Shown: positions 1 through 64,000 of the stretch, one piece after another
How the letters are laid out: each line of letters starts with the position of its first letter
How positions within the stretch are numbered: the stretch's first letter is position 1
NCBI GenBank assembly: GCA_963793305.1
Contig: CAWBZV010000005.1
Span: forward strand, 128,001-192,000
Reading direction: 5' to 3'
Length of the DNA: 64,000 nt
From: an uncultured Gemmatimonadales bacterium
GTDB lineage: Bacteria > Gemmatimonadota > Gemmatimonadetes > Gemmatimonadales > Gemmatimonadaceae
The notes under the pieces: generated by a model
Databases searched by the model: none
Told to the model about the DNA's origin: nothing
Seen by the model: only the letters and a program-made list of their open reading frames with translations
Made by a program: the position numbers and the translations under genes

Positions 1-684
1 GGCGCGCCGAGGCGCTTGGCGAAGACGGCCGGGCCGCGCGGGGTCTTCGCCGGGCGCCCGAAGAACGGCACGAACGTCGAGGCCAAGCCTTTCACACCCT
101 GGTCGGCGAGAAACGCGACCAGTCGCCCATCGCGCAACGATCGCGCCGTGCGCCGCACCGCCTCGTGGTCGTGGACGACCACCATGCCCATGTCCGCGCG
201 CGTGCGCGTGATGTACGCATTGAACAGCGGATTCGCCTGCTTGCGCGCGATCGCGTCGATCGGAATGCCGCGCGCGGCGAAATAGGCGCCACCGAGCTCC
301 CAGTTCCCGACGTGGCCGGTCACGGCGATGATGCCGCGTCCCGCGGCCATCGCTTGCTCGACCCAGTCCCAGTTGTCGACCTGCTCAAAGAGATCGACGA
401 GGCCCTGGCGGCCGAGGCGTGGCGCCAGGGCGATCTCGGCGGCGTTGCGGCCCAGGTGCCGGTATGCGGCCACCGCCGTCCGCTCGACGTCCGACTGACT
501 CATTCTCGGGGAATGCCGCGGCGATCTGTTGCTCGACGACCGCGCGACGGATGCCGAGGGGGCGGTATCCGAGGGCGCCGATCCACGCCCCAAACGCACC
601 GGCGCGCGGCCAGCTCAGCGTCTCGATGGCGCGGACCGCGCCGCGCAACGCGTAGAACTCGGCCGCCTGCGCGAGCGTGGTCAC
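1..684 (-). CDS. Lipid A late acyltransferase (LpxL/HtrB family), 3' end outside the window, one apparent +1 frameshift near 503
   Basis: N-terminus MTTLAQAAEFYALRG...IAAAFPE; after the frameshift reads ...VTGHVGNWELGG...LVAFLADQG...FVPFFGRPAKTPRGPA, typical LpxL motifs (HxGNWE, DQ, vpFFG). Confidence 0.85.
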
Positions 685-1787
685 GCGCAGACCTCGTCGA
701 CGAAGGCGATCGTGTCGGCGGCGACGCGGTCCCAGTTGTAGTGCGACTCGACGGCGTCGCGCGCCGTGCGGGCAAAAGACTCGCGCAGCGCGCGGTCGTC
801 GAGGAGGCGCCGAATGGCGGCGGCGGCGGCCGCGACATCGGTCGGGGGCACCAGCAACCCCGTCTCGCCATCGCGCACGGCCGATGAGACTCCGCCTGAG
901 TTTCCCGCGACGCTCGGTGTGCCGCTGGCCGCAGCTTCGACGAACGAGATCCCAAACCCCTCGGCCTGCGATCCCTCCTCTCTCGACAGGCCTACGTAGA
1001 CATCGGCTGTCGCATAGGCTTTGGCAATCTCGTCATCGGAGAGCGCACCCGCGAATGTGACCCGACTGGCGACGCCCGCTTCGCGGGCGATCGTCTGGAG
1101 CCGCTCGCGATCGGCGCCCGTTCCGACGATGAGATAGCGGGCATCGGGTACGAGGGCGAGAGCGCGGATCGCTACATCTTGGCCTTTGTGCGGGACCAGT
1201 CTCGCGACGGTCAACAACATTCGTGCTTCGCGCTTGCCTCGATCGGGGCGGAAGAACGTGGGGTCGGTGCCGAGATCGATCGCCGCGACTGGAGGTGGCC
1301 GCGTAATGCTCGCTTCGTGCATGACCGACCGCGCCAGCTCGGCGCTCCAGCGCGAGATCGCGATGATACCGCGACTGTCGCCGAGGATGCGGCGAAGCGT
1401 CCAGCGTTTGAGCGGGTTCGCCGAGATCTTGCGGCGCTCTTTGAGCAGGTCCAAGCCATAGACATACACCACGTACGGGCGGCGCATGGACCAGACCGGG
1501 TAGCCGGCTGGACGAATGTTGCCGCAGTGCAAGATGCCCGTGCGCGGGAGCGCTCGCGCCCAGCGAATCTGGTTCCCCAAACTTTTCGCGCCGGCGATGG
1601 AGAACGGCATCCGGGCAATTCTATAGTGCTCCGCCGCGTCGAACGTCGAAGCAGCCGGGTGAGAAACGGTCGAGACGAGAACGCCGCCGGCGTGAGCCAG
1701 GCGGCGACAGCGCTCCACGTTCACCCGCGCGATACCCCCCAAGTCGGGCCCATAGTCCTGCGTGACGAACACATGCCGCTCGCTCAT
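681..1787 (-). CDS. Glycosyltransferase family 4
   Basis: LLTVARLVPHKGQD and EGFGISFVEAAASGTP (E-X7-E) motifs. Confidence 0.9.
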   Translation of the reverse strand: MSERHVFVTQDYGPDLGGIARVNVERCRRLAHAGGVLVSTVSHPAASTFDAAEHYRIARMPFSIAGAKSLGNQIRWARALPRTGILHCGNIRPAGYPVWSMRRPYVVYVYGLDLLKERRKISANPLKRWTLRRILGDSRGIIAISRWSAELARSVMHEASITRPPPVAAIDLGTDPTFFRPDRGKREARMLLTVARLVPHKGQDVAIRALALVPDARYLIVGTGADRERLQTIAREAGVASRVTFAGALSDDEIAKAYATADVYVGLSREEGSQAEGFGISFVEAAASGTPSVAGNSGGVSSAVRDGETGLLVPPTDVAAAAAAIRRLLDDRALRESFARTARDAVESHYNWDRVAADTIAFVDEVCA

Positions 1788-2875
1788 TTCCAGCGACTGC
1801 GATCGCGTGCGTCGTCCGCCGCGCGCTGCACCGCATCGAGCATCATGCGCTCCGTATACTCGCGCGCGACCCGAGCGCGTCCCGCGCTCCCCATCGCCGC
1901 CCGCTGCTCGTCCTGCGACAGGAGCTCGGCGATCGTGGCCGCGGTCGCGGGGGTATCGCTGGGCGGCAGAATGATGCCGCTGATGCCATCGGCCACGTAT
2001 CGACTCGCGACGGTCCCCCGGTCGACGAGCACAGGGACCCGCATCGCCATGAAGTCCAGCACACCATAGACCGCCGTATCGTCGCTCGCCACCACCCAGC
2101 CCAAATCCGCGGCCCGCAGCACGGCCAGGTCGTCGTCCCGCGCCACCAGATGCGTGACCGCGTGGCCAATGTCGAGCGCCGCGGCTTGCATGCGCAAATC
2201 TTCGTGATCGGCGCCCGGGCCGAAGAGGAGGAGATGGAGCTCGGGGTGCCGCGGCACGAGCATGCCCATGGTACGCAACACCGTCGCCGCGCGCTGCTTG
2301 CCGCCCGCATCGTAGACGCAGACGATCAACCGCGGCGATGGCGCGCCGTTGTGCAAGTTGAGTGACGCCGGGCGAAGCTCATCATACCGCGCGGGATCGA
2401 TGCCGAGCTCGGCGACCAGCGCGGAGCGCACGCGCGGCAACGGCGGCGCGGCTTGGGCCTCGGTCGGCGTCGTGAAGAGCAGGCCGGTCGACGCCATGCG
2501 CGACGCGAACCGGGTCGCGCGGTCGGCGATCAGATGATCGCCGGCGGGCGTGCGTCGGATGATACCGCCGCGGCCGGCCAGTCGAGCGGCGCCCGCGGCC
2601 GCCAGATGCTCGCGGTCCGAGTGCACGAACACGGTCTCGACGAAACGTTCGAGAAAGATGTGGTGCAAGCGCCAGCTCTCTAGCGCGACACTCCCGCCCG
2701 GCTCGAACGGGATGACATCGCATCCCTCGGCCGCGACCCTGGCCTCGACGGCGCCACCCGGTGGGCAGACGTACGTAACCTGGTACCCCCGATCGGCAAG
2801 GCCGCGCGCGGAGGACGCGAACATGCGTGCGCTCCCGGTCCAGACCGGGGACGAGTAGTAGAAGAGGACGCGCAC
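1784..2875 (-). CDS. GT-B (GT4-like) glycosyltransferase with an atypical acidic motif
   Basis: MRVLFY N-terminus; C-terminal LDFMAMRVPV...DGISG...AMGSAGRARV pattern of GT4 enzymes. Confidence 0.75.
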   Translation of the reverse strand: MRVLFYYSSPVWTGSARMFASSARGLADRGYQVTYVCPPGGAVEARVAAEGCDVIPFEPGGSVALESWRLHHIFLERFVETVFVHSDREHLAAAGAARLAGRGGIIRRTPAGDHLIADRATRFASRMASTGLLFTTPTEAQAAPPLPRVRSALVAELGIDPARYDELRPASLNLHNGAPSPRLIVCVYDAGGKQRAATVLRTMGMLVPRHPELHLLLFGPGADHEDLRMQAAALDIGHAVTHLVARDDDLAVLRAADLGWVVASDDTAVYGVLDFMAMRVPVLVDRGTVASRYVADGISGIILPPSDTPATAATIAELLSQDEQRAAMGSAGRARVAREYTERMMLDAVQRAADDARDRSRWK

Positions 2876-2881
2876 CGTTCG

Positions 2882-4726
2882 CTAGAGCGCGCCGGCGGCC
2901 TCGACGCCTTCACGCATGGGGTCGCGCTCCTGCGCGGCGTGCAGCCGGTAGTACGCGCCCCGCGCGGACAGGAGCACATCGTGCGTGCCGCGCTCGACGA
3001 CGCGTCCGCGTTCCAGCACCAGGATCAGATCGGCGTGGCGCACCGTCGAGAGGCGGTGTGCGATGACGAACACCGTGCGACCCGCGAGGAGCCGGTCGAT
3101 CGCCTCTTGCACGAGGCGCTCGGATTCCGTATCCAGGGCCGACGTTGCCTCATCCAGAATCAGAATGGGCGGATCGACTAACAACGCCCGGGCGATCGCA
3201 ATTCTCTGGCGCTGGCCACCGGACAATCTCGTGCCTCGCTCGCCCAGCGCCGTCTCATAGCCGTGTTCCAGCTCGGTGATAAATCCGTGGGCGTTGGCGG
3301 CGCGGGCGGCGGCCATGATTTGGTCATCGCTGTAGGCGCCTTCGGCGCCATAGGCAATGTTGTTTTTCACTGTGTCGTTGAACAACACCGTATCTTGGCT
3401 CACGATACCCGTGAGCGCACGCAAGGAGCGCAGGGTGATCTCGCTCCCGTCAATGCCGTCCAAGAGAATGCGCCCTGAGGTGGGCGAATAGAATCGCGGG
3501 ATCAGGTCCACCAGCGTGCTTTTCCCTGCGCCACTCGGACCAACTAACGCGACGACATCGCCTTTCCGAGCGGTGAACGAGACATCGGTCAGGACCGGGT
3601 CGTCGGCCGAGTAGGCGAACGAGACGTGATCGAAGACGACGCTGTCCCGGAGGCCATCGACGGTGCGGGTGCCGCGATCGAGGACGGTCTCGGGTGTTTC
3701 GTCGAGAATGCTGAACACCCGGTCGGCAGCCGCCGACGAGGTGGTCGCGGTTGCCCAGAGCTGCGTCAGCTGCTTGAGCGGCTGCAGGAGCCGCATGACG
3801 ACCGACAGAAAGACGATGAGCTGCGATGCCTGCAAGGTCCCGGCGACCAGGACTTGCCGGGCGCCGATCCAGAGGAGGCCGACGGCAACGGCGGTGCCGA
3901 GCGTCTCGGTGATCGGCTGCGAGAGCAGCGCGTGGTTGGTCAGCTTGACCATCTCGCGCGAATACCGCGTGCTGGCCTCCACGAACCGCCGTTCTTCGTA
4001 CGGCTCGGCGCCAAACGACTTGACGAGGCGCATGCCGCTCACCGACTCCTGCACGACGCTCATCATCTCGCCGTAGTCGTTGCGCGTCCGACGCGCGCCC
4101 TTGCGGAGCCGGCGGAGGAGCGGCTGCAACGCACCGATGATCGCCGGAGCGACGACGAGCGCCAGCAACGTCAGGTGCGCCGAGATGGCGAACAGGAAGC
4201 AGATGTAGGCGATGATCAGCGAGGAGTTCTGCAACCCCTGCGTGACGATCTGCGTGATCAGCGCCTTGGTGAGATCGGTGTCGGTCAGGACCTTGGTGAG
4301 AATCTGACCGGCGCGGGTGCGCGTGAAGTAGCGCAGCGGCAAACGCTGCAGGTGCGCATAGACCGCGTTCCGCATGTCGCGCACCACGTACTCTTGGAGT
4401 TGCGCGCCGAGGGTCCCGCCGCGCCAAGCGAACACGTTCTTGAGCGCGACGGTGGCGACGATAATCAAGATCACGATCTCGAGCGACCGCATCTTGTCGG
4501 TCGGGTCGAGCAGCGTGCCGATCGTCACGCCCAGGATCTTGGAGAGCCAGCCACTATTCGGCGGCAACAGCGTTTTGAGGCCGAACAGGGCGTTCAAGAA
4601 CGGGATCAAGAGCGCGAACGCGTAGGCGTCGAGCACCGCCGCCGCCATGCTGCACGCCACGGCCGACGCCATGCGCCAGGCGTGCGGCCGGAGGAAGCTC
4701 AGGAGGCGGCGGTTGACGGCTTTCAC
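2882..4726 (-). CDS. msbA: ABC exporter, fused permease/ATPase (MsbA-like lipid A flippase)
   Basis: TM domain, GPSGAGKST, LSGGQRQR, ILILDEATSALD; co-oriented with GTs and lpxL. Confidence 0.8.
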   Translation of the reverse strand: MKAVNRRLLSFLRPHAWRMASAVACSMAAAVLDAYAFALLIPFLNALFGLKTLLPPNSGWLSKILGVTIGTLLDPTDKMRSLEIVILIIVATVALKNVFAWRGGTLGAQLQEYVVRDMRNAVYAHLQRLPLRYFTRTRAGQILTKVLTDTDLTKALITQIVTQGLQNSSLIIAYICFLFAISAHLTLLALVVAPAIIGALQPLLRRLRKGARRTRNDYGEMMSVVQESVSGMRLVKSFGAEPYEERRFVEASTRYSREMVKLTNHALLSQPITETLGTAVAVGLLWIGARQVLVAGTLQASQLIVFLSVVMRLLQPLKQLTQLWATATTSSAAADRVFSILDETPETVLDRGTRTVDGLRDSVVFDHVSFAYSADDPVLTDVSFTARKGDVVALVGPSGAGKSTLVDLIPRFYSPTSGRILLDGIDGSEITLRSLRALTGIVSQDTVLFNDTVKNNIAYGAEGAYSDDQIMAAARAANAHGFITELEHGYETALGERGTRLSGGQRQRIAIARALLVDPPILILDEATSALDTESERLVQEAIDRLLAGRTVFVIAHRLSTVRHADLILVLERGRVVERGTHDVLLSARGAYYRLHAAQERDPMREGVEAAGAL

Positions 4727-6291
4727 CGTCGCGGCGTCAGCAGCGCGACGGGGAGAATCACTTCTTCGGGCGTGACGCCCCCGTGCAAGAATGAGCCGCG
4801 ATACCGGCTCTGATACTCTCTGAGCTTGGTCGGATAGACAAAGAACGTGTCGCCAGCCGCGAGCAGGGTGTTGGCGCCCAGTCCCCGCCTCGGCAATCTC
4901 AACGCATTGGCATTCGGAAACAGCAACGCATGCTCCGCGTGCTCGGCCCGCACGTCCTCTCCAAACTTGTATCGGAGATTCGCGGTCGCATCACGTTTGG
5001 CATACACCGTCGCTGGCGTCTGGCAATGGATCGAGCCGTGGTCGCTCGTCAGCAACACGGAAATCTTCCGGCGCGCCGCTTCTTTCAACACGGAGAACAG
5101 CGCCGACCGCTGAAACCATTGGCGCGTGAGCTGCCGCAGCGCGATTTCATCTCGCGCCACTTCGTACAGAATAGCGGATTCGCTGCGGCCGTGGGTCAGC
5201 AAGTCGACGAAGTTGAATACAAATGCACTGACGCCTTCCGGTGCGATGGCCGCATTGACGCGGCGATCGAGCTCATCGGAGTCGACGGCCGTGGAGATCT
5301 TCTGGTAACGCACCGGGACGGAGCGGCCCAACTCTTTGAGATTCGCTTCGAGGAGGTCCCGCTCGTGGGCGTTGAGCGACTCGTCTTCCCTATCGCCAGG
5401 GCCCCACCAATCCGGGAACCGCGCGGCGATCTCGCCCGGAAAGAGGCCGCTGAATAGCGCGTTGCGCGAATAGGGAGTCGCCGTGGGAAGAACGGCGAAG
5501 TGATAATTGACTTCGACGTCGAACAGCGGGGCGAGCAACGGCGCCAAGACGAGCCACTGGTCGAGCCGCAAACAGTCGACGACGACGAACACCGCGGCCT
5601 TCTCGCGCGACAAGATCGGCGTCAGAAATTCGCTGATCACGTCCACCGACAGCGGCGGCCGATCGCCTTCGAGATTGCGGAGCCACGCCGGATAGGACTC
5701 CATCATGAACGCCGCGAACTCGCGGTGCATGTCGGCGTACAGACCGTGCAGCGATTCGTAGAGGCCCGTCTCCCCGGCCGCGGCCAGATCGACATCCCAT
5801 GCCATCAACTCGCTGTACCGCGCGATCCACCCGCGCCAGTCGAGCGGGCGCGCTCGCTCCAGCTCGATCGACCGGAAGCGCTCGACGAACCGCCGGGCCA
5901 GCGCTTGCTGGCGGATCCGCGGACCCTCGAGAATGCGGCGCACCACGGTCAGGACCTGACGCGGGTTGATCGGCTTGATCAAATAGTCACGAATGTTGGC
6001 GCCGATCGCCTCGTTCAGCGTCGCGTCTTCCTCGCTTTTCGTGACCATGACGACGGGCAACGCCGGACTGATCGCCTGCAGCTCGCGGTAGACCTCGAGT
6101 CCGCGCTTCCCAGGCATTTGTTCATCGAGCAGAACGATGTCGAAAGGCCGGCGGCGGAGGAGCTCGACGGCGTCGTCCGCGTTCGTTGCGGCCTCGACCT
6201 CGTAGCCGCTCTCCCGAAGGAAAATCCGGTGGGATTCCAGGAGTTCGGCCTCGTCATCGACCCACAAAACGGCCTTGGGACTCGGTGCCAT
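4723..6291 (-). CDS. Response regulator with C-terminal PglZ/alkaline-phosphatase-like domain (PorX-like)
   Basis: Receiver motifs LWVDDE, LLDEQMPG, VMVTK, KP; PglZ motifs VVDCLRLDQW, LPTATPYSRNALFSG, TSDHGS, HGGVTPEE. Confidence 0.9.
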   Translation of the reverse strand: MAPSPKAVLWVDDEAELLESHRIFLRESGYEVEAATNADDAVELLRRRPFDIVLLDEQMPGKRGLEVYRELQAISPALPVVMVTKSEEDATLNEAIGANIRDYLIKPINPRQVLTVVRRILEGPRIRQQALARRFVERFRSIELERARPLDWRGWIARYSELMAWDVDLAAAGETGLYESLHGLYADMHREFAAFMMESYPAWLRNLEGDRPPLSVDVISEFLTPILSREKAAVFVVVDCLRLDQWLVLAPLLAPLFDVEVNYHFAVLPTATPYSRNALFSGLFPGEIAARFPDWWGPGDREDESLNAHERDLLEANLKELGRSVPVRYQKISTAVDSDELDRRVNAAIAPEGVSAFVFNFVDLLTHGRSESAILYEVARDEIALRQLTRQWFQRSALFSVLKEAARRKISVLLTSDHGSIHCQTPATVYAKRDATANLRYKFGEDVRAEHAEHALLFPNANALRLPRRGLGANTLLAAGDTFFVYPTKLREYQSRYRGSFLHGGVTPEEVILPVALLTPRR

Positions 6292-6330
6292 CGTACTGCG
6301 CAATGTACCCGCACGCCGTACATTCGTCAT

Positions 6331-6735
6331 GTGTTCTCGCTGAGCATTCATTCGCGACCACCTTATGCTGTCCGAGAGACGCCGTTTCGGTTTCCGGCGT
6401 TAGCCGCGCTCGCCGGCCGTGGACAGATCGGCGGCGATCGCGAAGTCGCGCTGGCCGCGTTTACGACCGCGCGATTGGTGAACGGTTTGCTACCCCCGAA
6501 CGCCCTGCCGGCTCCAGCGCGCGCGGCGCGCGCGACCGCGGCTCGTCAATGGTTGTCGGCTCTGGCATTGCCGCAGGTGCTTCGGGCGTCGTTTGCGCGA
6601 CTCGCCGATGCCACCGCCGCGGATACCGGGGACGTGAGAGTGGCATTCCGTGCTGTGATCGACACGGCAGGGCCGCTGCTGGATGCGCCGTGCCGGGCTG
6701 AGCTGGAGCGGCTGTTCAGCGACCTGGAACCGTAG
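6331..6735 (+). CDS. Hypothetical alpha-helical protein
   Basis: Fills the gap between two genes; protein-like sequence (PPYAVRETPFRFPALAALAGR); TACATT box 6 nt before GTG. Confidence 0.65.
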   Translation: MFSLSIHSRPPYAVRETPFRFPALAALAGRGQIGGDREVALAAFTTARLVNGLLPPNALPAPARAARATAARQWLSALALPQVLRASFARLADATAADTGDVRVAFRAVIDTAGPLLDAPCRAELERLFSDLEP

Positions 6736-8074
6736 CGCCAATCGCGACCACTGCGTCGACGAGCGCATCCAGGTCTTCGCGGCGCGTGCGGTGATTGGTG
6801 ATGGCGCAACGGATCGCATATCGGCCTGACACCTTCGTCCCAGAAGGCACCGCGACGCCGGTCTCCTGCAAGCGCAGCAGAATCTCCTCATTCACGGCAT
6901 CGTCGCCGGGCGCATAGCGAAAGCAGACGACATTGAGCGCGACCGGCGCAAGGCGTTCGAGCAGTGGGTTCGCATCTATGCGCTCGGCCAGATAGCGCGC
7001 TTGCGCCACGTTCTCCTCGATCATCCGCGCCAGCGCGTCGGTACCATGAGCCTTGAACGACATCCAGACTTTGAGCGCTTTGAATCCGCGCGTGAGCTCG
7101 ATCCCACGCTCGGCAAATGGCAGACCGCCGGCGATCACGCCCCGCGTCGTCGGCGCCAAGTAATTCGCACTGGTCGCAAACGTCGAACGGACTCGCTCGG
7201 CGTCACGCACCAGTACACACGCGCACTCGAACGGGAGATAGCCCCATTTGTGCAGATCAAATCCCACGGAATCTGCTCTCTCTAGTCCCGCGACCAGCGG
7301 CTTGAGCGTGTTCGAGAGTGACGCCAATGCACCGAAGGCGCCATCGACGTGGAACCACACGCCCTCCTCGCGGGCGATATCAGCCATCGCGTTGAGATCA
7401 TTGATTGCGCCCGTGTTGACCGTCCCCGCCGTGCCGATGATCGCGAATGGACGCTCGGCCCTTACCGCGCGACGCAGCGCATCGAGATCAATGGCATCGT
7501 CAGGACCGACGGCGATTTCTGTATACGACAGCTTGAGCAGCTTGACTGTTTTCTTCGCCCAGCTGTGCGTCTCGGTCGAGCCGTAGCAGATGGTGCTCGA
7601 AGACGAGTGCTGGGCGACGGCGAGAGCGAGCAGATTGGCCATCGATCCGCCGGACACGAACAACCCGCTCGCGTCACTTGGAAAGCCGAGGAGCTCGGCC
7701 AACCAGTTGATCACTCGTTGTTCGACCAAAGCAGGCGCTTGATCAAAACCCGCCATGTGCGGATTGATGCCGGCAGCGAGCATGTCGGCCATCATGCCCA
7801 GAGGCGTGCCGTTGCCCTGGACCCAGCCCCAAAAGCGAGGGTGCAGGTTCCCGTTCGTGTACGGCATGACGTTGGCGACAAAGTCTTCGTACACGTCGGC
7901 ATCGCCCTGACCGGCACGTGGGACGGGTTCCGTGCTGAGGATGCGCCGCACCTCGGCCGGCATGGACCGCCAGGCGGGTTGCTCGTGCAGGGTCGAGAGA
8001 TGATCGAGCATATCGTCCACCATGCGGTGCGCGAGCGCCCGAAATTCCCCCCAGTCAACGGGATCGAATGGCAT
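6716..8074 (-). CDS. PLP-dependent group II amino-acid decarboxylase
   Basis: HPRFWGWV, FVSGGSMAN, GTAGTVNTGA, WFHVDGAFG, DLHKW (PLP lysine). Confidence 0.92.
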   Translation of the reverse strand: MPFDPVDWGEFRALAHRMVDDMLDHLSTLHEQPAWRSMPAEVRRILSTEPVPRAGQGDADVYEDFVANVMPYTNGNLHPRFWGWVQGNGTPLGMMADMLAAGINPHMAGFDQAPALVEQRVINWLAELLGFPSDASGLFVSGGSMANLLALAVAQHSSSSTICYGSTETHSWAKKTVKLLKLSYTEIAVGPDDAIDLDALRRAVRAERPFAIIGTAGTVNTGAINDLNAMADIAREEGVWFHVDGAFGALASLSNTLKPLVAGLERADSVGFDLHKWGYLPFECACVLVRDAERVRSTFATSANYLAPTTRGVIAGGLPFAERGIELTRGFKALKVWMSFKAHGTDALARMIEENVAQARYLAERIDANPLLERLAPVALNVVCFRYAPGDDAVNEEILLRLQETGVAVPSGTKVSGRYAIRCAITNHRTRREDLDALVDAVVAIGATVPGR

Positions 8075-9554
8075 GCAAGACGCCTGGCCCGTAGGTGATG
8101 ATCAGCCGGGACACGCCGTAGATGGCGAGGAGAAACAACATCATGAACAATAGATCGAGCATCATGATGAGCACGAGTGCAACCGCCAGCAGCCCGACTA
8201 TGAGCACAAGAAATGGCCCGAGCAGCACCGTCATCAGCATGGCGCCGACGAGCGACGGCTTGCGCGTCGTATCCGCGATGCGTGCGCCCATGGCCCGCAG
8301 CGCTTTGAGCCGCCGCTCGGCGCTCACGTTCATGGACCGGGAGAGCGCGGTCACGCTGGAGGAGTCGTCGCCGGTGGATGACCCCCACCAGGCGGCGAAC
8401 AAATGGGAGACCGGCCCGGCCTTCGGAACCGCAACGCTTACGTGGCGCAACCGCTCGACCGCCGAGGCCAACCCATCGGGGTTCCGCGTCAGCTGCACCG
8501 CCGTCGCATCGGCGAGGAGCTGACGGCGCTTCCACATCGCGCCGATCAGCTGACCCACGAACAGTCCGCTCGACAAGCCGACAATCATGTCGATGGACAT
8601 CGCCGACCATTGCATCGGGAGCGTGATGAGCGTGAGGCAGCCGCCGTTGCGGTGGCGGTTCGTCCACCGGTCGATGTCCTCGCTCGAATCAGCGGCGCGG
8701 GCGAGTGATGTCATAACGGCGTCCTGCTCCGACGCGCCGTGCGGCAGAATCGCGAGACGCACGAACCGGAACAGCATGCGCCAGGCGCGGAATCCGAACA
8801 GCGCATTGAGCAGCAGGCTGACCACGCCCATCGTCTGATAGATCGACAGGATGATGAGCGCGATCTTGAGATCGCCGTTGGCGACCGCGCCGACGAGTCG
8901 ACCGATGATCGCCTGCGTCTCGTCCCGACCCAATCCGTCCAAGAGCGGTCGCGTGACGACGATCGTCGCGTCAGCGACCGACCAGCCCACGGCGGCCGCA
9001 TTGGCCGCGCCGCCGGCCGCCGTCGCATCGAGGAGCATGACACGCGGCGGCGGAACACCCGCGGCAATCGCCATCTCCTCGACGAGGTTCATGAGCTGTC
9101 GCTCTTCGAAGTCGTTGAGGTTCGGATCCCGCGCTCCGAGCGTCAACAGCACTCCGCCGACTCCGGCCCGACGGAATACCACGCGGATCATGGCCCAAAA
9201 GCCGAGGAGCAGGATCGCTCCCGGAACCACCAGGATCGTCGAAACGATCAAGAGCTCGCGGAGTGGTACGACGACATGTGTGCCGCCGAGGAACGCCAGG
9301 ACATGAGGGAACAGCAGCGGCACATCGTGAAGCTGCCCCAGCCAACGCGCATTCGTTATTTCGCCCACGAGGAGCGCCACAGCGTAGAGCAATGGCGTGA
9401 TCAGAATGCTGAGCGGTAGGCCCGTCAGGAAAACCGCCGCGATCGCCGCCGCCGAGAAACGCCAACTGGCACGCCGGTGTCGGCGCTGCATTGTGAAAAA
9501 CGTGACCCGGTCGACCGGGCCAGGGATCGGCTTATACGGGGACTGGGCTGCCAC
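8055..9554 (-). CDS. HtpX/M48-family membrane protein lacking zinc ligands
   Basis: ERQLMNLVEEMAIAAGVPPP, NAAAVG, IVVTRPLL, ADATAVQLTRNPDGLASA match M48; HExxH position reads RLVGA; start uncertain. Confidence 0.75.
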   Translation of the reverse strand: MAAQSPYKPIPGPVDRVTFFTMQRRHRRASWRFSAAAIAAVFLTGLPLSILITPLLYAVALLVGEITNARWLGQLHDVPLLFPHVLAFLGGTHVVVPLRELLIVSTILVVPGAILLLGFWAMIRVVFRRAGVGGVLLTLGARDPNLNDFEERQLMNLVEEMAIAAGVPPPRVMLLDATAAGGAANAAAVGWSVADATIVVTRPLLDGLGRDETQAIIGRLVGAVANGDLKIALIILSIYQTMGVVSLLLNALFGFRAWRMLFRFVRLAILPHGASEQDAVMTSLARAADSSEDIDRWTNRHRNGGCLTLITLPMQWSAMSIDMIVGLSSGLFVGQLIGAMWKRRQLLADATAVQLTRNPDGLASAVERLRHVSVAVPKAGPVSHLFAAWWGSSTGDDSSSVTALSRSMNVSAERRLKALRAMGARIADTTRKPSLVGAMLMTVLLGPFLVLIVGLLAVALVLIMMLDLLFMMLFLLAIYGVSRLIITYGPGVLHAIRSR

Positions 9555-9588
9555 GCCCCAATCTGACTTCCACGACTCACCGTCGTCT

Positions 9589-10404
9589 ATGGGCGTGAGC
9601 CGGCCTCCAGATATCTCGCCCTTGTCCCAGTTGCTCCGCCGGATCGACGGCCTGGCCGACGGGGCGCCGCCGGGAGACACTGTCCCCACGGGGTTCGGGA
9701 CCGTGGACAAGATGCTCGGCGGCGGACTCCGGACAGGCGACCTGGTGGTTCTCGGTGGCGATGTTGGCAGCGGCAAGTCAGCGCTGGCACTCGGCATCGC
9801 GATGCGGGCGGCCATGCGCGGTTCCGTCGTGCGGTACTACTCGGGCGAGATGGCGCCTGAACGCGTGTATGAGCGCATGTTGGCCGTCGAGGGACGGGCG
9901 CGTATCGATGACCTGAGACGCGGTGCGTTAGACGACGTCACGCGCGCGGGGGTCGCCGCAGCGACGCTGCGTATGCGCGACGTTGCGCTCATGGTCGACC
10001 GGCTGCCGGTGGAAGTCGGCGGCGCGCTTCGCGCAGTCGAGGGACTCCAGCTCGCCATCATCGACTCGCTGCAAGGGCTCCCTGAGGGTGAGGACGCGGT
10101 ACGCGGGCTCAAAACGATCGCGGTCGATTTGGGGATCGTGATTCTGGTGACAGCGCATTTGCCCGGGCTGGATAAGAACCGGGCAGACCCCCGACCAACG
10201 CTCGACGACTTAGGCTCAAAACACGCTGTGAAGCAACACGCCGACGTTATTCTCGGGTTGTTCCGCGAGGAGATGTACGGCGGCGGTCAGGCGGTCGAAG
10301 GCGCGACCGAGCTCTCGGCGCTCAAGAACCGGGGCGGGCCGACCGGGTACATCGACCTCTATTTCTACAAGCAGTGGCTGCGGTTCGAGGATCTGCTGGA
10401 TTAG
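9589..10404 (+). CDS. DnaB-like helicase, C-terminal ATPase domain only
   Basis: VPTGFxxxDKMLGG, Walker A GGDVGSGKS, SGEM, IIDSLQ, RPTLDDL, QHADVIL, KNRGGPTG; no N-terminal DnaB domain. Confidence 0.85.
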   Translation: MGVSRPPDISPLSQLLRRIDGLADGAPPGDTVPTGFGTVDKMLGGGLRTGDLVVLGGDVGSGKSALALGIAMRAAMRGSVVRYYSGEMAPERVYERMLAVEGRARIDDLRRGALDDVTRAGVAAATLRMRDVALMVDRLPVEVGGALRAVEGLQLAIIDSLQGLPEGEDAVRGLKTIAVDLGIVILVTAHLPGLDKNRADPRPTLDDLGSKHAVKQHADVILGLFREEMYGGGQAVEGATELSALKNRGGPTGYIDLYFYKQWLRFEDLLD

Positions 10405-10413
10405 ATTTGTGGC

Positions 10414-11157
10414 ATGGCGGGCCACAGTAAATGGAAACAAATCAAGCACTACAAGGCCGCGACCGACGCCAAGCGCGGAGCGCACTTCACGAAGCTGATT
10501 CGTGAGATCACGATCGCGGCCAAAGTCGGCGGCGGCGACCCGGCGGGCAACCCGCGTCTACGGACCGCCATCGAGAACGCCAAAGCGGCCTCGATGCCGA
10601 AGGACAACATTGAACGCGCGGTCAAGAAGGGCACTGGGGAGCTCGAGGGCGTCGACTATACCGACGTGATGTACGAGGGCTTCGGGCCCGGCGGCGTGGC
10701 GCTGTTGATCCAGGCGGTCACCGATAACCCGACGAGGACGGTCGCCGAGGTTCGGCACAAGCTCTCCCGTGGCGGCGGCAATCTCGGCGCGACGAACTCG
10801 GTGGCCTGGATGTTCGAGCGCAAAGGTCAGATCAGCATTGACGCCGCGGGCCGCGACGAAGACGCGACGCTGGAAGCGGCGCTCGACGCAGGGGCTGTGG
10901 ATGTCGAGCGCGAGGGTGACCTGTTTGTCGTGACGACGGATCCCGCGTCGCTCGGCACCGTCAAGGGAGCGCTCGAGTCCCATGGCATCCCGACCAAAGA
11001 AGCCGAGCTGGCGTGGGTGCCGAAGAATACCGTGCGCGTGGAGGGCAAGACCGCGGAGTCGCTGCTCAGGCTCCTTGAGGAGCTCGAGGACCTCGACGAT
11101 GTGCAGAGGGTCGAGGCCAACTTCGACATGGACGTGCCGGACCTCGCCGGCGCGTAA
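10414..11157 (+). CDS. yebC: YebC/PmpR family protein
   Basis: MAGHSKW, NPRLR, YEGFGPGG, TDNPTRT, DDVQRV. Confidence 0.95.
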   Translation: MAGHSKWKQIKHYKAATDAKRGAHFTKLIREITIAAKVGGGDPAGNPRLRTAIENAKAASMPKDNIERAVKKGTGELEGVDYTDVMYEGFGPGGVALLIQAVTDNPTRTVAEVRHKLSRGGGNLGATNSVAWMFERKGQISIDAAGRDEDATLEAALDAGAVDVEREGDLFVVTTDPASLGTVKGALESHGIPTKEAELAWVPKNTVRVEGKTAESLLRLLEELEDLDDVQRVEANFDMDVPDLAGA

Positions 11158-11163
11158 GCAGTT

Positions 11164-11634
11164 CTGATCGTCTTGGGGCTCGATCCCGGCACGGCCGTCA
11201 CGGGATACGGCGTGGTGCAAAGCGACGGGCCATCGCTTGTCGAGTGCGGGGTGATCCGCACGAATCCCCGCGACGCGCTGCCCCAGCGCCTCAAAGACAT
11301 TTACGAGGGCATTCGCGAGCTTATCGATCGTCACACCCCCTCGGCGCTCGCGGTCGAGGACGTGTTCTATGCCAAGAACGTTCGAACAACCGTGGTCCTG
11401 GGCCATGCCAGAGGGGTTATCCTACTCGCCGGGGCCCAGGCGGGTATCGCGATCCATGAATACCCCCCGCGTGAGATCAAGAAGGCGGTGACCGGTGTGG
11501 GTGGCGCAACGAAAGAGCAGGTGCAATACATGATGATGCGCATGCTGCGCCTCAAGTCTGTGCCTCGGCCGACGGATGCGTCCGACGGAGTGGCCGCGGC
11601 GCTCACCTATTGCCTGACGACGGTCCGAGCGTGA
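11164..11634 (+). CDS. ruvC: Holliday junction resolvase RuvC
   Basis: LGLDPG..TGYG, AVEDVF, HARGV, IKKAVTG.G.ATKEQV, DASD; start may be CTG 11164 or TTG 11173. Confidence 0.95.
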   Translation: MIVLGLDPGTAVTGYGVVQSDGPSLVECGVIRTNPRDALPQRLKDIYEGIRELIDRHTPSALAVEDVFYAKNVRTTVVLGHARGVILLAGAQAGIAIHEYPPREIKKAVTGVGGATKEQVQYMMMRMLRLKSVPRPTDASDGVAAALTYCLTTVRA

Positions 11635-12215
11635 TCAGCCGCATCCACGGCCGACTCGCGGCCAAAGAGATCGATCATCTCGAGATCATGGTCGCCGGTG
11701 TCGGCTACGAGATCGCGGTGCCGCTCAGCGTCTACGAGAAGCTGCCCGCGGTGGGCGAAGAGGTCGCCCTGTGCACGCATCTCGTCGTCAAAGAGGACGC
11801 GTGGCAGTTGTTCGGCTTCTCGACGCCGCGCGATCGGCGCATCTTTCGAGCCCTGCTCGGCGCGAAAGGCGTCGGGCCGGCGCTGGCGCTGGCGCTGCTC
11901 TCCGCGCTCAATTCTGATCGGCTGGTTCGGGCGATCCGCGAGAAGGATATTGCGACATTGCAGACCGTCCCGCGGGTGGGACGAAAGAAGGCCGAGCAGC
12001 TTGTCCTCGATCTGGCGGACAAGCTCGACGATGTGGCCGGCGAGGAGTCTGTCGGCGTGCCGCTGCGCGGCAACGCGGAAGACGCGATCCGCGGGCTCGT
12101 GTCGCTCGGCTACGCGCGGCCGGATGCGGAGCGGGCGGTGCGCGCGGCGACGGGCGATACGGTTGCGGATATTGTGAGACAGGCGCTCAGAACCCTTGCA
12201 GGGAGTGCGACGTGA
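11631..12215 (+). CDS. ruvA: Holliday junction branch-migration protein RuvA
   Basis: ISRIHG, GVGYEI, VKEDAWQLFGF, KGVGP, VGRKKAEQLVLDL, LVSLGY. Confidence 0.95.
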   Translation: MISRIHGRLAAKEIDHLEIMVAGVGYEIAVPLSVYEKLPAVGEEVALCTHLVVKEDAWQLFGFSTPRDRRIFRALLGAKGVGPALALALLSALNSDRLVRAIREKDIATLQTVPRVGRKKAEQLVLDLADKLDDVAGEESVGVPLRGNAEDAIRGLVSLGYARPDAERAVRAATGDTVADIVRQALRTLAGSAT

Positions 12216-13369
12216 AGAGCTCGCAGCGAGCGGGGACGTTCACCGAGTCGGTGATCCGCGAGATGACGCGGGTCGCGCAAAAGTACGGCGCGATCAATCT
12301 CGCGCAGGGATTCCCCGACTTCCCGATGCCCGCGCCCATGAAGGACGCGGCGTGCGCGGCGATCCATGGCGACATCAACCAGTATGCGATCACCTGGGGC
12401 TCGGCGCCCCTCCGGATCGCGATCGCCGAGAAGTATCGGCGCTGGTACGATATGCCGGTCGATCCGGAGACCGAGATTACCGTCACCTGCGGGGCGACGG
12501 AGGCGATGGCGTCGACGTTCCTGGCCCTCATCGATCCCGGCGACGAGGTTATCGTGTTCGAGCCGTTCTACGAGAACTATGGGCCCGACGCGATCCTCGC
12601 TGGCGCGAAGCCGAAATTCGTGCCGCTCGAGCCGCCGGGATGGAAGCTCGATCTCGATCAGCTACGAGCTGCGTTCTCGCCGAAAACCAAGGCAATTGTC
12701 CTGAACACCCCCCACAATCCCAGCGGACGTGTGTTCACCCGCGATGAGCTCACGGTCATCGCGGCATTATGCCAGGAGCATGACGCGTGGGCGTTCACCG
12801 ACGAGATCTACGAGCACATTATTTACAGCGGGCATCACCATTTGCTCGCTGCGTTCCCTGGCATGCGCGAGCGGACGGTTACCGTCTCCGGGTTATCTAA
12901 GACCTTCAGTTGCACGGGGTGGCGGCTCGGCTACACGATAGCGCCGGCGAAGGCGACAGACGCCATTCGCAAAGTTCACGATTTCTTGACGGTCGGCGCG
13001 CCGGCGCCGCTGCAGGCTGCCGGTGCTGTTGGACTGGCGTTCGATGCCGACTACTTCAATCATCTCGCGCAGGAATATCGCGAGCGGCGGACGATCCTCT
13101 CGGCCGCGCTCCGGGAGGCGGGTTTTATTTTCACCGAGCCCGCGGGTGCGTATTACATCTTGGCTGACTTCTCGGAGCTATCGGGCGACGACGACACAAC
13201 GTTCGCCACATGGCTCGCGCGCGAGGGCGGCGTGGCGACGGTACCTGGGACCAGCTTCTTCCATCACAAGGAATTGGGCCGGAAACTCGTTCGCTTCGCG
13301 TTCTGCAAGAAGCGCGAGACGCTGGAGCGTGCCGCCGAGCGACTCTCGCTCCTGAGACAGCAGGTGTGA
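12212..13369 (+). CDS. Class I/II PLP aminotransferase (YbdL-like)
   Basis: AINLAQGFPDF, NTPHNPSG, DEIYEH, SKTFSCTGWRLG, VRFAFCK. Confidence 0.92.
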   Translation: MKSSQRAGTFTESVIREMTRVAQKYGAINLAQGFPDFPMPAPMKDAACAAIHGDINQYAITWGSAPLRIAIAEKYRRWYDMPVDPETEITVTCGATEAMASTFLALIDPGDEVIVFEPFYENYGPDAILAGAKPKFVPLEPPGWKLDLDQLRAAFSPKTKAIVLNTPHNPSGRVFTRDELTVIAALCQEHDAWAFTDEIYEHIIYSGHHHLLAAFPGMRERTVTVSGLSKTFSCTGWRLGYTIAPAKATDAIRKVHDFLTVGAPAPLQAAGAVGLAFDADYFNHLAQEYRERRTILSAALREAGFIFTEPAGAYYILADFSELSGDDDTTFATWLAREGGVATVPGTSFFHHKELGRKLVRFAFCKKRETLERAAERLSLLRQQV

Positions 13370-14199
13370 GACCGTGGCGCCGCCTCTCGGCTGATCCGCG
13401 TGCGGTCGTAGGCGCGGCGCTCATCGTCGCGATCGTCTGCGCCGCGTTGGCGGCGCCGTTGATCGCGCACCATGATCCGATTGCGCAGGACCTGGGGATC
13501 CGCCTGCAAGCCCCATCGGTCGCGCATTGGCTCGGCACCGACGGCGCAGGCAGAGATGTCTGGGCGCGGCTGATCTACGGCGCCCGTGTTTCCCTGGCTG
13601 TTGGATTCATCTCGCAAGGCATCGCCGTCACGCTCGGCCTGACGTTCGGCTTGCTCGCCGGGTTCTATGGTCGCTGGGTCGACGAGATCGTCATGAGATT
13701 GGCCGATGTGACGCTCGCATTCCCCACACTGCTCCTGCTGATCGCGATGGTCGCCGCGCTCTCCCCCTCACTGGTCGTGGTCTTCGCGACGATCGGGCTG
13801 GTAGGCTGGGCTGGCATGGCGCGCCTCGTCCGCGGACAGGTGCTCGTCGTCCGCGAGCTCGAGTTCGTGCAGGCCATCCGCGCCTTGGGTGCACGCGACC
13901 GTCTCATCATCGTGCGCCACGTGCTCCCGAACGTTGTCGCACCGGTCATCATCGCCGCCACCCTCGGCATCGCGGGCGCGATCATGGCCGAAGCGGCCCT
14001 CTCGTTCCTCGGACTCGGCGTGCAACCGCCGACGCCGTCGTGGGGCTCGATGATCGCCGACGGTCGCGACCTCGCCCAGCTGCGCCATGCACCATGGACA
14101 TCGGTCGCCCCCGGCCTCGCGATCGGTGCGGCCGTGATGGCGTTCAACCTGCTCGGCGACGCGCTTCGGGACGCCTTGGATCCCCGGTTCAGACGCTAA
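13366..14199 (+). CDS. Peptide ABC transporter permease (DppC/OppC)
   Basis: HWLGTDGAGRD, GARVSL, RLVRGQVL, RHVLPN, EAALSFLGLG, NLLGDALRDALDP. Confidence 0.92.
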   Translation: MRPWRRLSADPRAVVGAALIVAIVCAALAAPLIAHHDPIAQDLGIRLQAPSVAHWLGTDGAGRDVWARLIYGARVSLAVGFISQGIAVTLGLTFGLLAGFYGRWVDEIVMRLADVTLAFPTLLLLIAMVAALSPSLVVVFATIGLVGWAGMARLVRGQVLVVRELEFVQAIRALGARDRLIIVRHVLPNVVAPVIIAATLGIAGAIMAEAALSFLGLGVQPPTPSWGSMIADGRDLAQLRHAPWTSVAPGLAIGAAVMAFNLLGDALRDALDPRFRR

Positions 14200-14629
14200 C
14201 GTACTCGCCGTCGGTCCAGGGATTGATAAGGGCGCTCGCTGATGCGGCGAAATCCGACGTATTGCGGGTGACGATCGTCAGGCCATGCACTTCAGCCGTT
14301 GCGGCAATGAAAGCATCCATGACGCCGATCGGCTGTCCTTGTTTCTCTCCATGCGCCACAACGTCACCCCAGGCGTCAGCCACGCGGTGATCGACCGCCA
14401 GAATTCGCCCCTCGAAACGGAGTGGCAACTCCTCTCGCAACCACAGGTCCAGCCGCTTCCGGCGCCGGCCGGGCGCCAGCCGCACAACGCCATGCCGCAG
14501 CTCGGCGAGTGTGACGACGCTCAGGAAAACACGGTCCTCATCGACTTCGGCGAGCCAAGCGACTACGCCAGGGTTCGGACGCGGCTTGACCCATTCCGAC
14601 ACCGCGTTGGTGTCGAGCAGAAAACTCAC
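14189..14629 (-). CDS. vapC: PIN-domain toxin (VapC/FitB-like)
   Basis: FLLDTNAVSE, LSVVTLAEL, DAFIAATA, IVTRNTSDF, INPW. Confidence 0.9.
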   Translation of the reverse strand: MSFLLDTNAVSEWVKPRPNPGVVAWLAEVDEDRVFLSVVTLAELRHGVVRLAPGRRRKRLDLWLREELPLRFEGRILAVDHRVADAWGDVVAHGEKQGQPIGVMDAFIAATAEVHGLTIVTRNTSDFAASASALINPWTDGEYVSV

Positions 14630-14880
14630 AGATCGACTTTGCGAGCCCGATCGCTTCGGCGCTGCACGGTGAGCCCCGAATCGCGGAGCGGCGACCCGGC
14701 GAAGAACTCTGCCAGATTGCCGACCCGCTTGGTCTTGCGCTCCCATTCCTCGGCTGACACCACGACGACCGCCGTACGACCTTGACGCGTGATCGTCTGC
14801 GGTCCTCGTGCGCGAGCCATTTCGATGACTTCGCTCAAGCGCGCTTTGGCTTGCGCGACCGTCCAAGTCGATATAGTCAT
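14626..14880 (-). CDS. Phd/YefM-family antitoxin
   Basis: WTVAQAKARLSEVIE..GPQTITRQG..AVVVVS; overlaps the toxin start by 4 nt. Confidence 0.9.
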   Translation of the reverse strand: MTISTWTVAQAKARLSEVIEMARARGPQTITRQGRTAVVVVSAEEWERKTKRVGNLAEFFAGSPLRDSGLTVQRRSDRARKVDL

Positions 14881-14899
14881 GATAGTCAAGATAGTCAGA
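14873..14899. promoter_or_regulatory. Three tandem 9-bp repeats (ATAGTCAnn) over the antitoxin -10 box and start codon; probable TA operator
   Basis: atagtcatg/atagtcaag/atagtcaga seen directly; TATCTT on the minus strand 7 nt before ATG. Confidence 0.55.
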
Positions 14900-14917
14900 A
14901 TAGGAGCACTCGTCAAC

Positions 14918-16216
14918 TCAGTCGTGGACTTCGACCAGCGTGAGATTTCTCGAGCCCCTCTTGACGATCAGGTATCGGCCGTGCAGGTAATCGCCGGGTG
15001 AGATATCTACCGCTTCGGCGGTGATCTGGCGGTCATTCAGATAGAGGCCGCCCTGCTGCACCAACCGTCGCCCCTCACCCTTGGACTTGACACTCCCCGA
15101 AACGAACGCAAGGTCGATGACGTTTGCGAAATCCGCGCGCGCGATTTCGCGGCTCGGAATCTCACGCTTAAGCAATTGGAGATCTTCAGCGGACAGGTCC
15201 CGAGGATTGCCGCCGAATCCGACGGCCGACACCCGCTCGGCGCTCTCGGCTGCCGCCGCACCGTGCACCAAGGTGGTCACTTCGCGCGCTAGGGTGCGCT
15301 GCGCGGCTCGTCGCTCCGGATGCTCCGTAACCTCGAGTCGGCAGGTATCGATCGTTTCGAGATCGAGAAGGGTGAAGTAGCCGAGGTACCGCGCAACATC
15401 ATTGTCGTCGACGTTGATCCAGAATTGGTAGAACTGATACGGCGAGGTTTTCGCCGGGTCGAGCCACACCGTGCCGGACTCGGTTTTACCGAACTTCGTT
15501 CCCGATGCTGTGGTGATCAACTTCAAGGTCTGGCCATGTACGGCAGTCCCTCTGACGCGGCGTATCAGGTCCACCCCAGCCAGGATGTTGCCCCACTGGT
15601 CACTGCCACCGATTTGCAGATTGACCTTGTGGATGTCATGAAGTTCGAGATAGTCGTACGCCTGGAGCAGCATGTACGAGAATTCGGTGAACGAGAGCCC
15701 TTCGTCGGCCTCCCAGCGAGCGTCGGGTCGCGGGACCCCCATGCGCGAACTGACTGACTCGCGCTGCAGCATCATGTTCACCGAAAAATGCTTGCCGATG
15801 TCGCGCAGGAAATCGATGAGATTCAGATCTCCGAGCCACCCCACATTGTTGACAATCTTGTGGGGATGGTTCGCTAGAAACGGCGCGATCTGCGCCTCGA
15901 TTTTTCGCGCGTTTGCCTCGATAAGTTCACGGTCGGCGAGCGGGCGCTCGGCGCGCTTCCCGCTCGGGTCGCCGATAAGGCCCGTACCGCCGCCAATGAG
16001 CGCAACCGGGTAATTGCCCGACTGCTGGAGGTGGACCAGCCCCATCAGCGGAAGAAGGCTGCCGACGTGAAGGCTGTCGGCGGTTGGGTCGAATCCACAG
16101 TATCCGCGCACGGCCCTTGCTTTCAGCGCCGCGTCTAGGGCAATCGTATCAGTGCCGCCGGCGTGATAGAAGAAGTCGCGCCTACCCAGTTCGTACAGAA
16201 AGTCGATCGCTGTCAC
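14918..16216 (-). CDS. tyrS: Tyrosine--tRNA ligase
   Basis: YCGFDPTADSLHVG, IGDPSG, FTEFSYMLLQAYD, QIGGSDQWGN, KFGKT, C-terminal S4-like domain. Confidence 0.97.
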   Translation of the reverse strand: MTAIDFLYELGRRDFFYHAGGTDTIALDAALKARAVRGYCGFDPTADSLHVGSLLPLMGLVHLQQSGNYPVALIGGGTGLIGDPSGKRAERPLADRELIEANARKIEAQIAPFLANHPHKIVNNVGWLGDLNLIDFLRDIGKHFSVNMMLQRESVSSRMGVPRPDARWEADEGLSFTEFSYMLLQAYDYLELHDIHKVNLQIGGSDQWGNILAGVDLIRRVRGTAVHGQTLKLITTASGTKFGKTESGTVWLDPAKTSPYQFYQFWINVDDNDVARYLGYFTLLDLETIDTCRLEVTEHPERRAAQRTLAREVTTLVHGAAAAESAERVSAVGFGGNPRDLSAEDLQLLKREIPSREIARADFANVIDLAFVSGSVKSKGEGRRLVQQGGLYLNDRQITAEAVDISPGDYLHGRYLIVKRGSRNLTLVEVHD

Positions 16217-16295
16217 CCGGACAAAATAAGTCTGGAAACTCTGATTCGACGAGTGACTGTGTTGCGTCCCCTGAGCCGCCCGGTATTTTGCGAAT

Positions 16296-16598
16296 ATGGC
16301 CGAGGAGACGTACGACGACGGACGACGACGGAACCTCGAGCGACTGTTGCTCACGCTTGCCGCGCGGATCCAGGCGCTTCAGGCCAAAGGGGAGCTCCTG
16401 GCCCACGCTCCCGAGTTGATGAAGTTGATCGGCGACGCCAAAAGTGAGCTCTTTCACTACGAGGTGCGCGCCACGTACGACACGCCCGAGATCGCCGAAA
16501 GCCGGCGGATCGTCTCCGAGGCGCAATCGGCCGGCGAGGCCAAGTGGGAGCCGACCGACTGGACACCCGAAGACGAAGACGGACCCCCATCATGGTAG
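16296..16598 (+). CDS. Hypothetical small acidic/helical protein
   Basis: Clean 100-aa ORF with TATTTT 6 nt upstream; overlaps the dsbA start. Confidence 0.7.
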   Translation: MAEETYDDGRRRNLERLLLTLAARIQALQAKGELLAHAPELMKLIGDAKSELFHYEVRATYDTPEIAESRRIVSEAQSAGEAKWEPTDWTPEDEDGPPSW

Positions 16599-17305
16599 CT
16601 ACGCGCCGCCAACCACCCGCGCGCCGTTCGAACGCTCGCTTTCTCTCCGCGCTGGGCCTGCTCGCCGCGATCGGTGTGATCGCCATCGTCTACGTCATGA
16701 ACCAGCCAAAGGCGCCGCCGATCGCCACGACCGTCGACCCGGCGTCGCTCGGCCCCGCCAAAGGCTACCTGCTCGGCAAGCCCGACGCGCCGGTGCAGAT
16801 CATCGAGTTCGCGGACTTCGAGTGTCCCGCCTGCGGCAACTTCGCGGTCGTCACGGAGCCGGACATCCGGAAGCGCATCATCGAGACCGGTGAGGCGAGC
16901 TATCACTACTACGATTTCCCGCTTCCCATGCACAAGAACACGTGGTTCGCATCGGAAGCCGCCGCCTGCGCGAACGATCAGGGACGGTTCTGGGAGATGC
17001 ACGACCGCCTGTTCCAAGGGCAAGACCAGTGGAACACGCAGGCGACCGGCAACCCGACGTCCGTCTTCGAGGGCTACGCCAAGGACCTCGGTCTCGACGT
17101 CGACAAATGGCGCGCGTGCTACACCTCGCAGGCCCATGTTCGCGACATCCAGGCGAACAAGGCCGAAGGGGAGCGCCGCAAGGTCAGCCAGACGCCGACG
17201 TTCGTGATCGGCGACAAGGAGATCCCCGGCGTGATTCCCTACGATCAGTTCAAGGCCCTCGTCGACTCGGCGGCCGTCCCGGCGAAGCGAGTCGCCACGA
17301 AATAA
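16592..17305 (+). CDS. DsbA/thioredoxin-fold disulfide oxidoreductase
   Basis: N-terminal TM helix, EFADFECPAC, QGRFWEMHD, TPTF cis-Pro loop. Confidence 0.9.
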   Translation: MVATRRQPPARRSNARFLSALGLLAAIGVIAIVYVMNQPKAPPIATTVDPASLGPAKGYLLGKPDAPVQIIEFADFECPACGNFAVVTEPDIRKRIIETGEASYHYYDFPLPMHKNTWFASEAAACANDQGRFWEMHDRLFQGQDQWNTQATGNPTSVFEGYAKDLGLDVDKWRACYTSQAHVRDIQANKAEGERRKVSQTPTFVIGDKEIPGVIPYDQFKALVDSAAVPAKRVATK

Positions 17306-17766
17306 TGACGAAGCGTATGGTCATCGCCGTCCTCGCACTGGGCGGCATTTTCGTTTCGGTCTATCTCACGCTGTACAAGCTCGGGATACATCGGTCAGCT
17401 GAGTTGCTCGATCGGTTCATGCGAGACCGTGCAGATGAGCAAATGGGCGACGTTCCTCGGCCTCCCGGTCGCCGCGTGGGGTGTGCGTCGTACTACGTCG
17501 CGTGCTCGTGACCGCGATCGCGGTACGGTGTCCCGCTTCACGGAGTCTCGCCGACTCTCGTCGCGCTCCTGATCGAGGCGGCGCTGGGGTTCGTGTTCAC
17601 GGCGTATCTCACGTCGCTCGAAGCGTTCGTGATTCACGCCTATTGTATTTATTGCTTGTCGTCCGCGGCGATCGTGACGCTGATCCTCTTCGCCAGCATC
17701 GCGGACTACCGCGAGCTACGCCCGCTTGACACGACCGCGAGCCTCGGACGCGTCGTTCAGCCGTAG
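17305..17766 (+). CDS. Vitamin K epoxide reductase (VKOR) family protein, frameshifted in this sequence
   Basis: VSVYLT..LSCSIGSCETVQMSKWATFLGLPVAAWG and YCIYC across frames; indels near 17385 and 17480-17510. Confidence 0.8.
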
Positions 17767-18129
17767 CCGCGGCTTCGAGTCTTCTTCGATCGGCGGCGCC
17801 CCCGCCTCCCCGCTCGCCGCCGCCGCGGCGCGTTCGAGCTCGCGAGACCGCCGGCGATAGGGGACGAGATCCTGGCCGAGCGCGACCAGCGCGCGCGTGG
17901 CGACCGTGCTGGCCAACGGTTCAGGAACGCCCATGACCCGTATATACGTGTCGATGGCGCGATCGAACGACAGCTCCTCGGCGAGCGTGTCGACGAACAT
18001 GAGCGCGTTGTCGACGTGCGCGCGGATGATGGCTTCCTCGCCGCGTGCCATTGCCAGGCGCATGCGCCGTTCCGCCGCCGCGCTCAGCTTGCGCGGGAAA
18101 ATGGACTCGGGGAAGAGTTTCGTGAACAC
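17716..18129 (-). CDS. Hypothetical protein
   Basis: Protein-like ORF starting immediately after the acs stop codon. Confidence 0.65.
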   Translation of the reverse strand: MFTKLFPESIFPRKLSAAAERRMRLAMARGEEAIIRAHVDNALMFVDTLAEELSFDRAIDTYIRVMGVPEPLASTVATRALVALGQDLVPYRRRSRELERAAAAASGEAGAPPIEEDSKPRLRLNDASEARGRVKRA

Positions 18130-18130
18130 G

Positions 18131-20087
18131 TTACTCCTGGCCGTCGTACTGCGCCTTGAGTGTCGCGACGACATTCGGATCCGCCAACGTCGTCGTGTCC
18201 CCCAGCGTCCGTCCTTCCGCGATATCGCGCAACAACCGCCGCATGATCTTCCCGGACCGCGTTTTCGGCAGATCTGCCGCGAACAGCACGTCATCCGGGC
18301 GCGCGATCGCCCCGATCTTGTCGGCGACGAACTCGCGGAGCTCCTCGCGCAACTCCGGTGACGACTCCCGACCCGAGCGCAACGTCACAAAGGCCGCCAA
18401 TGCCTGGCCCTTGATCGGGTGCGCCCGGCCCACGACGGCGGCCTCGGCGACAGCCGGATGCCCGACGAGAGCAGACTCGACCTCCATCGTACCGATGCGA
18501 TGTCCGGCGACGTTGAGCACGTCATCCACCCGCCCGAGGATCCAGAAATATCCGTCGTCGTCGCGCTTCGCCCCATCACCCGCGAAGTAGAGCTCCGGAC
18601 GACCGGACCACTTCGAAAAATACGTATCGACGTACCGCTTGTCGTCGCCCCAAATCGTGCGCAGCATAGACGGCCACGGCCGGGTCAGTGCCAAAAACCC
18701 CCCACCCACGGGGATGGCCGTCCCCTTCGAATCCAGCAAGTCCGCACTATACCCTGGTAATGGCATAGTAGCGCTTCCGGGCTTCGTCTCGGTGATCGCG
18801 GGCAACGGTGATATCACAATCGCGCCTGTCTCGGTCTGCCACCATGTATCCACGACGGGACACCGGCCACCGCCGATACGCTCCCGATACCACATCCAGG
18901 CCTCGGGATTGATCGGCTCGCCAACTGATCCCAGGAGCCTCAACCGGGATAAATCATGCCGCGCGGGATATTGATCCCCCCATTTCATGAACGCCCGTAT
19001 GGCGGTCGGCGCGGTGTAAAAAATCGTGACGCCGTGCCGCTCGCACATATCCCACATGCGATCTTTGTCCGGCCAATCCGGCGCCCCCTCGTACATGACG
19101 CAGGTGGCCGCGTTGGCCAATGGCCCATACACCAGATACGAGTGCCCGGTGACCCACCCAACGTCCGCCGTACACCAGAACACGTCGTCGGGCTTGAGGT
19201 CGAACACCATCCGCATCGTCGAGGCAACGCCCGTCAGATATCCGCCGGTAGTGTGCACGATGCCTTTCGGCTTCCCGGTGGTGCCGGACGTATACAGGAT
19301 GTACAGCACGTCCTCCGCGTCCATGCGCTCGGGCTCGCACACCATGCCGACTCTGGACATCGCGTCATGCCACCAGAATGTCGCGCCCCTCGTGCATCGG
19401 CGTCGATTCGGCGGCCGAGCCGGAGAAGCGCTGCACGACAAACACGCGCGTGACCGTCGGACACTCCTCGAGCGCGCGATCCGCGTTTCGCTTGAGCGGC
19501 ACGATCTGCCCGCGCCGGAAACCCCCATCGCCCGTGATCAACACCTTGGCACTCGCGTCCTGAATGCGATCGCGCAGGGAGTCGGGCGAAAATCCGCCAA
19601 ACACCACCGAGTGTATCGCGCCGATCCGCGTGCAGGCCAGCATGGCGATCGCCGCTTCGGGCACGAGGGGGAGATAGATCGCGACGCGATCTCCACGATT
19701 GACTCCGTGCGCGCGCAGCACGTTCGCGAACTTGTTGACCTCGACCGACAACTCCCAATAGGTCAACGTGCGCCGATCGCCCGGCTCACCTTCCCAAACG
19801 AACGCCGCCTTGTTGCCAAGGCCAGCGCGGATGTGCCGATCGAGGCAGTTGACCGAGACGTTGAGCGTCCCGCCCACGAACCACCGCACGTGCGGCGGCC
19901 GCCATTCCAACGCCGTCCGCCATGGCGTAAACCATTCGAGACGCTTGGCTTCCTGGCTCCAAAACGCCACCGGATCGGCGTTGGCCTTGTCGTAGATGGC
20001 AGGATCGGCGACTGCTGCCGACTTCGAGAAGGCCGCCGGAGGAGGGAACCGGCGGTGTTCTTCGAGCAGGACGTTGATGTCGGTCAT
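18131..20087 (-). CDS. acs: Acetyl-CoA synthetase, one apparent frameshift near 19377
   Basis: [46 protein letters not shown]; removing one base restores GRDIWWHD. Confidence 0.95.
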
Positions 20088-20244
20088 CGTCGTCGCAATC
20101 TCGCATAAATCACCAATGTCGGCAAAGTGCGGTAGCGAGGCTCGCGCGGACCGGAGCCCGGTCGGAAGCGCCAACCATTGGTGACTTCTCACGTTAGCTC
20201 GGTTGGGACGGCGACGGCACCGTTATCGCGCCTTCTGACGCCAT

Positions 20245-20526
20245 ATGGTGCTCGTGGTGCCGGCCCGCCTGACGATCGAGAACCGGAACGACTTTCGCCG
20301 TGCGCTGCTCGCCTGGATCGACGATGCGATCGCCCACGGCGAGACCGACGTCACGCTCGATATGGAGCTGACCGAAGACCTGGACGTGAGTGCCATCGCG
20401 CTGCTCGTCGCGGTCCAGCAGCGGGCATCGCTGAACAACGTGCACATCACGCTCCGGCACCCGAATGATCGGGTTCGGCAGATGCTGATCCTCTCGCGAA
20501 TGACGACGTTCTTCACGGTCGAGTAG
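20245..20526 (+). CDS. STAS domain (anti-anti-sigma-like) protein
   Basis: VTLDMELTEDLDVSAIALL...LRHPNDRVRQML resembles STAS DxSG motif. Confidence 0.75.
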   Translation: MVLVVPARLTIENRNDFRRALLAWIDDAIAHGETDVTLDMELTEDLDVSAIALLVAVQQRASLNNVHITLRHPNDRVRQMLILSRMTTFFTVE

Positions 20527-20536
20527 ATTCCGCCGC

Positions 20537-21229
20537 GTGGCACCACCGGCTGTCGTCGTCGACAACATCACCCGTTGTTTCGGTCGTCGCACCGCGCTCG
20601 CGGGCGTGAGCTTCACGCTGGACCCGCACCAGTGTCTGGCGATCTTCGGCCCGAACGGCGCGGGCAAGACGACCCTGCTCAAGATCGTGGCCGGCTTGCT
20701 CGCGCCGACCAGCGGCTCGGTCTCGCCGTCGGGTCTCGCCGCGCGCAGCGCCGTCGGATTGATCTCGCACCAGACGATGTTGTACCCGGAGCTCACGGCG
20801 CTCGAAAACGTCGAATTCGCGGCGCGACTGTACGGCGTGGCGGAGCCTCGCGCCGCGTCGCTCGCGTCCCTCGCGTCGCTTGGCGTCCAGGATCGCGCCG
20901 ACACGTTCGTGCGGCAGCTGAGTCGCGGCCTGCAACAGCGCGTGTCGATCGCGCGATCGTTCGTGCATCGTCCGAGCATCGTGTTGCTCGATGAGCCGTT
21001 CACTGGTCTCGATGCCCACGGTGCCCACGTGCTCACCGACGCGCTCGTCCATCTCAAGGACGCGGGTGCCGCCTTGATCCTCGTCACGCACAACATCGAC
21101 GAGGGGCTCGCGCTCGCCACGTGGATCGCAGTTCTCAACGAAGGGCGATTCGCGAGCTACGATGCCAGATCTGGCATCGATCCCGTCACTTACGCCGCGC
21201 GGTATCAGGCCGTACTTTGCCCCCCATGA
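20537..21229 (+). CDS. ccmA: Heme exporter ATP-binding protein CcmA
   Basis: GPNGAGKTT, LYPELTALEN, LSRG.QQR, LLDEPFTGLD; upstream of ccmB/ccmC. Confidence 0.88.
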   Translation: MAPPAVVVDNITRCFGRRTALAGVSFTLDPHQCLAIFGPNGAGKTTLLKIVAGLLAPTSGSVSPSGLAARSAVGLISHQTMLYPELTALENVEFAARLYGVAEPRAASLASLASLGVQDRADTFVRQLSRGLQQRVSIARSFVHRPSIVLLDEPFTGLDAHGAHVLTDALVHLKDAGAALILVTHNIDEGLALATWIAVLNEGRFASYDARSGIDPVTYAARYQAVLCPP

Positions 21230-21912
21230 GGCCGCCGGGGCTCCTCGACGCGGCATGGCTCATCGCGCGGAAAGATCTGCGCATCGAGTTCCGCAGCCGG
21301 AGCGCATTCTTCTCGGCGGCCATCTTTGCGGTCCTCGCGTCGACGATCTTCTTCTTCGCCTGGGACCCCACCGCCGTCGCCGCCGCTGATTTGGCGCCCG
21401 GCGTCCTGTGGGTGATTTTTACGTTCGCGGGAATGCTCGGTCTCCATCGCTCGTTCGGCGCCGAAGTCGCGGATCGCGCGATCGATGGGCTGCTGGTGGC
21501 GCCGATCGACCGGGAGGCCGTGTTCCTCGGGAAGGCGCTCGCCAACCTCGTCTTCGTGCTCGCGGTGCAGGCGCTCGCCATCCCGGCCGTCGGCATCATG
21601 TACAACGTGCCCCTCACGCACATCGCGGGGCCGTTGGCGGGCATCGCGGTGCTCGCCGCGATCGGTCTCGTGGCGGTCGGCACGCTGTTCAGCGCGATGA
21701 CCGTGAACACGCGGTTCGCCGAGTTGCTGCTGCCAATGCTGTCGCTGCCATTTTTCGTTCCCGTCGTCATCGCCGCCGCCCAATCGACCGAGAAACTGCT
21801 GAGCGGTCGGCCAGTCAGCGAGGTGGCGGGATGGCTGGAGGTGCTGGCATCTTTCGACCTCGTCTTCGTCTACGCATGCACGCTCGCTTTCCCAGCCACG
21901 CTCGAGCACTAG
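21226..21912 (+). CDS. ccmB: Heme exporter protein CcmB
   Basis: KDLRIEFRS, PGVLW, VFLGKALAN, LLLPML.LP..VPVVI. Confidence 0.9.
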   Translation: MRPPGLLDAAWLIARKDLRIEFRSRSAFFSAAIFAVLASTIFFFAWDPTAVAAADLAPGVLWVIFTFAGMLGLHRSFGAEVADRAIDGLLVAPIDREAVFLGKALANLVFVLAVQALAIPAVGIMYNVPLTHIAGPLAGIAVLAAIGLVAVGTLFSAMTVNTRFAELLLPMLSLPFFVPVVIAAAQSTEKLLSGRPVSEVAGWLEVLASFDLVFVYACTLAFPATLEH

Positions 21913-22580
21913 GGCCCCCGCCGTCTCCCGTCTGGCCATTCGATTGGTCGATCGGGCTCGCCGCATTCGCGGTGATCGGCGTCGCCATCCGCGCGATTTG
22001 GTTCACGCCGATCGAGGCGCGACAAGGGCCCGCGCAAAAAATTTTCTACATTCACCCACCGTCGGCCTTCGTGGGCATATGGATCGGGTTCGGCCTCATG
22101 GCGGTCGCGAGCGGCGTGTACCTCTGGTTGCGCGATGAGCGAGCCGATGCGTTCGCGGAGAGCTCCGGCGAAGTCGGCCTCGCATTTCTCACGGTCGCCC
22201 TCATCACGGGACCGATCTGGGGCAAGACCGTGTGGGGGACGTGGTGGACGTGGGACGCGAGGCTCACGTCGACATTGTTCTTGTGGTTTCTCGTCGCCGG
22301 TTACCTGGTCCTTCGCGGCGCGATCGAGGACCCCGAGCTGCGCGCGCGCTACTCGGCCGTCCTGGCACTGCTCTCCGTGCCGCTCATCGGCTTCATTCAC
22401 TTCAGCGTCTACTTCTTCCGCACGCTGCACCCGATGCCGATCGTCGCCAAGCCCTCGGCCCCATCGCTGCCGCCAGAGATGCTGACGACGTTCGGCCTGG
22501 CGTTGGTCGCGATGCTGCTCCTGTACATCGCGCTCGTGCGCGCCCGGTATCGGTTGGCGTTGACGAGGGCGGGCCTATGA
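21876..22580 (+). CDS. ccmC: Cytochrome c biogenesis protein CcmC
   Basis: IFYIHPP, TGPIWGKTVWGTWWTWDARLT (WWD motif), RTLHP. Confidence 0.93.
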   Translation: MHARFPSHARALGPPPSPVWPFDWSIGLAAFAVIGVAIRAIWFTPIEARQGPAQKIFYIHPPSAFVGIWIGFGLMAVASGVYLWLRDERADAFAESSGEVGLAFLTVALITGPIWGKTVWGTWWTWDARLTSTLFLWFLVAGYLVLRGAIEDPELRARYSAVLALLSVPLIGFIHFSVYFFRTLHPMPIVAKPSAPSLPPEMLTTFGLALVAMLLLYIALVRARYRLALTRAGL

Positions 22581-22687
22581 TCCCCGATAACGCCATCTAC
22601 TTCGAGGTCGCCTACGTGGCCGCCGCGGTCATCTACGGCGCGTACGCTGTGAGCATCTGGTGGCGCGCGCGACGATTCCGGCGGTAA
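22577..22687 (+). CDS. ccmD: CcmD-like small membrane protein
   Basis: 36 aa, YFEVAY..hydrophobic..basic tail, translationally coupled between ccmC and cobA. Confidence 0.7.
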   Translation: MIPDNAIYFEVAYVAAAVIYGAYAVSIWWRARRFRR

Positions 22688-24148
22688 TGGTCTATCTCGT
22701 TGGCGCGGGACCAGGCGATCCGAGGTTGATCACCGTCCGAGGCCAGGAGCTTCTGGCGACGTGCAATGTCGTGGTCTACGACGCGCTCGTGAGCCCAGGA
22801 CTCTACGCCACCGCCAAGGACGCCCGTGGCGTCGGCAAGCGCGGTGGCGACGACGCCTCGGCGTCCCAAGCTGATATCAACGCGCTCCTCATAGACCTCG
22901 CGCGGGAGGGAAAAAGCGTCGTTCGCCTCAAAGGCGGCGACCCGTTCGTGTTCGGCCGCGGCAGCGAAGAGGCTCAGGCATTGGCGGCGGCCGGCATCCC
23001 ATTCGAGATCGTCCCCGGTGTCACCGCGGGCGTCGCCGCACCAGCCTACGCCGGAATCCCGGTCACCCATCGAGGGATCGCGACCTCCGTTACGTTCGTC
23101 ACTGGCAGTGAAGATCCGAACGAAACCCGATACGCAGACGGAGTGGTCCGCGCTGGCGCGGGTTGGTGGTACGATCGTGTTGTACATGGGCGTCCGTCAT
23201 CTCCGCGAGATCACGGATCGTCTCATTGCAGGCGGTTTGAGTCCGGACACCCCGGCCGCCGGGATACAATGGGGGACGCTGCCGACACAACGCACGGTCG
23301 TCGCCACGCTGTCGACGCTGGCGGCGGCCGATCTGGCATCACCCCTCATCGTCGTCATCGGTCAGACGGTTGACCTGCGCGAGACGATCGCTTGGTTCGA
23401 TCGCCGACCGCTGTTCGGCCGGCGCATTCTCGTGACGCGTGCGTCTCAACGTGTGGGCTCGCTCTCCGATCGCCTGCGCGACGCCGGCGCCAACGTCGTC
23501 GAGATGCCGTCCACGCGCATTTCCCCTCTCGACGCCGCCGCCCTCCACAACGCGATCCGTCGGTTGCCCAGCTATCAGCACGTGCTCTTCACGAGCCAAA
23601 CCGCCGTGGGATTTTTCTGGGACGCGCTTCGCGCGGTCTCACTCGACGCACGTGCGCTCGCCGGCCTCACGGTGACCGCTATCGGTCCAGCGACTGCCGA
23701 TGCGCTCGTCTCCCACGGTATCGCACCAGACGTCATCCCAGATCGGTTCGTCGCCGAGGGTGTAGTCGACGCACTCCGCGATCGCGTCGATGGCGCGCAC
23801 ATATTGTATCCTGCCGCCGAAGGTGGCCGGGACGTCTTGCCGGATGGTCTGCGAGCCGCGGGTGCGACGGTGGATGTGGTACACGTGTATCGCTCTGAGC
23901 CGATCAAAGGCGCGGTCACTCCGGAAGATCTCGATCTCGTGACCTTCACGTCGGCGTCTACTGTGACGGGCTATGTCGAATCAGTAGGCGATGACCAAGC
24001 CCGCCGGGCTCCCGCGGCGACGATCGGGCCGATCACGAGCGACGCCGCGCGAGCGGCAGGAATCACGGTCGCGATCGAGTCTCCGACCGCGTCGATACCA
24101 GCGCTCGTCGAAGCAATTAAGCAGTACTATGCGAATCGGCACACGTAA
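22687..24148 (+). CDS. Uroporphyrinogen-III C-methyltransferase / uroporphyrinogen-III synthase fusion (CobA-HemD), apparent frameshift near 23119
   Basis: VYLVGAGPGDP, RLKGGDPFVFGRG.EE; then RPLFGRRILVTR, AIGPATA, FTSAST. Confidence 0.9.
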
Positions 24149-24977
24149 GTCCGCGCTGGCGCTGGAGCAAGCGCACCAAGTGCAAGCCGCGCTCGCCGCA
24201 CGCGGCGTCGAGAGCGAGCTCGTGCCCTTCACGACGCTCGGCGATCGGCGTCTCGACGCCTCGTTCCTGGAGATCGGCGCCAAAGGCCTGTTCACGAAGG
24301 AGCTCGAAGTCGCCCTCGCGGAAGGGGCGATCGATTGCGCCGTGCACTCGTTCAAGGACCTGCCCACGGACACGGTGGGCGTGGTCGCGGTGCTCCCCCG
24401 CGCGGATCCACGCGATGTCGTTGTCGGCGTCGCGATCGCCGATCTCCCACCAGGATCTCGCGTGGGAACATTGAGCCTGCGTCGCCGGGCGCAACTCAGG
24501 GCGATCCGTCCGGATCTCGAGCTCGTCGAGTTTCGGGGCAATGTCCCGACCCGACTCCGCAAGGTCGCCGAAGGCCAGGTCCGCTCAGCCATTTTGGCCG
24601 CTGCGGGCCTCATTCGCCTGGGTGCGACCCAGCATATCACGGCTTACCTCGACCCGCCGGACTGGCTGCCGGCCCCAGGGCAGGGTGCCATCGCCATTCA
24701 GGCCCGTGTTGGCGGCGATGCCGCGAAAGTGCTCGCGCCGCTCAACGACCCCGACACCATGCGCGATGTGACCGCCGAGCGGTCGATGCTCGCCGCGCTC
24801 GATGGCGGGTGTCAGGTGCCCATTGGCGGCCTGGTTCTGCGCGGCGTCCTATACGGGCTTATCGCCGACGTTGACGGTGCCCGGGTGGTGCGCGGCTCAG
24901 AGCCCGTCGACCCTGCGAATCCGGCCGCCGCCGGACTGGCGCTCGCCGCTAAATTGAGGGAATGGACGCGTTCCTGA
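24129..24977 (+). CDS. hemC: Hydroxymethylbilane synthase
   Basis: [48 protein letters not shown]. Confidence 0.95.
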
Positions 24978-25972
24978 CTGACCGCGAGACCGCCTCATTG
25001 ACGATCCGGCCGCGCCGGCTGCGTCGCACGGCGTCGCTCCGGCGCCTCGTTCGCGAGACCCGCTTGGACCCCGCGCAGCTGGTCCTGCCGGTCTTCGTAC
25101 GCACCGGCGCCAATGTCCGCATTCCCATCTCCTCGATGCCCGGCGTCGCCCAGACGTCGATCGACGAGATGCTGCGCGACGCGAGCGCGGCGGCCGAATC
25201 GGGCGTTGGCGGTGTGATCCTGTTTGGTATCCCGGACACCAAGGACGACGAGGGCTCAGGCGCATGGGACGAGTACGGCGCCGTGCAGCAGGGTATCCGG
25301 GCGCTCAAGCGCGAGTTTCCCGAGCTCGTCGTGATCGCCGACGTGTGCTTGTGTGAGTACACCTCGCACGGTCACTGCGGGATCCTGCGCGACGGCATCG
25401 TCGACAACGATGCCACGCTGCCGCTGCTCGCCCGTGCGGCGTTGTCGCATGCCCAGGCGGGCGCCGACATCGTCGCTCCGAGCGACATGATGGACGGACG
25501 CGTGGCGGCCATTCGCTTAGGCCTCGATGGCGCGGGTCACTCGGACACCGCGATCCTGAGCTACGCGGCGAAATACGCCTCGGCGTTCTACGGGCCATTC
25601 CGCGAAGCGGCCGAGTCGACGCCAAAGACGGGCGATCGCCGAAGCCATCAGATGGATCCCGCGAACGGCGATGAAGCGTTGCGGGAGGTCGCGCTCGATA
25701 TCGACGAAGGCGCCAATGCCATCCTGGTCAAGCCCGCGGGCCCGTATCTCGACATCGTGCACCGGGTCAAGGAAGCCACCGGGTACCCGGTCGCGGCGTA
25801 TCAGGTGAGTGGTGAGTACGCGATGGTGCAAGCGGCGGCCGAGCGGGGTTGGCTCGATGGCGACCGCGCGATGATGGAATCACTGATCGGCATCCGCCGC
25901 GCGGGCGCCGATTTCATTCTGACGTATTTCGCCACGACTGCCGCGCGTCTCATTCGGCGCGGCTGGGAGTAA
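24962..25972 (+). CDS. hemB: Porphobilinogen synthase
   Basis: [46 protein letters not shown]. Confidence 0.97.
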
Positions 25973-25973
25973 C

Positions 25974-27014
25974 ATGCGCTATCGCACGTTCCCGGGAACC
26001 AACGTCACGGTGAGCGAGGTCGGGTTCGGCAACTGGACCACTTCGACCGGCTGGTGGGGCGAGATGTCGGATGAGGATGCGATCTCACTGCACCGCAGGG
26101 CACTGGACGATCACGGGATCACGTTCTTCGACACCGCCGATGCCTATGCGAATGGCCGGGGTGAGCGTCAACTCTCCGCGGCCTTCGCCGGTCGCCGCTC
26201 AGAAGTCGTGTACGCGACAAAGATTGGCTATGACATATACGATGCCGAGGCGCGTGTCTCCCGGCGTGGCCAATCAGAGTTGCCGATGCGTACCGACCCG
26301 GCATATCTCCGCCTAGCGGTTGATCGGTGCCTGGAGCGCCTGGAGACCGACTATCTCGATGTGCTGCAGATCCACAACGTAAAGATGGAACACGTGCGCG
26401 ACCCCGAGCTCTGGGCCACCTTGCGCGATCTCAAGCGCGAGGGAAAGATCCGCGTGTGGGGCGCCGCCTTCGGCCCCGCGATCGGTTGGCTCTACGAGGC
26501 AATCGAGCTGTGTGAGCGCGAGCCGGATATCGGGATGATCCAGATGATCTGGAACATCCTCGAGCAACATCCCGGCACCGCGATGATCGACGCCGCGCGC
26601 CGCTCAGCGCCGCACTGTGCCTTCACGATCCGCGTGACGCACGCCTCCGGGATGCTCGAAGGTCACTACACCGAGGACACGGTGTTCGGGGAGAACGACC
26701 ACCGCCGCCATCGCCCACGGTCATGGTTGATCAACGGCCTCCAGAAAATCCGTACGCTGGATTTCCTGACGACCGAGATGACCTTGGGCCAAGCCGCGCT
26801 CAAGTGGCTCCTCGCCGAGCCACTCGTGATGTCGACGCTGCCCAATATCTACGACGCCACGCAGCTCGCCGAGTTCGCGGCCGCCAGCGACGCGCCGGAC
26901 CTGACCAGGGCGCAGCTCCAACGCGTCGCCGAGCTCGCAGCCGCCAACTTCGGCGTCGACGAGCCGCCGATGGCGTACAAGGGCACAATGGAGCGCCCTA
27001 CCGCCGCCGTTTAA
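25974..27014 (+). CDS. Aldo/keto reductase
   Basis: VSEVGFG, FFDTADAY, ATK, LETDYLDVLQIHN, GKIR. Confidence 0.9.
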   Translation: MRYRTFPGTNVTVSEVGFGNWTTSTGWWGEMSDEDAISLHRRALDDHGITFFDTADAYANGRGERQLSAAFAGRRSEVVYATKIGYDIYDAEARVSRRGQSELPMRTDPAYLRLAVDRCLERLETDYLDVLQIHNVKMEHVRDPELWATLRDLKREGKIRVWGAAFGPAIGWLYEAIELCEREPDIGMIQMIWNILEQHPGTAMIDAARRSAPHCAFTIRVTHASGMLEGHYTEDTVFGENDHRRHRPRSWLINGLQKIRTLDFLTTEMTLGQAALKWLLAEPLVMSTLPNIYDATQLAEFAAASDAPDLTRAQLQRVAELAAANFGVDEPPMAYKGTMERPTAAV

Positions 27015-28255
27015 TCGATGCGCCGGAACACGAGCGACGCGTTGATGCCGCCGAAGCCGAACGAATTGGACAGGACGTGCTCGACGCGCTGATCCCGGCC
27101 AACTGTCGGGATGTAATCCAGATCGCACTCCCGGTCGGGCTCTTCGAGATTGATCGTCGGCGGCAGCCACTCGTGGGTGAGACTCAGCGAGCAGATCGCG
27201 GCCTCGATGGCCCCGGACGCCCCCAGCGCGTGTCCGTAGTATCCCTTGGTCCCACTGACCGGCACCTTGTACGCCCACTCGCCGAACACCTGCTTGATCG
27301 CCGACGTCTCGGTCGGATCATTGAGCGGCGTCGAGCTGCCGTGCGCGTTCACGTAGCCGATCTCGCCGGGCTCCAACTCCGCATCGCGGAGCGCGAGCCG
27401 GATCGACCGGGCGGCTTGCGTCCCACTGGGCAGCGGCGCGGTCATATGATACGCGTCGTTCGTCGTCCCGTACCCGACGATCTCGGCGTACATGGGCGCT
27501 CCCCGCGCCACGGCCCGCGTGTGCTCCTCGAGCACGAGGACGACCGCGGCTTCGCCCATCACGAAGCCGTCTCGATCCTTGTCGAAAGGGCGCGAAGCGT
27601 GTCCGGGGTCATCGTTCCGCGTCGACATTGCCCGAATCAAGGCAAACGCGCCGAAACAAAGCGGAGCCAACGGGGTCTCCGACGCGCCGCAGAGCATCGC
27701 GTCGGCATAGCCGTCGCGGATCAACCGGTAGGCGTCACCAATCGCCATGGTGCCGGACGCACAACTCATCGCGTTCGTCGAGTTCGGCCCGGAAATCCCG
27801 AACTCGATCGCGATATTGCAGCTCGACGCACCGCCGTAGACGGCCAATGCCACGATCGGGTCGACGGCCCGGAGGCCGCCCGCCAAAAACCGGGCGGACT
27901 GCTCCTCGGCGAACGCGACGCCACCGAGCGCCGATCCCATGTTCGCGCCGACGCGGTCGCGATCTTCCCGTGAGAGATCGAGCGCGGCGTCCTCCAGCGC
28001 CATCCGCGCCGCGACGACCGAGAACTGCCCAAACCGGTCGAGCCGCTTGGCGCGCTTGGCCTCGATATGATCGCTGGCGACGAAGTCGCAGACTTCGGCG
28101 GCCACTTGGCTGCGGAACTGGGACGCGTCGAACCGCGTGACAGGGCCGACCGCCGATTGCTCGCGGCGGAGTCCTTGCCACAGCCCGTCCCGCGTCAATC
28201 CGATTGGCGTGATCGCGCCGATTCCCGTCACGACGACCCGGCGTCGAAGCGTCAT
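27011..28255 (-). CDS. Beta-ketoacyl-ACP synthase II (FabF-type / type II ketosynthase)
   Basis: RRVVVTGIG, SCASG (catalytic Cys), RPFDKDRDGFV, NAHGSST, GHALGASG, SNSFGFGG. Confidence 0.92.
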   Translation of the reverse strand: MTLRRRVVVTGIGAITPIGLTRDGLWQGLRREQSAVGPVTRFDASQFRSQVAAEVCDFVASDHIEAKRAKRLDRFGQFSVVAARMALEDAALDLSREDRDRVGANMGSALGGVAFAEEQSARFLAGGLRAVDPIVALAVYGGASSCNIAIEFGISGPNSTNAMSCASGTMAIGDAYRLIRDGYADAMLCGASETPLAPLCFGAFALIRAMSTRNDDPGHASRPFDKDRDGFVMGEAAVVLVLEEHTRAVARGAPMYAEIVGYGTTNDAYHMTAPLPSGTQAARSIRLALRDAELEPGEIGYVNAHGSSTPLNDPTETSAIKQVFGEWAYKVPVSGTKGYYGHALGASGAIEAAICSLSLTHEWLPPTINLEEPDRECDLDYIPTVGRDQRVEHVLSNSFGFGGINASLVFRRID

Positions 28256-28707
28256 ACGCGTTCTCCCGTCCCTCGTTCAGCCACACCGGCCAGTCCGGCG
28301 AGGGTGCGCGACGCTATGCCATGCACGAAGACCGGCCCGATGACGCCCCGCGCGGCCAGCCCAGAGATGAGCGGCCAGCGTGGCCCGTCCCACTCATGGA
28401 CAATACGCACGTGCGTCCCATCGCGGCGGGGTGCAAAAGACCAGAGCACGTCCATACCGGTCGTTATTCCCTCGATGTGGCGATAGCGGATTTCGACGTC
28501 CCTTTCGGCATTCATCTCGGACACCCACCGCGTTGGCCAGTTCGCGGGACCAAACGGGCGGTTGGCCGACATCTCGACGATGCCGGTCGTCCGGAATCGC
28601 ACGTAGCGGTAATGCGAAAGCAGTGCCGGCCATCGCTCGACATCGGCGGCCAGGGCATAGATCCGATCGAGCGGAGAGCGCACCAGCTGCTCGTCGATGG
28701 TTTTCAT
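28252..28707 (-). CDS. SRPBCC/START polyketide cyclase-aromatase-like protein
   Basis: IYALAADVERWPALL, WVS, GMDVLWSF, VRIVHEW. Confidence 0.8.
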   Translation of the reverse strand: MKTIDEQLVRSPLDRIYALAADVERWPALLSHYRYVRFRTTGIVEMSANRPFGPANWPTRWVSEMNAERDVEIRYRHIEGITTGMDVLWSFAPRRDGTHVRIVHEWDGPRWPLISGLAARGVIGPVFVHGIASRTLAGLAGVAERGTGERV

Positions 28708-29390
28708 GTTGGGGCCCATGCCGCAGCCACCCGAAATCCCAAATACTCGCGGATGCGCGGCTGGGCGCCGGTGGCCGAGCGCACGATGGTGCCGAGCTCG
28801 CCAGGGGTAAACCCGCGCCGGATGGACATAATGCCGTCGTGGCGGCTCACCGGATGAAACCCGAGCACAAACGAGAATAGCCAGAGCCCGGCTACGGCGA
28901 GGTCGGAACGCAACAGGTCGCTGACAATGACCCCAACCCGAGCCACACGGTTGAGCTCCTGAAGCAACGCGACCGCATCGTGATCGAAGAAGTGATGCAG
29001 CACCTGCGAGCAGATCACGACATTGACGCTGTGACTGGCAAAGGGCAGGAAGCGGCCATCTCCGACGACGGCCGCTCTCATGGACGTGCGTGCCGCCGCC
29101 GCGAGCCACTCGGCTGCCTCGAGCCCCACGGTGTCGAGCGTGACGCCCCTCCGCGCGGCCACCTCGCGCGCGCGGCGCGGAATGTCACCCATGCCGGTCC
29201 CGACGTTCGAGCAACGTCGCCCGTTTGGGCAACGATGGCATGATCGACTCCAGCTCGTACATGACCGCTCGCGTGCCGCCCATGAGCGAATTGGCGAGCA
29301 TGACGTTGCGCAGCGAGCGACGCGCGAGCGCCGGATCGACGTCCGGCGCGTCGAGTATCTCGTCCCCGTCGGGACGGATGCGCGGGTCAG
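28704..29390 (-). CDS. SAM-dependent methyltransferase, frameshifted in this sequence
   Basis: EILD..RSL..N..GG, LLDVGTGMGD (after removing one base near 29206), LPF, LHHF, SDLLR, HDG..SIRRGFT; start uncertain. Confidence 0.82.
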   Translation of the reverse strand: MTRASVPTGTRYSTRRTSIRRSRVARCATSCSPIRSWAARERSCTSWSRSCHRCPNGRRCSNVGTGMGDIPRRAREVAARRGVTLDTVGLEAAEWLAAAARTSMRAAVVGDGRFLPFASHSVNVVICSQVLHHFFDHDAVALLQELNRVARVGVIVSDLLRSDLAVAGLWLFSFVLGFHPVSRHDGIMSIRRGFTPGELGTIVRSATGAQPRIREYLGFRVAAAWAPT

Positions 29391-29863
29391 CGCTCGATTT
29401 GAGCGTAGCCACCGCGGTAGTAGAGCAGGGGGCTGGCGGTTCGAATCTCCGCGTGCTCGACCTCGCCGATGAAGATCGTGTGGTCGCCACCGGGTATCGA
29501 TCGTGATGCCCGGCACTCGAGGTACGCCAGCACATCGTCGAGAATCGGCGCGCCGCACGTGCCGCGCGTAAACCCGACGCCCTCGAACCGGTCGGTCTCC
29601 GGCGCCGCGAACCGGCGCCCCAGCGTTTCCTGGTTGGATGCCAGGATATTGATGACGAAGTGCGAGCACGCGGTCATCGCCGGGTGCAACGAGGCCTCGT
29701 GGTCGATGCAGACCAGCACGAGCGGCGGCGCGAGGCTGAGCGACGCGAACGCGTTCACGGTGAGACCGTGGTCGACGCCCGCGGTGTCGCGAGCCGTGAC
29801 GACGGTGACCCCGGTCGCGAACCGCCCCAGGACACTCCGAAAGTCATCCGGGTCGATGGTCAT
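29387..29863 (-). CDS. Flavin reductase family protein
   Basis: FRSVLGRFATGVTVVT, SLSLAPPLV, GDHTIFIGEV, PLLYYRG. Confidence 0.93.
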   Translation of the reverse strand: MTIDPDDFRSVLGRFATGVTVVTARDTAGVDHGLTVNAFASLSLAPPLVLVCIDHEASLHPAMTACSHFVINILASNQETLGRRFAAPETDRFEGVGFTRGTCGAPILDDVLAYLECRASRSIPGGDHTIFIGEVEHAEIRTASPLLYYRGGYAQIER

Positions 29864-31068
29864 GACGCGAGAAGTCGAAGAAGATAGGACGGCCGCAACA
29901 CTTCCCTCGCCGGTACGAAATCCCCGGTGACCCCCACGAAGAGATCAGCCATATCGCGCCGTCGGGCCAATGTGCGTGCCGCCCGATTCATGACCGCGGG
30001 AGACGCGGTGGCCGCGCCGACGATGCGCTCGACGATCCACTTCCCCATGAACTCGTGGCGCCGGCACCGCTCGTACGCTTCGAGCGCGATTTCGGCCCGC
30101 CGCGTCGTCGTCGCCCGCGCGGCCTCCACGGCATACGGGAGGAGCAGCTCACCTCCTCTGAGCGCCGCATAGATCCCCTCGCCCGTGAACGGGTCAAAGA
30201 AATCCGCCGCGTCGCCAACCAGCGCGGCGCCGGGCGCCCACGCCCGCCGCGCGTGCTGCGCAAACGGACCCGTCGCGCACACATCCGACACGCGCTCGGC
30301 GTCGGCGAATCGCGGCGCCAGATGCGGTCGGCGGGCGATCCACGCCGTCAGAAACCCCGCCGGATCGCCCCGAATGAGGCGCGCGGCTCGCGCCGAGACG
30401 ACCAACGCGACGTTCGTCTCGCCATTCCCGACGTCGGCGAGTCCAACGTATCCGTCGCGCTCCACGTGCATCTCGCCCCAACGGCCAATGCCCGCGATGC
30501 CGCGGTAATGCGTGACGAGCGCGATGCGCCGAGGCCACGCCGCGTAGTGCGTGAGTCCCAGTCGTCGCCCCACAATCGACCGCAGCCCGTCCGCACCGAC
30601 AACGAGTCTCCCGCGCAACACCCTCGTCTCGGTGCGGACGCCGGTCACACGTCCCGTGCCATCGCGCAAGACATCAAGTACGCGTTCGCCTTCGGCGACG
30701 CGTACACCGACGCGTCGCGCACGTTCGAGGACCAACGCGTCGAGGTCGCGCCGGGGCAGGGCAAGGCCACGATCACGGAAACCGTGGAACCCATGGGAGG
30801 CGGCGAACTCGCCGAAAATCTCCGAGCCATTGGGGCTGCGAACGAGCATGCCGGCGAGCTGCGCGGCCCCCGCCGCTTCGACCGCCTCGAGCGCTCCCAT
30901 ATCATGGAGAATGCGCGAAGCCTGCGGACTCAAATACTCGGCGCACACCTTGTCGCGCGGGAATCGCGCCCGGTCGAGCACGAGCACGTCAACGCCCGCA
31001 CGGGCAAGCGCCCATGCGGTCGCCGAACCGGCCGGCCCGCCTCCGACGACGATTACCTCGGCGTCCAT
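29860..31068 (-). CDS. FAD-dependent oxidoreductase (geranylgeranyl reductase / aromatic monooxygenase superfamily)
   Basis: VVGGGPAG, FPRDKVC, GADG, LVGDAA..FDPFTGEGI. Confidence 0.88.
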   Translation of the reverse strand: MDAEVIVVGGGPAGSATAWALARAGVDVLVLDRARFPRDKVCAEYLSPQASRILHDMGALEAVEAAGAAQLAGMLVRSPNGSEIFGEFAASHGFHGFRDRGLALPRRDLDALVLERARRVGVRVAEGERVLDVLRDGTGRVTGVRTETRVLRGRLVVGADGLRSIVGRRLGLTHYAAWPRRIALVTHYRGIAGIGRWGEMHVERDGYVGLADVGNGETNVALVVSARAARLIRGDPAGFLTAWIARRPHLAPRFADAERVSDVCATGPFAQHARRAWAPGAALVGDAADFFDPFTGEGIYAALRGGELLLPYAVEAARATTTRRAEIALEAYERCRRHEFMGKWIVERIVGAATASPAVMNRAARTLARRRDMADLFVGVTGDFVPAREVLRPSYLLRLLAS

Positions 31069-31114
31069 GCGGCTCCGCCGCAAGTCGATGCGCTTCGCGC
31101 TCGACTAGTCGGTT
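31068..31114 (+). repeat. Divergent partial copy (left module) of the hairpin repeat family
   Basis: tgcggc-tcc-gccgca, gtcgat-gcgc-ttc-gcgc-tcgac, tagtcggtt align to the left half of the 36584 and 63157 copies. Confidence 0.7.
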
Positions 31115-31132
31115 GGAACGGGTTCGCTTTGC

Positions 31133-31924
31133 TCACCCTGACCCCCAGATACTCGCCACCGCGCCTATCGCCGAGCTGACGGCGTTGACGCCGTCATTCG
31201 TCAGCCACCCCAGTCCGCCTGAGGCGGTCGTGGCGGCGCCGCAGCTATGTACCAGGCGCTCGGTCGCCAGGTTGCATTCTGGACACCGTCGGCGCGCCTG
31301 CAGTGTCGCCCCCAACAGCGAATCCGCCGTCGATCCAACGACGCCACCAATGAACGCGGCGGCTGCCACTCGAGCGGGCCACCCGATCAGCAACGCCATA
31401 CCGGCGAGGAACGCTGCGCCCGCGATCCCGGCGGCGGTTCCATAGGCCGTCACGCCACCCGACGTCCCCGGAGGCACGGGTCTCCACGTGAGAATAGAGC
31501 GAGGAAGAGCCGCGCTCATCGTCCCAATCTCCGTAGCCCACGTATCGGAGGTGGAAGCCGCGAGCGCCCCGGCGCCAATTGCCTGCCAAAGTGTCACCGG
31601 ATGCGCGATGTAAGCCACAGCGGCCAAAGCGAATAGTCCGCCGTTGGCGAGCACTTGGAGGGCGTCCCGCTCACCACCTTTCTCGACAATCGCGCGCGTG
31701 CGGTGCTCTTTGACCCGGCGGCCGAGGCGTGACAGCAGCGTGGAGGCCAAAAAGAACGCTATCAGCAGGGTTCCCCAGTCCCACCCCGCCACGACCGACG
31801 CGGTGCCAACGATCGTCGCACAGATAGCGCCGTCCGTCGACAGCGAGCGCGCTTTGCGCGCGGTGATGGCGATCGCGACGCTCACGACAAGCCCACCGGC
31901 GGCACGGACACCGAGCGCACTCAC
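31133..31924 (-). CDS. DUF92 (TMEM19/VTE6-like) membrane protein
   Basis: EKGGERDALQVLANGG, SDTWATEIG, VPPGTSGGVT, DSLLGATLQ, NDGVN; TATACT 6 nt before GTG. Confidence 0.9.
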   Translation of the reverse strand: MSALGVRAAGGLVVSVAIAITARKARSLSTDGAICATIVGTASVVAGWDWGTLLIAFFLASTLLSRLGRRVKEHRTRAIVEKGGERDALQVLANGGLFALAAVAYIAHPVTLWQAIGAGALAASTSDTWATEIGTMSAALPRSILTWRPVPPGTSGGVTAYGTAAGIAGAAFLAGMALLIGWPARVAAAAFIGGVVGSTADSLLGATLQARRRCPECNLATERLVHSCGAATTASGGLGWLTNDGVNAVSSAIGAVASIWGSG

Positions 31925-31991
31925 AACCCAAGTATAACGGCGGTCGTCAATTGCGCGCGCTCTCACGCGCCTTTAGCTTCGCTCCATTGGT

Positions 31992-32615
31992 ATGCCAGAT
32001 ACGGTCGACGCCCTTCTCCCTCTCAGCCTTCTGGAAGCGGTTCGGAGCGTCGACGCACCGCAGGATGACCAGGAAACCGAGCTGGTGCCGGAGTTACGGA
32101 ACAAGCGCCTGGGATTGAGCGAGACGGTCTACGCCCAGATCCGCCGCTATTCCGCCGCCGCCAAGAAGAAAGAGCGCACACCACACGACGAAGCCGTCGC
32201 CCTGGCCCGCTTGATCGGACGCCGGTCCGATGCGGCCGAAGTCTTCGAATCGGCCGGCCGTATTCTGGCCCGCGAGTCGTTGGCCACCACCTCGCCGATG
32301 ACGCAGCAGATCATCGTCGTGCTGCCGTCCATCCTCGGGCGGCCGCTGGCCCTCCGGCAGGCTCGCCGCATCGCGACGCGATTTCTGAACGGAACCATGA
32401 CCCGCGTCGGGAGCGCGCTCGTGCTCGAGGTCCCCGTGTCCGTGACGCTCGACTCGGCGCCGAACGAGCGCGGATGTGCGTACTATGAGTCGGTCCTCCG
32501 GGAGCTCGTGCGGCTGCTCGTGGGTGGCACCGGCGCCGTCGAGCATGTCCGCTGCACGAGCCGCGGTGAGGGCACGTGCGAATGGCGCGCCGAGTGGCGC
32601 TCCGGCGGAGGGTAA
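31992..32615 (+). CDS. Hypothetical protein with V4R-like C-terminus
   Basis: GCAYY...EHVRCTSRGEGTCEW resembles the V4R Cys/Glu pattern. Confidence 0.65.
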   Translation: MPDTVDALLPLSLLEAVRSVDAPQDDQETELVPELRNKRLGLSETVYAQIRRYSAAAKKKERTPHDEAVALARLIGRRSDAAEVFESAGRILARESLATTSPMTQQIIVVLPSILGRPLALRQARRIATRFLNGTMTRVGSALVLEVPVSVTLDSAPNERGCAYYESVLRELVRLLVGGTGAVEHVRCTSRGEGTCEWRAEWRSGGG

Positions 32616-32619
32616 GGCC

Positions 32620-33785
32620 ATTCTCTCCCGTGACAACCTCCCCGCGATCCAAGCCGCGCTCGCCGAAATGGGTCTCGACGGCTGGCTGTTGTTCGATTTC
32701 CGTGGCACGAATCCGATCGCGGCTGCCATGCTCGGCCTCAAAGGCCTGGTCACACGCCGCTGCTTCGGCTTTATCCCGACCCGCGGCGTCCCGGTCGCGC
32801 TGACACACGCCATCGAGCAACAACCGTGGGAGCGTTGGCCAGCCGAATGGGGCCGCGAGATCTACAGCGGTTGGCGGTCGCTCGAGGAGATGCTGGCGCG
32901 CCACGTCCGCGGTCAGCGCGTGGCAATGGAGTATTCACCGGGCGACGCAGTCCCGTATCTCGATCGCATCCCGGCTGGCGTCATCGAGATGGTTCGCGCG
33001 GCTGGTGCGACCGTCTCAACGTCGGCCGACCTCGTGAGTCGATTCTACGCGCAGTGGACGCCGGCGCAGATCGCGTCACATCGGCGAGCGGCCGAGGCCA
33101 TCGCGGAGATCGCGCGCAATGCATTCTCACTGGCCGGCGCGCAAACGCTCACCGAGTTCGAGCTCGCGCAATGGATTCGCGACGCCTTCGCGCGGGGCGG
33201 CCTCGTGACGGATCACGGGCCGATTGTGGCGATCGGCAGCAACGCCGCGAACCCGCACTACGAGCCGACGGTTGCCCACTCCGCCGCGATCACTCCGGGG
33301 AGTGTCTTACTCATCGATCTATTCGCCCACGAACCGGACGGCGTCTGGGCCGATCAAACGTGGGTGGGCACGCTCGGCGCACCTGACACCCGGACGATCC
33401 AAATTTGGGAAGCGGTGCGCGACGCGCGCGATGCGGCGATAGCCCTGATTCGGTCGCGCCTGGTCGCCGGCCAGATCGTGCGCGGCATGGAGGCCGACGA
33501 TGCCGCTAGCGGGCCGTCATCACGCAGCGGGGATACGGCCCGAATTTCACGCACCGCACGGGCCATTCGATCGACGCCTACGAGCTCCACGGCTCGGGTC
33601 CGCACCTGGATCACCTGGAGAGCCGCGACGACCGGGCGCTCATTCCGGGCGTCGCATTCTCGATCGAACCGGGCATCTACGTACCACGCGAAATCGGCGT
33701 CCGCAGCGAGGTCAATGCCATCGTCTCGGACGCCGATCTCTTGGTCACGCCGGCCATGCCCCAGCGTGACTTGTTTGTCGTCTAG
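32620..33785 (+). CDS. M24 (Xaa-Pro aminopeptidase-like) metallopeptidase, frameshift near 33510
   Basis: ANPHY, LIDL, ADQTW, then HRTGHSID, FSIEPGIY, GVRSE in the second frame; start codon unclear. Confidence 0.88.
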
Positions 33786-34318
33786 AAAATTTCGCGCTGC
33801 TTGACTTCGTACGAGGCCGTCGCCGGGGAGCTGCGGAGACGGTGCGGGGGTATGGCGATCGCGACCAGGTGCGCCGACTTCGAAACCGTAATGGGCCCCG
33901 TATACACCGGCGAATCCCACTGGGGTTTGCTGCCGTCGAGCGTGTAATAGATCACCGCATCAGGCGCCGCATCGGAGATCGTGATCTTGATCGCGCCGTC
34001 GTACGAGCCCGACTGGAGCGAGAACGTGGGGGTCGGGGCCATACGCTCCGACTCATCCTCGATCTTCGTCCGCGGAATGCCGTGTGATTCCGCCGTGATG
34101 CCGCCACTGTTGTCCAGTGACCTCGCGTTCGCGGACATCTCGCTGAACGCCTGGCGCGGCGCGAAGACCCCGAATGGCGACTGCGCCTGATACAACGGCT
34201 GCATGCTCTGCAACTGCGAGTTGTAGGACTGCATCATGAGGCCGCAAAAACACTGGGCGTGAGCCGTCGAAACGCCGACGAGACCCAACGATAACACGAA
34301 CGCCGCGATCCGCTTCAC
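33782..34318 (-). CDS. Secreted protein with chitobiase/beta-hexosaminidase C-terminal (Fn3-associated) domain
   Basis: Signal peptide ending AHA; PTFS..SGSY..IYYTLDGSKP..YTGPI; GGAGGT RBS upstream. Confidence 0.78.
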   Translation of the reverse strand: MKRIAAFVLSLGLVGVSTAHAQCFCGLMMQSYNSQLQSMQPLYQAQSPFGVFAPRQAFSEMSANARSLDNSGGITAESHGIPRTKIEDESERMAPTPTFSLQSGSYDGAIKITISDAAPDAVIYYTLDGSKPQWDSPVYTGPITVSKSAHLVAIAIPPHRLRSSPATASYEVKQREIF

Positions 34319-34442
34319 TTGGGACCTCCAGGGTTGATTGCAATCTAACACCGAAGCCCGCCATTGGTTGCACTGCCGGTGGCGTCGATAACCCGCCGGT
34401 TGCGCCGCGCCCGCTGTGGAGCCTGGCGGGTAGTCTCCCAGC

Positions 34443-35747
34443 ATGCGCTTGCGGCGGGCGACCTGCGGCGCGCTGGCGCTGTGGGCTGCCGTCGCGTCCG
34501 CTCAAACTACCTCGCGGCCGAACTTGAGAGCGGCCGTCTCGCCGACGTTGCGCGTCTTCCTGGATTGCACGGCCAGCGTCACCTGCGACTCGGCCTACGT
34601 CCGCACGGCGATCAACTACGTCTCCTACGTGCGCGACCCGTCGGTCGCCGATGTTCACGTTCTGTTAACAGCCGAGCCCACTGGATCTGGCGGTCAGGTT
34701 ACGACCGGCCAGTTCATCGGCCGCGCCGCGCTGGCCGGTCTCGTCGACACGATCGACATCGCGACCGCGCGCGGCGCCACCGATGATGAGCAGCGTCGCG
34801 CGATCGTGCGGCTCTTGAACCTCGGTCTCGTGCGATTCGCCGCTCGCACCGGGCTGGCCAACGACCTGTCCGTCTCCTTCAGCCCGACGACGAGCAGCGC
34901 GTCGACAATCCGTCGGCCGGACCCGTGGCACGCATGGGTCCTCGGCCTTGGGCTCGGCGGCTCGTTCGCGGGCCAAGCGTCCGGGGAAACCGCACAGCTC
35001 ACCGGCTCCTTCACCGCCGACCACATCACCAACGCCTGGCGCCTGGACTTCGCATTCACCGAGGCATACACCTCGAGCGTGATTCACGTCGACTCGGTGC
35101 GCGAGACGACCATCCAGCGGTACCTCCTCGGCACCGCCCAGATCGCGCGCAGCGTGACGCCGCACTGGTCCGCCGGCTTCGTCTCGTCCGCATCGTCCTC
35201 GACGTTCTTGAACGAGGAGCTGGCCGCCCATTTCGCGCCAGCCCTCGAATTCGACGTGTATCCCTACGCCGAAGCGACGCATCACCAACTCACGTTCCTG
35301 TACGCCGTTGGCGCCACGTATTTTCGGTTCGACCAGCGGACGATCTTCGATCGGATCACTGAAACGCGCGGCGATCAGACCCTCACGATGGCCCTGGCCG
35401 CCACCGAGCCGTGGGGTTCTCTCTCGGGTGCCTTCCAGGCGGCGGCCCTGCTCGATGATGTCCGCAAGAATCGCGAGATTCTCTCCGGAGACTTCCGCAT
35501 CCGCATCTTCACCGGCCTGAGCGTCGAGATCCAACCGAGCGTCTCGGCGATCCACGACCAGATCTACCTTCCGGCCGCGGGCGCCACGCGCGACGACATT
35601 CTCCTCGCCCGCCAACAACTCGCGACGGCGTATCAGTACCAGATGGCCATCGGCCTGACGTTCACATTCGGCAGCATCTTCAACGGGGTCGTGAACCCAC
35701 GGTTCAACCGGGCCATGACCGCGGGCACCTCGGGCTCGCCGTACTAA
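34443..35747 (+). CDS. Putative outer-membrane protein
   Basis: Signal peptide, VFLDC..CD, YVRD..ADVH, DPWHAWV, alternating beta-strand pattern, FGSIFNGVVNPRF. Confidence 0.7.
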   Translation: MRLRRATCGALALWAAVASAQTTSRPNLRAAVSPTLRVFLDCTASVTCDSAYVRTAINYVSYVRDPSVADVHVLLTAEPTGSGGQVTTGQFIGRAALAGLVDTIDIATARGATDDEQRRAIVRLLNLGLVRFAARTGLANDLSVSFSPTTSSASTIRRPDPWHAWVLGLGLGGSFAGQASGETAQLTGSFTADHITNAWRLDFAFTEAYTSSVIHVDSVRETTIQRYLLGTAQIARSVTPHWSAGFVSSASSSTFLNEELAAHFAPALEFDVYPYAEATHHQLTFLYAVGATYFRFDQRTIFDRITETRGDQTLTMALAATEPWGSLSGAFQAAALLDDVRKNREILSGDFRIRIFTGLSVEIQPSVSAIHDQIYLPAAGATRDDILLARQQLATAYQYQMAIGLTFTFGSIFNGVVNPRFNRAMTAGTSGSPY

Positions 35748-36562
35748 CGCAATCGCCTCAAGTATCGCTCGGGCGCCGCGAGAAACTCGCGCGTGAGCCG
35801 GACGCCGGGCAGATCGTCATATGCCATTGGCGTAATCGTGCCACCGTCGAAGGCCAGTATCGCCGCATCAGGAAACGCGAGCAGCATCGGCGAATGCGTC
35901 GCGATGATGAACTGGCCGTCGTCGCGGACCATGTCGAACAGATGCGCCAGGAGCGCGAGCTGGCTCTGCGGCGAGAGCGCGGCCTCGGGCTCGTCGATGA
36001 GATAGAGTCCGCCCTTTCGGAACCTCCCGGCGAAGAACGCGAGAAAACCCTCGCCATGCGAGCGCGCGTCGAGGTCGCCGCCGTACTGCTCCTCGAGCGC
36101 GCGGGCCGAGTGCCGGGTCGGACCCGTCGCCAGCGTCCGCGCCCAGTCGGACCGACCCTCGGCGCGGTACTGCGCATCCACCTCGGCCGACTCCCGCCGC
36201 ATTGCCTCGCGCAATTGCGCGGTATGCCTCGCGAATCCAAAGAAATCCTCGGCCCGCAGGAACCACCCGCTCGCTGTGCGATGCGCCCAGCCAAGGTCGA
36301 GCTGCTTGCCGAGCACGCGTTGGCGCTCGAGCGTCGGGTCGCGCTCGACCGACTCGCTCCCGGCCGTCACCGATCGCGTCGCGGCCGCGATGGCTTCAAG
36401 CACCGTCGACTTGCCGGATCCGTTCTCGCCAACGAAGAACGTCACCGCCTTCGTGAACGCGATCTCCGTCATGGAGCGGACCACATTGACCGAGAACGGA
36501 AACGCGTCCGGACGTTCGTCGTCGGGCACCCCCCGATAGCGCACCGATGCCAGATGGATCAT
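35744..36562 (-). CDS. Stand-alone ABC/AAA-type ATPase (COG3910-like)
   Basis: FFVGENGSGKST, FLRAEDF, SHGEGF, LIDEPEAALSP, IIATHSP. Confidence 0.88.
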   Translation of the reverse strand: MIHLASVRYRGVPDDERPDAFPFSVNVVRSMTEIAFTKAVTFFVGENGSGKSTVLEAIAAATRSVTAGSESVERDPTLERQRVLGKQLDLGWAHRTASGWFLRAEDFFGFARHTAQLREAMRRESAEVDAQYRAEGRSDWARTLATGPTRHSARALEEQYGGDLDARSHGEGFLAFFAGRFRKGGLYLIDEPEAALSPQSQLALLAHLFDMVRDDGQFIIATHSPMLLAFPDAAILAFDGGTITPMAYDDLPGVRLTREFLAAPERYLRRLR

Positions 36563-36583
36563 CGCCACCGTAATGGTATAACC

Positions 36584-36680
36584 GGGGGGTCCGGGGGGCG
36601 TAGTTGGGGTTGCCCCCCGGAGGCGAACCGACCAGTCGAGCAGCGCGTAGCGCTGCATCGACGAGCCGCGGAGCGGCTCA
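36584..36680 (-). repeat. About 97-bp multi-hairpin dispersed repeat, copy 1 (REP/MITE-like)
   Basis: Reverse complement matches 63157-63254 with two substitutions and one indel. Confidence 0.92.
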
Positions 36681-37607
36681 TCGCCGCCACATCTTGGGAT
36701 CTTCGAGGCCGAGGCGCCAGAGCGCGAGCGTCTTGGGCCCGAGCGCGCGGACCCGTCGCGCGAGCGTGTCCAGCGTGACGGCGTCGCAAAACCACACTTG
36801 CGACGAATCGGGCAAGGTCGCGTGCAGATTGAGCGATGCGCTGTCTCTGACCAAGGCCGTCCGCGAGGCCTCGTTGAATCCTACGACGGCCGCCGGCCCG
36901 TGCGCGGGCCATCGGTATCCGTACACGGGCAGCGCAACGACGACCCGGCTCGCCGATCCCGCCTGAGCGAGCCGGCGCTTCACGAGGTCCGTCACCCAAT
37001 CAGGGGACGCAATGGGACCCGGCGGTGCGGTCTGCCAGTGCTGATCGTACGCCATGATCATGACCTTATCGGTCACGTCGAGGAGCCGTCGCACGGGATA
37101 CGTCGCCGAGTCGTACCCGACAATCGTGACGCTGACCGGAGCCACGTGCCGCGCGTGCGCCGCCAGCGTGAGTGCCCGGACGGCGCTCAGGTAGGCGGCC
37201 GTATCCGCGGGCTTGAGGTCCTCAAAGTCGATGACGAGCCCGCGATAGTGCCCGTGGGCGAGTATCCGGCCAACCGAATCGGCGGCACGAGTGGGATCAG
37301 CCCCGAGGCGGCGCACGGCGTCGGGATGAAACTGCCCTCCGGACGCATTCGTGATCATCGCGAAGCTCGGCGCGGGCGACTCCGGCGTCTCGTCGGGATA
37401 GAGCAGCGCGGGCATGCCATTGCCGGAGTCGAGCCCGATCCAGGCGGCGATGACGGCGCCGAGCGCTGCGCCGTCGTGCTCGACGGTCGCATCGCTCCGC
37501 TCGTCCCAGGGCGCCGTAAACCCCCAATAGCGCGGGGGGGACGACTGGGCGGCCGTTACAGCAACGACCATGAAGACCCCTCTCCGTGCCCACCGCTGGA
37601 TCGTCAT
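36678..37607 (-). CDS. Glycoside hydrolase family 18-like protein
   Basis: GLVIDFE, IMAYDQH, PGPIA, LPVYGYRW, LALWRLGLED. Confidence 0.82.
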   Translation of the reverse strand: MTIQRWARRGVFMVVAVTAAQSSPPRYWGFTAPWDERSDATVEHDGAALGAVIAAWIGLDSGNGMPALLYPDETPESPAPSFAMITNASGGQFHPDAVRRLGADPTRAADSVGRILAHGHYRGLVIDFEDLKPADTAAYLSAVRALTLAAHARHVAPVSVTIVGYDSATYPVRRLLDVTDKVMIMAYDQHWQTAPPGPIASPDWVTDLVKRRLAQAGSASRVVVALPVYGYRWPAHGPAAVVGFNEASRTALVRDSASLNLHATLPDSSQVWFCDAVTLDTLARRVRALGPKTLALWRLGLEDPKMWRR

Positions 37608-37699
37608 ATTGGTCGGATTGTCTGGAACGCTGATCCCTTCGGGATCACCCTTCCAGGCGAGCTGGCCCTGCGTCACTTCGTTCCTCCGTGCCACGTTGC

Positions 37700-38485
37700 A
37701 TGCGGCGTCTACCACTGCTCCTTATCCTCATGGCTGCGTGCTCGACGCCCGCGTCGAGCCCGGACGCTCCATCCCGGCCGTTCCATCACCGGGGCGACGC
37801 GCCGGTAATCACGCCACTGGCGACCACATATAAGATCGCTCCGCTCCCGGCATTCGGCCGGATCGCCGGCTCCGTGACATTCTCCGGCTCGGCCCCGCAG
37901 GATTCTATTACGCACGTGACCACGGATGCCGACGTTTGCGGCGCGACGCTGGTCGATGTATCGATCCGCACGCGCGGCCCGCGTCTCGCCGGCGCGATCG
38001 TCTGGCTCACCGGCATCACCGCCGGCAAGCCGATGCCGTACGCGAAGCGATTCGATCTCATGACCCAAGGGTGCCGCCTCATTCCTCGCGTGCAAACCGC
38101 GGTCGTGGGTGGCACCGTCAACGTCCGCAATGCCGACGCGACCACGCACCGCACCCGTTTCACGCGCGACGGCGAGGAGATCGTGACGGTGCCGGAGACC
38201 GAAGATGGACAGATCGTTCCGGCCGAGTCGGTGCTGACAACCGCGGGGCTGATCGAGGTCACGTGCGTAGTCCATCCGTGGACCCACGGCTGGATCGCCG
38301 CCTTTGACCAGCCGTACTTCACGACGACGAACGAGGACGGCCAGTTCACGATCGATTCGATCCCACCGGGTCGTTACCGGCTCACCACGTGGCACGAGCG
38401 GTTCGGGCTGGTGACCGATAGCGTGACGGTCAGCAAAGGCGTCACAACCTCGATCATGACGACGTTCCGGCGAGCTCGTCCCTGA
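37700..38485 (+). CDS. Lipoprotein with cupredoxin-like and carboxypeptidase-regulatory-like domains
   Basis: Lipobox MAAC; QGC..PRV, N.D..TH, CVVHPW, PYF.TT..DG.F.I..IPPG.Y....WHE. Confidence 0.75.
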   Translation: MRRLPLLLILMAACSTPASSPDAPSRPFHHRGDAPVITPLATTYKIAPLPAFGRIAGSVTFSGSAPQDSITHVTTDADVCGATLVDVSIRTRGPRLAGAIVWLTGITAGKPMPYAKRFDLMTQGCRLIPRVQTAVVGGTVNVRNADATTHRTRFTRDGEEIVTVPETEDGQIVPAESVLTTAGLIEVTCVVHPWTHGWIAAFDQPYFTTTNEDGQFTIDSIPPGRYRLTTWHERFGLVTDSVTVSKGVTTSIMTTFRRARP

Positions 38486-40232
38486 ACTGCCCGCGGTAAA
38501 GGCGCGCGTAGGTACCATCGCGCGCCAATAGCGCATCGTGCGTGCCTTCCTCCACGATGCGCCCTCGATCCAGCACGACGACGCGATCCGCGCGCCGGAC
38601 CGTGCTGAGCCGGTGGGCGATGATCAAGGTCGATCGCCGGACGAGGAGCTCTTCCATGGCCTCTTCGACCAAGCGCTCGCTCTCGCTATCGAGGCTCGAC
38701 GTTGCCTCGTCGAGCACGACGACCGCGGGATCCTTCAAGAACACGCGCGCGATCGCGATGCGCTGCCGCTGCCCGCCGGACAACTTGACGCCGCGCTCTC
38801 CGACGCGCGTATCGAGGCCGTCGCTCAGGCGCTCGATGAACTCCCACGCGTGCGCCGCGCGGGCCGCCGCCACGATTAAGTCGTCCGTCGCATCGGCGCT
38901 CGCGTAGGCGATATTCTCCCGAATCGTGCCGCTGAACAACACCGGTTCCTGCGGCACGATGCCGATGGACCCTCGCAGATCGCCGAACGCGAGCGCTCTC
39001 ACGTCATGTCCGTCGAGCGTGATGCGCCCTCGCGTGACATCCCAGAATCTCGGCAGCAGCGACGCCACGGTCGTCTTGCCCGCTCCCGACGGACCCACCA
39101 ACGCGACGACCTCTCCCGGTGCGATGCCGAGCGTGAGCTCATGCAGAACCTCGGGTAGCTCATGCGTGTACCGGAACGAGACATCCTCGAACCGGACCTC
39201 GCCCCGCACGGGCCGCACGAGTGGCTCGGGCGTCACCGGCTCGGCCACCGTCGGCGCGGTCGCCAACAGCTCGAACACCCGCGTGGCCGCCCCGATCGCC
39301 TCCTGATACTGCCCGAACATCGACACGAGTGTCGCGATGGCCGACGCCACCATGAACGCATACAGGAGGAACTGGACGAGCCCGCCCGAGGTGAGCGCGC
39401 CGGTCAACACGAGTCGCCCACCTTGCCACAGGACCGCGACCACGCCACCGAACGCGACGAATCCCACGATGCCAAAGAACAGCGCCCGCAGCAACGCGCG
39501 CCGGATCGCCGCGCGAACGACATCATCGAGGAGTGCTCGATACTGGCGCGCCTCGTATCGCTCGCGGACAAATCCCTGGACGGTGCGGATCTGCGAGAAC
39601 GCCTCCTCGGCATGACCGGTGGCATTCGCGACCAGATCTTGCACGCCCGTACTCGCCTTTCTCAGCGCACGGCCAAAGATCATGGCCGCGCCGATGACAA
39701 CCGGCGTGACCGCCAGCGTCGTCAGGGTGAGCGTCGGGTGCGTGCTGGTGAGCAGAAACAGGCCGCCGATCAAGAACACGATCTGTCGCGCCATCTCCGA
39801 GATATTCGTATTTAACAGCGTCTGCAGGATCGCGAGGTCGGCCGAGAGTCGGCTCGTGAGCTCGCCGGTGCGCCGTTCCGTGAAGAACGCCGGCGACAGC
39901 TGCACGACATGCGCGAATAAATCTTCCCGCAGTTGCGCGATCACTCGCTCGGCCGTGCCGGTCAAGAGATAGACCTGCGCGAAATTCATGAGCCCTTGGA
40001 ACGCAAACAGCGCCAGCAGCACCAGCGCGACGCGATTGAGCATGCCGCCGTCGTGATGCTCGAACGCCGCGTCGAGCAGAATCCGCACTTGTTGCGGGAA
40101 TACCAGCTGCACGGCGGCCGCTGCCAGGAGGCAGATCGTCGCGACGGCAAGTCGGCCAACGTACGGCCTGAGGAGCGGGATCAGCCGCCTCAGCTCGGCA
40201 GAGCCGAGCGTTGTCCAACCGACTCGCTTCAT
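38454..40232 (-). CDS. ABC exporter, fused permease/ATPase
   Basis: TGELTSRL, GPSGAGKTT, LSGGQRQR, LDEATSSLD. Confidence 0.92.
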   Translation of the reverse strand: MKRVGWTTLGSAELRRLIPLLRPYVGRLAVATICLLAAAAVQLVFPQQVRILLDAAFEHHDGGMLNRVALVLLALFAFQGLMNFAQVYLLTGTAERVIAQLREDLFAHVVQLSPAFFTERRTGELTSRLSADLAILQTLLNTNISEMARQIVFLIGGLFLLTSTHPTLTLTTLAVTPVVIGAAMIFGRALRKASTGVQDLVANATGHAEEAFSQIRTVQGFVRERYEARQYRALLDDVVRAAIRRALLRALFFGIVGFVAFGGVVAVLWQGGRLVLTGALTSGGLVQFLLYAFMVASAIATLVSMFGQYQEAIGAATRVFELLATAPTVAEPVTPEPLVRPVRGEVRFEDVSFRYTHELPEVLHELTLGIAPGEVVALVGPSGAGKTTVASLLPRFWDVTRGRITLDGHDVRALAFGDLRGSIGIVPQEPVLFSGTIRENIAYASADATDDLIVAAARAAHAWEFIERLSDGLDTRVGERGVKLSGGQRQRIAIARVFLKDPAVVVLDEATSSLDSESERLVEEAMEELLVRRSTLIIAHRLSTVRRADRVVVLDRGRIVEEGTHDALLARDGTYARLYRGQFRDELAGTSS

Positions 40233-40244
40233 GCGACGCAGTTT

Positions 40245-40295
40245 GTCGCCATGAAGCGCCGCAGCCGAGCGTAGCGAGGCTGTGGCTCCGGCGAC
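40245..40295. repeat. Nested palindrome with GC-GTA-GC tip, probably related to the hairpin repeat family
   Basis: gtcgcc...gccgcagcc-gagcgtagcga-ggctgtggc...ggcgac between ctaB and the ABC gene. Confidence 0.5.
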
Positions 40296-40301
40296 TTGCT
40301 C

Positions 40302-41186
40302 TTAGACCCGACGGTCAACGACCATCGCCAGGAAGAGAAGGGCGAGATACAACAGCGAATACTTGTACACCGACCACGCGGCCTTCGTGGCGGCAGTGGG
40401 TCGACGAACGGCCAGCACACCGATCAGGAGGACGGCCCACAGAGCGACGGCCGCGACCAGGTACACGAGGCCGAACGCCCCGAACGCGACCGGCAGCACG
40501 GTGACCGCGCCGAGCACGATCGTGTACCACAGCATTTGGGATTTGGTCTCGCTCTCACCCCACACGAGCGGCGCCATTGGCACACCGGCGCGCTCGTAAT
40601 CGCGTTGCTTGATGAGCGCGAGCGCCCAGAAATGCGGCGGCGTCCAGTAGAAGATGATGAGAAACAAGTACAGCGCGGCCAAGTCGACCCGGCCCGTGAC
40701 CGCGGCCCATCCCACGAGCGGCGGGAACGCGCCCGCGGCGCCGCCGATCACGATGTTCTGTGGCGTCCGGCGCTTGAGCCATCGCGTGTACACGAACACG
40801 TAGAAGTAGAACCCCGCCAGCGCGAGCGCGGCCGTCAGCACATTCACGAAATGCGCCAGCAGACCCGTGGCGGCGGTCGCCAGCGCCACGCCGAACGCAA
40901 GTACGGCCGTCGCCGCCATCCGACCGCTCGGGATCGGCCGCAGCCGCGTCCGGGCCATGAGGTCGTCGATGTCGCGGTCGAGATACATGTTGACCGCGTT
41001 CGCGCCGCCGGCCATGAGATACCCGCCGAGGCTCACGATGAGCACGAGAGTCCAGCTCGGTCGTCCCGCCACGAACATGGGCGCGATAGTCGTGACCAGC
41101 AGCAGCGAGATAATGCGCGGCTTGGTCAGCGCGACGAGGTCGCTGACCATGGATCGTGTGTCGGTAGTCGCCCGGACGTGCGTCAT
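40302..41186 (-). CDS. ctaB: Protoheme IX farnesyltransferase (heme O synthase)
   Basis: LTKPRI, NMYLDRDID.LMART..RPIPSG, YT.WLKRRT.QNIVIGG, WTPPHFWAL. Confidence 0.95.
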   Translation of the reverse strand: MTHVRATTDTRSMVSDLVALTKPRIISLLLVTTIAPMFVAGRPSWTLVLIVSLGGYLMAGGANAVNMYLDRDIDDLMARTRLRPIPSGRMAATAVLAFGVALATAATGLLAHFVNVLTAALALAGFYFYVFVYTRWLKRRTPQNIVIGGAAGAFPPLVGWAAVTGRVDLAALYLFLIIFYWTPPHFWALALIKQRDYERAGVPMAPLVWGESETKSQMLWYTIVLGAVTVLPVAFGAFGLVYLVAAVALWAVLLIGVLAVRRPTAATKAAWSVYKYSLLYLALLFLAMVVDRRV

Positions 41187-42103
41187 GATGCGAGCGCCGG
41201 TTGCGTGTCGACGCGAACCGTCTCCGCTCGTGCTGCCGCCACACCGCGCCCGGCGAGCGCCGCCGCGGTCACGGCCGTCACCCATACGAGCGTTCCCACC
41301 GCCTGGTGCAGCGACTGCAACGGCGCCGGCAAATGCAGCTCCACCATCGTCGCGGCAACGATGACTTGCAGCACGACCACATAGAACACCCACCGGGTCG
41401 CCAGCACGATCACGCGCCCCTCGCGACGTCGCCTGGTCATCAACGCGACCGAGAACAGGTGGCCGAACAGCAGCAACGCGAGGATTCTATGTGTGACGTG
41501 CAGCGCCAAAGGGAGCCCGCCGAGGAGCACTGAGCGGCACGCGGGAAACCCCTGACATGAGGGCGCGGCACCGGGAACGTTGGCGACCAGCGCCCCGAAG
41601 ACCACGACAACAAACGCGAGTCCGGCGGCAGCGCGAGATGACCGAAACGTGCGCCCCAATGCATCGCCAGGCTGCACATCCCGCGCGCCGAGATTGCCGA
41701 GTCTCACATTGGCGATGACGAGCGTGGCGAGCAGAAACATCGCCAGCGCATAGTGCACCGCGATCAAATACGGATTCGCTAGTGACAGCGCCACGATGCC
41801 CGCGCCGAGCAGCGCGGCCACAACAGTCGTGCCCAGCGCCAAGATGGCGGGTCCACGGATCGCCGAACGCTCACGCGCAGCAAGGATGACCAAGGCGACG
41901 AGCGTTGTCACGAGCGTCGCGGCCAGCAGCCGATGCGAGAACTCGATGATCGTCGCTGTGCTGCCCAGCGTCGGCAAAACCTGACTGTTGCAATCCGGCC
42001 AGTGCTCGCCGCACCCCATGCCGGATCCCGTGATCCGCACGATGGCGCCGAGCACCGTATGGGCGTAGGCCACGACCAAGGCAAACAAAGAAAGCTGGCG
42101 CAT
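41183..42103 (-). CDS. ctaA: Heme A synthase (COX15/CtaA)
   Basis: GAIVRITGSGMGC..WPDC, EFSHR, second C..FP.C and HR repeat. Confidence 0.9.
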   Translation of the reverse strand: MRQLSLFALVVAYAHTVLGAIVRITGSGMGCGEHWPDCNSQVLPTLGSTATIIEFSHRLLAATLVTTLVALVILAARERSAIRGPAILALGTTVVAALLGAGIVALSLANPYLIAVHYALAMFLLATLVIANVRLGNLGARDVQPGDALGRTFRSSRAAAGLAFVVVVFGALVANVPGAAPSCQGFPACRSVLLGGLPLALHVTHRILALLLFGHLFSVALMTRRRREGRVIVLATRWVFYVVVLQVIVAATMVELHLPAPLQSLHQAVGTLVWVTAVTAAALAGRGVAAARAETVRVDTQPALAS

Positions 42104-42303
42104 CACGCTGGCGGGACGGCGTGCAGTACGTGCCAAGTCCACACGAGGATGGCGAGCAGCCCGATTGCCGGGACGACCGCCCACGTTGCATCCAAGGCCC
42201 ATCGTCCGGATTTGCGGGATCGCATCACCGACCGCACGATGGCGGCGTGCGCCACGAGACATGCGGCGGCGGCCAACCAGAATAGAACGAGATTCGGACG
42301 CAT
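42103..42303 (-). CDS. 66-aa two-helix membrane protein resembling the cytochrome c oxidase subunit II TM hairpin
   Basis: LDATWAVVPAIGL resembles LEixWtviP; abuts the ctaA start. Confidence 0.6.
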   Translation of the reverse strand: MRPNLVLFWLAAAACLVAHAAIVRSVMRSRKSGRWALDATWAVVPAIGLLAILVWTWHVLHAVPPA

Positions 42304-42355
42304 GGAAAGAGGTAATCTGGTGGTAGACCCACGTGCGACGCTATATGATGCTCGC

Positions 42356-43735
42356 ATGTCTTCGAGCCCGCCCTTAACAGGCCTCCGCCGGCGCCTCGGC
42401 CTCTGGAGCGCCACAGCGGTTCTGGTGGGTTCGACGATTGGCTCGGGGATCTTCCGGACCCCGGCTGGCGTCGCCGCCCGACTCCCGGGTCCGCTGCCGA
42501 TGCTCCTCGTGTGGGCGACGGGTGGCCTGTTCGCGCTCTGCGGCGCCTTGACGCTCGCGGAGGTCGCTGGCGCGATGCCGGCCACAGGCGGCCCCTATGT
42601 GTTCATTCGCGAAGCCTGGGGCCGAATGGCGGCATTCGTGTTCGGGTGGTCCGAGCTACTCATCATTCGGGCCGCCTCGCTGGGGGCGCTCTCCACGACA
42701 TTCGCCGAGTACTTGTTTCGGTTGATCGACCAGATCACTGGCCAAACGGGCGCGTCGCATCCGATCCACATCGTCGCCGCGCTCGCGATCGCCACGACGG
42801 CCGCGTTCAACTACATCGGGCTTGGCTTCAGCTCCGCCGTCCAGAACATCACGACGCTAGCCAAATATGGCGGCCTGGCCCTACTGGTCATCGTGGCCTG
42901 TACCGTGGGATTTTCCACCGGCGGCGCCCAGCACTTCGTCCCCGCCGTTCCCCCGGGCAGCTTCACGCCGGCCGCGTTCGGCCTCGCCCTGGTTTCCGTG
43001 CTCTGGGCGTTCGATGGTTGGGCCGATCTGTCGTTCGTGGCTGGCGAGGTGTCAGATCCCCGGCGTGTCCTCCCTCGGGCGATCATTGGCGGCACACTGG
43101 CCGTGATGGTCATCTACCTGTTGGCGAACGTGTCATATCTGGCGGTCCTGCCAGTATCAGAGATCCGTGCATCTCCGCTGGTCGCCGCCACCGTGGCGAA
43201 TCGGGTCGTCGGCGGCTGGGGCACGATCTTCGTCTCCGTCACCGTCGTCGTATCGACGTTTGGCACACTGAACGCGACGCTGATCACGGCGCCACGGATT
43301 TTCTATGCCATGGCGGAAGACGGCATGCTCTTCAATCGCATTGGAGCCGTGCACCCGAAATTCGGGACGCCGTATGTGGCGGTGATGCTGGCCGCGGCGA
43401 TGGGCATTGGCTTCGTGCTCCTCCGCACGTTCGACCAACTGGCCGATACGTTCGTGACGGCGATCGTCCCGTTCTATGCGCTCAGTGTCGCGGCCGTCTT
43501 CGTGCTGCGGCGGCGAGCGAGCTATGACCCGCCGTTCCGGGTCCCGGGGTATCCCGTAGTGCCGGCGCTCTTCGTGCTCGCGACGCTGTTCCTGCTCGTC
43601 AATGCCGTCGCTGACCCCACCAGTCGGTGGCCGACACTCGCGGTATTCGCGGCCGTGCTGGCGGGGATTCCCGTCTACTTCCTGACGGTCAGAAGATATG
43701 GATCGGGGGTACGAACTTCCCCGGATGCGTCTTGA
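42356..43735 (+). CDS. APC-family amino acid permease
   Basis: IGSGIF..P, GG.YVF, WAFDGW, PRIFYAMA, TP..A, PFRVPGYP. Confidence 0.92.
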   Translation: MSSSPPLTGLRRRLGLWSATAVLVGSTIGSGIFRTPAGVAARLPGPLPMLLVWATGGLFALCGALTLAEVAGAMPATGGPYVFIREAWGRMAAFVFGWSELLIIRAASLGALSTTFAEYLFRLIDQITGQTGASHPIHIVAALAIATTAAFNYIGLGFSSAVQNITTLAKYGGLALLVIVACTVGFSTGGAQHFVPAVPPGSFTPAAFGLALVSVLWAFDGWADLSFVAGEVSDPRRVLPRAIIGGTLAVMVIYLLANVSYLAVLPVSEIRASPLVAATVANRVVGGWGTIFVSVTVVVSTFGTLNATLITAPRIFYAMAEDGMLFNRIGAVHPKFGTPYVAVMLAAAMGIGFVLLRTFDQLADTFVTAIVPFYALSVAAVFVLRRRASYDPPFRVPGYPVVPALFVLATLFLLVNAVADPTSRWPTLAVFAAVLAGIPVYFLTVRRYGSGVRTSPDAS

Positions 43736-44574
43736 GCTCGAGCGTCAGCGAATCGAGCCGGGCGACGAGCGAGTTGACGTGGTTGTAGAGCTCCGGATCG
43801 TTCACGAGCTTGCCGGCGCTGCCGCCGCCCGTGTCGATTTTCGCGACGAGCGCATCGAGATGCGAACGTCGTATTCGACAGATTGCTGGTCAGCGTCGTC
43901 AGGTTCGCGCTCGACGTGCGGATGTTCTTCACGGTCGAGTCGATCGCCGATGAGTCGACGGCCGACACGGCGCGGTTGAGCGAAGCCATTGTCCGGTTAA
44001 GGGCCTTCGATTGGTCCGTGGCGATCTGGCTCAGCGTCTCCACGAGCTTGTTCGCGTTGTAGAGCGTCTTCCGCAGGTCGCCGATCGCGCCGCCCTGCAC
44101 GAGCTCGACCTGTACGGCCTTGGTGACGTCGCCCAGCTGACCGCCGATCGAGTCCATTTTCATGATCAGATCGCCGATGCCCGGCGCCGGCGCAGCCGTC
44201 GGAATCGTGTCGTTCTTCGCGATGTATTGGGTGGTCGGCCGCGCCGGTTTGAGCGCGACCTCCATGTCCCCGAACAACCCGTTTGGCTCGATCGCCGCCA
44301 CGGTGTTGACCGGGATCCGGTACTTGTTCTCGATCGAGAGCCGCACGCTCACGGTCCCATCGGGCACCAATTCGACGTTGTCGACATAGCCGACGCTCAC
44401 GCCGGACAAGAGCACCGGCTGCCCTTGCTTGACGCCCGCGCCCCACCGGAACCGGGAATACAGCGGATAGCCCGACGAGAGCCCGCCCCGGATCAAGTAG
44501 ACCGTGCCGAAGACCAGGACGAGGATCGCGACCGCGGTCACCAGTCCGACCAACACTGCGTCGCGTCGTCTCAT
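43689..44574 (-). CDS. mlaD: MlaD/MCE family protein, apparent frameshift near 43865
   Basis: GVKQGQPVLLSGVSVG.V, GLFGD; corrected C-terminus GSAGKLVNDPELY...HPGKFVPPIHIF*. Confidence 0.85.
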
Positions 44575-45398
44575 TGGAGATACTTGGCCAGAGCGGCTGC
44601 CGTGAGCGCGTCGAGCACGAGAATCCAGACAGAGGTGATGACGACGGCCTTCGCCGTCGACTTGCCGACGCCCTCGGCGCCGGCGCTGGTCACGTATCCC
44701 TCATACGAGCACAGAAACGAAATCGCCCCGCCAAACATGAACGATTTGATCAGACTATAGAAGACTTGAAACGTATTGAACTCCAGTCTCAAGCCATCCC
44801 GAAAATCGAACCACTTGATATCGGTGCCGAGAATCGCGGTGATATACGCGGCCCCAATGCCCACCGCATTCGCGAAGATGACGAGCACCGGCAACATACA
44901 GAGCCCGGCAATCACGCGGGGCACAACTAAATACGCCAGCGGATCATACGCCAGCGTCTCGAGCGCGTCGATCTGCTCCGTGACCCGCATGGTCCCGATC
45001 TCGGCGGTCATCTGGGCTCCGACGCGTCCAGCCAGCACCAATCCCGTCAGCAGCGGCCCGAGCTCCAACACGAGGCTCTGTCGCGTAATCAGCCCGACCA
45101 CGGAGAGCTGAATACCGGGGAAAAGCTGGTATCGAGATTGGAAGGAAATGACGGAGCCAATAAAAGCGGAGACCAAAATGACGAGGGGGATCGAGTCGAC
45201 CCCCACGGCTTTCATCTGCTTGACGATCTCGGGCCCGTACGTCCGAGGCTCGGACAATGCGCGAAACATGTCCGCGGCGAAAAACGTGCGATCGCCGAGA
45301 CCACGCAGTGTGTTGAGAACCCCGTTCGCATACCGCTGCCAGATGCGCATCGGCAGGCTCACGCGCGGGGCGGGAATCGGGAACGTACCGGTCGTCAC
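44571..45398 (-). CDS. mlaE: MlaE ABC permease
   Basis: GVDSIP, ELGPLLTG..LAGRVG, AEIGTMRVTEQIDAL, GAEGVG.ST. Confidence 0.93.
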   Translation of the reverse strand: MTTGTFPIPAPRVSLPMRIWQRYANGVLNTLRGLGDRTFFAADMFRALSEPRTYGPEIVKQMKAVGVDSIPLVILVSAFIGSVISFQSRYQLFPGIQLSVVGLITRQSLVLELGPLLTGLVLAGRVGAQMTAEIGTMRVTEQIDALETLAYDPLAYLVVPRVIAGLCMLPVLVIFANAVGIGAAYITAILGTDIKWFDFRDGLRLEFNTFQVFYSLIKSFMFGGAISFLCSYEGYVTSAGAEGVGKSTAKAVVITSVWILVLDALTAAALAKYLQ

Positions 45399-46471
45399 GT
45401 CCGCACGCGGATGAGGAGATACGCGCCGGCCAGGCCGAACAACACGTTCGGCACCCACGCCGCGAGGTCTGGCGGGATGAGCCCCTTGTTGCCGACACCC
45501 TTGGTCAGTTGAATCAGCATCAAAAACGCGATCGTCGTGGCGAGACTCACGCCGACACCGTACGCCGCGCCGCCGCGTTTCGTGCTCGTCGCCAGCGACG
45601 CGCCGAACATCACGATGATGATGCACGTCACCGGCACGGCGATCTTCTGTGCCCGCTCGACCCGCAGCTCGGCCGCGTCCCCACCGGACCGCTCGGCCGC
45701 CCTGATGTACCGGGTCAGATCGCTGTACCCCATGTCCTCGGGCTTACGCGGAATCGCCATGAGATCGGCGGGCGTCTCGCGGAACTGTTTGTCGTGCACC
45801 GAATCGAACTGCACACTGAAGTTGCGGTTCGAGTCCGGAACGACGTGCACCACGCCCCGCGCCAGTTCCCAGCCGTGCGCCGGCGTCCAGGTGCCGTGGT
45901 TCGCGGTCAGGATCACGGTGGGATAATCCGCCCCGTTGCCCTTTCGTTCGATCTCCAGGCCATCAATGGTGTGGCGTTGCGAGCTCAGGGCGCTCACCCG
46001 ATACACCCGTCCCTCGGTCCCAGCGTACGTAAAATTGTACCGGTCGGTGCCCGTCTTGAACTGGGATTCCTGCAGCAGGTCACTGCGCTTCGCGTTGGTG
46101 ATGGGCACGAGCCACGAGAGCAGCAGTCCCAGGCCGCAGGCCAGCGTCGCTCCGAAATAGATCGGCGCCGTCAGGCGGTAGAACGAGATACCGGACGCTT
46201 TGGCCGCGGTGATTTCCGCATGACGCGTAAATGCACCGATCGAGAACACCGTTGCGAACAGCACGGCCGCCGGCAACACGAGAAACATCGAGTCGGGAAG
46301 CCAGAAGATGTAACTCAGCGCGATGCTCCCGGGCGGGATATTCCGGTTCAAGTAGTCGTTGAGATGGTCGACCAGGTCGATGACGATGACCAGGATCGGA
46401 AATCCCAACGCGGTCGCCACGAAGATGTTCCACCACTCGGAGAACACATACCGATCGAGCGGACGGAACAC
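45395..46471 (-). CDS. lptG: LPS export permease LptG (LptF/LptG family)
   Basis: LDRYV, LPAAVL, EITAAKASGIS, LAAWVPN. Confidence 0.85.
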   Translation of the reverse strand: MFRPLDRYVFSEWWNIFVATALGFPILVIVIDLVDHLNDYLNRNIPPGSIALSYIFWLPDSMFLVLPAAVLFATVFSIGAFTRHAEITAAKASGISFYRLTAPIYFGATLACGLGLLLSWLVPITNAKRSDLLQESQFKTGTDRYNFTYAGTEGRVYRVSALSSQRHTIDGLEIERKGNGADYPTVILTANHGTWTPAHGWELARGVVHVVPDSNRNFSVQFDSVHDKQFRETPADLMAIPRKPEDMGYSDLTRYIRAAERSGGDAAELRVERAQKIAVPVTCIIIVMFGASLATSTKRGGAAYGVGVSLATTIAFLMLIQLTKGVGNKGLIPPDLAAWVPNVLFGLAGAYLLIRVRT

Positions 46472-48268
46472 TTACGCGTTCTCGGTCGAGAGGGCGGCGT
46501 TGCGACGCCGACCCCGGAAGAGCGGGGCGAGGCGCCGGCGCACGGCATCTTTGAGCTCGCTCCAATAGCCGCCGCGCGACGTACTCGACTCGCGCCCGAG
46601 TCGCGACAACAGGAAAAGGCCGACGACGCCGAACACGATATTCGACGCCCACATCGCCAGGAACGGCGAGAGGGTGCCGCGCTGCGCCAGCGGCTCGCCG
46701 GCGATGAGACCGATGTAGTAGATCGCGAACGCCGCCAGGCTCACGCCGAGGACCATCCCGACCCCCCCGCGCGGAAACCGAAGGGCGATCGGGGCCCCGA
46801 GGAACACGAAGATCACGCACGCGACCGCGATCGCGAACAGCTTGTGAATCTGGTTGTCGTAGAGATTCACCGAGCGCACCCCATTGTCCACCTCGGCCCG
46901 CGTGGCTTCGATCGTCGAGCTCAGGGTACTGAGCGCGAGCGTCGCCTGTGACGGCGGACGATACACTCGCGCGGGGACCTGCGGTACCTGTGGCCTCGGG
47001 AACACACGGGGCGGCGGCACCACCCGGGGGATCACCCGGGCTGGCGGCTGCACCCTCGGTAGCACCGTTCGAGGCGGCGGCAGTATTCGCGGTGGGGCCG
47101 GTGTCGGCAGTACCACAGGCCCGCCGGCGCTGGGCGGCAACGGCCGCATGCCCGCACTTGGTGGCACCGACATTCCCGCACTGGCTGGCACCGGTTTAGC
47201 CGACGCGATCGCTTTCGCGGGCTCCGCCAGAGGTGAGGCGGGCGCGCCAGCGCCGCCGCCTTTCTTGCGCTCAAAGCGAGCGAAAAAGCGATCGACCGCA
47301 TCCAGCCCGTCGCAGTAGACCTTCCCAAGCCCACCGCGAGCCGGCGGCGGCGCCGTTGGCCCGGGTCCGCGATTGGGAGCGGCGCCAGTCGCCGCGACGC
47401 GCGCCCCATCCACCATGAACCGCCGCACCTCGGCGATGGCCCGCCCTTGGGCGTCCTCGCCCACCGCAACGTTCGATTGGAGCTCGCAGATGGTCATCTC
47501 CCGATCGCTCTTGAAGTCGTCGTTCGTCGATCGGGTCAGCTGGTCGCCGACGCCTTTGATGCGAATGAGATCCACGCGATAGAACATGCGCTGGAGCTCC
47601 TCGGGCGTCGCCTTTTGCACTTCGTTCATCGACCCGTCGAACAGCGTGAGCTCGAGCTCCCCGCTCACGGGCGACAGGGCCATGAGCCCGCTGTCGGCAT
47701 AGATGGTCCGGTTGCGCGTCGGATCGCCCAGATCGTAGATGGTGACTTCACGAAGCCGACTCGTCGCCTGATCGATGTGCGCCGCGGCGAGAAAGAGCTT
47801 GCCCGGCGACACTTCATTGATGACCCGCGGGCGCAACGCGAACGTCGGCTTCTTGCGCGCGATATCGCTTTGCAGCGTGCGGAGCCGATGGTTGGATCGC
47901 GGGAGCACCTGGTCGTTGAAGGCGACCATCGCGAACATGATCCCACAGGAAGCGATGATCACGGGAATGAGCACCCGCCCCACGGAGACGCCGCTGGCTT
48001 TGAGCGCCGTGATCTCGTTCTCCGACGCCAGGCGGCTGAACGCGTACAGCACGGCGATCAGCACCGCCATGGGCACCGTCAGCGCCACCGTCAGCGGCAG
48101 TGACAGCAGGATAAATTCGGTGATGACCGTCCAGGGCAGGCCCTTTCCGACCAGCTGCCCGATATTCTTGGCGATGTAATTGAGTAACAAAAGGGACGTC
48201 AATGCGGCGAGCGCGAACGTCAGCGGCCCGGCGTGCTCTCGCAAGACGTACCTATTGAGTATCTTCAC
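46472..48268 (-). CDS. lptF: LPS export permease LptF with a proline-rich insertion
   Basis: ILNRYVLRE, ENEITALKASGVS, HKLFAI..AC, AMWASN; Pro/Arg-rich insert at about 46950-47260. Confidence 0.85.
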   Translation of the reverse strand: MKILNRYVLREHAGPLTFALAALTSLLLLNYIAKNIGQLVGKGLPWTVITEFILLSLPLTVALTVPMAVLIAVLYAFSRLASENEITALKASGVSVGRVLIPVIIASCGIMFAMVAFNDQVLPRSNHRLRTLQSDIARKKPTFALRPRVINEVSPGKLFLAAAHIDQATSRLREVTIYDLGDPTRNRTIYADSGLMALSPVSGELELTLFDGSMNEVQKATPEELQRMFYRVDLIRIKGVGDQLTRSTNDDFKSDREMTICELQSNVAVGEDAQGRAIAEVRRFMVDGARVAATGAAPNRGPGPTAPPPARGGLGKVYCDGLDAVDRFFARFERKKGGGAGAPASPLAEPAKAIASAKPVPASAGMSVPPSAGMRPLPPSAGGPVVLPTPAPPRILPPPRTVLPRVQPPARVIPRVVPPPRVFPRPQVPQVPARVYRPPSQATLALSTLSSTIEATRAEVDNGVRSVNLYDNQIHKLFAIAVACVIFVFLGAPIALRFPRGGVGMVLGVSLAAFAIYYIGLIAGEPLAQRGTLSPFLAMWASNIVFGVVGLFLLSRLGRESSTSRGGYWSELKDAVRRRLAPLFRGRRRNAALSTENA

Positions 48269-48287
48269 TCGCTAAATTCCGTGAGCC

Positions 48288-49209
48288 TTGAGACCAATTT
48301 CAAGATCAAGAACTTTGGGCATCTTCCTTTGCGCGATCACAGTGTTCGGTGCGTGCGGTCACGGTGCGGCGCACACGCCGTTCGACGGTCGTGCCGCGCT
48401 CGCGCTCATCCGCACCCAACTCGACTTCGGACCGCGCATTCCGGGCACTGATGGCGCGCTTCGCTGCGGCGACTGGATCGTCGCGACGATGGCGAAGAGC
48501 GCGGACACCGTGATTGTCCAAAGCTGGACGCATACGACCGTCCGGGGCAAACAACTCCCCCTTCGCAACATACTCGCTCGGTATCGCCCCTCGGAGACGA
48601 ATCGCGTGCTGTATGTGACGCACTGGGACACGCGGCCGGTCTCCGACGAGGCGACCGACCCGGCCGAGCGGAGCCAGCCCGTCCCGGGGGCGAACGATGG
48701 CGCATTGGGGACCGCCTTGCTCATGGAGCTCGGCGCCGTCCTCGCCAAGACGCCGCCCACCTATGGCGTCGACCTGCTCTTTGTCGACGGTGAGGACTAC
48801 GGCACGTTCACACCCGAGCACGACGTCCTCCTCGGCTCCACCTATTTCGCGTCGCATTCTGCCGTCGTCCGATTATCGGCCCATCTTCGGCATTCTGTGG
48901 GACATGATCGGGGATCGAGACCTCCAGATCTACGAGGAGGGCAACTCCCTCCAGCAGGCTCCCGAGGTCGTCCAGCGCGTGTGGCACGCGGCCGGGGACC
49001 TCGGGTACGCCGACTACTTTGTACCCCGCTACAAGTACACGGTCACGGACGACCACGTGCCCTTGCTCAAGGCCGGCCTGCGCGTCATTGACGTGATCGA
49101 CTTCGACTACCAGGGGGTCCACCACACGCCCCGGGACACCTTCGACAAGGTCTCGGCCGCCTCGCTCCAGATCGTCGGCGACGTAGCGACCACCCTCGTT
49201 ACACAATAG
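48288..49209 (+). CDS. M28 peptidase / glutaminyl-cyclase-like lipoprotein, apparent frameshift near 48857
   Basis: FGPRIPGT, HWDTRP, GANDG, FVDGEDYG, DMIGD, DDHVP, HHT..D. Confidence 0.88.
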
Positions 49210-49220
49210 CGGAAGGCGGT

Positions 49221-49248
49221 GGGGGGTCCGGGGGCGTGACGCCGCCGG
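49221..49248 (-). repeat. Partial copy (right module) of the hairpin repeat family
   Basis: ggggggtccgggggcg-tga-cgccgccgg matches the GGGGGGTCCGGGGGGCG end of the full copies. Confidence 0.55.
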
Positions 49249-49365
49249 CAAAATGGGCGTCCTGCAAGTGCGGCGCCCCCATGGGGCGTATCGCGTTCAT
49301 TTGTTTCGCACTTTGCGCCCCGCCCCTGTGGATCAATCGCTCGCCCTTATCCCGAGTGGACACTC

Positions 49366-51189
49366 GTGCCGGCCCCGGTAACGGCCGCCGGACCTTCCGG
49401 CATCGGCGAAGCCCTGCTGCGCGAAGGCCTGATCACCAAGGATCAGCTGGCCGCGGCCATCCGGGAGCAGAAGCAAAACGGCACGTCGATCGGCTATAGC
49501 CTGGTCAAGCTCGGCCACATACCCGAGCTCGAGGTGGTCAAGGTCCTGGCCCGCCAGCACCGGATGCCGGCGGTCGATCTGTCCAAGTTCGAGGTCGACC
49601 CGAAGATCGCCAAGCTGATCCCGTCGGAACTGGCCACGAAGAATCAGGTCCTGCCCCTCAAGCGAGATGGCCGGACGCTGACCGTCGCGGTCGCCGATCC
49701 GACGAACATGGGGGTCATCGATGACCTCAAGTTCATCACCCGCTACGACATCTCGCCGGTCATCGCCGGCGAGTTCACGCTGCGCAACACGATCGAGAAG
49801 TTCTACGAGTCGTCGGACGCCGCGATGCAAACGCTGCTCGACGACATCGCGTCCGAAGGCGAAGGCGACGTCGAAGTCGTCGAAGAGAAGGACGACGACG
49901 ACAAGGGTGGGATGGCGCTCGACGATGCGCCGGTCGTCAAGCTCGTCAACGCCATTCTGACCGACGCCGTCAAGCGCGGCGCCTCGGATATCCACTTCGA
50001 GTGCTTCGAGCACGAGCTGCGCGTGCGCTATCGCATCGACGGCGCGCTGCTCGAAGTCATGAAACCCCCCATGAAGATGCGCGCCGCACTGATCTCGCGA
50101 TTCAAGATCATGGCGGCGCTGAACATCGCCGAGCGTCGCGTGCCGCAGGACGGCCGTATCAAGCTGAAGCTCGGCAAGAAAGTGATCGACTATCGCGTCT
50201 CGACACTCCCGACGCTGTTCGGCGAAAAAGTGGTCCTCCGAATTCTCGACAAGGGCAACCTGACGTTCGACCTCGAGAAATTCGGCCTCGAACCGCGCGC
50301 CGAACGCGAGTTGATGGAGGCGATCTCCAACCCGTACGGCATGTGCCTCGTCACGGGCCCGACGGGTTCCGGCAAGACGACGACGCTCTACTCGGCCCTC
50401 TCGAAGGTCAACAACATCAACGTCAACATCATGACGGCCGAGGATCCGGTCGAGTACAACCTGTTCGGCATCAATCAGGTGCTCGTCCGCAACGAAATCG
50501 GGATGACGTTCGCGGCCGCCCTGAAAGCGTTCTTGCGGCAAGATCCGAACATCATCATGGTCGGTGAGATTCGTGATCTGGAGACCGGTGGTATCGCCAT
50601 CAAGGCCGCGTTGACCGGACACCTCGTGATGTCGACGCTGCACACGAACTCGGCCCCGGAGACGGTGACGCGTCTGTTGGACATGGGCCTCGAGCCCTTC
50701 AACGTCTCCAGCGCCCTCAATCTCGTCCTGGCCCAGCGACTCGTGCGCCGCGTCTGCAACTCGTGCAAGACGAAGTACGATCCCGAGGACGCCGAGCTCG
50801 CGGGCGCCAAGGTCAAACGCACGACGACGCTCCGCGAGTTGCGGTTCACGTCCGAAGCCCTATCCGACGCCAAGATGCGGGCGACGAAAGATGCGGCGCC
50901 CTTTCTCGAGAACCTGTCGCTCGACACGCAGATCGGGGAACTGCCCTTCTTCAAGGGCAGCGGCTGCGATGCCTGCAACGGCACGGGCCTCAAGGGACGC
51001 CAGGGAGTCTACGAGGTGCTCATGATGACCCCGAATCTCCGCAAGCTGATCCTCCAAAACGTCGGAGCGGCCGAGCTCAGAGACGCCGCGGTCGAGGAAG
51101 GGATGCTCACCCTCCGAATGGACGGGTGGCTCAAGATCCTCAAGGGGATCACTACCATGGAACAGATCGTCCGGGAGACGAGCGCATGA
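49366..51189 (+). CDS. pilB: Type IV pilus assembly ATPase PilB
   Basis: MshEN-like N-terminus, ASDIH, PQDGR, GPTGSGKTT, LRQDP, STLHTN, two CxxC. Confidence 0.95.
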   Translation: MPAPVTAAGPSGIGEALLREGLITKDQLAAAIREQKQNGTSIGYSLVKLGHIPELEVVKVLARQHRMPAVDLSKFEVDPKIAKLIPSELATKNQVLPLKRDGRTLTVAVADPTNMGVIDDLKFITRYDISPVIAGEFTLRNTIEKFYESSDAAMQTLLDDIASEGEGDVEVVEEKDDDDKGGMALDDAPVVKLVNAILTDAVKRGASDIHFECFEHELRVRYRIDGALLEVMKPPMKMRAALISRFKIMAALNIAERRVPQDGRIKLKLGKKVIDYRVSTLPTLFGEKVVLRILDKGNLTFDLEKFGLEPRAERELMEAISNPYGMCLVTGPTGSGKTTTLYSALSKVNNINVNIMTAEDPVEYNLFGINQVLVRNEIGMTFAAALKAFLRQDPNIIMVGEIRDLETGGIAIKAALTGHLVMSTLHTNSAPETVTRLLDMGLEPFNVSSALNLVLAQRLVRRVCNSCKTKYDPEDAELAGAKVKRTTTLRELRFTSEALSDAKMRATKDAAPFLENLSLDTQIGELPFFKGSGCDACNGTGLKGRQGVYEVLMMTPNLRKLILQNVGAAELRDAAVEEGMLTLRMDGWLKILKGITTMEQIVRETSA

Positions 51190-52367
51190 GCGGTACAGCC
51201 GCACCAGCCGCAACGACCGCCGCACCGCCAGGCGGCGGCGTCAACCTGCGCGCCCTACTCGAGGAGATGATCGAGCGCGACGCGTCAGACCTCCACATCA
51301 CCGCCGGTGAGCGACCCAAGCTGCGCATCGACGGCGAGATCACCAACTCGCGCAACGAGTACGTGATGTCGCCGAAAGACACGCTGACGCTCGCCTACTC
51401 GGTGTTGACGGAAAATCAGAAAAAACGCTTCGAACAAGAAGATGAGCTGGACTTCTCGTTCGGTATCCAGAACCTCGCTCGTTTCCGTGGCAATTGCTTC
51501 AAGCAGCGCGGCTGCGTATCGATGGCGATCCGGCAGATCCCGTTCTCGATCAAGACGTTCCAGGATCTGGGATTACCAGCCGTCATCGCCAAGATGGCCG
51601 AGAAGCCCCGCGGTCTCGTGCTCGTCACAGGTCCCACGGGGTCGGGCAAATCGACGACCCTCGCGGCGATGATCGACAAGATCAACCGCGAGCGCCGTGG
51701 CCACATCATCACGGTCGAAGACCCGATCGAGTTTATCCACCGCCATCAAAACTGCATCGTCAATCAGCGCGAAATCGGCACGGACACGAAGTCGTTCCAG
51801 ATGGCGCTCAAGTACGCGTTGCGCGAAGACCCCGACGTGATTCTGGTCGGCGAGATGCGCGACCTGGACACGATCCAGGCCGCGCTCACCATTGCCGAAA
51901 CGGGCCACTTGGCATTCGCCACGCTGCACACGAACTCCGCGGCCGAGGCGATCAATCGTATGATCAACGTCTTCCCGGCGCACCAGCAGTCACAGGTCCG
52001 CGCGCAGCTGGCGTTCGTGCTCGAAGGCATCATCACGCAGACGCTCCTCGCCAAGGCGAAGGGGCGGGGCAGAGCCATGGCCGCCGAGATCCTGGTGGTC
52101 ACGCCCGCGATCCGCGCGCTCATCCGCGACGACAAGATCCACCAGATCTATTCGTCGATGCAGTCGGGCAAGAAATTCGGCATGCAGACGCTGAACAATG
52201 CCCTGTATGCCTTGTACATGTCACGCGAAGTCTCGACGGACGAGTGCCTCCGCGTGTCCAGCGACCCGAACGAGTTCTTGCGCATGATCGGACAGCCGCC
52301 GCTCGACGAGGCTGGCGATGCAACGAAGGCGACTAACGGGAAACCCGCAGCAACCGGTCGCCGGTAA
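51186..52367 (+). CDS. pilT: Type IV pilus retraction ATPase PilT
   Basis: SDLH, GPTGSGKST, EDPIEF, LREDPD, AETGHL, AIRALIR, GMQT. Confidence 0.95.
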   Translation: MSGTAAPAATTAAPPGGGVNLRALLEEMIERDASDLHITAGERPKLRIDGEITNSRNEYVMSPKDTLTLAYSVLTENQKKRFEQEDELDFSFGIQNLARFRGNCFKQRGCVSMAIRQIPFSIKTFQDLGLPAVIAKMAEKPRGLVLVTGPTGSGKSTTLAAMIDKINRERRGHIITVEDPIEFIHRHQNCIVNQREIGTDTKSFQMALKYALREDPDVILVGEMRDLDTIQAALTIAETGHLAFATLHTNSAAEAINRMINVFPAHQQSQVRAQLAFVLEGIITQTLLAKAKGRGRAMAAEILVVTPAIRALIRDDKIHQIYSSMQSGKKFGMQTLNNALYALYMSREVSTDECLRVSSDPNEFLRMIGQPPLDEAGDATKATNGKPAATGRR

Positions 52368-52392
52368 GACCCCTTTTTCCAGGATTTGAACC

Positions 52393-53595
52393 ATGCCGCA
52401 GTTCACCTACACGGCGCGAGCGGTCAACGGCGAGTTGAAGACGGCGACCATCGACGCCGCGACGCGCGAAGATGTCGTCGCCCAACTGCGCCGCCAGCGG
52501 CTCACGGTCGTCAAGGTCGACGACGCGGGCGACCAGAAGAAGAAGCCGAGCGGTGGCGGGATCAAGATGCGAGACATCGTCATCTTCACCCGCCAGTTCT
52601 CGACGATGATCAACTCCGGTCTGCCGCTGGTGCAGGCGCTGGACATTCTCGCCAAGCAGAGCGAGAACAAACAGCTCCAGGCCGTCACCCGGGCCGTCGT
52701 GTTCGACGTCGAATCCGGCCATACCGTCGCCGACGCACTCCGCAAGCACCCGAAAGCGTTCAGCGACCTGTATGTGAACATGGTCGCGGCCGGTGAGGCG
52801 GGCGGTATTCTCGACACGATCTTGATGCGCCTCGCGACCTTCATGGAAAAGAACGACAACCTGGTCCGCAAGGTCAAAGGCGCGATGATCTACCCCGGCG
52901 TCATCATGTCGGTCGCCGCCATCGCCATCTCGATCCTGCTGATCTTCGTCATTCCGGTGTTCGAGAGCATGTTCGGCCAGGTCGGTCTCGCCCTGCCGCT
53001 GCCGACGCGTATCGTGATCGGTCTCTCGGCCTTCCTCCGTGGCATGGGTGGCATATTCGTGGTCGCGGGCGCCATCGGCGGGGGCTTCTTGATCAAGCAG
53101 TACTACGCGACGCCGAACGGCAAGCTGCAGATCGACAAGCTGATGCTCGGCTTCCCGGTCCTCGGCGACGTGCTCCGCAAGTCGGCCGTGTCCCGATTCA
53201 CCCGCACGCTCGGCACGCTGATCAGCTCCGGCGTCAGCATCCTCGATGGGTTGGAGATCACGGCCAAGACGGCCGGTAACCGCGTCATTCAAGACGCGAT
53301 CATGGCTTCCCGCACCTCGATCGCTGGCGGTGACACGATCTCTGCTCCGCTCGCCAAGTCCGCCGTGTTCCCGCCCATGGTGATCTCGATGATCGCCGTC
53401 GGCGAGTCGACCGGTGGTCTCGACGAAATGCTCTCCAAGATCGCCGACTTCTACGATGAAGAAGTCGACGCGGCCGTCTCGGGCTTGCTCTCGCTGCTCG
53501 AGCCGGTCATGATCGTGTTCCTCGGCGTGGTCGTCGGCGGCATGGTCGTCGCCATGTACCTGCCGATCTTCGACATGATCAACGCGGTGCAGTAA
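52393..53595 (+). CDS. pilC: Type IV pilus platform protein PilC (GspF family)
   Basis: FTRQFSTMI.SG, AGE.GG.LD, GAMIYP, GE.TG.LD.ML, MYLPIF. Confidence 0.95.
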   Translation: MPQFTYTARAVNGELKTATIDAATREDVVAQLRRQRLTVVKVDDAGDQKKKPSGGGIKMRDIVIFTRQFSTMINSGLPLVQALDILAKQSENKQLQAVTRAVVFDVESGHTVADALRKHPKAFSDLYVNMVAAGEAGGILDTILMRLATFMEKNDNLVRKVKGAMIYPGVIMSVAAIAISILLIFVIPVFESMFGQVGLALPLPTRIVIGLSAFLRGMGGIFVVAGAIGGGFLIKQYYATPNGKLQIDKLMLGFPVLGDVLRKSAVSRFTRTLGTLISSGVSILDGLEITAKTAGNRVIQDAIMASRTSIAGGDTISAPLAKSAVFPPMVISMIAVGESTGGLDEMLSKIADFYDEEVDAAVSGLLSLLEPVMIVFLGVVVGGMVVAMYLPIFDMINAVQ

Positions 53596-53628
53596 CCTCG
53601 CGGTAGTCGAAGTCGCCGGCCCGCCTCC

Positions 53629-54750
53629 GTGAACGAGCGATACATCCCGACGCTCGACGGATGGCGGGCCGTCGCCATCCTGCTCGTCATTGGTGACCAC
53701 CTTTTCGCTTCCGCCGTAGGCTCGCCATCGGGTCGCACGACGCTTCCCGGGCAACTCGGCGTCAATATTTTCTTCGGCCTGAGCGGGTTTCTCATCACCT
53801 CCCGCTTGTTGGCCGAGCAGCCGATTTCCCTCGGCCGGTTCTACATCCGGCGGGCCTTTCGGATCCTCCCGCCGGCGCTGGCATATCTCGCTGTCCTCGG
53901 CACGCTCGGATCACTCGGGCTCATCCCGCTCTATCCGCGCGAGCTGCTGGCCGCCGCATGCTTCTTTCGCAACTACTTGCCACCGAATCTGCCGCTCGGC
54001 GGCGGATTCTATACGTGGCACTTTTGGTCGCTGGCCATCGAAGAGCACTTCTATCTTTTCTGGCCGCCATTACTCAAGCGCGTCCGCGGCTCAGCGCTCG
54101 TTGTGTCTATTGGCGTGGCCATCGCCGGAGCAGCGTGGCGGATGATCGAGTTGTTGCGCGAGGGGCACCTCTATGGCCACACGCTCGTCGGGTTCCCCTG
54201 GCGAACCGACATTCGTATCGATGCGCTCATGTGCGGCGCGGCAGTCGCGATTGCGTATGCGAACCCGCGGGGCCGGGCGTGGCTCTCGAACCGGTTCGGA
54301 TGGGTACTCGCGGCCGTATTGTACGGGCTCGTCGTCGCGCGATACGGCGTACGGCCGACGATTTGGCAATCGGCGTTGATCCCAATGCTCATCGCCGGCA
54401 CCGTCGCTCGGCCGAGGGACCCGGTTGGCCGAGTCCTCGACGCGGCACCGATCAGATGGCTTGGCCGGCTTTCGTACAGCCTGTACTTGTGGCAACAACT
54501 CTGGTTGCCGCCGAGCTGGTTCCCCCACACGCTCGGCGTCGCGCAGACGTGGCCGCTGAATGTCCTGTGCGTCCTCGCCTGCGCGACCGCCAGCTATTAC
54601 CTCATTGAGCGCCCGTCAATCCGGCTCGGTCAGCGGCTGGCACGAGCATACGAGGTTCCGGTCACCGTAGGCGCCATCGACGCGCCCGACCGTCGGCCAG
54701 AACTTGTGATCGCGCGTCCAAGCGGCGGGATACGCGGCACGCTGCCGTGA
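53629..54750 (+). CDS. Acyltransferase family 3 (OafA-like)
   Basis: [55 protein letters not shown]. Confidence 0.92.
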
Positions 54751-57473
54751 GTACGGCCGGTTCCACACATCGGCGGTAATCACCGCCGCGGTGTGCGGCG
54801 CCCGCTTGAGCACATTGTCATTCCGATCGGCCGTGCCCGCCTCGATCTCGCGGATCTCTTCGCGGATCGCCAGCATCGCGTCGCAGAACCGATCGAGCTC
54901 CTCGCGCGACTCGCTCTCCGTCGGCTCGATCATGAGCGTGCCGGCCACGGGGAACGACACGGTCGGTGCGTGGAAGCCGTAGTCCATGAGGCGCTTGGCG
55001 ATGTCCACGACATCCACGCCAGCCGACGCCTTGAACGCGCGCGGGTCGACGATGCACTCGTGTGCGACCAGCCCAGCCGCCCCCGTATAGAGCACCGGGA
55101 ACGCACCAGCCAGCCGGTGCGCGACATAGTTCGCGTTCAGTATCGCCACCTTCGTCGCCTTGGTCAGCCCGGCTCCGCCCATCATCGCGATATACGCGAA
55201 GGAAATCGGAAGGATGCCCGCGCTTCCGTACGGCGCCGCCGAGACGGCGCCAATGCGCTCCGGCAAGAACGGCGCGAGCTCACTGGTGACGCCGATCGGC
55301 CCGACGCCCGGTCCACCGCCACCATGCGGGATGCAGAACGTCTTGTGCAAGTTGAGATGGCACACATCGGCGCCAATGTCCCCCGGCCGCGCCAGCCCAA
55401 CCATGGCGTTCATGTTCGCGCCATCCATGTACACCCTGCCGCCGGCCGCGTGCACGAGATCGCAAATTTCTTTGATGCGCGTCTCGAACACCCCATGCGT
55501 CGAGGGATACGTAATCATGAGGGCAGCAATGTGTTCCCTATGCTGTTCGATTTTTGCCTGCAGATCCGCCACATCGACGTTCCCGTGCGCGTCGGTCGCG
55601 ACCACGACCACGGGCATATCGGCCATAGCAGCCGACGCGGGATTGGTCCCATGAGCCGATTGGGGTATCAAGCAGAATGTTGCGCTTGGTGTCGCCCCGT
55701 GCCGCGTGGAAGCCCTTGATCACGAGCAACCCGGCGTACTCGCCCTGCGATCCAGCGTTGGGCTGCACGGAAACCGCGTCGAACCCCGTGATCGTGGCTA
55801 GCGCGCTCGATAACCGCCCGATAAGCTCGGCGTACCCGGCCGCCTGCTCGGGTGGCGCGAACGGATGCATCTCCGCAAATCCCGGCCACGAAATGGGCAG
55901 CATCTCAGCCGTGGCATTGAGCTTCATCGTGCACGACCCCAGCGGGATCATCAATGTCGTGAGCGACAAATCGCGCGTCACGAGCCGGTGGAGATATCGC
56001 ACCATGTCGCTCTCCGACCGGTGCGTGTTGAACGCGGGATGCGTGAGAAACGGCGTCGCGCGCGCAAACCGCTCGTCATACCGCGCATCGACCGTCTCCA
56101 ACAGCAACTCGGCCCCAACCGGCGCCGCCGGCCCGCCATTCAGCGCCGCCAGGATGTCGTCGACATCAGCCGGCGTCGTCAGCTCGTCGAGCGTCACCCC
56201 GAGACTCCCGTCCTCGTACACGCGCAAATTCATGCGGCGCGCCGCGGCCGCCGCCGTCACGGCCGGCAACGTCCGACCTGCCGGCGTCACCCGAATCGTG
56301 TCGAAGAAGATGTCGTGCTCCACCGTGAGCCCCAGTCTCCGCGCACCCTCCGCCAGCGCCTCGGTCAGCCAATGCACCCGCGTGGCGATCCGCGTCAGAC
56401 CCTCCGGGCCATGCCACACGGCGTACATGCCAGCCATCACCGCCAGCAACACCTGCGCGGTGCACACATTGCTGGTCGCGCGCTCGCGCTTGATGTGCTG
56501 CTCGCGCATCTGCAGGGCCATGCGCAGGGCAGGGTTGCCGTCCGCGTCATGGCTCAAGCCGATGATGCGGCCGGGGATGAGACGCTTGAACTCCTCGCGC
56601 GTGGCGAAGTACGCGGCATGGGGTCCGCCGTACGCCATGGGCACGCCAAACCGTTGGGTGCTCCCCACGGCAATGTCGGCACCCCACTCGCCCGGAGGCG
56701 CGAGCAGCGTCAGGCTGAGCGGATCGGCGGCGACCACCAGCAGCGCACCAGCCCGATCCGCCGCCGCACGCAACTCCCGGTAGTCGTAGACAATACCATC
56801 AGTCGCCGGATACTGAACCAGCACACCGAAACAGCGATCCGGCAGCTTCTCGCGATGATCCCCAATGATGATCCGAATGCCGCGAGCCCGCGCGCGGGTC
56901 GACACGACAGCGATCGTCTGCGGATGGCATGTGTCCGAGACAAAAAAAGTATCTTTGTGGCCGTCATTGCTGCGCGCCGCTTGAGCCAGCGACATCGCTT
57001 CGGCCGCGGCGGTGGCTTCGTCCAACAGCGACGCGTTCGCCACCGGAAGACCGGTGAGATCGATAATCATCGTCTGGAAAATCAGCAGCGCTTCCAGAAC
57101 GTCCTTGCGCGACTTCGGCCTGGTATGGCGTGTACGCCGTATACCAGTTGGGGTTTTCGAGAATATTCCGCCGGATAACGGGCGGCAGGATGCACCCGTG
57201 ATAGCCCTGTCCGAGGAATGACCGCCAGACCTGATTCTGCCCAGCGATGCGCGCCAACTGGGCCAGCGCCTCGGCCTCGGTCTCGGCCTCTCCGATCGCC
57301 AGCGGTCGCCGTGAGCGAATGCTCTCGGGGATGACCGCGTCGATAAATGCATCGAGAGATTTATAGCCCAGCGCGGCTACCATGGCGCGGATGTCATCAT
57401 CGCGCGGACCAATGTGCCGCGAGGCGAACTGGTCGGACTCGGCCGGCATCGCCGGCGCAGTGGTTATCGTCAC
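54616..57473 (-). CDS. gcvP: Glycine dehydrogenase (single-chain P protein), two apparent frameshifts near 55676 and 57098
   Basis: [58 protein letters not shown]. Confidence 0.96.
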
Positions 57474-58579
57474 GAGGGTTTGCGTTTCGGGGGATGAGAC
57501 GTGCGATAAAAGGGCAGACTGACCGTGGTCGCCGGCACTCGCCGACCACGAATGTCGATCTCGATCGTTGTACCGGCTTTTGCCTGGGCCGTAGGCAGAT
57601 ACGTGGTGCCGATCCCATACCCCAGCGTCGGGCTCATGATGCCACTGCGGACGCAGTCGACGGTCTGGCCGTCGCTCAGCACCGAATACCCGTGGCGCGG
57701 CACGGCGCGCTCGTCAATGCGAAACCCGACGAGCTTCCGAGCCGCCCCCTGCGCTTTCTGGGCGACCAGCACGTCCTTCCCGAGAAACCGGGGCTTGTCG
57801 AGCTTCGCCGTCCAGGCCAACGACGCCTCGATCGGCGTCACGCTGTCATCGATATCATTGCCATACAACATGAGACCGGCCTCGAGTCGCAGCGAGTCGC
57901 GCGCTCCGAGGCCGGCGGGTACCGCGCCGTCGATCGCGAGCAGCGCATCCCACACGGTCGTCGCATGCGCGGCGTCGAAATAGAGCTCGACGCCATCCTC
58001 GCCCGTATATCCCGTGCGCGAAACCAGCGCATGCACGCCAGCCACCACGGCGTGCGTGAAGTGATAGTACAGCACGTCGTCGAGCGACGTCGGCGTCATC
58101 GCGCGCATCACGGCCCCCGACGCTGGCCCCTGTACGGCGATGAGCGCGGTCTGATCCGAGATGTCCTCGATCGCGCAGTCGAATGATCCGACGTAGCGCC
58201 GCATGTGCTCGACGTCTTTGTCGCGATTCGAGGCGTTGACCACGACCATGACGCGATCGGCGAGCCGATACACGAGGCAGTCGTCGACGATGGTGCCGTT
58301 CTCGTTCAGGATGGTCGAGTACTGCACCTGGTTGACCGCCAATCGTCCCGCGTCGTTCGATGTGATGAAATCGACGAACGCGACCGCATCGGGGCCGGTC
58401 ACCATGACTTCGCCCATGTGGCTGACGTTGAATACCCCACACCGTCCGCGTACCGCGTGGTGCTCCGCGGTCATCCCTGGCGGATACGCCAGTGGCATTT
58501 CATACCCCGCGAACGGGACCATCTTTGCGCCGAGCGCGACGTGTCGCTCGTAGAGCGCCGTATGTCTAAGTGTTGTCAC
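57470..58579 (-). CDS. gcvT: Glycine cleavage system aminomethyltransferase
   Basis: FAGYEMP, VSHMG, SRTGYTGEDG.E, GLGARD.LRLEAG, SPTL, PFY. Confidence 0.96.
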   Translation of the reverse strand: MTTLRHTALYERHVALGAKMVPFAGYEMPLAYPPGMTAEHHAVRGRCGVFNVSHMGEVMVTGPDAVAFVDFITSNDAGRLAVNQVQYSTILNENGTIVDDCLVYRLADRVMVVVNASNRDKDVEHMRRYVGSFDCAIEDISDQTALIAVQGPASGAVMRAMTPTSLDDVLYYHFTHAVVAGVHALVSRTGYTGEDGVELYFDAAHATTVWDALLAIDGAVPAGLGARDSLRLEAGLMLYGNDIDDSVTPIEASLAWTAKLDKPRFLGKDVLVAQKAQGAARKLVGFRIDERAVPRHGYSVLSDGQTVDCVRSGIMSPTLGYGIGTTYLPTAQAKAGTTIEIDIRGRRVPATTVSLPFYRTSHPPKRKPS

Positions 58580-58619
58580 ACGTGACAAAGATGCCGCCAT
58601 TGACACCTTCGATCAACGA

Positions 58620-59006
58620 TCACGAGCGACGCCCACGCCAATCGTCGAGGAGACGCCGGTCCTTTTTGGTCGGACGGCCTTCGCGCTCGTAAGTGGGAAC
58701 GGGCGCTGTCCGCATCTGCGCCGCCAGCGCCTTACGCGCCGCGATGCTCTCCGGAAGCTCCTCATAGAGCTTGGCAGCCTCAACCGCCGGCCCGCGGCGC
58801 TCCGACAAGGCTTTGACGACGAGAATGACCTCGAATGGCGGTTGCCGGACGCGCACGCGGTCGCCGACACCTAACGCTTTGGCCGGCTTGGCTTTATCGC
58901 CGTTGACCTCGACGCGCCCATTTTCGATTGCCGCAATGGCCAGGCTGCGCGTCTTATACCACCGCGCAGCCCATAACCATTTGTCGAGCCTGGTCTTGTC
59001 ACTCAT
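58620..59006 (-). CDS. hslR: S4-domain ribosome-associated heat shock protein Hsp15
   Basis: RLDKWLWAAR.YKTRSLA, RRGPA..A..LY, GRPTKKDRR. Confidence 0.93.
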   Translation of the reverse strand: MSDKTRLDKWLWAARWYKTRSLAIAAIENGRVEVNGDKAKPAKALGVGDRVRVRQPPFEVILVVKALSERRGPAVEAAKLYEELPESIAARKALAAQMRTAPVPTYEREGRPTKKDRRLLDDWRGRRS

Positions 59007-59030
59007 TGTCGCTAATATATACAGATTGCG

Positions 59031-60317
59031 ATGACCGTTACTGCTTCTCAGCCTTCTATAGAGCACACGCTCTTTCCCTCGGCAAATCGTACGGCGGCGT
59101 TCCGGCTCGATCTCGGGCGTACCGAGCTTCCGAGCCACCGTCTCCGCCCTAAGGCCGAGGTCGGTGTTCTCGACATCACGAAGTGGTTCGGCGAGACCAG
59201 CGGTGGCGTCCGGACGTACCTGCTTGAAAAAGCGCGGTACGTCGAGGCCCACACCGACATTCGCCAGGTCCTCGTCATCCCCGGGGCACGCGACTCGATC
59301 ACACAAAGCACGGGTGTCCGCTGTTATCGCTTGCGCGGTCCTCGTGTGCCGACGCAGCGACCCTATCGCTTCATGCTGGCGACTCGGTCTATTCGTCGGA
59401 TCATCCACCACGAATCGCCGTCCATCATCGAAGTCGGGAGCTGCTTCCTGGTCCCCTGGATCACAGCCCACGCCGCCAAGAAGTCCGACGTCCCGCTCGT
59501 GTTCTTCTATCACAGCAATCTGCCGCGCAGCATCTGTGCGTTTCCGGAACGCTCCTCCCGTACCCGCCAGCGCGCCCACGCCTTGGCCTGGCGCTACATC
59601 CGCAAGCTCGACTCCTTGTTCGAGCTCACTATCTGTGCGTCCCGGTCCGCGGCCGACGACCTGCAATCGCACGGCGTGGATCGAGTAGAGCGCGTCCCAC
59701 TCGGCGTCGACCTGGATCACTTCAACCCATTCCGCCGCTACCAGTCGGAAGAGACGAGAGAGCGCCTTGGGCTGCCGCTCGACGCTCCGGTCGTCGCGTT
59801 CATTGGGCGGTTTGCGAGAGAGAAAGAAGTCGATGTGTTGATCCGCGCATGGCCGGAGATCGCCCGCCGGACGGACGCGCACCTGCTCATGGTCGGTGAC
59901 GGTCCCCAGCGCGAGCGTCTGCAAGGCCTGGCCGAAAGCCACGAGCGAGTCCTGTGGATGCCATACGAGCACGATCGCGAGCAACTCGCCAACCTTCTTG
60001 CCGCGGTCGATCTCTTCGTCGCCCCAGGCTCGATCGAGACGTTCGGCCTCTCGGCGCTCGAGGCGCTGGCGTCAGGCACTCCGGTGCTGTCGGCCGACCG
60101 AGGCGGAGTCTCCGAGCAGATCGAGGCGTCAGGCGCCGGCTCGACGTTCACCGCCGGCGACCCGGGTTCGCTGAGTGAGACCGCGATCGACCTGCTTGGC
60201 GCCGATCTCTTAGGGCTAGGGCGCCGCGGCCGCGCGTATGCAGAGCGCGAGCATTCCTGGGACGGCGTGTTCGATCGCATCTTCGATATCTATCGCCACG
60301 TCCTGGCCGCCGCCTGA
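59031..60317 (+). CDS. Glycosyltransferase family 4
   Basis: SGGVRTY, GRFAREK, GDGP, ETFGLSALEALASG. Confidence 0.9.
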   Translation: MTVTASQPSIEHTLFPSANRTAAFRLDLGRTELPSHRLRPKAEVGVLDITKWFGETSGGVRTYLLEKARYVEAHTDIRQVLVIPGARDSITQSTGVRCYRLRGPRVPTQRPYRFMLATRSIRRIIHHESPSIIEVGSCFLVPWITAHAAKKSDVPLVFFYHSNLPRSICAFPERSSRTRQRAHALAWRYIRKLDSLFELTICASRSAADDLQSHGVDRVERVPLGVDLDHFNPFRRYQSEETRERLGLPLDAPVVAFIGRFAREKEVDVLIRAWPEIARRTDAHLLMVGDGPQRERLQGLAESHERVLWMPYEHDREQLANLLAAVDLFVAPGSIETFGLSALEALASGTPVLSADRGGVSEQIEASGAGSTFTAGDPGSLSETAIDLLGADLLGLGRRGRAYAEREHSWDGVFDRIFDIYRHVLAAA

Positions 60318-61033
60318 CCGCGCTCCTCGTCTCCATCCATGATGTGACGCCGGCGTTGGCGTCGCGCGTCGAGGCGCTCTGGGCCCTCTGCGCGGCCCGC
60401 GGCGTCACGCCTGCGCTACTCGTTGTACCGAATTGGCACGGGGACTGGCCCCTGGAGCGCTATCCCGACTTCGTGCAGTGGATACGGTCGAGGGCCAAAG
60501 ACGGCGCCGAGGTATTTCTCCACGGCGAGCGTCACGACGAGGTCGGATCTCCACGAGGATGGCGTGATCAGTGGCGCGCATTCGGGAAGACGGCTCGGGA
60601 GGGAGAGTTTCTGACGCTCGAGGCCCCGGCCGCCCGGGAACGGGTGGAACGGGGACTTGCGCTGTTCGCGCGGTTGGGACTGGACCCCATCGGGTTCATT
60701 CCCCCCGCTTGGCTCGCGCGCGATTCCTGCGTTGGCGTGATCGGAGCACTCGGCCTGAAATTCTACGAGGACGATGCGATCGTCACGAACTGCGCCAGTC
60801 AAACGCATTACCCGTCCCCCGTGGTCCGTTGGAGTGCTCGCACGCCGTTGCGTGCGAGGGGATCGGCGCTGGTCGCCGAGTGGCGTTGGCGCGCGCAGCG
60901 CGCCGAGCGCTATGCAAGAATCGCCTTGCACCCGAGCGATCTGGACAGCCCGATCACGGCGCGCTCAGTGGAACACTCGCTCGACCGGTGGGTTGCCGCG
61001 CGACGGCCGACCCGATATCAAGACCTTGCCTGA
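60314..61033 (+). CDS. Polysaccharide deacetylase-like protein (DUF2334-like)
   Basis: VSIHDVTP, LLVVP, LHG..H, GEF, GFIPPAW, RIALHP.D; start uncertain. Confidence 0.8.
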   Translation: MTALLVSIHDVTPALASRVEALWALCAARGVTPALLVVPNWHGDWPLERYPDFVQWIRSRAKDGAEVFLHGERHDEVGSPRGWRDQWRAFGKTAREGEFLTLEAPAARERVERGLALFARLGLDPIGFIPPAWLARDSCVGVIGALGLKFYEDDAIVTNCASQTHYPSPVVRWSARTPLRARGSALVAEWRWRAQRAERYARIALHPSDLDSPITARSVEHSLDRWVAARRPTRYQDLA

Positions 61034-61036
61034 CCC

Positions 61037-61948
61037 GTGCTGAGCACGGCCGCGGCCCTCGCACTCTGTCTCGGCCTGTTCACGGCCGACCACCTCGCGC
61101 GCGCATGGCGCGTTCAAGTCTTAGCGAGAGGGCTGGGCAATCGCACGCCTTTTATCAAAGCGTTCGCGCTGAACGCGGCGAGCGATGCGACGTCCGCCCT
61201 GACGCCGCTCAAGCTCGGCGGCGAGCCCGTGCGGTTCGGCGGATTGATCAACGCGGGCCTCAATGTATCCGACACGATCGCGCTGATCAGCGTCGAGGCG
61301 ATCATCGAATGGGCCGTCGTGATCACCCTCGGCGTCTCGATCTTCTGGCACTGGGGCGGGGCATGGTGGCGCACGCAGCAGCAAGTGCTGCTCCCGCGCT
61401 TGGGGCACGCGATCCCGTGGGTGGCGCTGATTGTTGTCGTGGGCATCGCGATCCTGTTCGGCTTCAGAAAATTCCTGCCGCAGGTCTCGATGTACGTCGG
61501 GGGAACGCTCCGCGACTCGATCCGCCTCGCGCGCCGAATGCCGTTCTGGGCAGTTGCCGCAACGGTACCCATCACGGCGCTTCACGTCGTCGCCCGCATC
61601 GCGATTCTGCCGGCGGTCTTCGCCACGCTCTCCAATCCACCGGCGCTCGGGACGGTTGTCGTCGGATCATTCGTGCTCCTCTACGGCCAGAATTTCCTGC
61701 CGACGCCCTCCGGAGCCGGCGCGATCGAGCTGGGATTCCTGGATGGCGCGGCGGGGTATGTCGGACCCGAGGCGGGCGCGTTGCTCGTCACGTGGCGGTT
61801 CTACACGACGCTGTTGCCCATCGTGCTCGGCCTCGTGTTCGGCACGGCGATGTACGCCCCGGTGCTGCATCGCATCGCGCGCTTCGTCCTCTTACGGCGG
61901 CGCCGAGCGCGCCGCACATTGCAACGTGACAACGACGCTCCGGGCTGA
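61037..61948 (+). CDS. Lysylphosphatidylglycerol-synthase TM domain / flippase-like membrane protein
   Basis: RAWR, TP..LGGEP, PTPSGAG..E, TWRFYT. Confidence 0.82.
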   Translation: MLSTAAALALCLGLFTADHLARAWRVQVLARGLGNRTPFIKAFALNAASDATSALTPLKLGGEPVRFGGLINAGLNVSDTIALISVEAIIEWAVVITLGVSIFWHWGGAWWRTQQQVLLPRLGHAIPWVALIVVVGIAILFGFRKFLPQVSMYVGGTLRDSIRLARRMPFWAVAATVPITALHVVARIAILPAVFATLSNPPALGTVVVGSFVLLYGQNFLPTPSGAGAIELGFLDGAAGYVGPEAGALLVTWRFYTTLLPIVLGLVFGTAMYAPVLHRIARFVLLRRRRARRTLQRDNDAPG

Positions 61949-63159
61949 CCACGACTCCGGGCGCGCCGAGGCGGCGACCGAGCTCCGGCTCGCGCTGTTC
62001 ACGGACACGTATCCGCCACAACTGAACGGCGTGTCGCGCACCCTCGAGCGCCTGGTTTCGGCGGTACAGGCACGTGGCGGTTCCGCTCGGGTGTACACGA
62101 CGACAGATCCTGAAGTCACGACGCGGTCAAGCGACATTTGGCGACGCCCGAGCATCCCATTCTGGGCCTACCCGCAACTCCGTCTCGCGCCTCCCGTCGG
62201 TGGCCGCATCTATCGCGACTTGTTGGCGTGGCGACCGACGTTGATCCACGCGGCAACACCGTTTGGCATGGGGCTCACGGGTCGTGCGTGTGCGCTGCGC
62301 CTCGGCGTTCCTCTGGTGACGTTGTACCACACGTCATTTAGCGAGTACGCGCGATTTTATAATCTGGGATTGTTAAGTGGCCTTGGGTGGGCGTTCTTCC
62401 GTTGGTTCCACAATACGGGGCAACGCACCTACGTCCCGACGCGCGCGATCGCCGATGAGCTGGGCCGTCTCGGGTTCGCACGTCTTGCGGTCTGGGGGCG
62501 GGGGATCGAGATGCAGCGGTTCAATCCGCTATATCGCTCCGCCGCGTGGCGCCAGCGACTGGGCGCCGACGACGATACGATCGTCGTGGCCTACGTGGGC
62601 CGCCTGGCCGCTGAGAAGGGGTTGGACGTTCGCGCTCTCCGCCATGCAGAGCCTCGCGTCCAACCGCCGGATCCGTTTCGCCCTGGCCGGCGACGGCCCC
62701 TACGCCGACCATTGCCGCCGCGCGGCGCCGGGCAATGCCATGTTCACCGGCCGCATCGTCGGCGAAGACCTGAGCGCATTCTACGCGTCGGCCGATCTCT
62801 TCATGTTCCCATCGACGACGGACACCTTCGGCAACGTGTTGCTCGAAGCGATGGCCTCGGGACTCCCCGTGATTGCCGCCGATGTCGGACCGACGCGCGA
62901 GCTACTGGCGAGCGGCGGTGGCGTCACGTTCCCAGCGAGCGACGCTCACGGGTTGGCCGCCCAGATCCTCGCGCTCGCCAGCGATCCGGCGCGTCGCCAT
63001 GCGCTCGCGGCCGAAGGGTTACACGCGGCGCAGAACTGCTCCTGGGACCGCATCTTCGATGCGCTCATCGCCGACTATCGTCAGGTGTCGACCGAGCCGC
63101 CCGTATGGCCCCGCCGGGCGATCACTCATACGAAGACTCGTCCGCTCTCTCGACGCTGA
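61926..63159 (+). CDS. Glycosyltransferase family 4 (MgtA/PimB-like), apparent frameshift near 62629
   Basis: FTDTYPPQLNGV, HAATP, YVGRLAAEKG, GDGP, FPS.TDTFGNVLLEAMASG. Confidence 0.9.
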
Positions 63160-63310
63160 CGCCGCTCCGCGGCGCGTCGATGCAGCGCTGCGCGCTGCTC
63201 GACTGGTCGGTTCGCCTCCGGGGGGCAACCCCAACTACGCCCCCCGGACCCCCCAACGACCGTGCATCGCGCGATTGCCTTTAAGACGACTCGTCCGCTC
63301 TCTCGACGCT
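63135..63310. repeat. 23-bp perfect direct repeat (63135-63157 and 63288-63310) bracketing repeat copy 2
   Basis: gactcgtccgctctctcgacgct occurs twice. Confidence 0.9.
63157..63254 (+). repeat. About 98-bp multi-hairpin dispersed repeat, copy 2
   Basis: Near-identical to the reverse complement of 36584-36680. Confidence 0.92.
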
Positions 63311-63481
63311 AACGTCGGCGCGACCGCTCCGCGTATAGCGCACACGGACGCGCCACATTTGGCAGCAGACCTGGCAGTCCTCCTCGTATTCCTGCGTCGC
63401 CGCTCCGCCCGAATCGAGCCCCACAACATTTGGCGCGCCGCAATACGGGCACACGACGTTGGCTTCGTCATCCCGGACCAT
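63281..63481 (-). CDS. CPXCG-motif cysteine-rich small protein
   Basis: VCPYCG...QEYEEDCQVCC. Confidence 0.88.
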   Translation of the reverse strand: MVRDDEANVVCPYCGAPNVVGLDSGGAATQEYEEDCQVCCQMWRVRVRYTRSGRADVSVERADESS

Positions 63482-63552
63482 ACGCCAAGAAATTTAACGT
63501 CCGTCGCGCGCTAGCGTCTCACGAGGCGAACAACTCAGCAGGGGAGGACCCT

Positions 63553-63929
63553 ATGATTCGCATGACCCTAAGCGCGCTGGCGCTGGCAGTCGCGGTTGCG
63601 TTGCCCGCCACATTCGCGCGCAGCAGGCTTCGCCTGATTCGACGCCGACCCCGTCAACGACGACAGCCGCACCGCATCGCCATCACTTCGGCCGGCGCTT
63701 GTTCCACGGCGTCAATCTGACGGCGGCCGAGAAGACGCAAATCCGCGCGATCCATCAGAAGTACGAGCCGCAAATCAAGACCGCGCGCCAGTCTGGTGAC
63801 AAGCCGACGATTCGTACGCTGCGCACCCAGCAACTCGATGAGATGCGCACCGTGCTCACGCCCGACCAGCAGACGACATTCGACACCAATCGCGCCGCGC
63901 TCAGAGCGCGCGCACAGAAGCAGTCTTAA
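63553..63929 (+). CDS. Spy/CpxP (LTXXQ) periplasmic protein, frameshift near 63615
   Basis: GGAGG RBS, signal peptide, NLTAAEK..I..I, VLTPDQQ..F. Confidence 0.75.
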
Positions 63930-63944
63930 TCGTCCCGTTGTCGC

Positions 63945-63984
63945 CGCCGCCGCTCCGCCTTGAGGCGCGAGCGGCGGCGTTTGT
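63945..63984 (+). terminator. Probable intrinsic terminator
   Basis: cgccgccgctc...gagcggcggcg stem followed by tttgt, just after the stop codon. Confidence 0.6.
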
Positions 63985-64000
63985 CATTGAGTCGCGTCGC

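Follow-up and report, generated by a model that had tools for sequence, protein, structure and literature searches.

The assembly of the genome under study (G000, completeness 92%) carries consensus errors at two motifs, GACGTC and GATG, in both cases at the first G. Our reading, to which we assign a probability of about 0.72, is that these are nanopore miscalls at G(6mA)CGTC and G(6mA)TG, that the marks are set by an orphan beta-class and an orphan D12-class methyltransferase, respectively. The assembly appears to derive from nanopore reads of native DNA, in which the G preceding a methylated A would be miscalled. Reads of the methylated strand would then yield A and those of the other strand G. 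The consensus may keep G, take A or write both; in the last case GA becomes GAA and the frame is shifted. The G(6mA)CGTC mark would be palindromic, the G(6mA)TG mark non-palindromic and probably set on one strand only by the D12-class enzyme.

Inserted and substituted bases in the window

A preliminary description of the window, the stretch of 64,000 nucleotides of G000 analysed here, had listed nine frameshifts, and all nine of its pentamers were found in place. Removal of one base rejoined the frames with the predicted peptide at eight of the nine sites; at the M28-like gene a longest-frame script took the other strand and the peptide was not reproduced. Comparisons were made with the relatives G001 (same genus; 61,464 window bases aligned to G000), G003, G004 and G005 and with contigs from other sequencing runs, the platform being unrecorded throughout. 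X1 denotes contigs of one run which are ~99.9% alike to G000, identity of the strain being unproven; X2, X3 and X4 are contigs from further runs.

Bases were inserted at GATG in an lpxL-like gene (501..505, minus strand, context GAGATG) and, as an A, in an acs-like gene (19376..19380, plus, CAGATG), both without the base in G001, G004 and G005; in an M28-like gene (48855..48859, minus, CAGATG; without it in X1, X2, X3 and G001); and, again as an A, in gcvP (55675..55679, plus, CAGATG; without it in X1, X2, X4, G001 and G004). At GACGTC the affected genes were a methyltransferase-domain gene (29202..29208, minus; GACGTC in G001 and G004), an mlaD-like gene (43864..43870, plus, inserted A; without it in X1, X2 and G001), gcvP a second time (57097..57103, plus, inserted A; without it in X1 to X3, G001, G004 and G005) and a GT4-like gene (62625..62631, minus; without it in X1 to X4). 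The extra base in a cobA-hemD-like gene (23118..23122, plus) fits neither motif; relatives are one base shorter there with different letters. The preliminary description had seen a single GAYG lesion at all nine sites. After removal of the base, however, the contexts were GACGTC at 29204, 43864, 57097 and 62627, AGATG at 501, 19376, 48855 and 55675, and GACGAA at 23118 (CCACG, CCACA or CGACC in relatives).

The X1 contigs were one base shorter at 43865, 48857, 55676, 57098 and 62629, i.e. at all five sites covered, and X2 lacked the extra base at the same five; this comparison comprised 20 kb of the window and contigs only, which hold no per-read strand information. G001 lacked the base at all nine sites, and G004 and G005 agreed with G001 wherever their alignments covered a site. 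Independent contigs, which might have confirmed the extra bases as real, thus did the opposite. The nine extra bases are assembly errors, and the cell itself carries intact genes.

More often, in a form overlooked in the preliminary description, the same G is substituted. The window differs from X1 by 22 A>G/T>C changes; among the 13 listed, eight were at GATG and three at GACGTC. On the plus strand GATG was read as AATG at 45965..45968 and similarly substituted at 52197..52200 and 56371..56374 (G in X1, X2 and X3 at all three) and at 55528..55531 and 55953..55956 (G in X1 to X4). On the minus strand it was substituted at 48703..48706, 62135..62138 and 63356..63359, where the plus strand has C in X1, X2 and X4, in X1, X2 and X3, and in X1 and X2, respectively. 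GACGTC was read as AACGTC at 51966..51971 (plus; G in X1 to X4) and substituted at 58424..58429 and 62318..62323 (both minus; C on the plus strand in X1 to X4). The split of reads between G and A, which had been proposed earlier for the insertions, accounts for both forms.

Two motifs, GACGTC and GATG, carry errors at the first G

Over 829 kb of G000 aligned to G001, an A was inserted after G at GATG 22 times, at GACGTC 21 times, at other GACG once and in other contexts twice. In the reverse direction, i.e. for the opposite change, there were no insertions at GATG or GACGTC and 13 elsewhere. G>A changes numbered 87 versus 8 reverse at GACGTC and 335 versus 145 at GATG, and the excess was confined to position 1 of either motif. 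GACG not followed by TC was not enriched (194 versus 176); GATC (200 versus 195), GACGCC (14 versus 18), CATG and AGCGCT were flat in the same comparison. C>T at the first base of CATC (141 versus 107) was too weak to settle marking of both strands. No second half-site was seen within 16 bases. The excess error rate was 4.7% at CGATG, 4.3% at AGATG, 1.6% at GGATG and 0.8% at TGATG, figures which are confounded by flank effects of the basecaller. GATG error rates are low (~3%) and flank-dependent, so the true motif may be longer or methylated only in part.

A reference-free scan of the whole genome found 423 +1 events, of which 282 were localised. GAACGTC was hit 73 times (4.8 expected) and GAATG 45 times (18.1 expected), other GAACG 32 times (36.4 expected). 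The 350 localised -1 events in the whole genome had no motif enrichment, and the G001 control gave 0 of 24. Enrichment of frameshift contexts over background, raised as a check in the preliminary description, was therefore borne out for GAACGTC and GAATG and not for other GAACG; the flat GACG counts of both analyses dispose of a single GAYG/CRTC core. A GAC|GTT codon signal was evident in G000 alone (lnOR 0.88±0.07; above 0.1 in none of eight sampled relatives). G003 shows the GATG error and lacks the GACGTC error.

Further contexts were considered and dropped. AGCGCT, suggested by a 7-mer excess, is skewed likewise in G001 and G003, and its errors show no asymmetry. GTGCAC (G>A 21 versus 3) is unsupported, as ATGCAC had no forward bias in G058, G074 and G119. 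TCCC[A>C]G (15 versus 0) and ACCC[G>A]T (18 versus 1) were picked post hoc among thousands of contexts, and their k-mer ratios are equal in G000 and G001. RGATCY and ATGCAC, known from Gemmatirosa, had no error signal in G000 versus G001.

The error class itself has been published, and the frameshifts are ordinary artefacts. In native R10.4.1 reads G2A/C2T errors occur in G-bearing reads and vanish on amplification (Hammerhead, PMC11610603), and Lohde et al. (10.1101/2023.09.15.556300) give RA/TY and RACG/CGTY as minimal motifs of methylation-induced errors. There, too, G/A and C/T ambiguity is strand-specific and strain-dependent. RACG/CGTY is the context of GACGTC here, and the G>A/C>T spectrum at RA/TY motifs was found in G000. 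Because a G miscalled as A before A is the published R10.4.1 methylation error, 6mA is likely the chemistry. The earlier proposal of a modification at or next to GAYG thus holds in so far as the errors are tied to motifs, with GAYG split into GACGTC and GATG, and in the searches for dndC and dpdA nothing indicates an exotic chemistry. Two differences stand out: the errors described in the available parts of these reports are substitutions whereas some sites here become gene-breaking one-base insertions, and, unlike in those studies, the motifs were taken from finished assemblies without reads. In the mainly open literature, apart from REBASE and some supplements, we found no study in which motifs had been derived from the strand asymmetry of assemblies.

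By rough extrapolation, false frameshifts number several hundred and false G>A changes about three thousand in G000, a species representative. Its pseudogenes, stop codons and protein variants that fall on GACGTC or GATG are therefore best ignored.

Candidate methyltransferases

The enzymes responsible had been expected outside the window, and candidate genes were indeed located at G000:C2 and G000:C4. A search of the genome for modification genes, as had been advised, yielded five methyltransferase genes, four adenine-type and one cytosine-type; dndC was not found in G000 (one genome, 92% complete), nor dpdA in five genomes, four of them others with the error. HsdS (PF01420) was likewise not found in G000 and no bipartite motif was seen, which argues against a type I restriction-modification system. 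GACGTC is best assigned to the beta-class orphan and GATG to the D12-class orphan, both being candidates.

The beta-class gene (G000:C2:48215-49066) encodes the sole PF01555 protein of G000, with DPPY before the SAM-binding motif, i.e. adenine-type. It is present in G000, G001, G004 and G005, was not found in G003 and occurs in 6 of 121 family genomes. Its named homologues give no specificity; among PADLOC profiles one unnamed type II profile of 331 positions was far the best (E 2.6e-96). M.AatII makes G(m6A)CGTC (PMC3287169), the same motif with the methylated A directly 3' of the miscalled G, and would have ~331 amino acids by arithmetic from the plasmid sizes in that report and the length of Dam. 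The candidate may be M.AatII-like; in contrast to this precedent, none of its neighbours was recognised as a restriction gene. Across genomes the link between gene and GACGTC error has one positive genome; G003, G058, G074, G119, G007, G111 and G089 lack both. CAACGTC was forward-biased in G058 (220 versus 158) although this genome lacks the gene; other genomes deviate equally in reverse, and these strand counts are over-dispersed and have no matched denominator.

The D12-class gene (G000:C4:116398-117483) lies among housekeeping-type genes with an ECF-type sigma factor downstream. No second D12 gene was found in G000, and no methyltransferase partner or nuclease was recognised within 1.5 kb on each side. 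A PDB sequence search with the protein gave no matches. The protein aligns with the N-terminal halves of two-domain methyltransferases, in which its relatives occur, and among its best PADLOC matches is a profile of 646 positions, matched over 1-337, which we take to be FokI-like. The N-terminal domain of M.FokI, also of the D12 class, makes GG(m6A)TG (PMC3985630). The G000 protein differs in being single-domain with no nuclease seen, and its site is probably not GGATG, the error being weak there and at its strongest at CGATG and AGATG.

The first experimental demonstration of GATG methylation dates from 2026 and concerns the two-enzyme restriction system MhoVII of Mycoplasma hominis, a fused enzyme of two methyltransferases with a nuclease which makes G(m)ATG/C(m)ATC as 6mA; its authors describe the motif as virtually unknown until then (PMC12898733). 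The four-base non-palindromic site and, by our reading, 6mA are shared. In MhoVII, G(m)ATG falls to the beta-class half and C(m)ATC to the D12 half, which is opposite to our assignment. With a single D12 gene and no second activity or nuclease recognised within 1.5 kb, the locus in G000 does not look like an MhoVII-type system.

The GATG error across the family and alternative readings

We surveyed 121 Gemmatimonadaceae-like genomes, 30 in few contigs (8 with a close D12 gene, 22 without) and 91 in many; kin are non-independent in these counts, e.g. G058 and G117 are of one genus. The D12 protein occurs in 53 genomes and in a close form in 44. Strand asymmetry of CAATG versus CGATG exceeded z 2.5, a cut-off picked after the data were seen, in 5 of the 8 few-contig genomes that carry the close gene (4 at z 3, 3 at z 5) and in none of the 22 without. 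The silence of the latter is weak evidence because they are possibly non-nanopore or polished. The 91 many-contig genomes averaged z 0.12±0.96, and a matched GATC control reached at most 2.0 in all 121. The three D12-positive few-contig genomes without asymmetry were G000 itself, G132 and G016. In a ratio-of-ratios, G000, G119, G117 and G058 ranked highest, each with a close D12 gene. G075 reached 1.36 without an orthologue; its split D12-family gene was rejected as such.

The error shows in addition in G003, which carries the D12 protein at 73%. C[G>A]ATG was its top unbiased asymmetry, with CAATG at 545 forward versus 230 reverse (z 12.5; 9.6 after correction for gene orientation). Its frameshift scan gave GAATG in 6 of 18 events (0.6 expected with the G000 model) or 4 of 23 (0.7 with its own model). 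After the same correction in samples of 200 kb, the asymmetry persisted in G074 (z 4.2) and not in G119 (1.7) or G058 (0.6). Frameshift scans of 200 kb from G058, G074, G119 and G007 gave 0 to 2 events, too weak for GAATG enrichment, and 80 kb samples of G111 and G089 were uninformative.

The GATG mark thus seems to come from a lone methyltransferase common to many relatives, and the error is present in several other family-representative genomes. We are evenly divided over the wider proposition that about one third of these genomes (44 of 121) keep a lone D12 enzyme which marks one strand of GATG without a nuclease, a conserved hemimethylating mark at some 65,000 sites per genome, and that jointly with this the mark is readable from public assemblies alone. 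If true, the conserved lone enzyme would be new and would give a major soil lineage that has rarely been cultured an epigenetic mark; a solitary, vertically kept one-strand enzyme would point to a role in regulation or replication. Even when reads are not at hand, consensus errors allow motif and enzyme to be connected across genomes, and the GATG/D12 pairing offers a named gene and motif for a single cloning test. In literature of the above scope we found neither GATG nor GACGTC methylation in Gemmatimonadota.

Unlikely, in our view, is that errors and motifs are as described and GATG is marked by another enzyme, most plausibly a core gamma-class Eco57I-like methyltransferase (G000:C4:75608-78733, 1042 aa, adjoining an SNF2-like helicase), or that D12 marks the A of CATC. 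Of the 121 genomes 117 contain the core enzyme, among them all 87 good ones, so no genome with the error lacks it; PMC12898733 describes the unpublished CATC enzymes of REBASE as solitary gamma-group proteins, and the D12 half of MhoVII marks CATC. However, the 22 few-contig genomes that lack the close D12 gene all have the core enzyme and none has the asymmetry; furthermore, the D12 protein is akin to N-terminal halves of two-domain methyltransferases, and in M.FokI the N-terminal domain recognises GGATG. The SMRT methylome of Gemmatirosa kalamazoonensis KBS708, of the same family by homologue names and with active 6mA methyltransferases, comprises RGATCY, ATGCAC and CCAGN7TCA (PMC3974934) and neither GATG nor GACGTC.

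Quite improbable is a T called for a modified cytosine (4mC/5mC) on the opposite strand, at the final C of CATC and GACGTC. In a consensus, G>A on one strand is indistinguishable from C>T on the other, and G000 holds a C5 methyltransferase with Vsr which is absent from all four relatives searched. Yet G003 has the GATG error and no PF00145 match, the DPPY of the beta-class candidate is adenine-type (DPPY versus SPPY, PMC12898733), the error-prone sites in PMC11610603 were miscalled in G-bearing reads, and GACGCC, predicted by a GRCGYC 5mC enzyme, was flat.

A phosphorothioate at GpA or a 7-deazaguanine in place of G would give a miscalled G at the GA step, which is where the lesion lies; this we regard as very improbable, given that dndC was not found in G000 nor dpdA in five genomes, and an error that tracks an adenine methyltransferase gene across genomes. 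Real strain mutations, or basecaller bias without modification, are scarcely credible: X1 is unproven as the same strain and some G2A bias occurs in amplified DNA as well (10.64898/2026.01.14.699587), yet contig-strand asymmetry has no obvious biological source, the GACGTC error is strain-dependent and no fixed sequence bias because G003 shows the GATG error only, and hundreds of core-gene frameshifts fall at two motifs and are absent from four runs and three relatives.

Extra bases in the window

The preliminary description had attributed nine +1 frameshifts in the window to a single lesion, GAYG to GAAYG, and all nine five-base words were confirmed in the sequence. Contigs of four public sequencing runs (X1-X4) were aligned to window positions 43750-63749, which cover five of these sites. 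The X1 contigs, about 99.9% alike, were one base shorter at 5/5 covered sites, and so were those of X2. The same-genus genome G001 was free of the extra base at 9/9 sites (61,464 window bases aligned), as were two further relatives, G004 and G005, wherever they aligned. Because X1, X2, G001, G004 and G005 do not carry them, the extra bases are errors of the source assembly, G000. The proposal of consensus errors was thus borne out, and the frameshifts are very likely artefacts of an already published kind. With the base removed, four sites read GACGTC and four AGATG; the cobA site at 23118 reads GACGAA and matches neither GACGTC nor GATG.

In native R10.4.1 reads, G is described as miscalled to A at modified sites in G-carrying reads, an error gone after amplification (PMC11610603). 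According to Lohde et al., the smallest motif common to 32 species is RA/TY, and the one seen in Klebsiella is RACG/CGTY (10.1101/2023.09.15.556300); G2A is named as the main R10 error class around SMRT-supported motifs (10.64898/2026.01.14.699587). The simplest reading would be that the adenine at position 2 of GACGTC and GATG is methylated and the preceding G miscalled, because both words start with GA and fail at the G. A roughly even split of reads between G and A would then yield the consensus GAA, i.e. an inserted base, as the preliminary description had also reasoned.

The remaining listed indels of the run contigs in this segment were at 49858 (X2 only), 63189-63226 and 63613. At 63613-63614 a C is absent which X1 and X2 supply; neither this nor a two-base insertion at 33507 relative to G001 and G004 is a GAA-type lesion. 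Clustered compensating one-base indels relative to the same two genomes, not motif-type, were seen at 17386-17561, between the genes 16457-17137 and 17716-18294. About 2.1 kb (~14200-16280) was unmatched in G001 or G004. A short repeat at 63159-63261, with a contig depth of up to 650 in X1 and further copies in G001, is REP-like.

Two motifs, GACGTC and GATG

G000 comprises 5.72 Mb in 26 contigs (65% GC, 92% complete); because its named homologues come from Gemmatimonadaceae, we place it in this family. Of G001, 1.035 Mb (about a fifth) was fetched and 829 kb aligned. Insertions of A after G in G000 numbered 22 at GATG, 21 at GACGTC, one at other GACG and two in other contexts; the reverse direction gave none at either motif and 13 elsewhere. 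The isolated differences totalled 24,368; within this set, G>A exceeded the reverse at GATG (335 vs 145) and at GACGTC (87 vs 8), at the first base only. There was no such excess at GATC (200 vs 195), CATG or AGCGCT, and GACG without a following TC was flat (194 vs 176). X1 had 22 A>G/T>C differences; among the 13 listed, eight were at GATG and three at GACGTC.

The frameshift contexts were also tabulated genome-wide with a coding model that needs no relative. Of 423 +1 events in G000, 282 were localised. Enrichment was seen at GAACGTC (73 vs 4.8 expected) and GAATG (45 vs 18.1) and was absent at other GAACG (32 vs 36.4); -1 events had no motif enrichment, and the G001 control gave 0/24. The preliminary description was correct on the cause and incorrect on the motif: a single GAYG core did not hold.

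The net error per strand relative to G001 was ~18% at GACGTC and ~3% at GATG. A 5' C favours substitution and, at GATG, a 5' A favours insertion. GACGTC occurs 0.92 times per kb in G000 and 1.32 in G001. By hand extrapolation, false frameshifts would number several hundred across the genome and false substitutions some three thousand. No distant half-site was detected within 16 bases of the motifs and no HsdS gene in G000. Six words (AGCGCT, CTCGAG, AACGTT, AAGCTT, TTCGAA, AGATCT) are rarer than expected in G000 and G001 and, for the most part, in the relative G003; this scarcity is real avoidance, not error.

Candidate methyltransferases

As anticipated, the enzymes lie outside the window: family searches found five methyltransferase genes in G000, none of them in the window. 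Of the other systems proposed for searching, dndC was not found in G000, nor dpdA in the five genomes searched. One island on contig C3 holds both a C5 enzyme accompanied by Vsr and the PglX of a BREX-1 system; they were not found in the four relatives searched. A beta-class enzyme (284 aa, DPPY) is on C2 (48215-49066), and a D12-class enzyme (362 aa) on C4 (116398-117483). C4 also carries, on the minus strand, an Eco57I-like adenine methyltransferase of 1042 aa (75608-78733; L095:7606-10734), adjoined downstream by a SNF2-like helicase (L095:5527-7810). Across 121 family genomes the beta class occurs in 6, the D12 class in 53 (44 close and 9 distant by our own split) and the Eco57I-like enzyme in 117, including 87/87 good ones. 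These tallies include the unpublished G012 and G051, and no single claim depends on the two. The Eco57I-like enzyme is a core orphan methyltransferase, Dam- or CcrM-like in conservation.

The BREX-1 genes (brxA, B, C, pglX, pglZ, brxL) occupy L093:29-16418 and 18305-19684 (C3, 722-742 kb), adjoining the C5 gene with Vsr. brxC, pglX and a helicase gene upstream are split, and each split contains a motif-type site; taking this site out restores a single frame, although control 5-mers sometimes do so too and the brxL split is unaccounted for. The island may be intact.

The GAC|GTT codon signal was raised in G000 only (lnOR 0.88+-0.07; 0/8 sampled relatives). G003 has the GATG error and not the GACGTC error; it possesses the D12 and core Eco57I-like enzymes and is without beta-class, C5 and PglX genes. 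This narrows the GACGTC candidates to these three. By class and precedent, the beta-class enzyme is favoured as the putative GACGTC writer, thinly, with one positive genome. The product of M.AatII is given as G(m6A)CGTC (PMC3287169), and a hot-spring survey mentions a GACGTC motif (10.64898/2026.06.24.734251). G058 has an unexplained forward bias of CAACGTC. Homologues (~53%) of this beta-class candidate reside on small plasmids, with 13 records from Klebsiella and 10 from Escherichia, e.g. L184:2722-3840, NZ_CP040032.1. These might explain the strain-specific RACG/CGTY error left unassigned by Lohde et al.

For GATG the D12-class enzyme is favoured because its sequence corresponds to the N-terminal half of methyltransferases with two domains, and GGATG is the site bound by the N-terminal domain of M.FokI (PMC3985630); M.BtsCI is described as a similar fusion (PMC2831314). 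GATG/CATC methylation was, according to PMC12898733, first proven in 2026 with MhoVII, a fused two-domain enzyme plus nuclease. There, however, it is the beta half that methylates GATG, the D12 half being responsible for CATC, which is the opposite of our assignment.

The probable GATG mark across the family

In 400 kb of G003, a single-contig genome, CAATG occurred 545 times forward and 230 times reverse, with a forward excess in 20/20 stretches. C[G>A]ATG was the top match of an unbiased scan (z 9.6 after correction for gene orientation). Because natural sequence should be strand-symmetric, SCAATGY and SCGATGY were counted on both strands of the 121 genomes. The five highest asymmetries (G119, z 12.7; G074, 11.0; G058, 7.6; G117, 3.1; G034, 2.7) all belonged to few-contig assemblies with a close D12 gene. 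Asymmetry was present in 5/8 few-contig genomes with this gene vs 0/22 without, at a post hoc cut-off, with related genomes not independent and negative ones possibly not nanopore. It was at noise level in the 91 many-contig genomes, as was a matched GATC control in all 121. In orientation-corrected 200 kb samples it held in G074, not in G119 or G058, although in G058 the two strands each carried a strong codon signal. G132, G016 and G000 had no asymmetry. The forward preference of some assemblies, unlike G000, is perhaps a tie-break in the consensus step, which is a guess. By a ratio of ratios, which also catches symmetric errors, G000, G119, G117 and G058 rank first; G075 reached 1.36 without a D12 orthologue. 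Judging from these assembly errors, a G(6mA)TG mark set by a lone, widely kept D12-class methyltransferase is probable.

The remaining interest lies in this mark in a rarely cultured soil family. Our literature search found GATG unreported for Gemmatimonadota. The single methylome located for a cultured relative comprises RGATCY, ATGCAC and CCAGN7TCA (PMC3974934), and marine Gemmatimonadetes bins are described as yielding no motifs (PMC8919816). The control word YCTAACS ranged from ~10 to 4,860 copies per strand across the family, far more variable than neighbouring words (genomes include G013, G098, G082, G065, G056, G064 and G122), possibly a lineage-specific repeat or codon habit.

Follow-up and report, generated by a model that had tools for sequence, protein, structure and literature searches.

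The window, a 64,000-nucleotide stretch of the species-representative genome of an uncultured soil bacterium of the Gemmatimonadales (G000; 92% complete, in 26 contigs, the longest of 1.6 Mb), carries a set of genes in which residues that are normally conserved appear to have been exchanged. Nine of the affected sites were named by gene in a first-pass annotation, which described conserved Asp and Ser residues as replaced by Asn and Leu, and the gene families of all nine are backed by Pfam matches (TP_methylase, Porphobil_deam, ALAD, Methyltransf_11, Peptidase_M28, T2SSE ATPase, GDC-P, GCV_T, and Glyco_transf_4). The listed changes are present at all 11 coordinates as CAAYG or CRTTG, with peptides as written, including CNVVVYD in cobA, GTLSLRR in hemC, SVNVV in the methyltransferase, NDGALG in the M28 peptidase, MINVFP in pilT, TLMIPLGS in gcvP, FNVSHMG in gcvT, and VTLYHT in the GT4 gene. 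The gene at 29024 matches no DNA methyltransferase family. Further substitutions and one-base insertions occur in the same window (Table 1), together with one frameshift (23118) that lies at GACG, outside both of the motifs defined below.

Table 1. Substitutions and one-base insertions at the two motifs in the window, with the state of each site in same-genus relatives (G001, G003, G004, G005) and in DNA runs X1 to X4
Position	Strand	Motif	Change	Gene	Evidence
22765	+	GATG	A for G, false Asp→Asn	cobA-type tetrapyrrole methylase (PF00590)	G in G001, G004, G005; another codon in G003
24472	+	CATC	T for C, false Ser→Leu	hemC (PF01379)	C in 4/4 relatives
25715	+	GATG	A for G, false Asp→Asn	hemB (PF00490)	G in 4/4 relatives
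29024	-	GATG	false Asp→Asn	class I methyltransferase-domain gene (PF08241)	Asp base in 4/4 relatives
29307	-	GACGTC	false G→A	same gene region as, and upstream of, motif frameshift 29207	4/4 relatives
48706	+	CATC	T for C, false Ser→Leu	M28 peptidase	4/4 relatives; C in X1, X2, X4 (X3 no coverage)
51966	+	GACGTC	A for G, false Asp→Asn	pilT-type ATPase	4/4 relatives; G in X1-X4
52197	+	GATG	A for G, false Asp→Asn	pilT-type ATPase	4/4 relatives; G in X1-X4
55953	-	CATC	false Ser→Leu	gcvP	4/4 relatives; restored in X1-X3 (X4 no coverage)
58429	-	GACGTC	false Asp→Asn	gcvT	4/4 relatives; restored in X1-X4
62323	+	GACGTC	T for C, Ser→Leu, probably false	GT4 glycosyltransferase	C in 3/3 covering relatives
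56371	-	CATC	false Arg→Trp, missed in first-pass annotation	gcvP	restored in X1-X4
45965	-	CATC	false silent change		restored in X1-X4; window's letter in G003
55528	-	CATC	false silent change	gcvP	restored in X1-X4
62138	+	CATC then T	false C→T, outside the first-pass CRTCG pattern		C in X1-X4, G001, G003, G004, G005
48857..48858	+	CATC	extra base, false frameshift	M28 peptidase	absent in X1-X4 and 4/4 relatives
55676..55677	-	CATC	extra base, false frameshift	gcvP	absent in X1, X2 and 4/4 relatives
57098..57099	-	GACGTC	extra base, false frameshift	gcvP	absent in X1-X4 and 4/4 relatives
62629..62630	+	GACGTC	extra base, false frameshift	GT4 gene	absent in X1-X4 and 3/3 covering relatives
43865..43866	-	GACGTC	extra base		gap in G001, G003, G004
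29206..29207	+	GACGTC	extra base		gap in 4/4 relatives
19377	-	CATC	extra base		gap in 4/4 relatives
503..504	+	CATC	extra base		gap in G001, G005

Four same-genus genomes cover the 11 listed sites in 43 site-by-genome cells; the letter of the window is found in none of these, the expected C or G in 42, and another letter in one (G003 at 22765). A second comparison comes from DNA runs X1 to X4, whose library type is not on record and which were read as contigs over positions 44,001 to 64,000. The population sampled by X1 is nearly identical to the window genome, differing at 23 letters over long pieces that total about 19.9 kb, at a depth of about 10 (about 99.9% alike). Its contigs restore Asp or Ser at no fewer than five of the six listed sites compared, hold the conserved base at each of the six amino-acid-changing motif sites listed in this comparison, with X2 to X4 in agreement where they cover, and are free of four motif insertions present in the window assembly. 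Within the same interval, at least 8 of the 13 changed motif sites are restored in X1. Judging from piece counts, X1 apparently shares three silent motif changes (55375, 57716, and 59804), so that not every motif change appears to be an error. At 45965, the occurrence of the window's letter in G003 is consistent with that genome's own GATG errors. Site 53594, which differs in X1, has no motif and was dropped. RNA runs contained only 5–9% of the sequence words.

Conserved bases in both X1 and the relatives bear out the earlier proposal of miscalling rather than real residues, and the odd Asn and Leu residues are almost certainly an assembly artefact, whatever its cause. The annotation had named two observations that would count against it, namely relatives with the same Asn and Leu residues or substitutions as frequent outside the motif; the relatives lack these residues and such changes are rare outside the motif, so that the proposal stands.

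The contexts in which the changes occur were derived from comparison of assembly with assembly, not from reads. All-site nucleotide counts against G001 and G004 show enrichment of CATCG but are diluted by silent divergence, and codon-aware counts were used instead; by these, CRTCG is changed at 136/2761 sites as against 861/135317 elsewhere, and the change is one-way (forward 136/2761, reverse 12/1090). Relative to related genomes, Asp→Asn is found at 100/2014 in CGAYG and 19/5249 outside (odds ratio 14, p 5e-38), and Ser→Leu at 24/496 in the motif context and 7/2672 outside (odds ratio 19, p 3e-14). The claim that the changes always pass through CGAYG therefore holds as a strong excess rather than as a rule (100 of 119 Asp→Asn and 24 of 31 Ser→Leu changes in the genome sample), and the context itself is narrower than claimed, as CGATG and CGACGTC carry the signal while the remaining CGACG sites are at background. 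GACGTC is changed at 52/184 sites compared with 4/1639 for its one-base variants, making the target exactly GACGTC, and a single palindrome GAYRTC was ruled out by the TGTCG context (4/1060). For GATG/CATC, the signal is seen with 15 of 16 flanking dinucleotides, so this core looks to be four bases, not five, with the flanking base modulating the error rate. The real motifs are thus GATG/CATC and GACGTC.

At both motifs the affected base is always the G before A, and the error takes the form of G→A (mostly after C) or of an inserted A (chiefly following A or C). The wrong call is found at about 8% of CATCG sites and about 28% of those with GACGTCG, and the signal is present in all 10 contigs over 80 kb. 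As had been claimed, substitutions fall at the same base as the one-base frameshifts, where 61 of 84 clean one-base insertions are located. The further suggestion that the substitutions are independent support for a GAYG-core modification system does not follow, because substitutions and frameshifts come from one assembly; independence is provided instead by run X1 and by the other genomes. Rates of amino-acid-changing and silent change are equal at the motifs (80/938 versus 135/1707, p 0.60; 47/165 versus 24/112, p 0.21), whereas control NNTCG sites show a tenfold gap (31/11430 versus 327/12022, p 3e-61), and the equality implies that no purifying selection acted at the motif. The genome-wide load is estimated at about 3,900 false substitutions and several hundred frameshifts, or about one error per 1,300 bases.

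Damage of this kind is seen in at least two further genomes of the family from the same collection, both few-contig assemblies. In G003, of the same genus, only GATG is affected (62/359 versus 1/72), and in G034 a GACGTC signal (17/58) accompanies a GATG signal that is weak or absent (10/304 versus a background of 1.3%; 3/87 versus 25/704 in another count). This separation, along with the background level of CGTCG outside GACGTC, is at odds with the single GAYG-core system first proposed; two specificities are needed. In three other genomes, G026, G007, and G016, neither motif shows a signal over the 200 kb compared in each (0/13 and 0/3; 1/19 and 1/36; 0/17 and 1/49, respectively), but these genomes are uninformative because their platform is not known and the counts are small. 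Over 41 genomes, the ratio of CGACGTTG to CGACGTCG is highest in G000 (1206/684 = 1.76, against 0.58–0.83 in the same genus), but as G006 (1.48) and G027 (1.07) are also high, the ratio cannot map enzymes.

Family searches, which recovered PF02086 and PF00145 enzymes missed by a regular-expression hunt, give five candidate methyltransferases in G000. Three conserved enzymes are encoded there at C4:116398-117483, C2:48215-49066, and C4:75608-78868. The PF02086 enzyme is a lone gene that matches PADLOC type II methyltransferase models, is kept in five of five same-genus genomes, and has an intact ortholog in G034 despite the weak or absent GATG signal there; its protein has no PDB match. A PF01555 enzyme of the N6/N4 family carries the motif DPPY, which is typical of 6mA rather than 4mC enzymes; its PDB matches are to generic methyltransferases only. 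Plasmid matches are uninformative as to specificity. No ortholog of it was found in G003 or G034, where the only PF01555 matches are frames of 748 and 960 residues; both genomes do encode adenine methyltransferases, from families PF02086 and PF07669. Pairing the PF01555 enzyme with GACGTC and the PF02086 enzyme with GATG fitted G000 and G003 but not G034, where the GACGTC signal is present without the PF01555 ortholog; the presence and absence of enzymes in G003 and G034 give no one consistent assignment to motifs.

The artefact is probably a nanopore-type miscall of the G just before N6-methyladenine at both motifs. The errors would have entered the consensus of a long-read assembly of native DNA, most likely one made by nanopore sequencing; the platform of G000 is not on record, and its type is inferred from the contig number and lengths given above and from the error signature. 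Methylation of the A, giving G(6mA)TG and G(6mA)CGTC, would shift the pore signal; in reads of the methylated strand the G in front would then be called as A, or the A would be called twice, with the wrong call winning the consensus at a fraction of sites. The marks would be the work of two adenine methyltransferases of the genome. Modification-mediated nanopore assembly errors are already published as a class. In the portions of these reports available, G/A ambiguity is given the minimal motif RA/TY (Lohde 2024, PMC11610573), and G2A errors are described as arising on the G strand (Liu 2024, PMC11610603) and as concentrated at methylated motifs (bioRxiv 10.64898/2026.01.14.699587). As far as these and two related reports (Chiou 2023, PMC10687267; Biggel 2024, 10.1101/2024.07.12.603236) describe them, such errors share with those of G000 the G→A/C→T form at short genome-specific motifs, the G directly before A (RA/TY), a load per genome that runs to thousands of mismatches, near Q30, and absence from independent data (here X1). 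The indifference to protein constraint expected of such errors is likewise seen in G000, in the equal rates at silent and amino-acid-changing sites. The motifs differ, being GATG/CATC and GACGTC here and GCAGC, GCTGG, GAAGAC, GCWGC, GATC, and CCWGG in the accessible text of those reports; in addition, the organism here is uncultured and one-base insertions at motif sites are prominent. GACGTC is also the palindrome of M.AatII, which makes G(m6A)CGTC according to the part of the source available (Clark 2012, PMC3287169); the adenine methylated by this enzyme directly follows the G that is miscalled here. Here the site is known from assembly errors, and it is not avoided in relatives G001 and G004 (observed/expected 0.95), which gives no sign of a cognate restriction enzyme.

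A less likely source of the same artefact is modification of a cytosine in the opposite strand (CAT-4mC and GACGT-4mC), or of both strands as in Listeria GAAG6mAC/GT4mCTTC. This C pairs with the base that is miscalled, and the PF01555 enzyme of G000 belongs to an N6/N4 family, but its DPPY motif and the failure to find its ortholog in G003 or G034 argue against 4mC. Of 50 motifs in Listeria, the dual 6mA/4mC motif alone raised error rates strongly, in the part of the report available (10.1101/2024.07.12.603236). 5mC is unlikely because a PF00145 enzyme was found in none of the five genomes tested, G003 and G034 included (94% and 96% complete).

Error of the basecaller or polisher from sequence context, with no DNA modification involved, is improbable. 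A G→A bias is described as persisting in amplified DNA in the accessible text of one report (10.64898/2026.01.14.699587), the flanking base does modulate the rate, and the pipelines of G000, G003, and G034 could differ; against this, GACGTC is affected at 28% while its one-base variants stay at background, and genomes of similarly high GC content differ in whether they show both motifs, either one alone, or none. Slightly less credible still is a non-methyl modification of G or of the backbone, such as phosphorothioate, 7-deazaguanine, or an unknown base. The miscalled base is G itself, and, in the part of the source available, untrained modifications left nanopore genomes of Q26–32 with thousands of mismatches, a load similar to that of G000 (PMC10687267); however, in the 92% complete genome no DndD exceeded the cut-off and the TGT family is represented by a single gene, which matches strongly over its full length and leaves no further member as a DpdA candidate, while ordinary adenine methyltransferases are present.

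Real mutation is very hard to sustain, whether by deamination of methylated cytosine, which had been offered as a lesser option, or by a deaminase that acts on CRTCG in the lineage. The change is C→T on either strand, a 5mC methyltransferase adjoins a Vsr gene in G000, and the three silent changes seem common to the window and X1. Yet the nearly identical X1 population has the conserved bases, no purifying selection is evident at the motif, deamination inserts no bases although most clean insertions are at the same base, and G003 and G034 show the signal with no 5mC enzyme. Least plausible of all is a correct DNA sequence with the message repaired by RNA editing or recoding: A-to-I editing could mimic Asn→Asp, but it does not account for Leu→Ser on the opposite strand or for the silent changes and the insertions that fall at the same base, and DNA runs X1 to X4 already carry the conserved base.

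If the errors do reflect methylation of the adenine after the miscalled G, they may expose an undescribed methylome of the Gemmatimonadaceae, in which, tentatively, the lone genus-conserved adenine methyltransferase marks the four-base asymmetric GATG/CATC. Adenine methylation of GGATG or GATGC by FokI/StsI/SfaNI-type enzymes, and M.NlaIII-type D12 enzymes, involve an asymmetric GATG/CATC core. That core is shared here, with the PF02086 enzyme of G000 as a candidate only; unlike the five-base sites of the FokI/StsI/SfaNI type, it looks to have four bases, and the candidate is a lone gene conserved in five of five same-genus genomes. GATG/CATC sites number about 12 per kb and show no avoidance, and such a mark would suggest a regulatory or housekeeping role of the Dam or CcrM kind, not one in restriction. 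The enzyme's target might then shift between genera, from GATG in the genus of the window to GACGTC in G034, and errors in public assemblies could be mined to map methylation specificities in uncultured lineages.

As biology, the Asn and Leu residues mean nothing, as they are not a real feature; two short motifs in the DNA of this soil bacterium are probably methylated. Their value lies in a quality warning and a methylome lead, a side benefit for Gemmatimonadota, on which a literature search found no methylome study. Where an odd catalytic residue, a split gene, or a fusion is reported from G000, its position should be inspected for GATG/CATC or GACGTC. The break in brxL of G000 is not at a motif; those in BREX-1 brxC and pglX lie at GATG/CATC or GACGTC sites.

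All eleven sites at which the first-pass annotation read asparagine for aspartate or leucine for serine do carry CAAYG or CRTTG, Pfam agrees with the gene families named there, and the observation itself is confirmed. When the window was aligned with the syntenic regions of four genomes from its own genus (G001 and G004 at ~92% identity, G005 at 81%, G003 at 76%), 43 site-by-genome cells were covered, of which 42 have the expected C or G, one another letter and none the window's letter. Among the CATCG and GACGTCG sites where covering close relatives have C or G, 38 are changed in the window and 356 intact, and eight one-base insertions lie at the same position as the substitutions. Independent evidence comes from four public metagenome runs (X1-X4; the runs matching the window are soil or unlabelled), compared as contigs rather than reads with window positions 44001-64000. 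In X1, a near-identical population, eight long pieces over ~19.9 kb differ from the window by 23 letters and 5 gaps. Changed motif sites number 13 in this interval, and X1 restores at least eight, including, among the X1 rows listed, five of the six first-pass sites located there; three silent changes (55375, 57716, 59804) are apparently common to X1 and the window, as judged by per-piece counts. Extra bases at 48857, 55676, 57098 and 62629 are absent from X1, and X2 and X3 (from X1's study) and X4 (more distant, from a different study) agree with X1 wherever they cover. As X1 also has ~10 non-motif differences from the window, it represents a very close population, not the same DNA. The window's letters at these motif sites are wrong, and the Asn and Leu residues are not a real feature. 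Compared with X1, X2 and X4, the window lacks one base at 63613, in a CATC site; the motif may be subject to deletions too.

The single GAYG system first proposed gives way to two motifs. CATCG is affected behind 15 of the 16 possible upstream dinucleotides (2-18%), and the remaining one is represented by three sites; CGTCG is affected only as GACGTCG (52/184), the remaining 15 prefixes yielding 4/1639. The motifs also part in other genomes. In G003 (one contig, 475 kb tested), Asp to Asn changes occur at 62/359 CGATG (~17%), 1/72 CGACGTC and 59/3386 sites elsewhere; in G034, from another genus (five contigs, 560 kb), CGACGTC is affected at 17/58 (~29%) and CGATG weakly, at 10/304 versus a 1.3% background. 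G001 gives a signal at neither motif (CGATG 2/565, CGACGTC 1/112), nor do G007, G016 and G026, with small counts only. Such genome specificity of the motif favors a mark made by an enzyme over a simple sequence-context error. In G001/G004 both motifs occur about as often as expected (observed/expected 0.95 and 1.02), with no avoidance of either. At either motif, a following G favors substitution and a following T insertion; the former accounts for the leading C of the first-pass pattern. The same kind of false Asp to Asn change as in the studied genome, G000, which homolog names place in Gemmatimonadaceae, is seen in two other members of the family, G003 (L027-L030, L103-L122) and G034 (L133-L142, L174-L191). 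A one-base frameshift at window position 23118, absent from relatives, splits cobA-hemD at a GACG that belongs to neither motif; it may mark a third one or be an ordinary error. In two further genomes, G014 and G036, CGACGTCG is 7-9 times commoner than its reversed control (1588 versus 176; 2179 versus 296), an excess that may merely reflect Asp-Val codon pairs.

Codon-aware counts drew on G001 (0.50 Mb) and G004 (0.42 Mb), with genes called by a purpose-made codon model and 640 of 799 kept at ≥88% alignment to G000. Amino acid-changing C to T differences on either strand number 136/2761 at CRTCG versus 861/135317 at other sites, and the reverse change 12/1090 at the motif versus 895/106731 elsewhere. 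Asp to Asn accounts for 100/2014 in CGAYG versus 19/5249 outside, and Ser to Leu for 24/496 versus 7/2672. Amino acid-changing and silent differences are equally frequent at CATCG (80/938 versus 135/1707, p 0.60) and not distinguishable at GACGTCG (47/165 versus 24/112, p 0.21), whereas the control NNTCG is strongly filtered (31/11430 versus 327/12022, p 3e-61). Because selection filters real fixed mutations and leaves the motif changes unfiltered, deamination of a methylated cytosine, the lesser option of the first-pass annotation, is rejected. Its preferred origin, miscalling, is supported by the X1 contigs, the relatives and the lack of selection at the motifs. Among 94 one-base insertions in genes, 84 have clean flanks, and 61 of these 84 lie at CRT^TC. 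The excess extends to all ten G000 contigs >80 kb (GACGTTG share 0.38-0.54 versus 0.20-0.28 in four relatives). Extrapolated to G000 (5.72 Mb, 65% GC, 26 contigs, the largest up to 1.6 Mb, 92% complete), it amounts to ~2,800 + 1,000 false substitutions and several hundred false insertions.

The wrong letters are located at the G preceding A within GATG and GACGTC, and the G000 cell would carry G(6mA)TG and G(6mA)CGTC. Such modification-related errors are already well known, and nanopore is presumably the platform used. G/A confusion at modified sites with minimal motif RA/TY (PMC11610573), located on the G strand (PMC11610603), is described for nanopore reads, as are error excesses concentrated at methylated motifs that may pass half of reads (10.64898/2026.01.14.699587), Q26-32 genomes from modifications on which the basecaller was untrained (PMC10687267) and a hotspot at GAAG6mAC/GT4mCTTC (10.1101/2024.07.12.603236). 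The A of GACGTC is the methylation target of M.AatII (PMC3287169). Among the papers listed in literature searches, no title or abstract opening described a Gemmatimonadota methylome or either motif as written, a weak suggestion that such a methylome is undescribed. A study of two marine Gemmatimonadetes genomes found no motifs in them (PMC8919816), and in another paper G6mATG is only a star site (10.1101/2023.06.07.544091). The value of the finding is as a quality warning for the assembly and a methylome lead.

The window contains no candidate DNA methyltransferase; G000 has five elsewhere, one each of the PF02086, PF01555 and PF07669 families, BREX-1 PglX and a 5mC enzyme beside Vsr. Of these, the PF02086 enzyme, presumably of NlaIII/FokI-type likeness, is present in 5/5 same-genus genomes and 15/41 searched genomes including G000; G034 carries it yet has little GATG signal. 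The 41-genome tallies include unpublished G012, on which alone no claim hangs. The PF01555 enzyme has strong orthologs in G001, G004, G005, G013 and G026, and none was found in G002, G003 or G034. With enzyme and GACGTC signal both missing from G003, it had seemed to make the GACGTC mark, but G034 has the signal without an ortholog. The PF07669 family is matched in 39/41 genomes, nearly the whole order, at ~1,000-1,100 residues, with SAM and NPPW motifs intact in five compared copies, making it a candidate order-wide orphan methyltransferase. 5mC is argued against by the lack of a PF00145 match in G003 and G034. Neither DndD nor a second TGT gene was found in G000.

Features of G000 and of the window
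Feature	Location	Remarks
Window	G000:C5:128001-192000	
Motif sites restored in X1	window 45965, 48706, 51966, 52197, 55528, 55953, 56371, 58429	
Changed motif sites outside X1 rows listed	window 50419, 62323	
Intergenic repeat, ~95 bases	window 36584-36677 and 63160-63255	REP-like
PF02086 enzyme	G000 C4:116398-117483	362 residues
PF01555 enzyme	G000 C2:48215-49066	284 residues
PF07669-family methyltransferase	G000 C4:75608-78868 (L196:5608-8868)	1087-residue frame
BREX-1 island	G000:C3:725368-738414 (L194:5368-18414)	brxC, pglX, pglZ, brxL; NCBIfam
5mC methyltransferase with Vsr	G000 C3:740307-742330	also matches DruM models; follows the BREX-1 island

In the BREX-1 island, brxC and pglX are both split at the CATC/GATG extra-base pattern, so that the organism itself may have both genes whole; the break in brxL has no motif. 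The intergenic repeat has many copies in G001, G004 and G005, and read depth of the public runs against the window spikes there.
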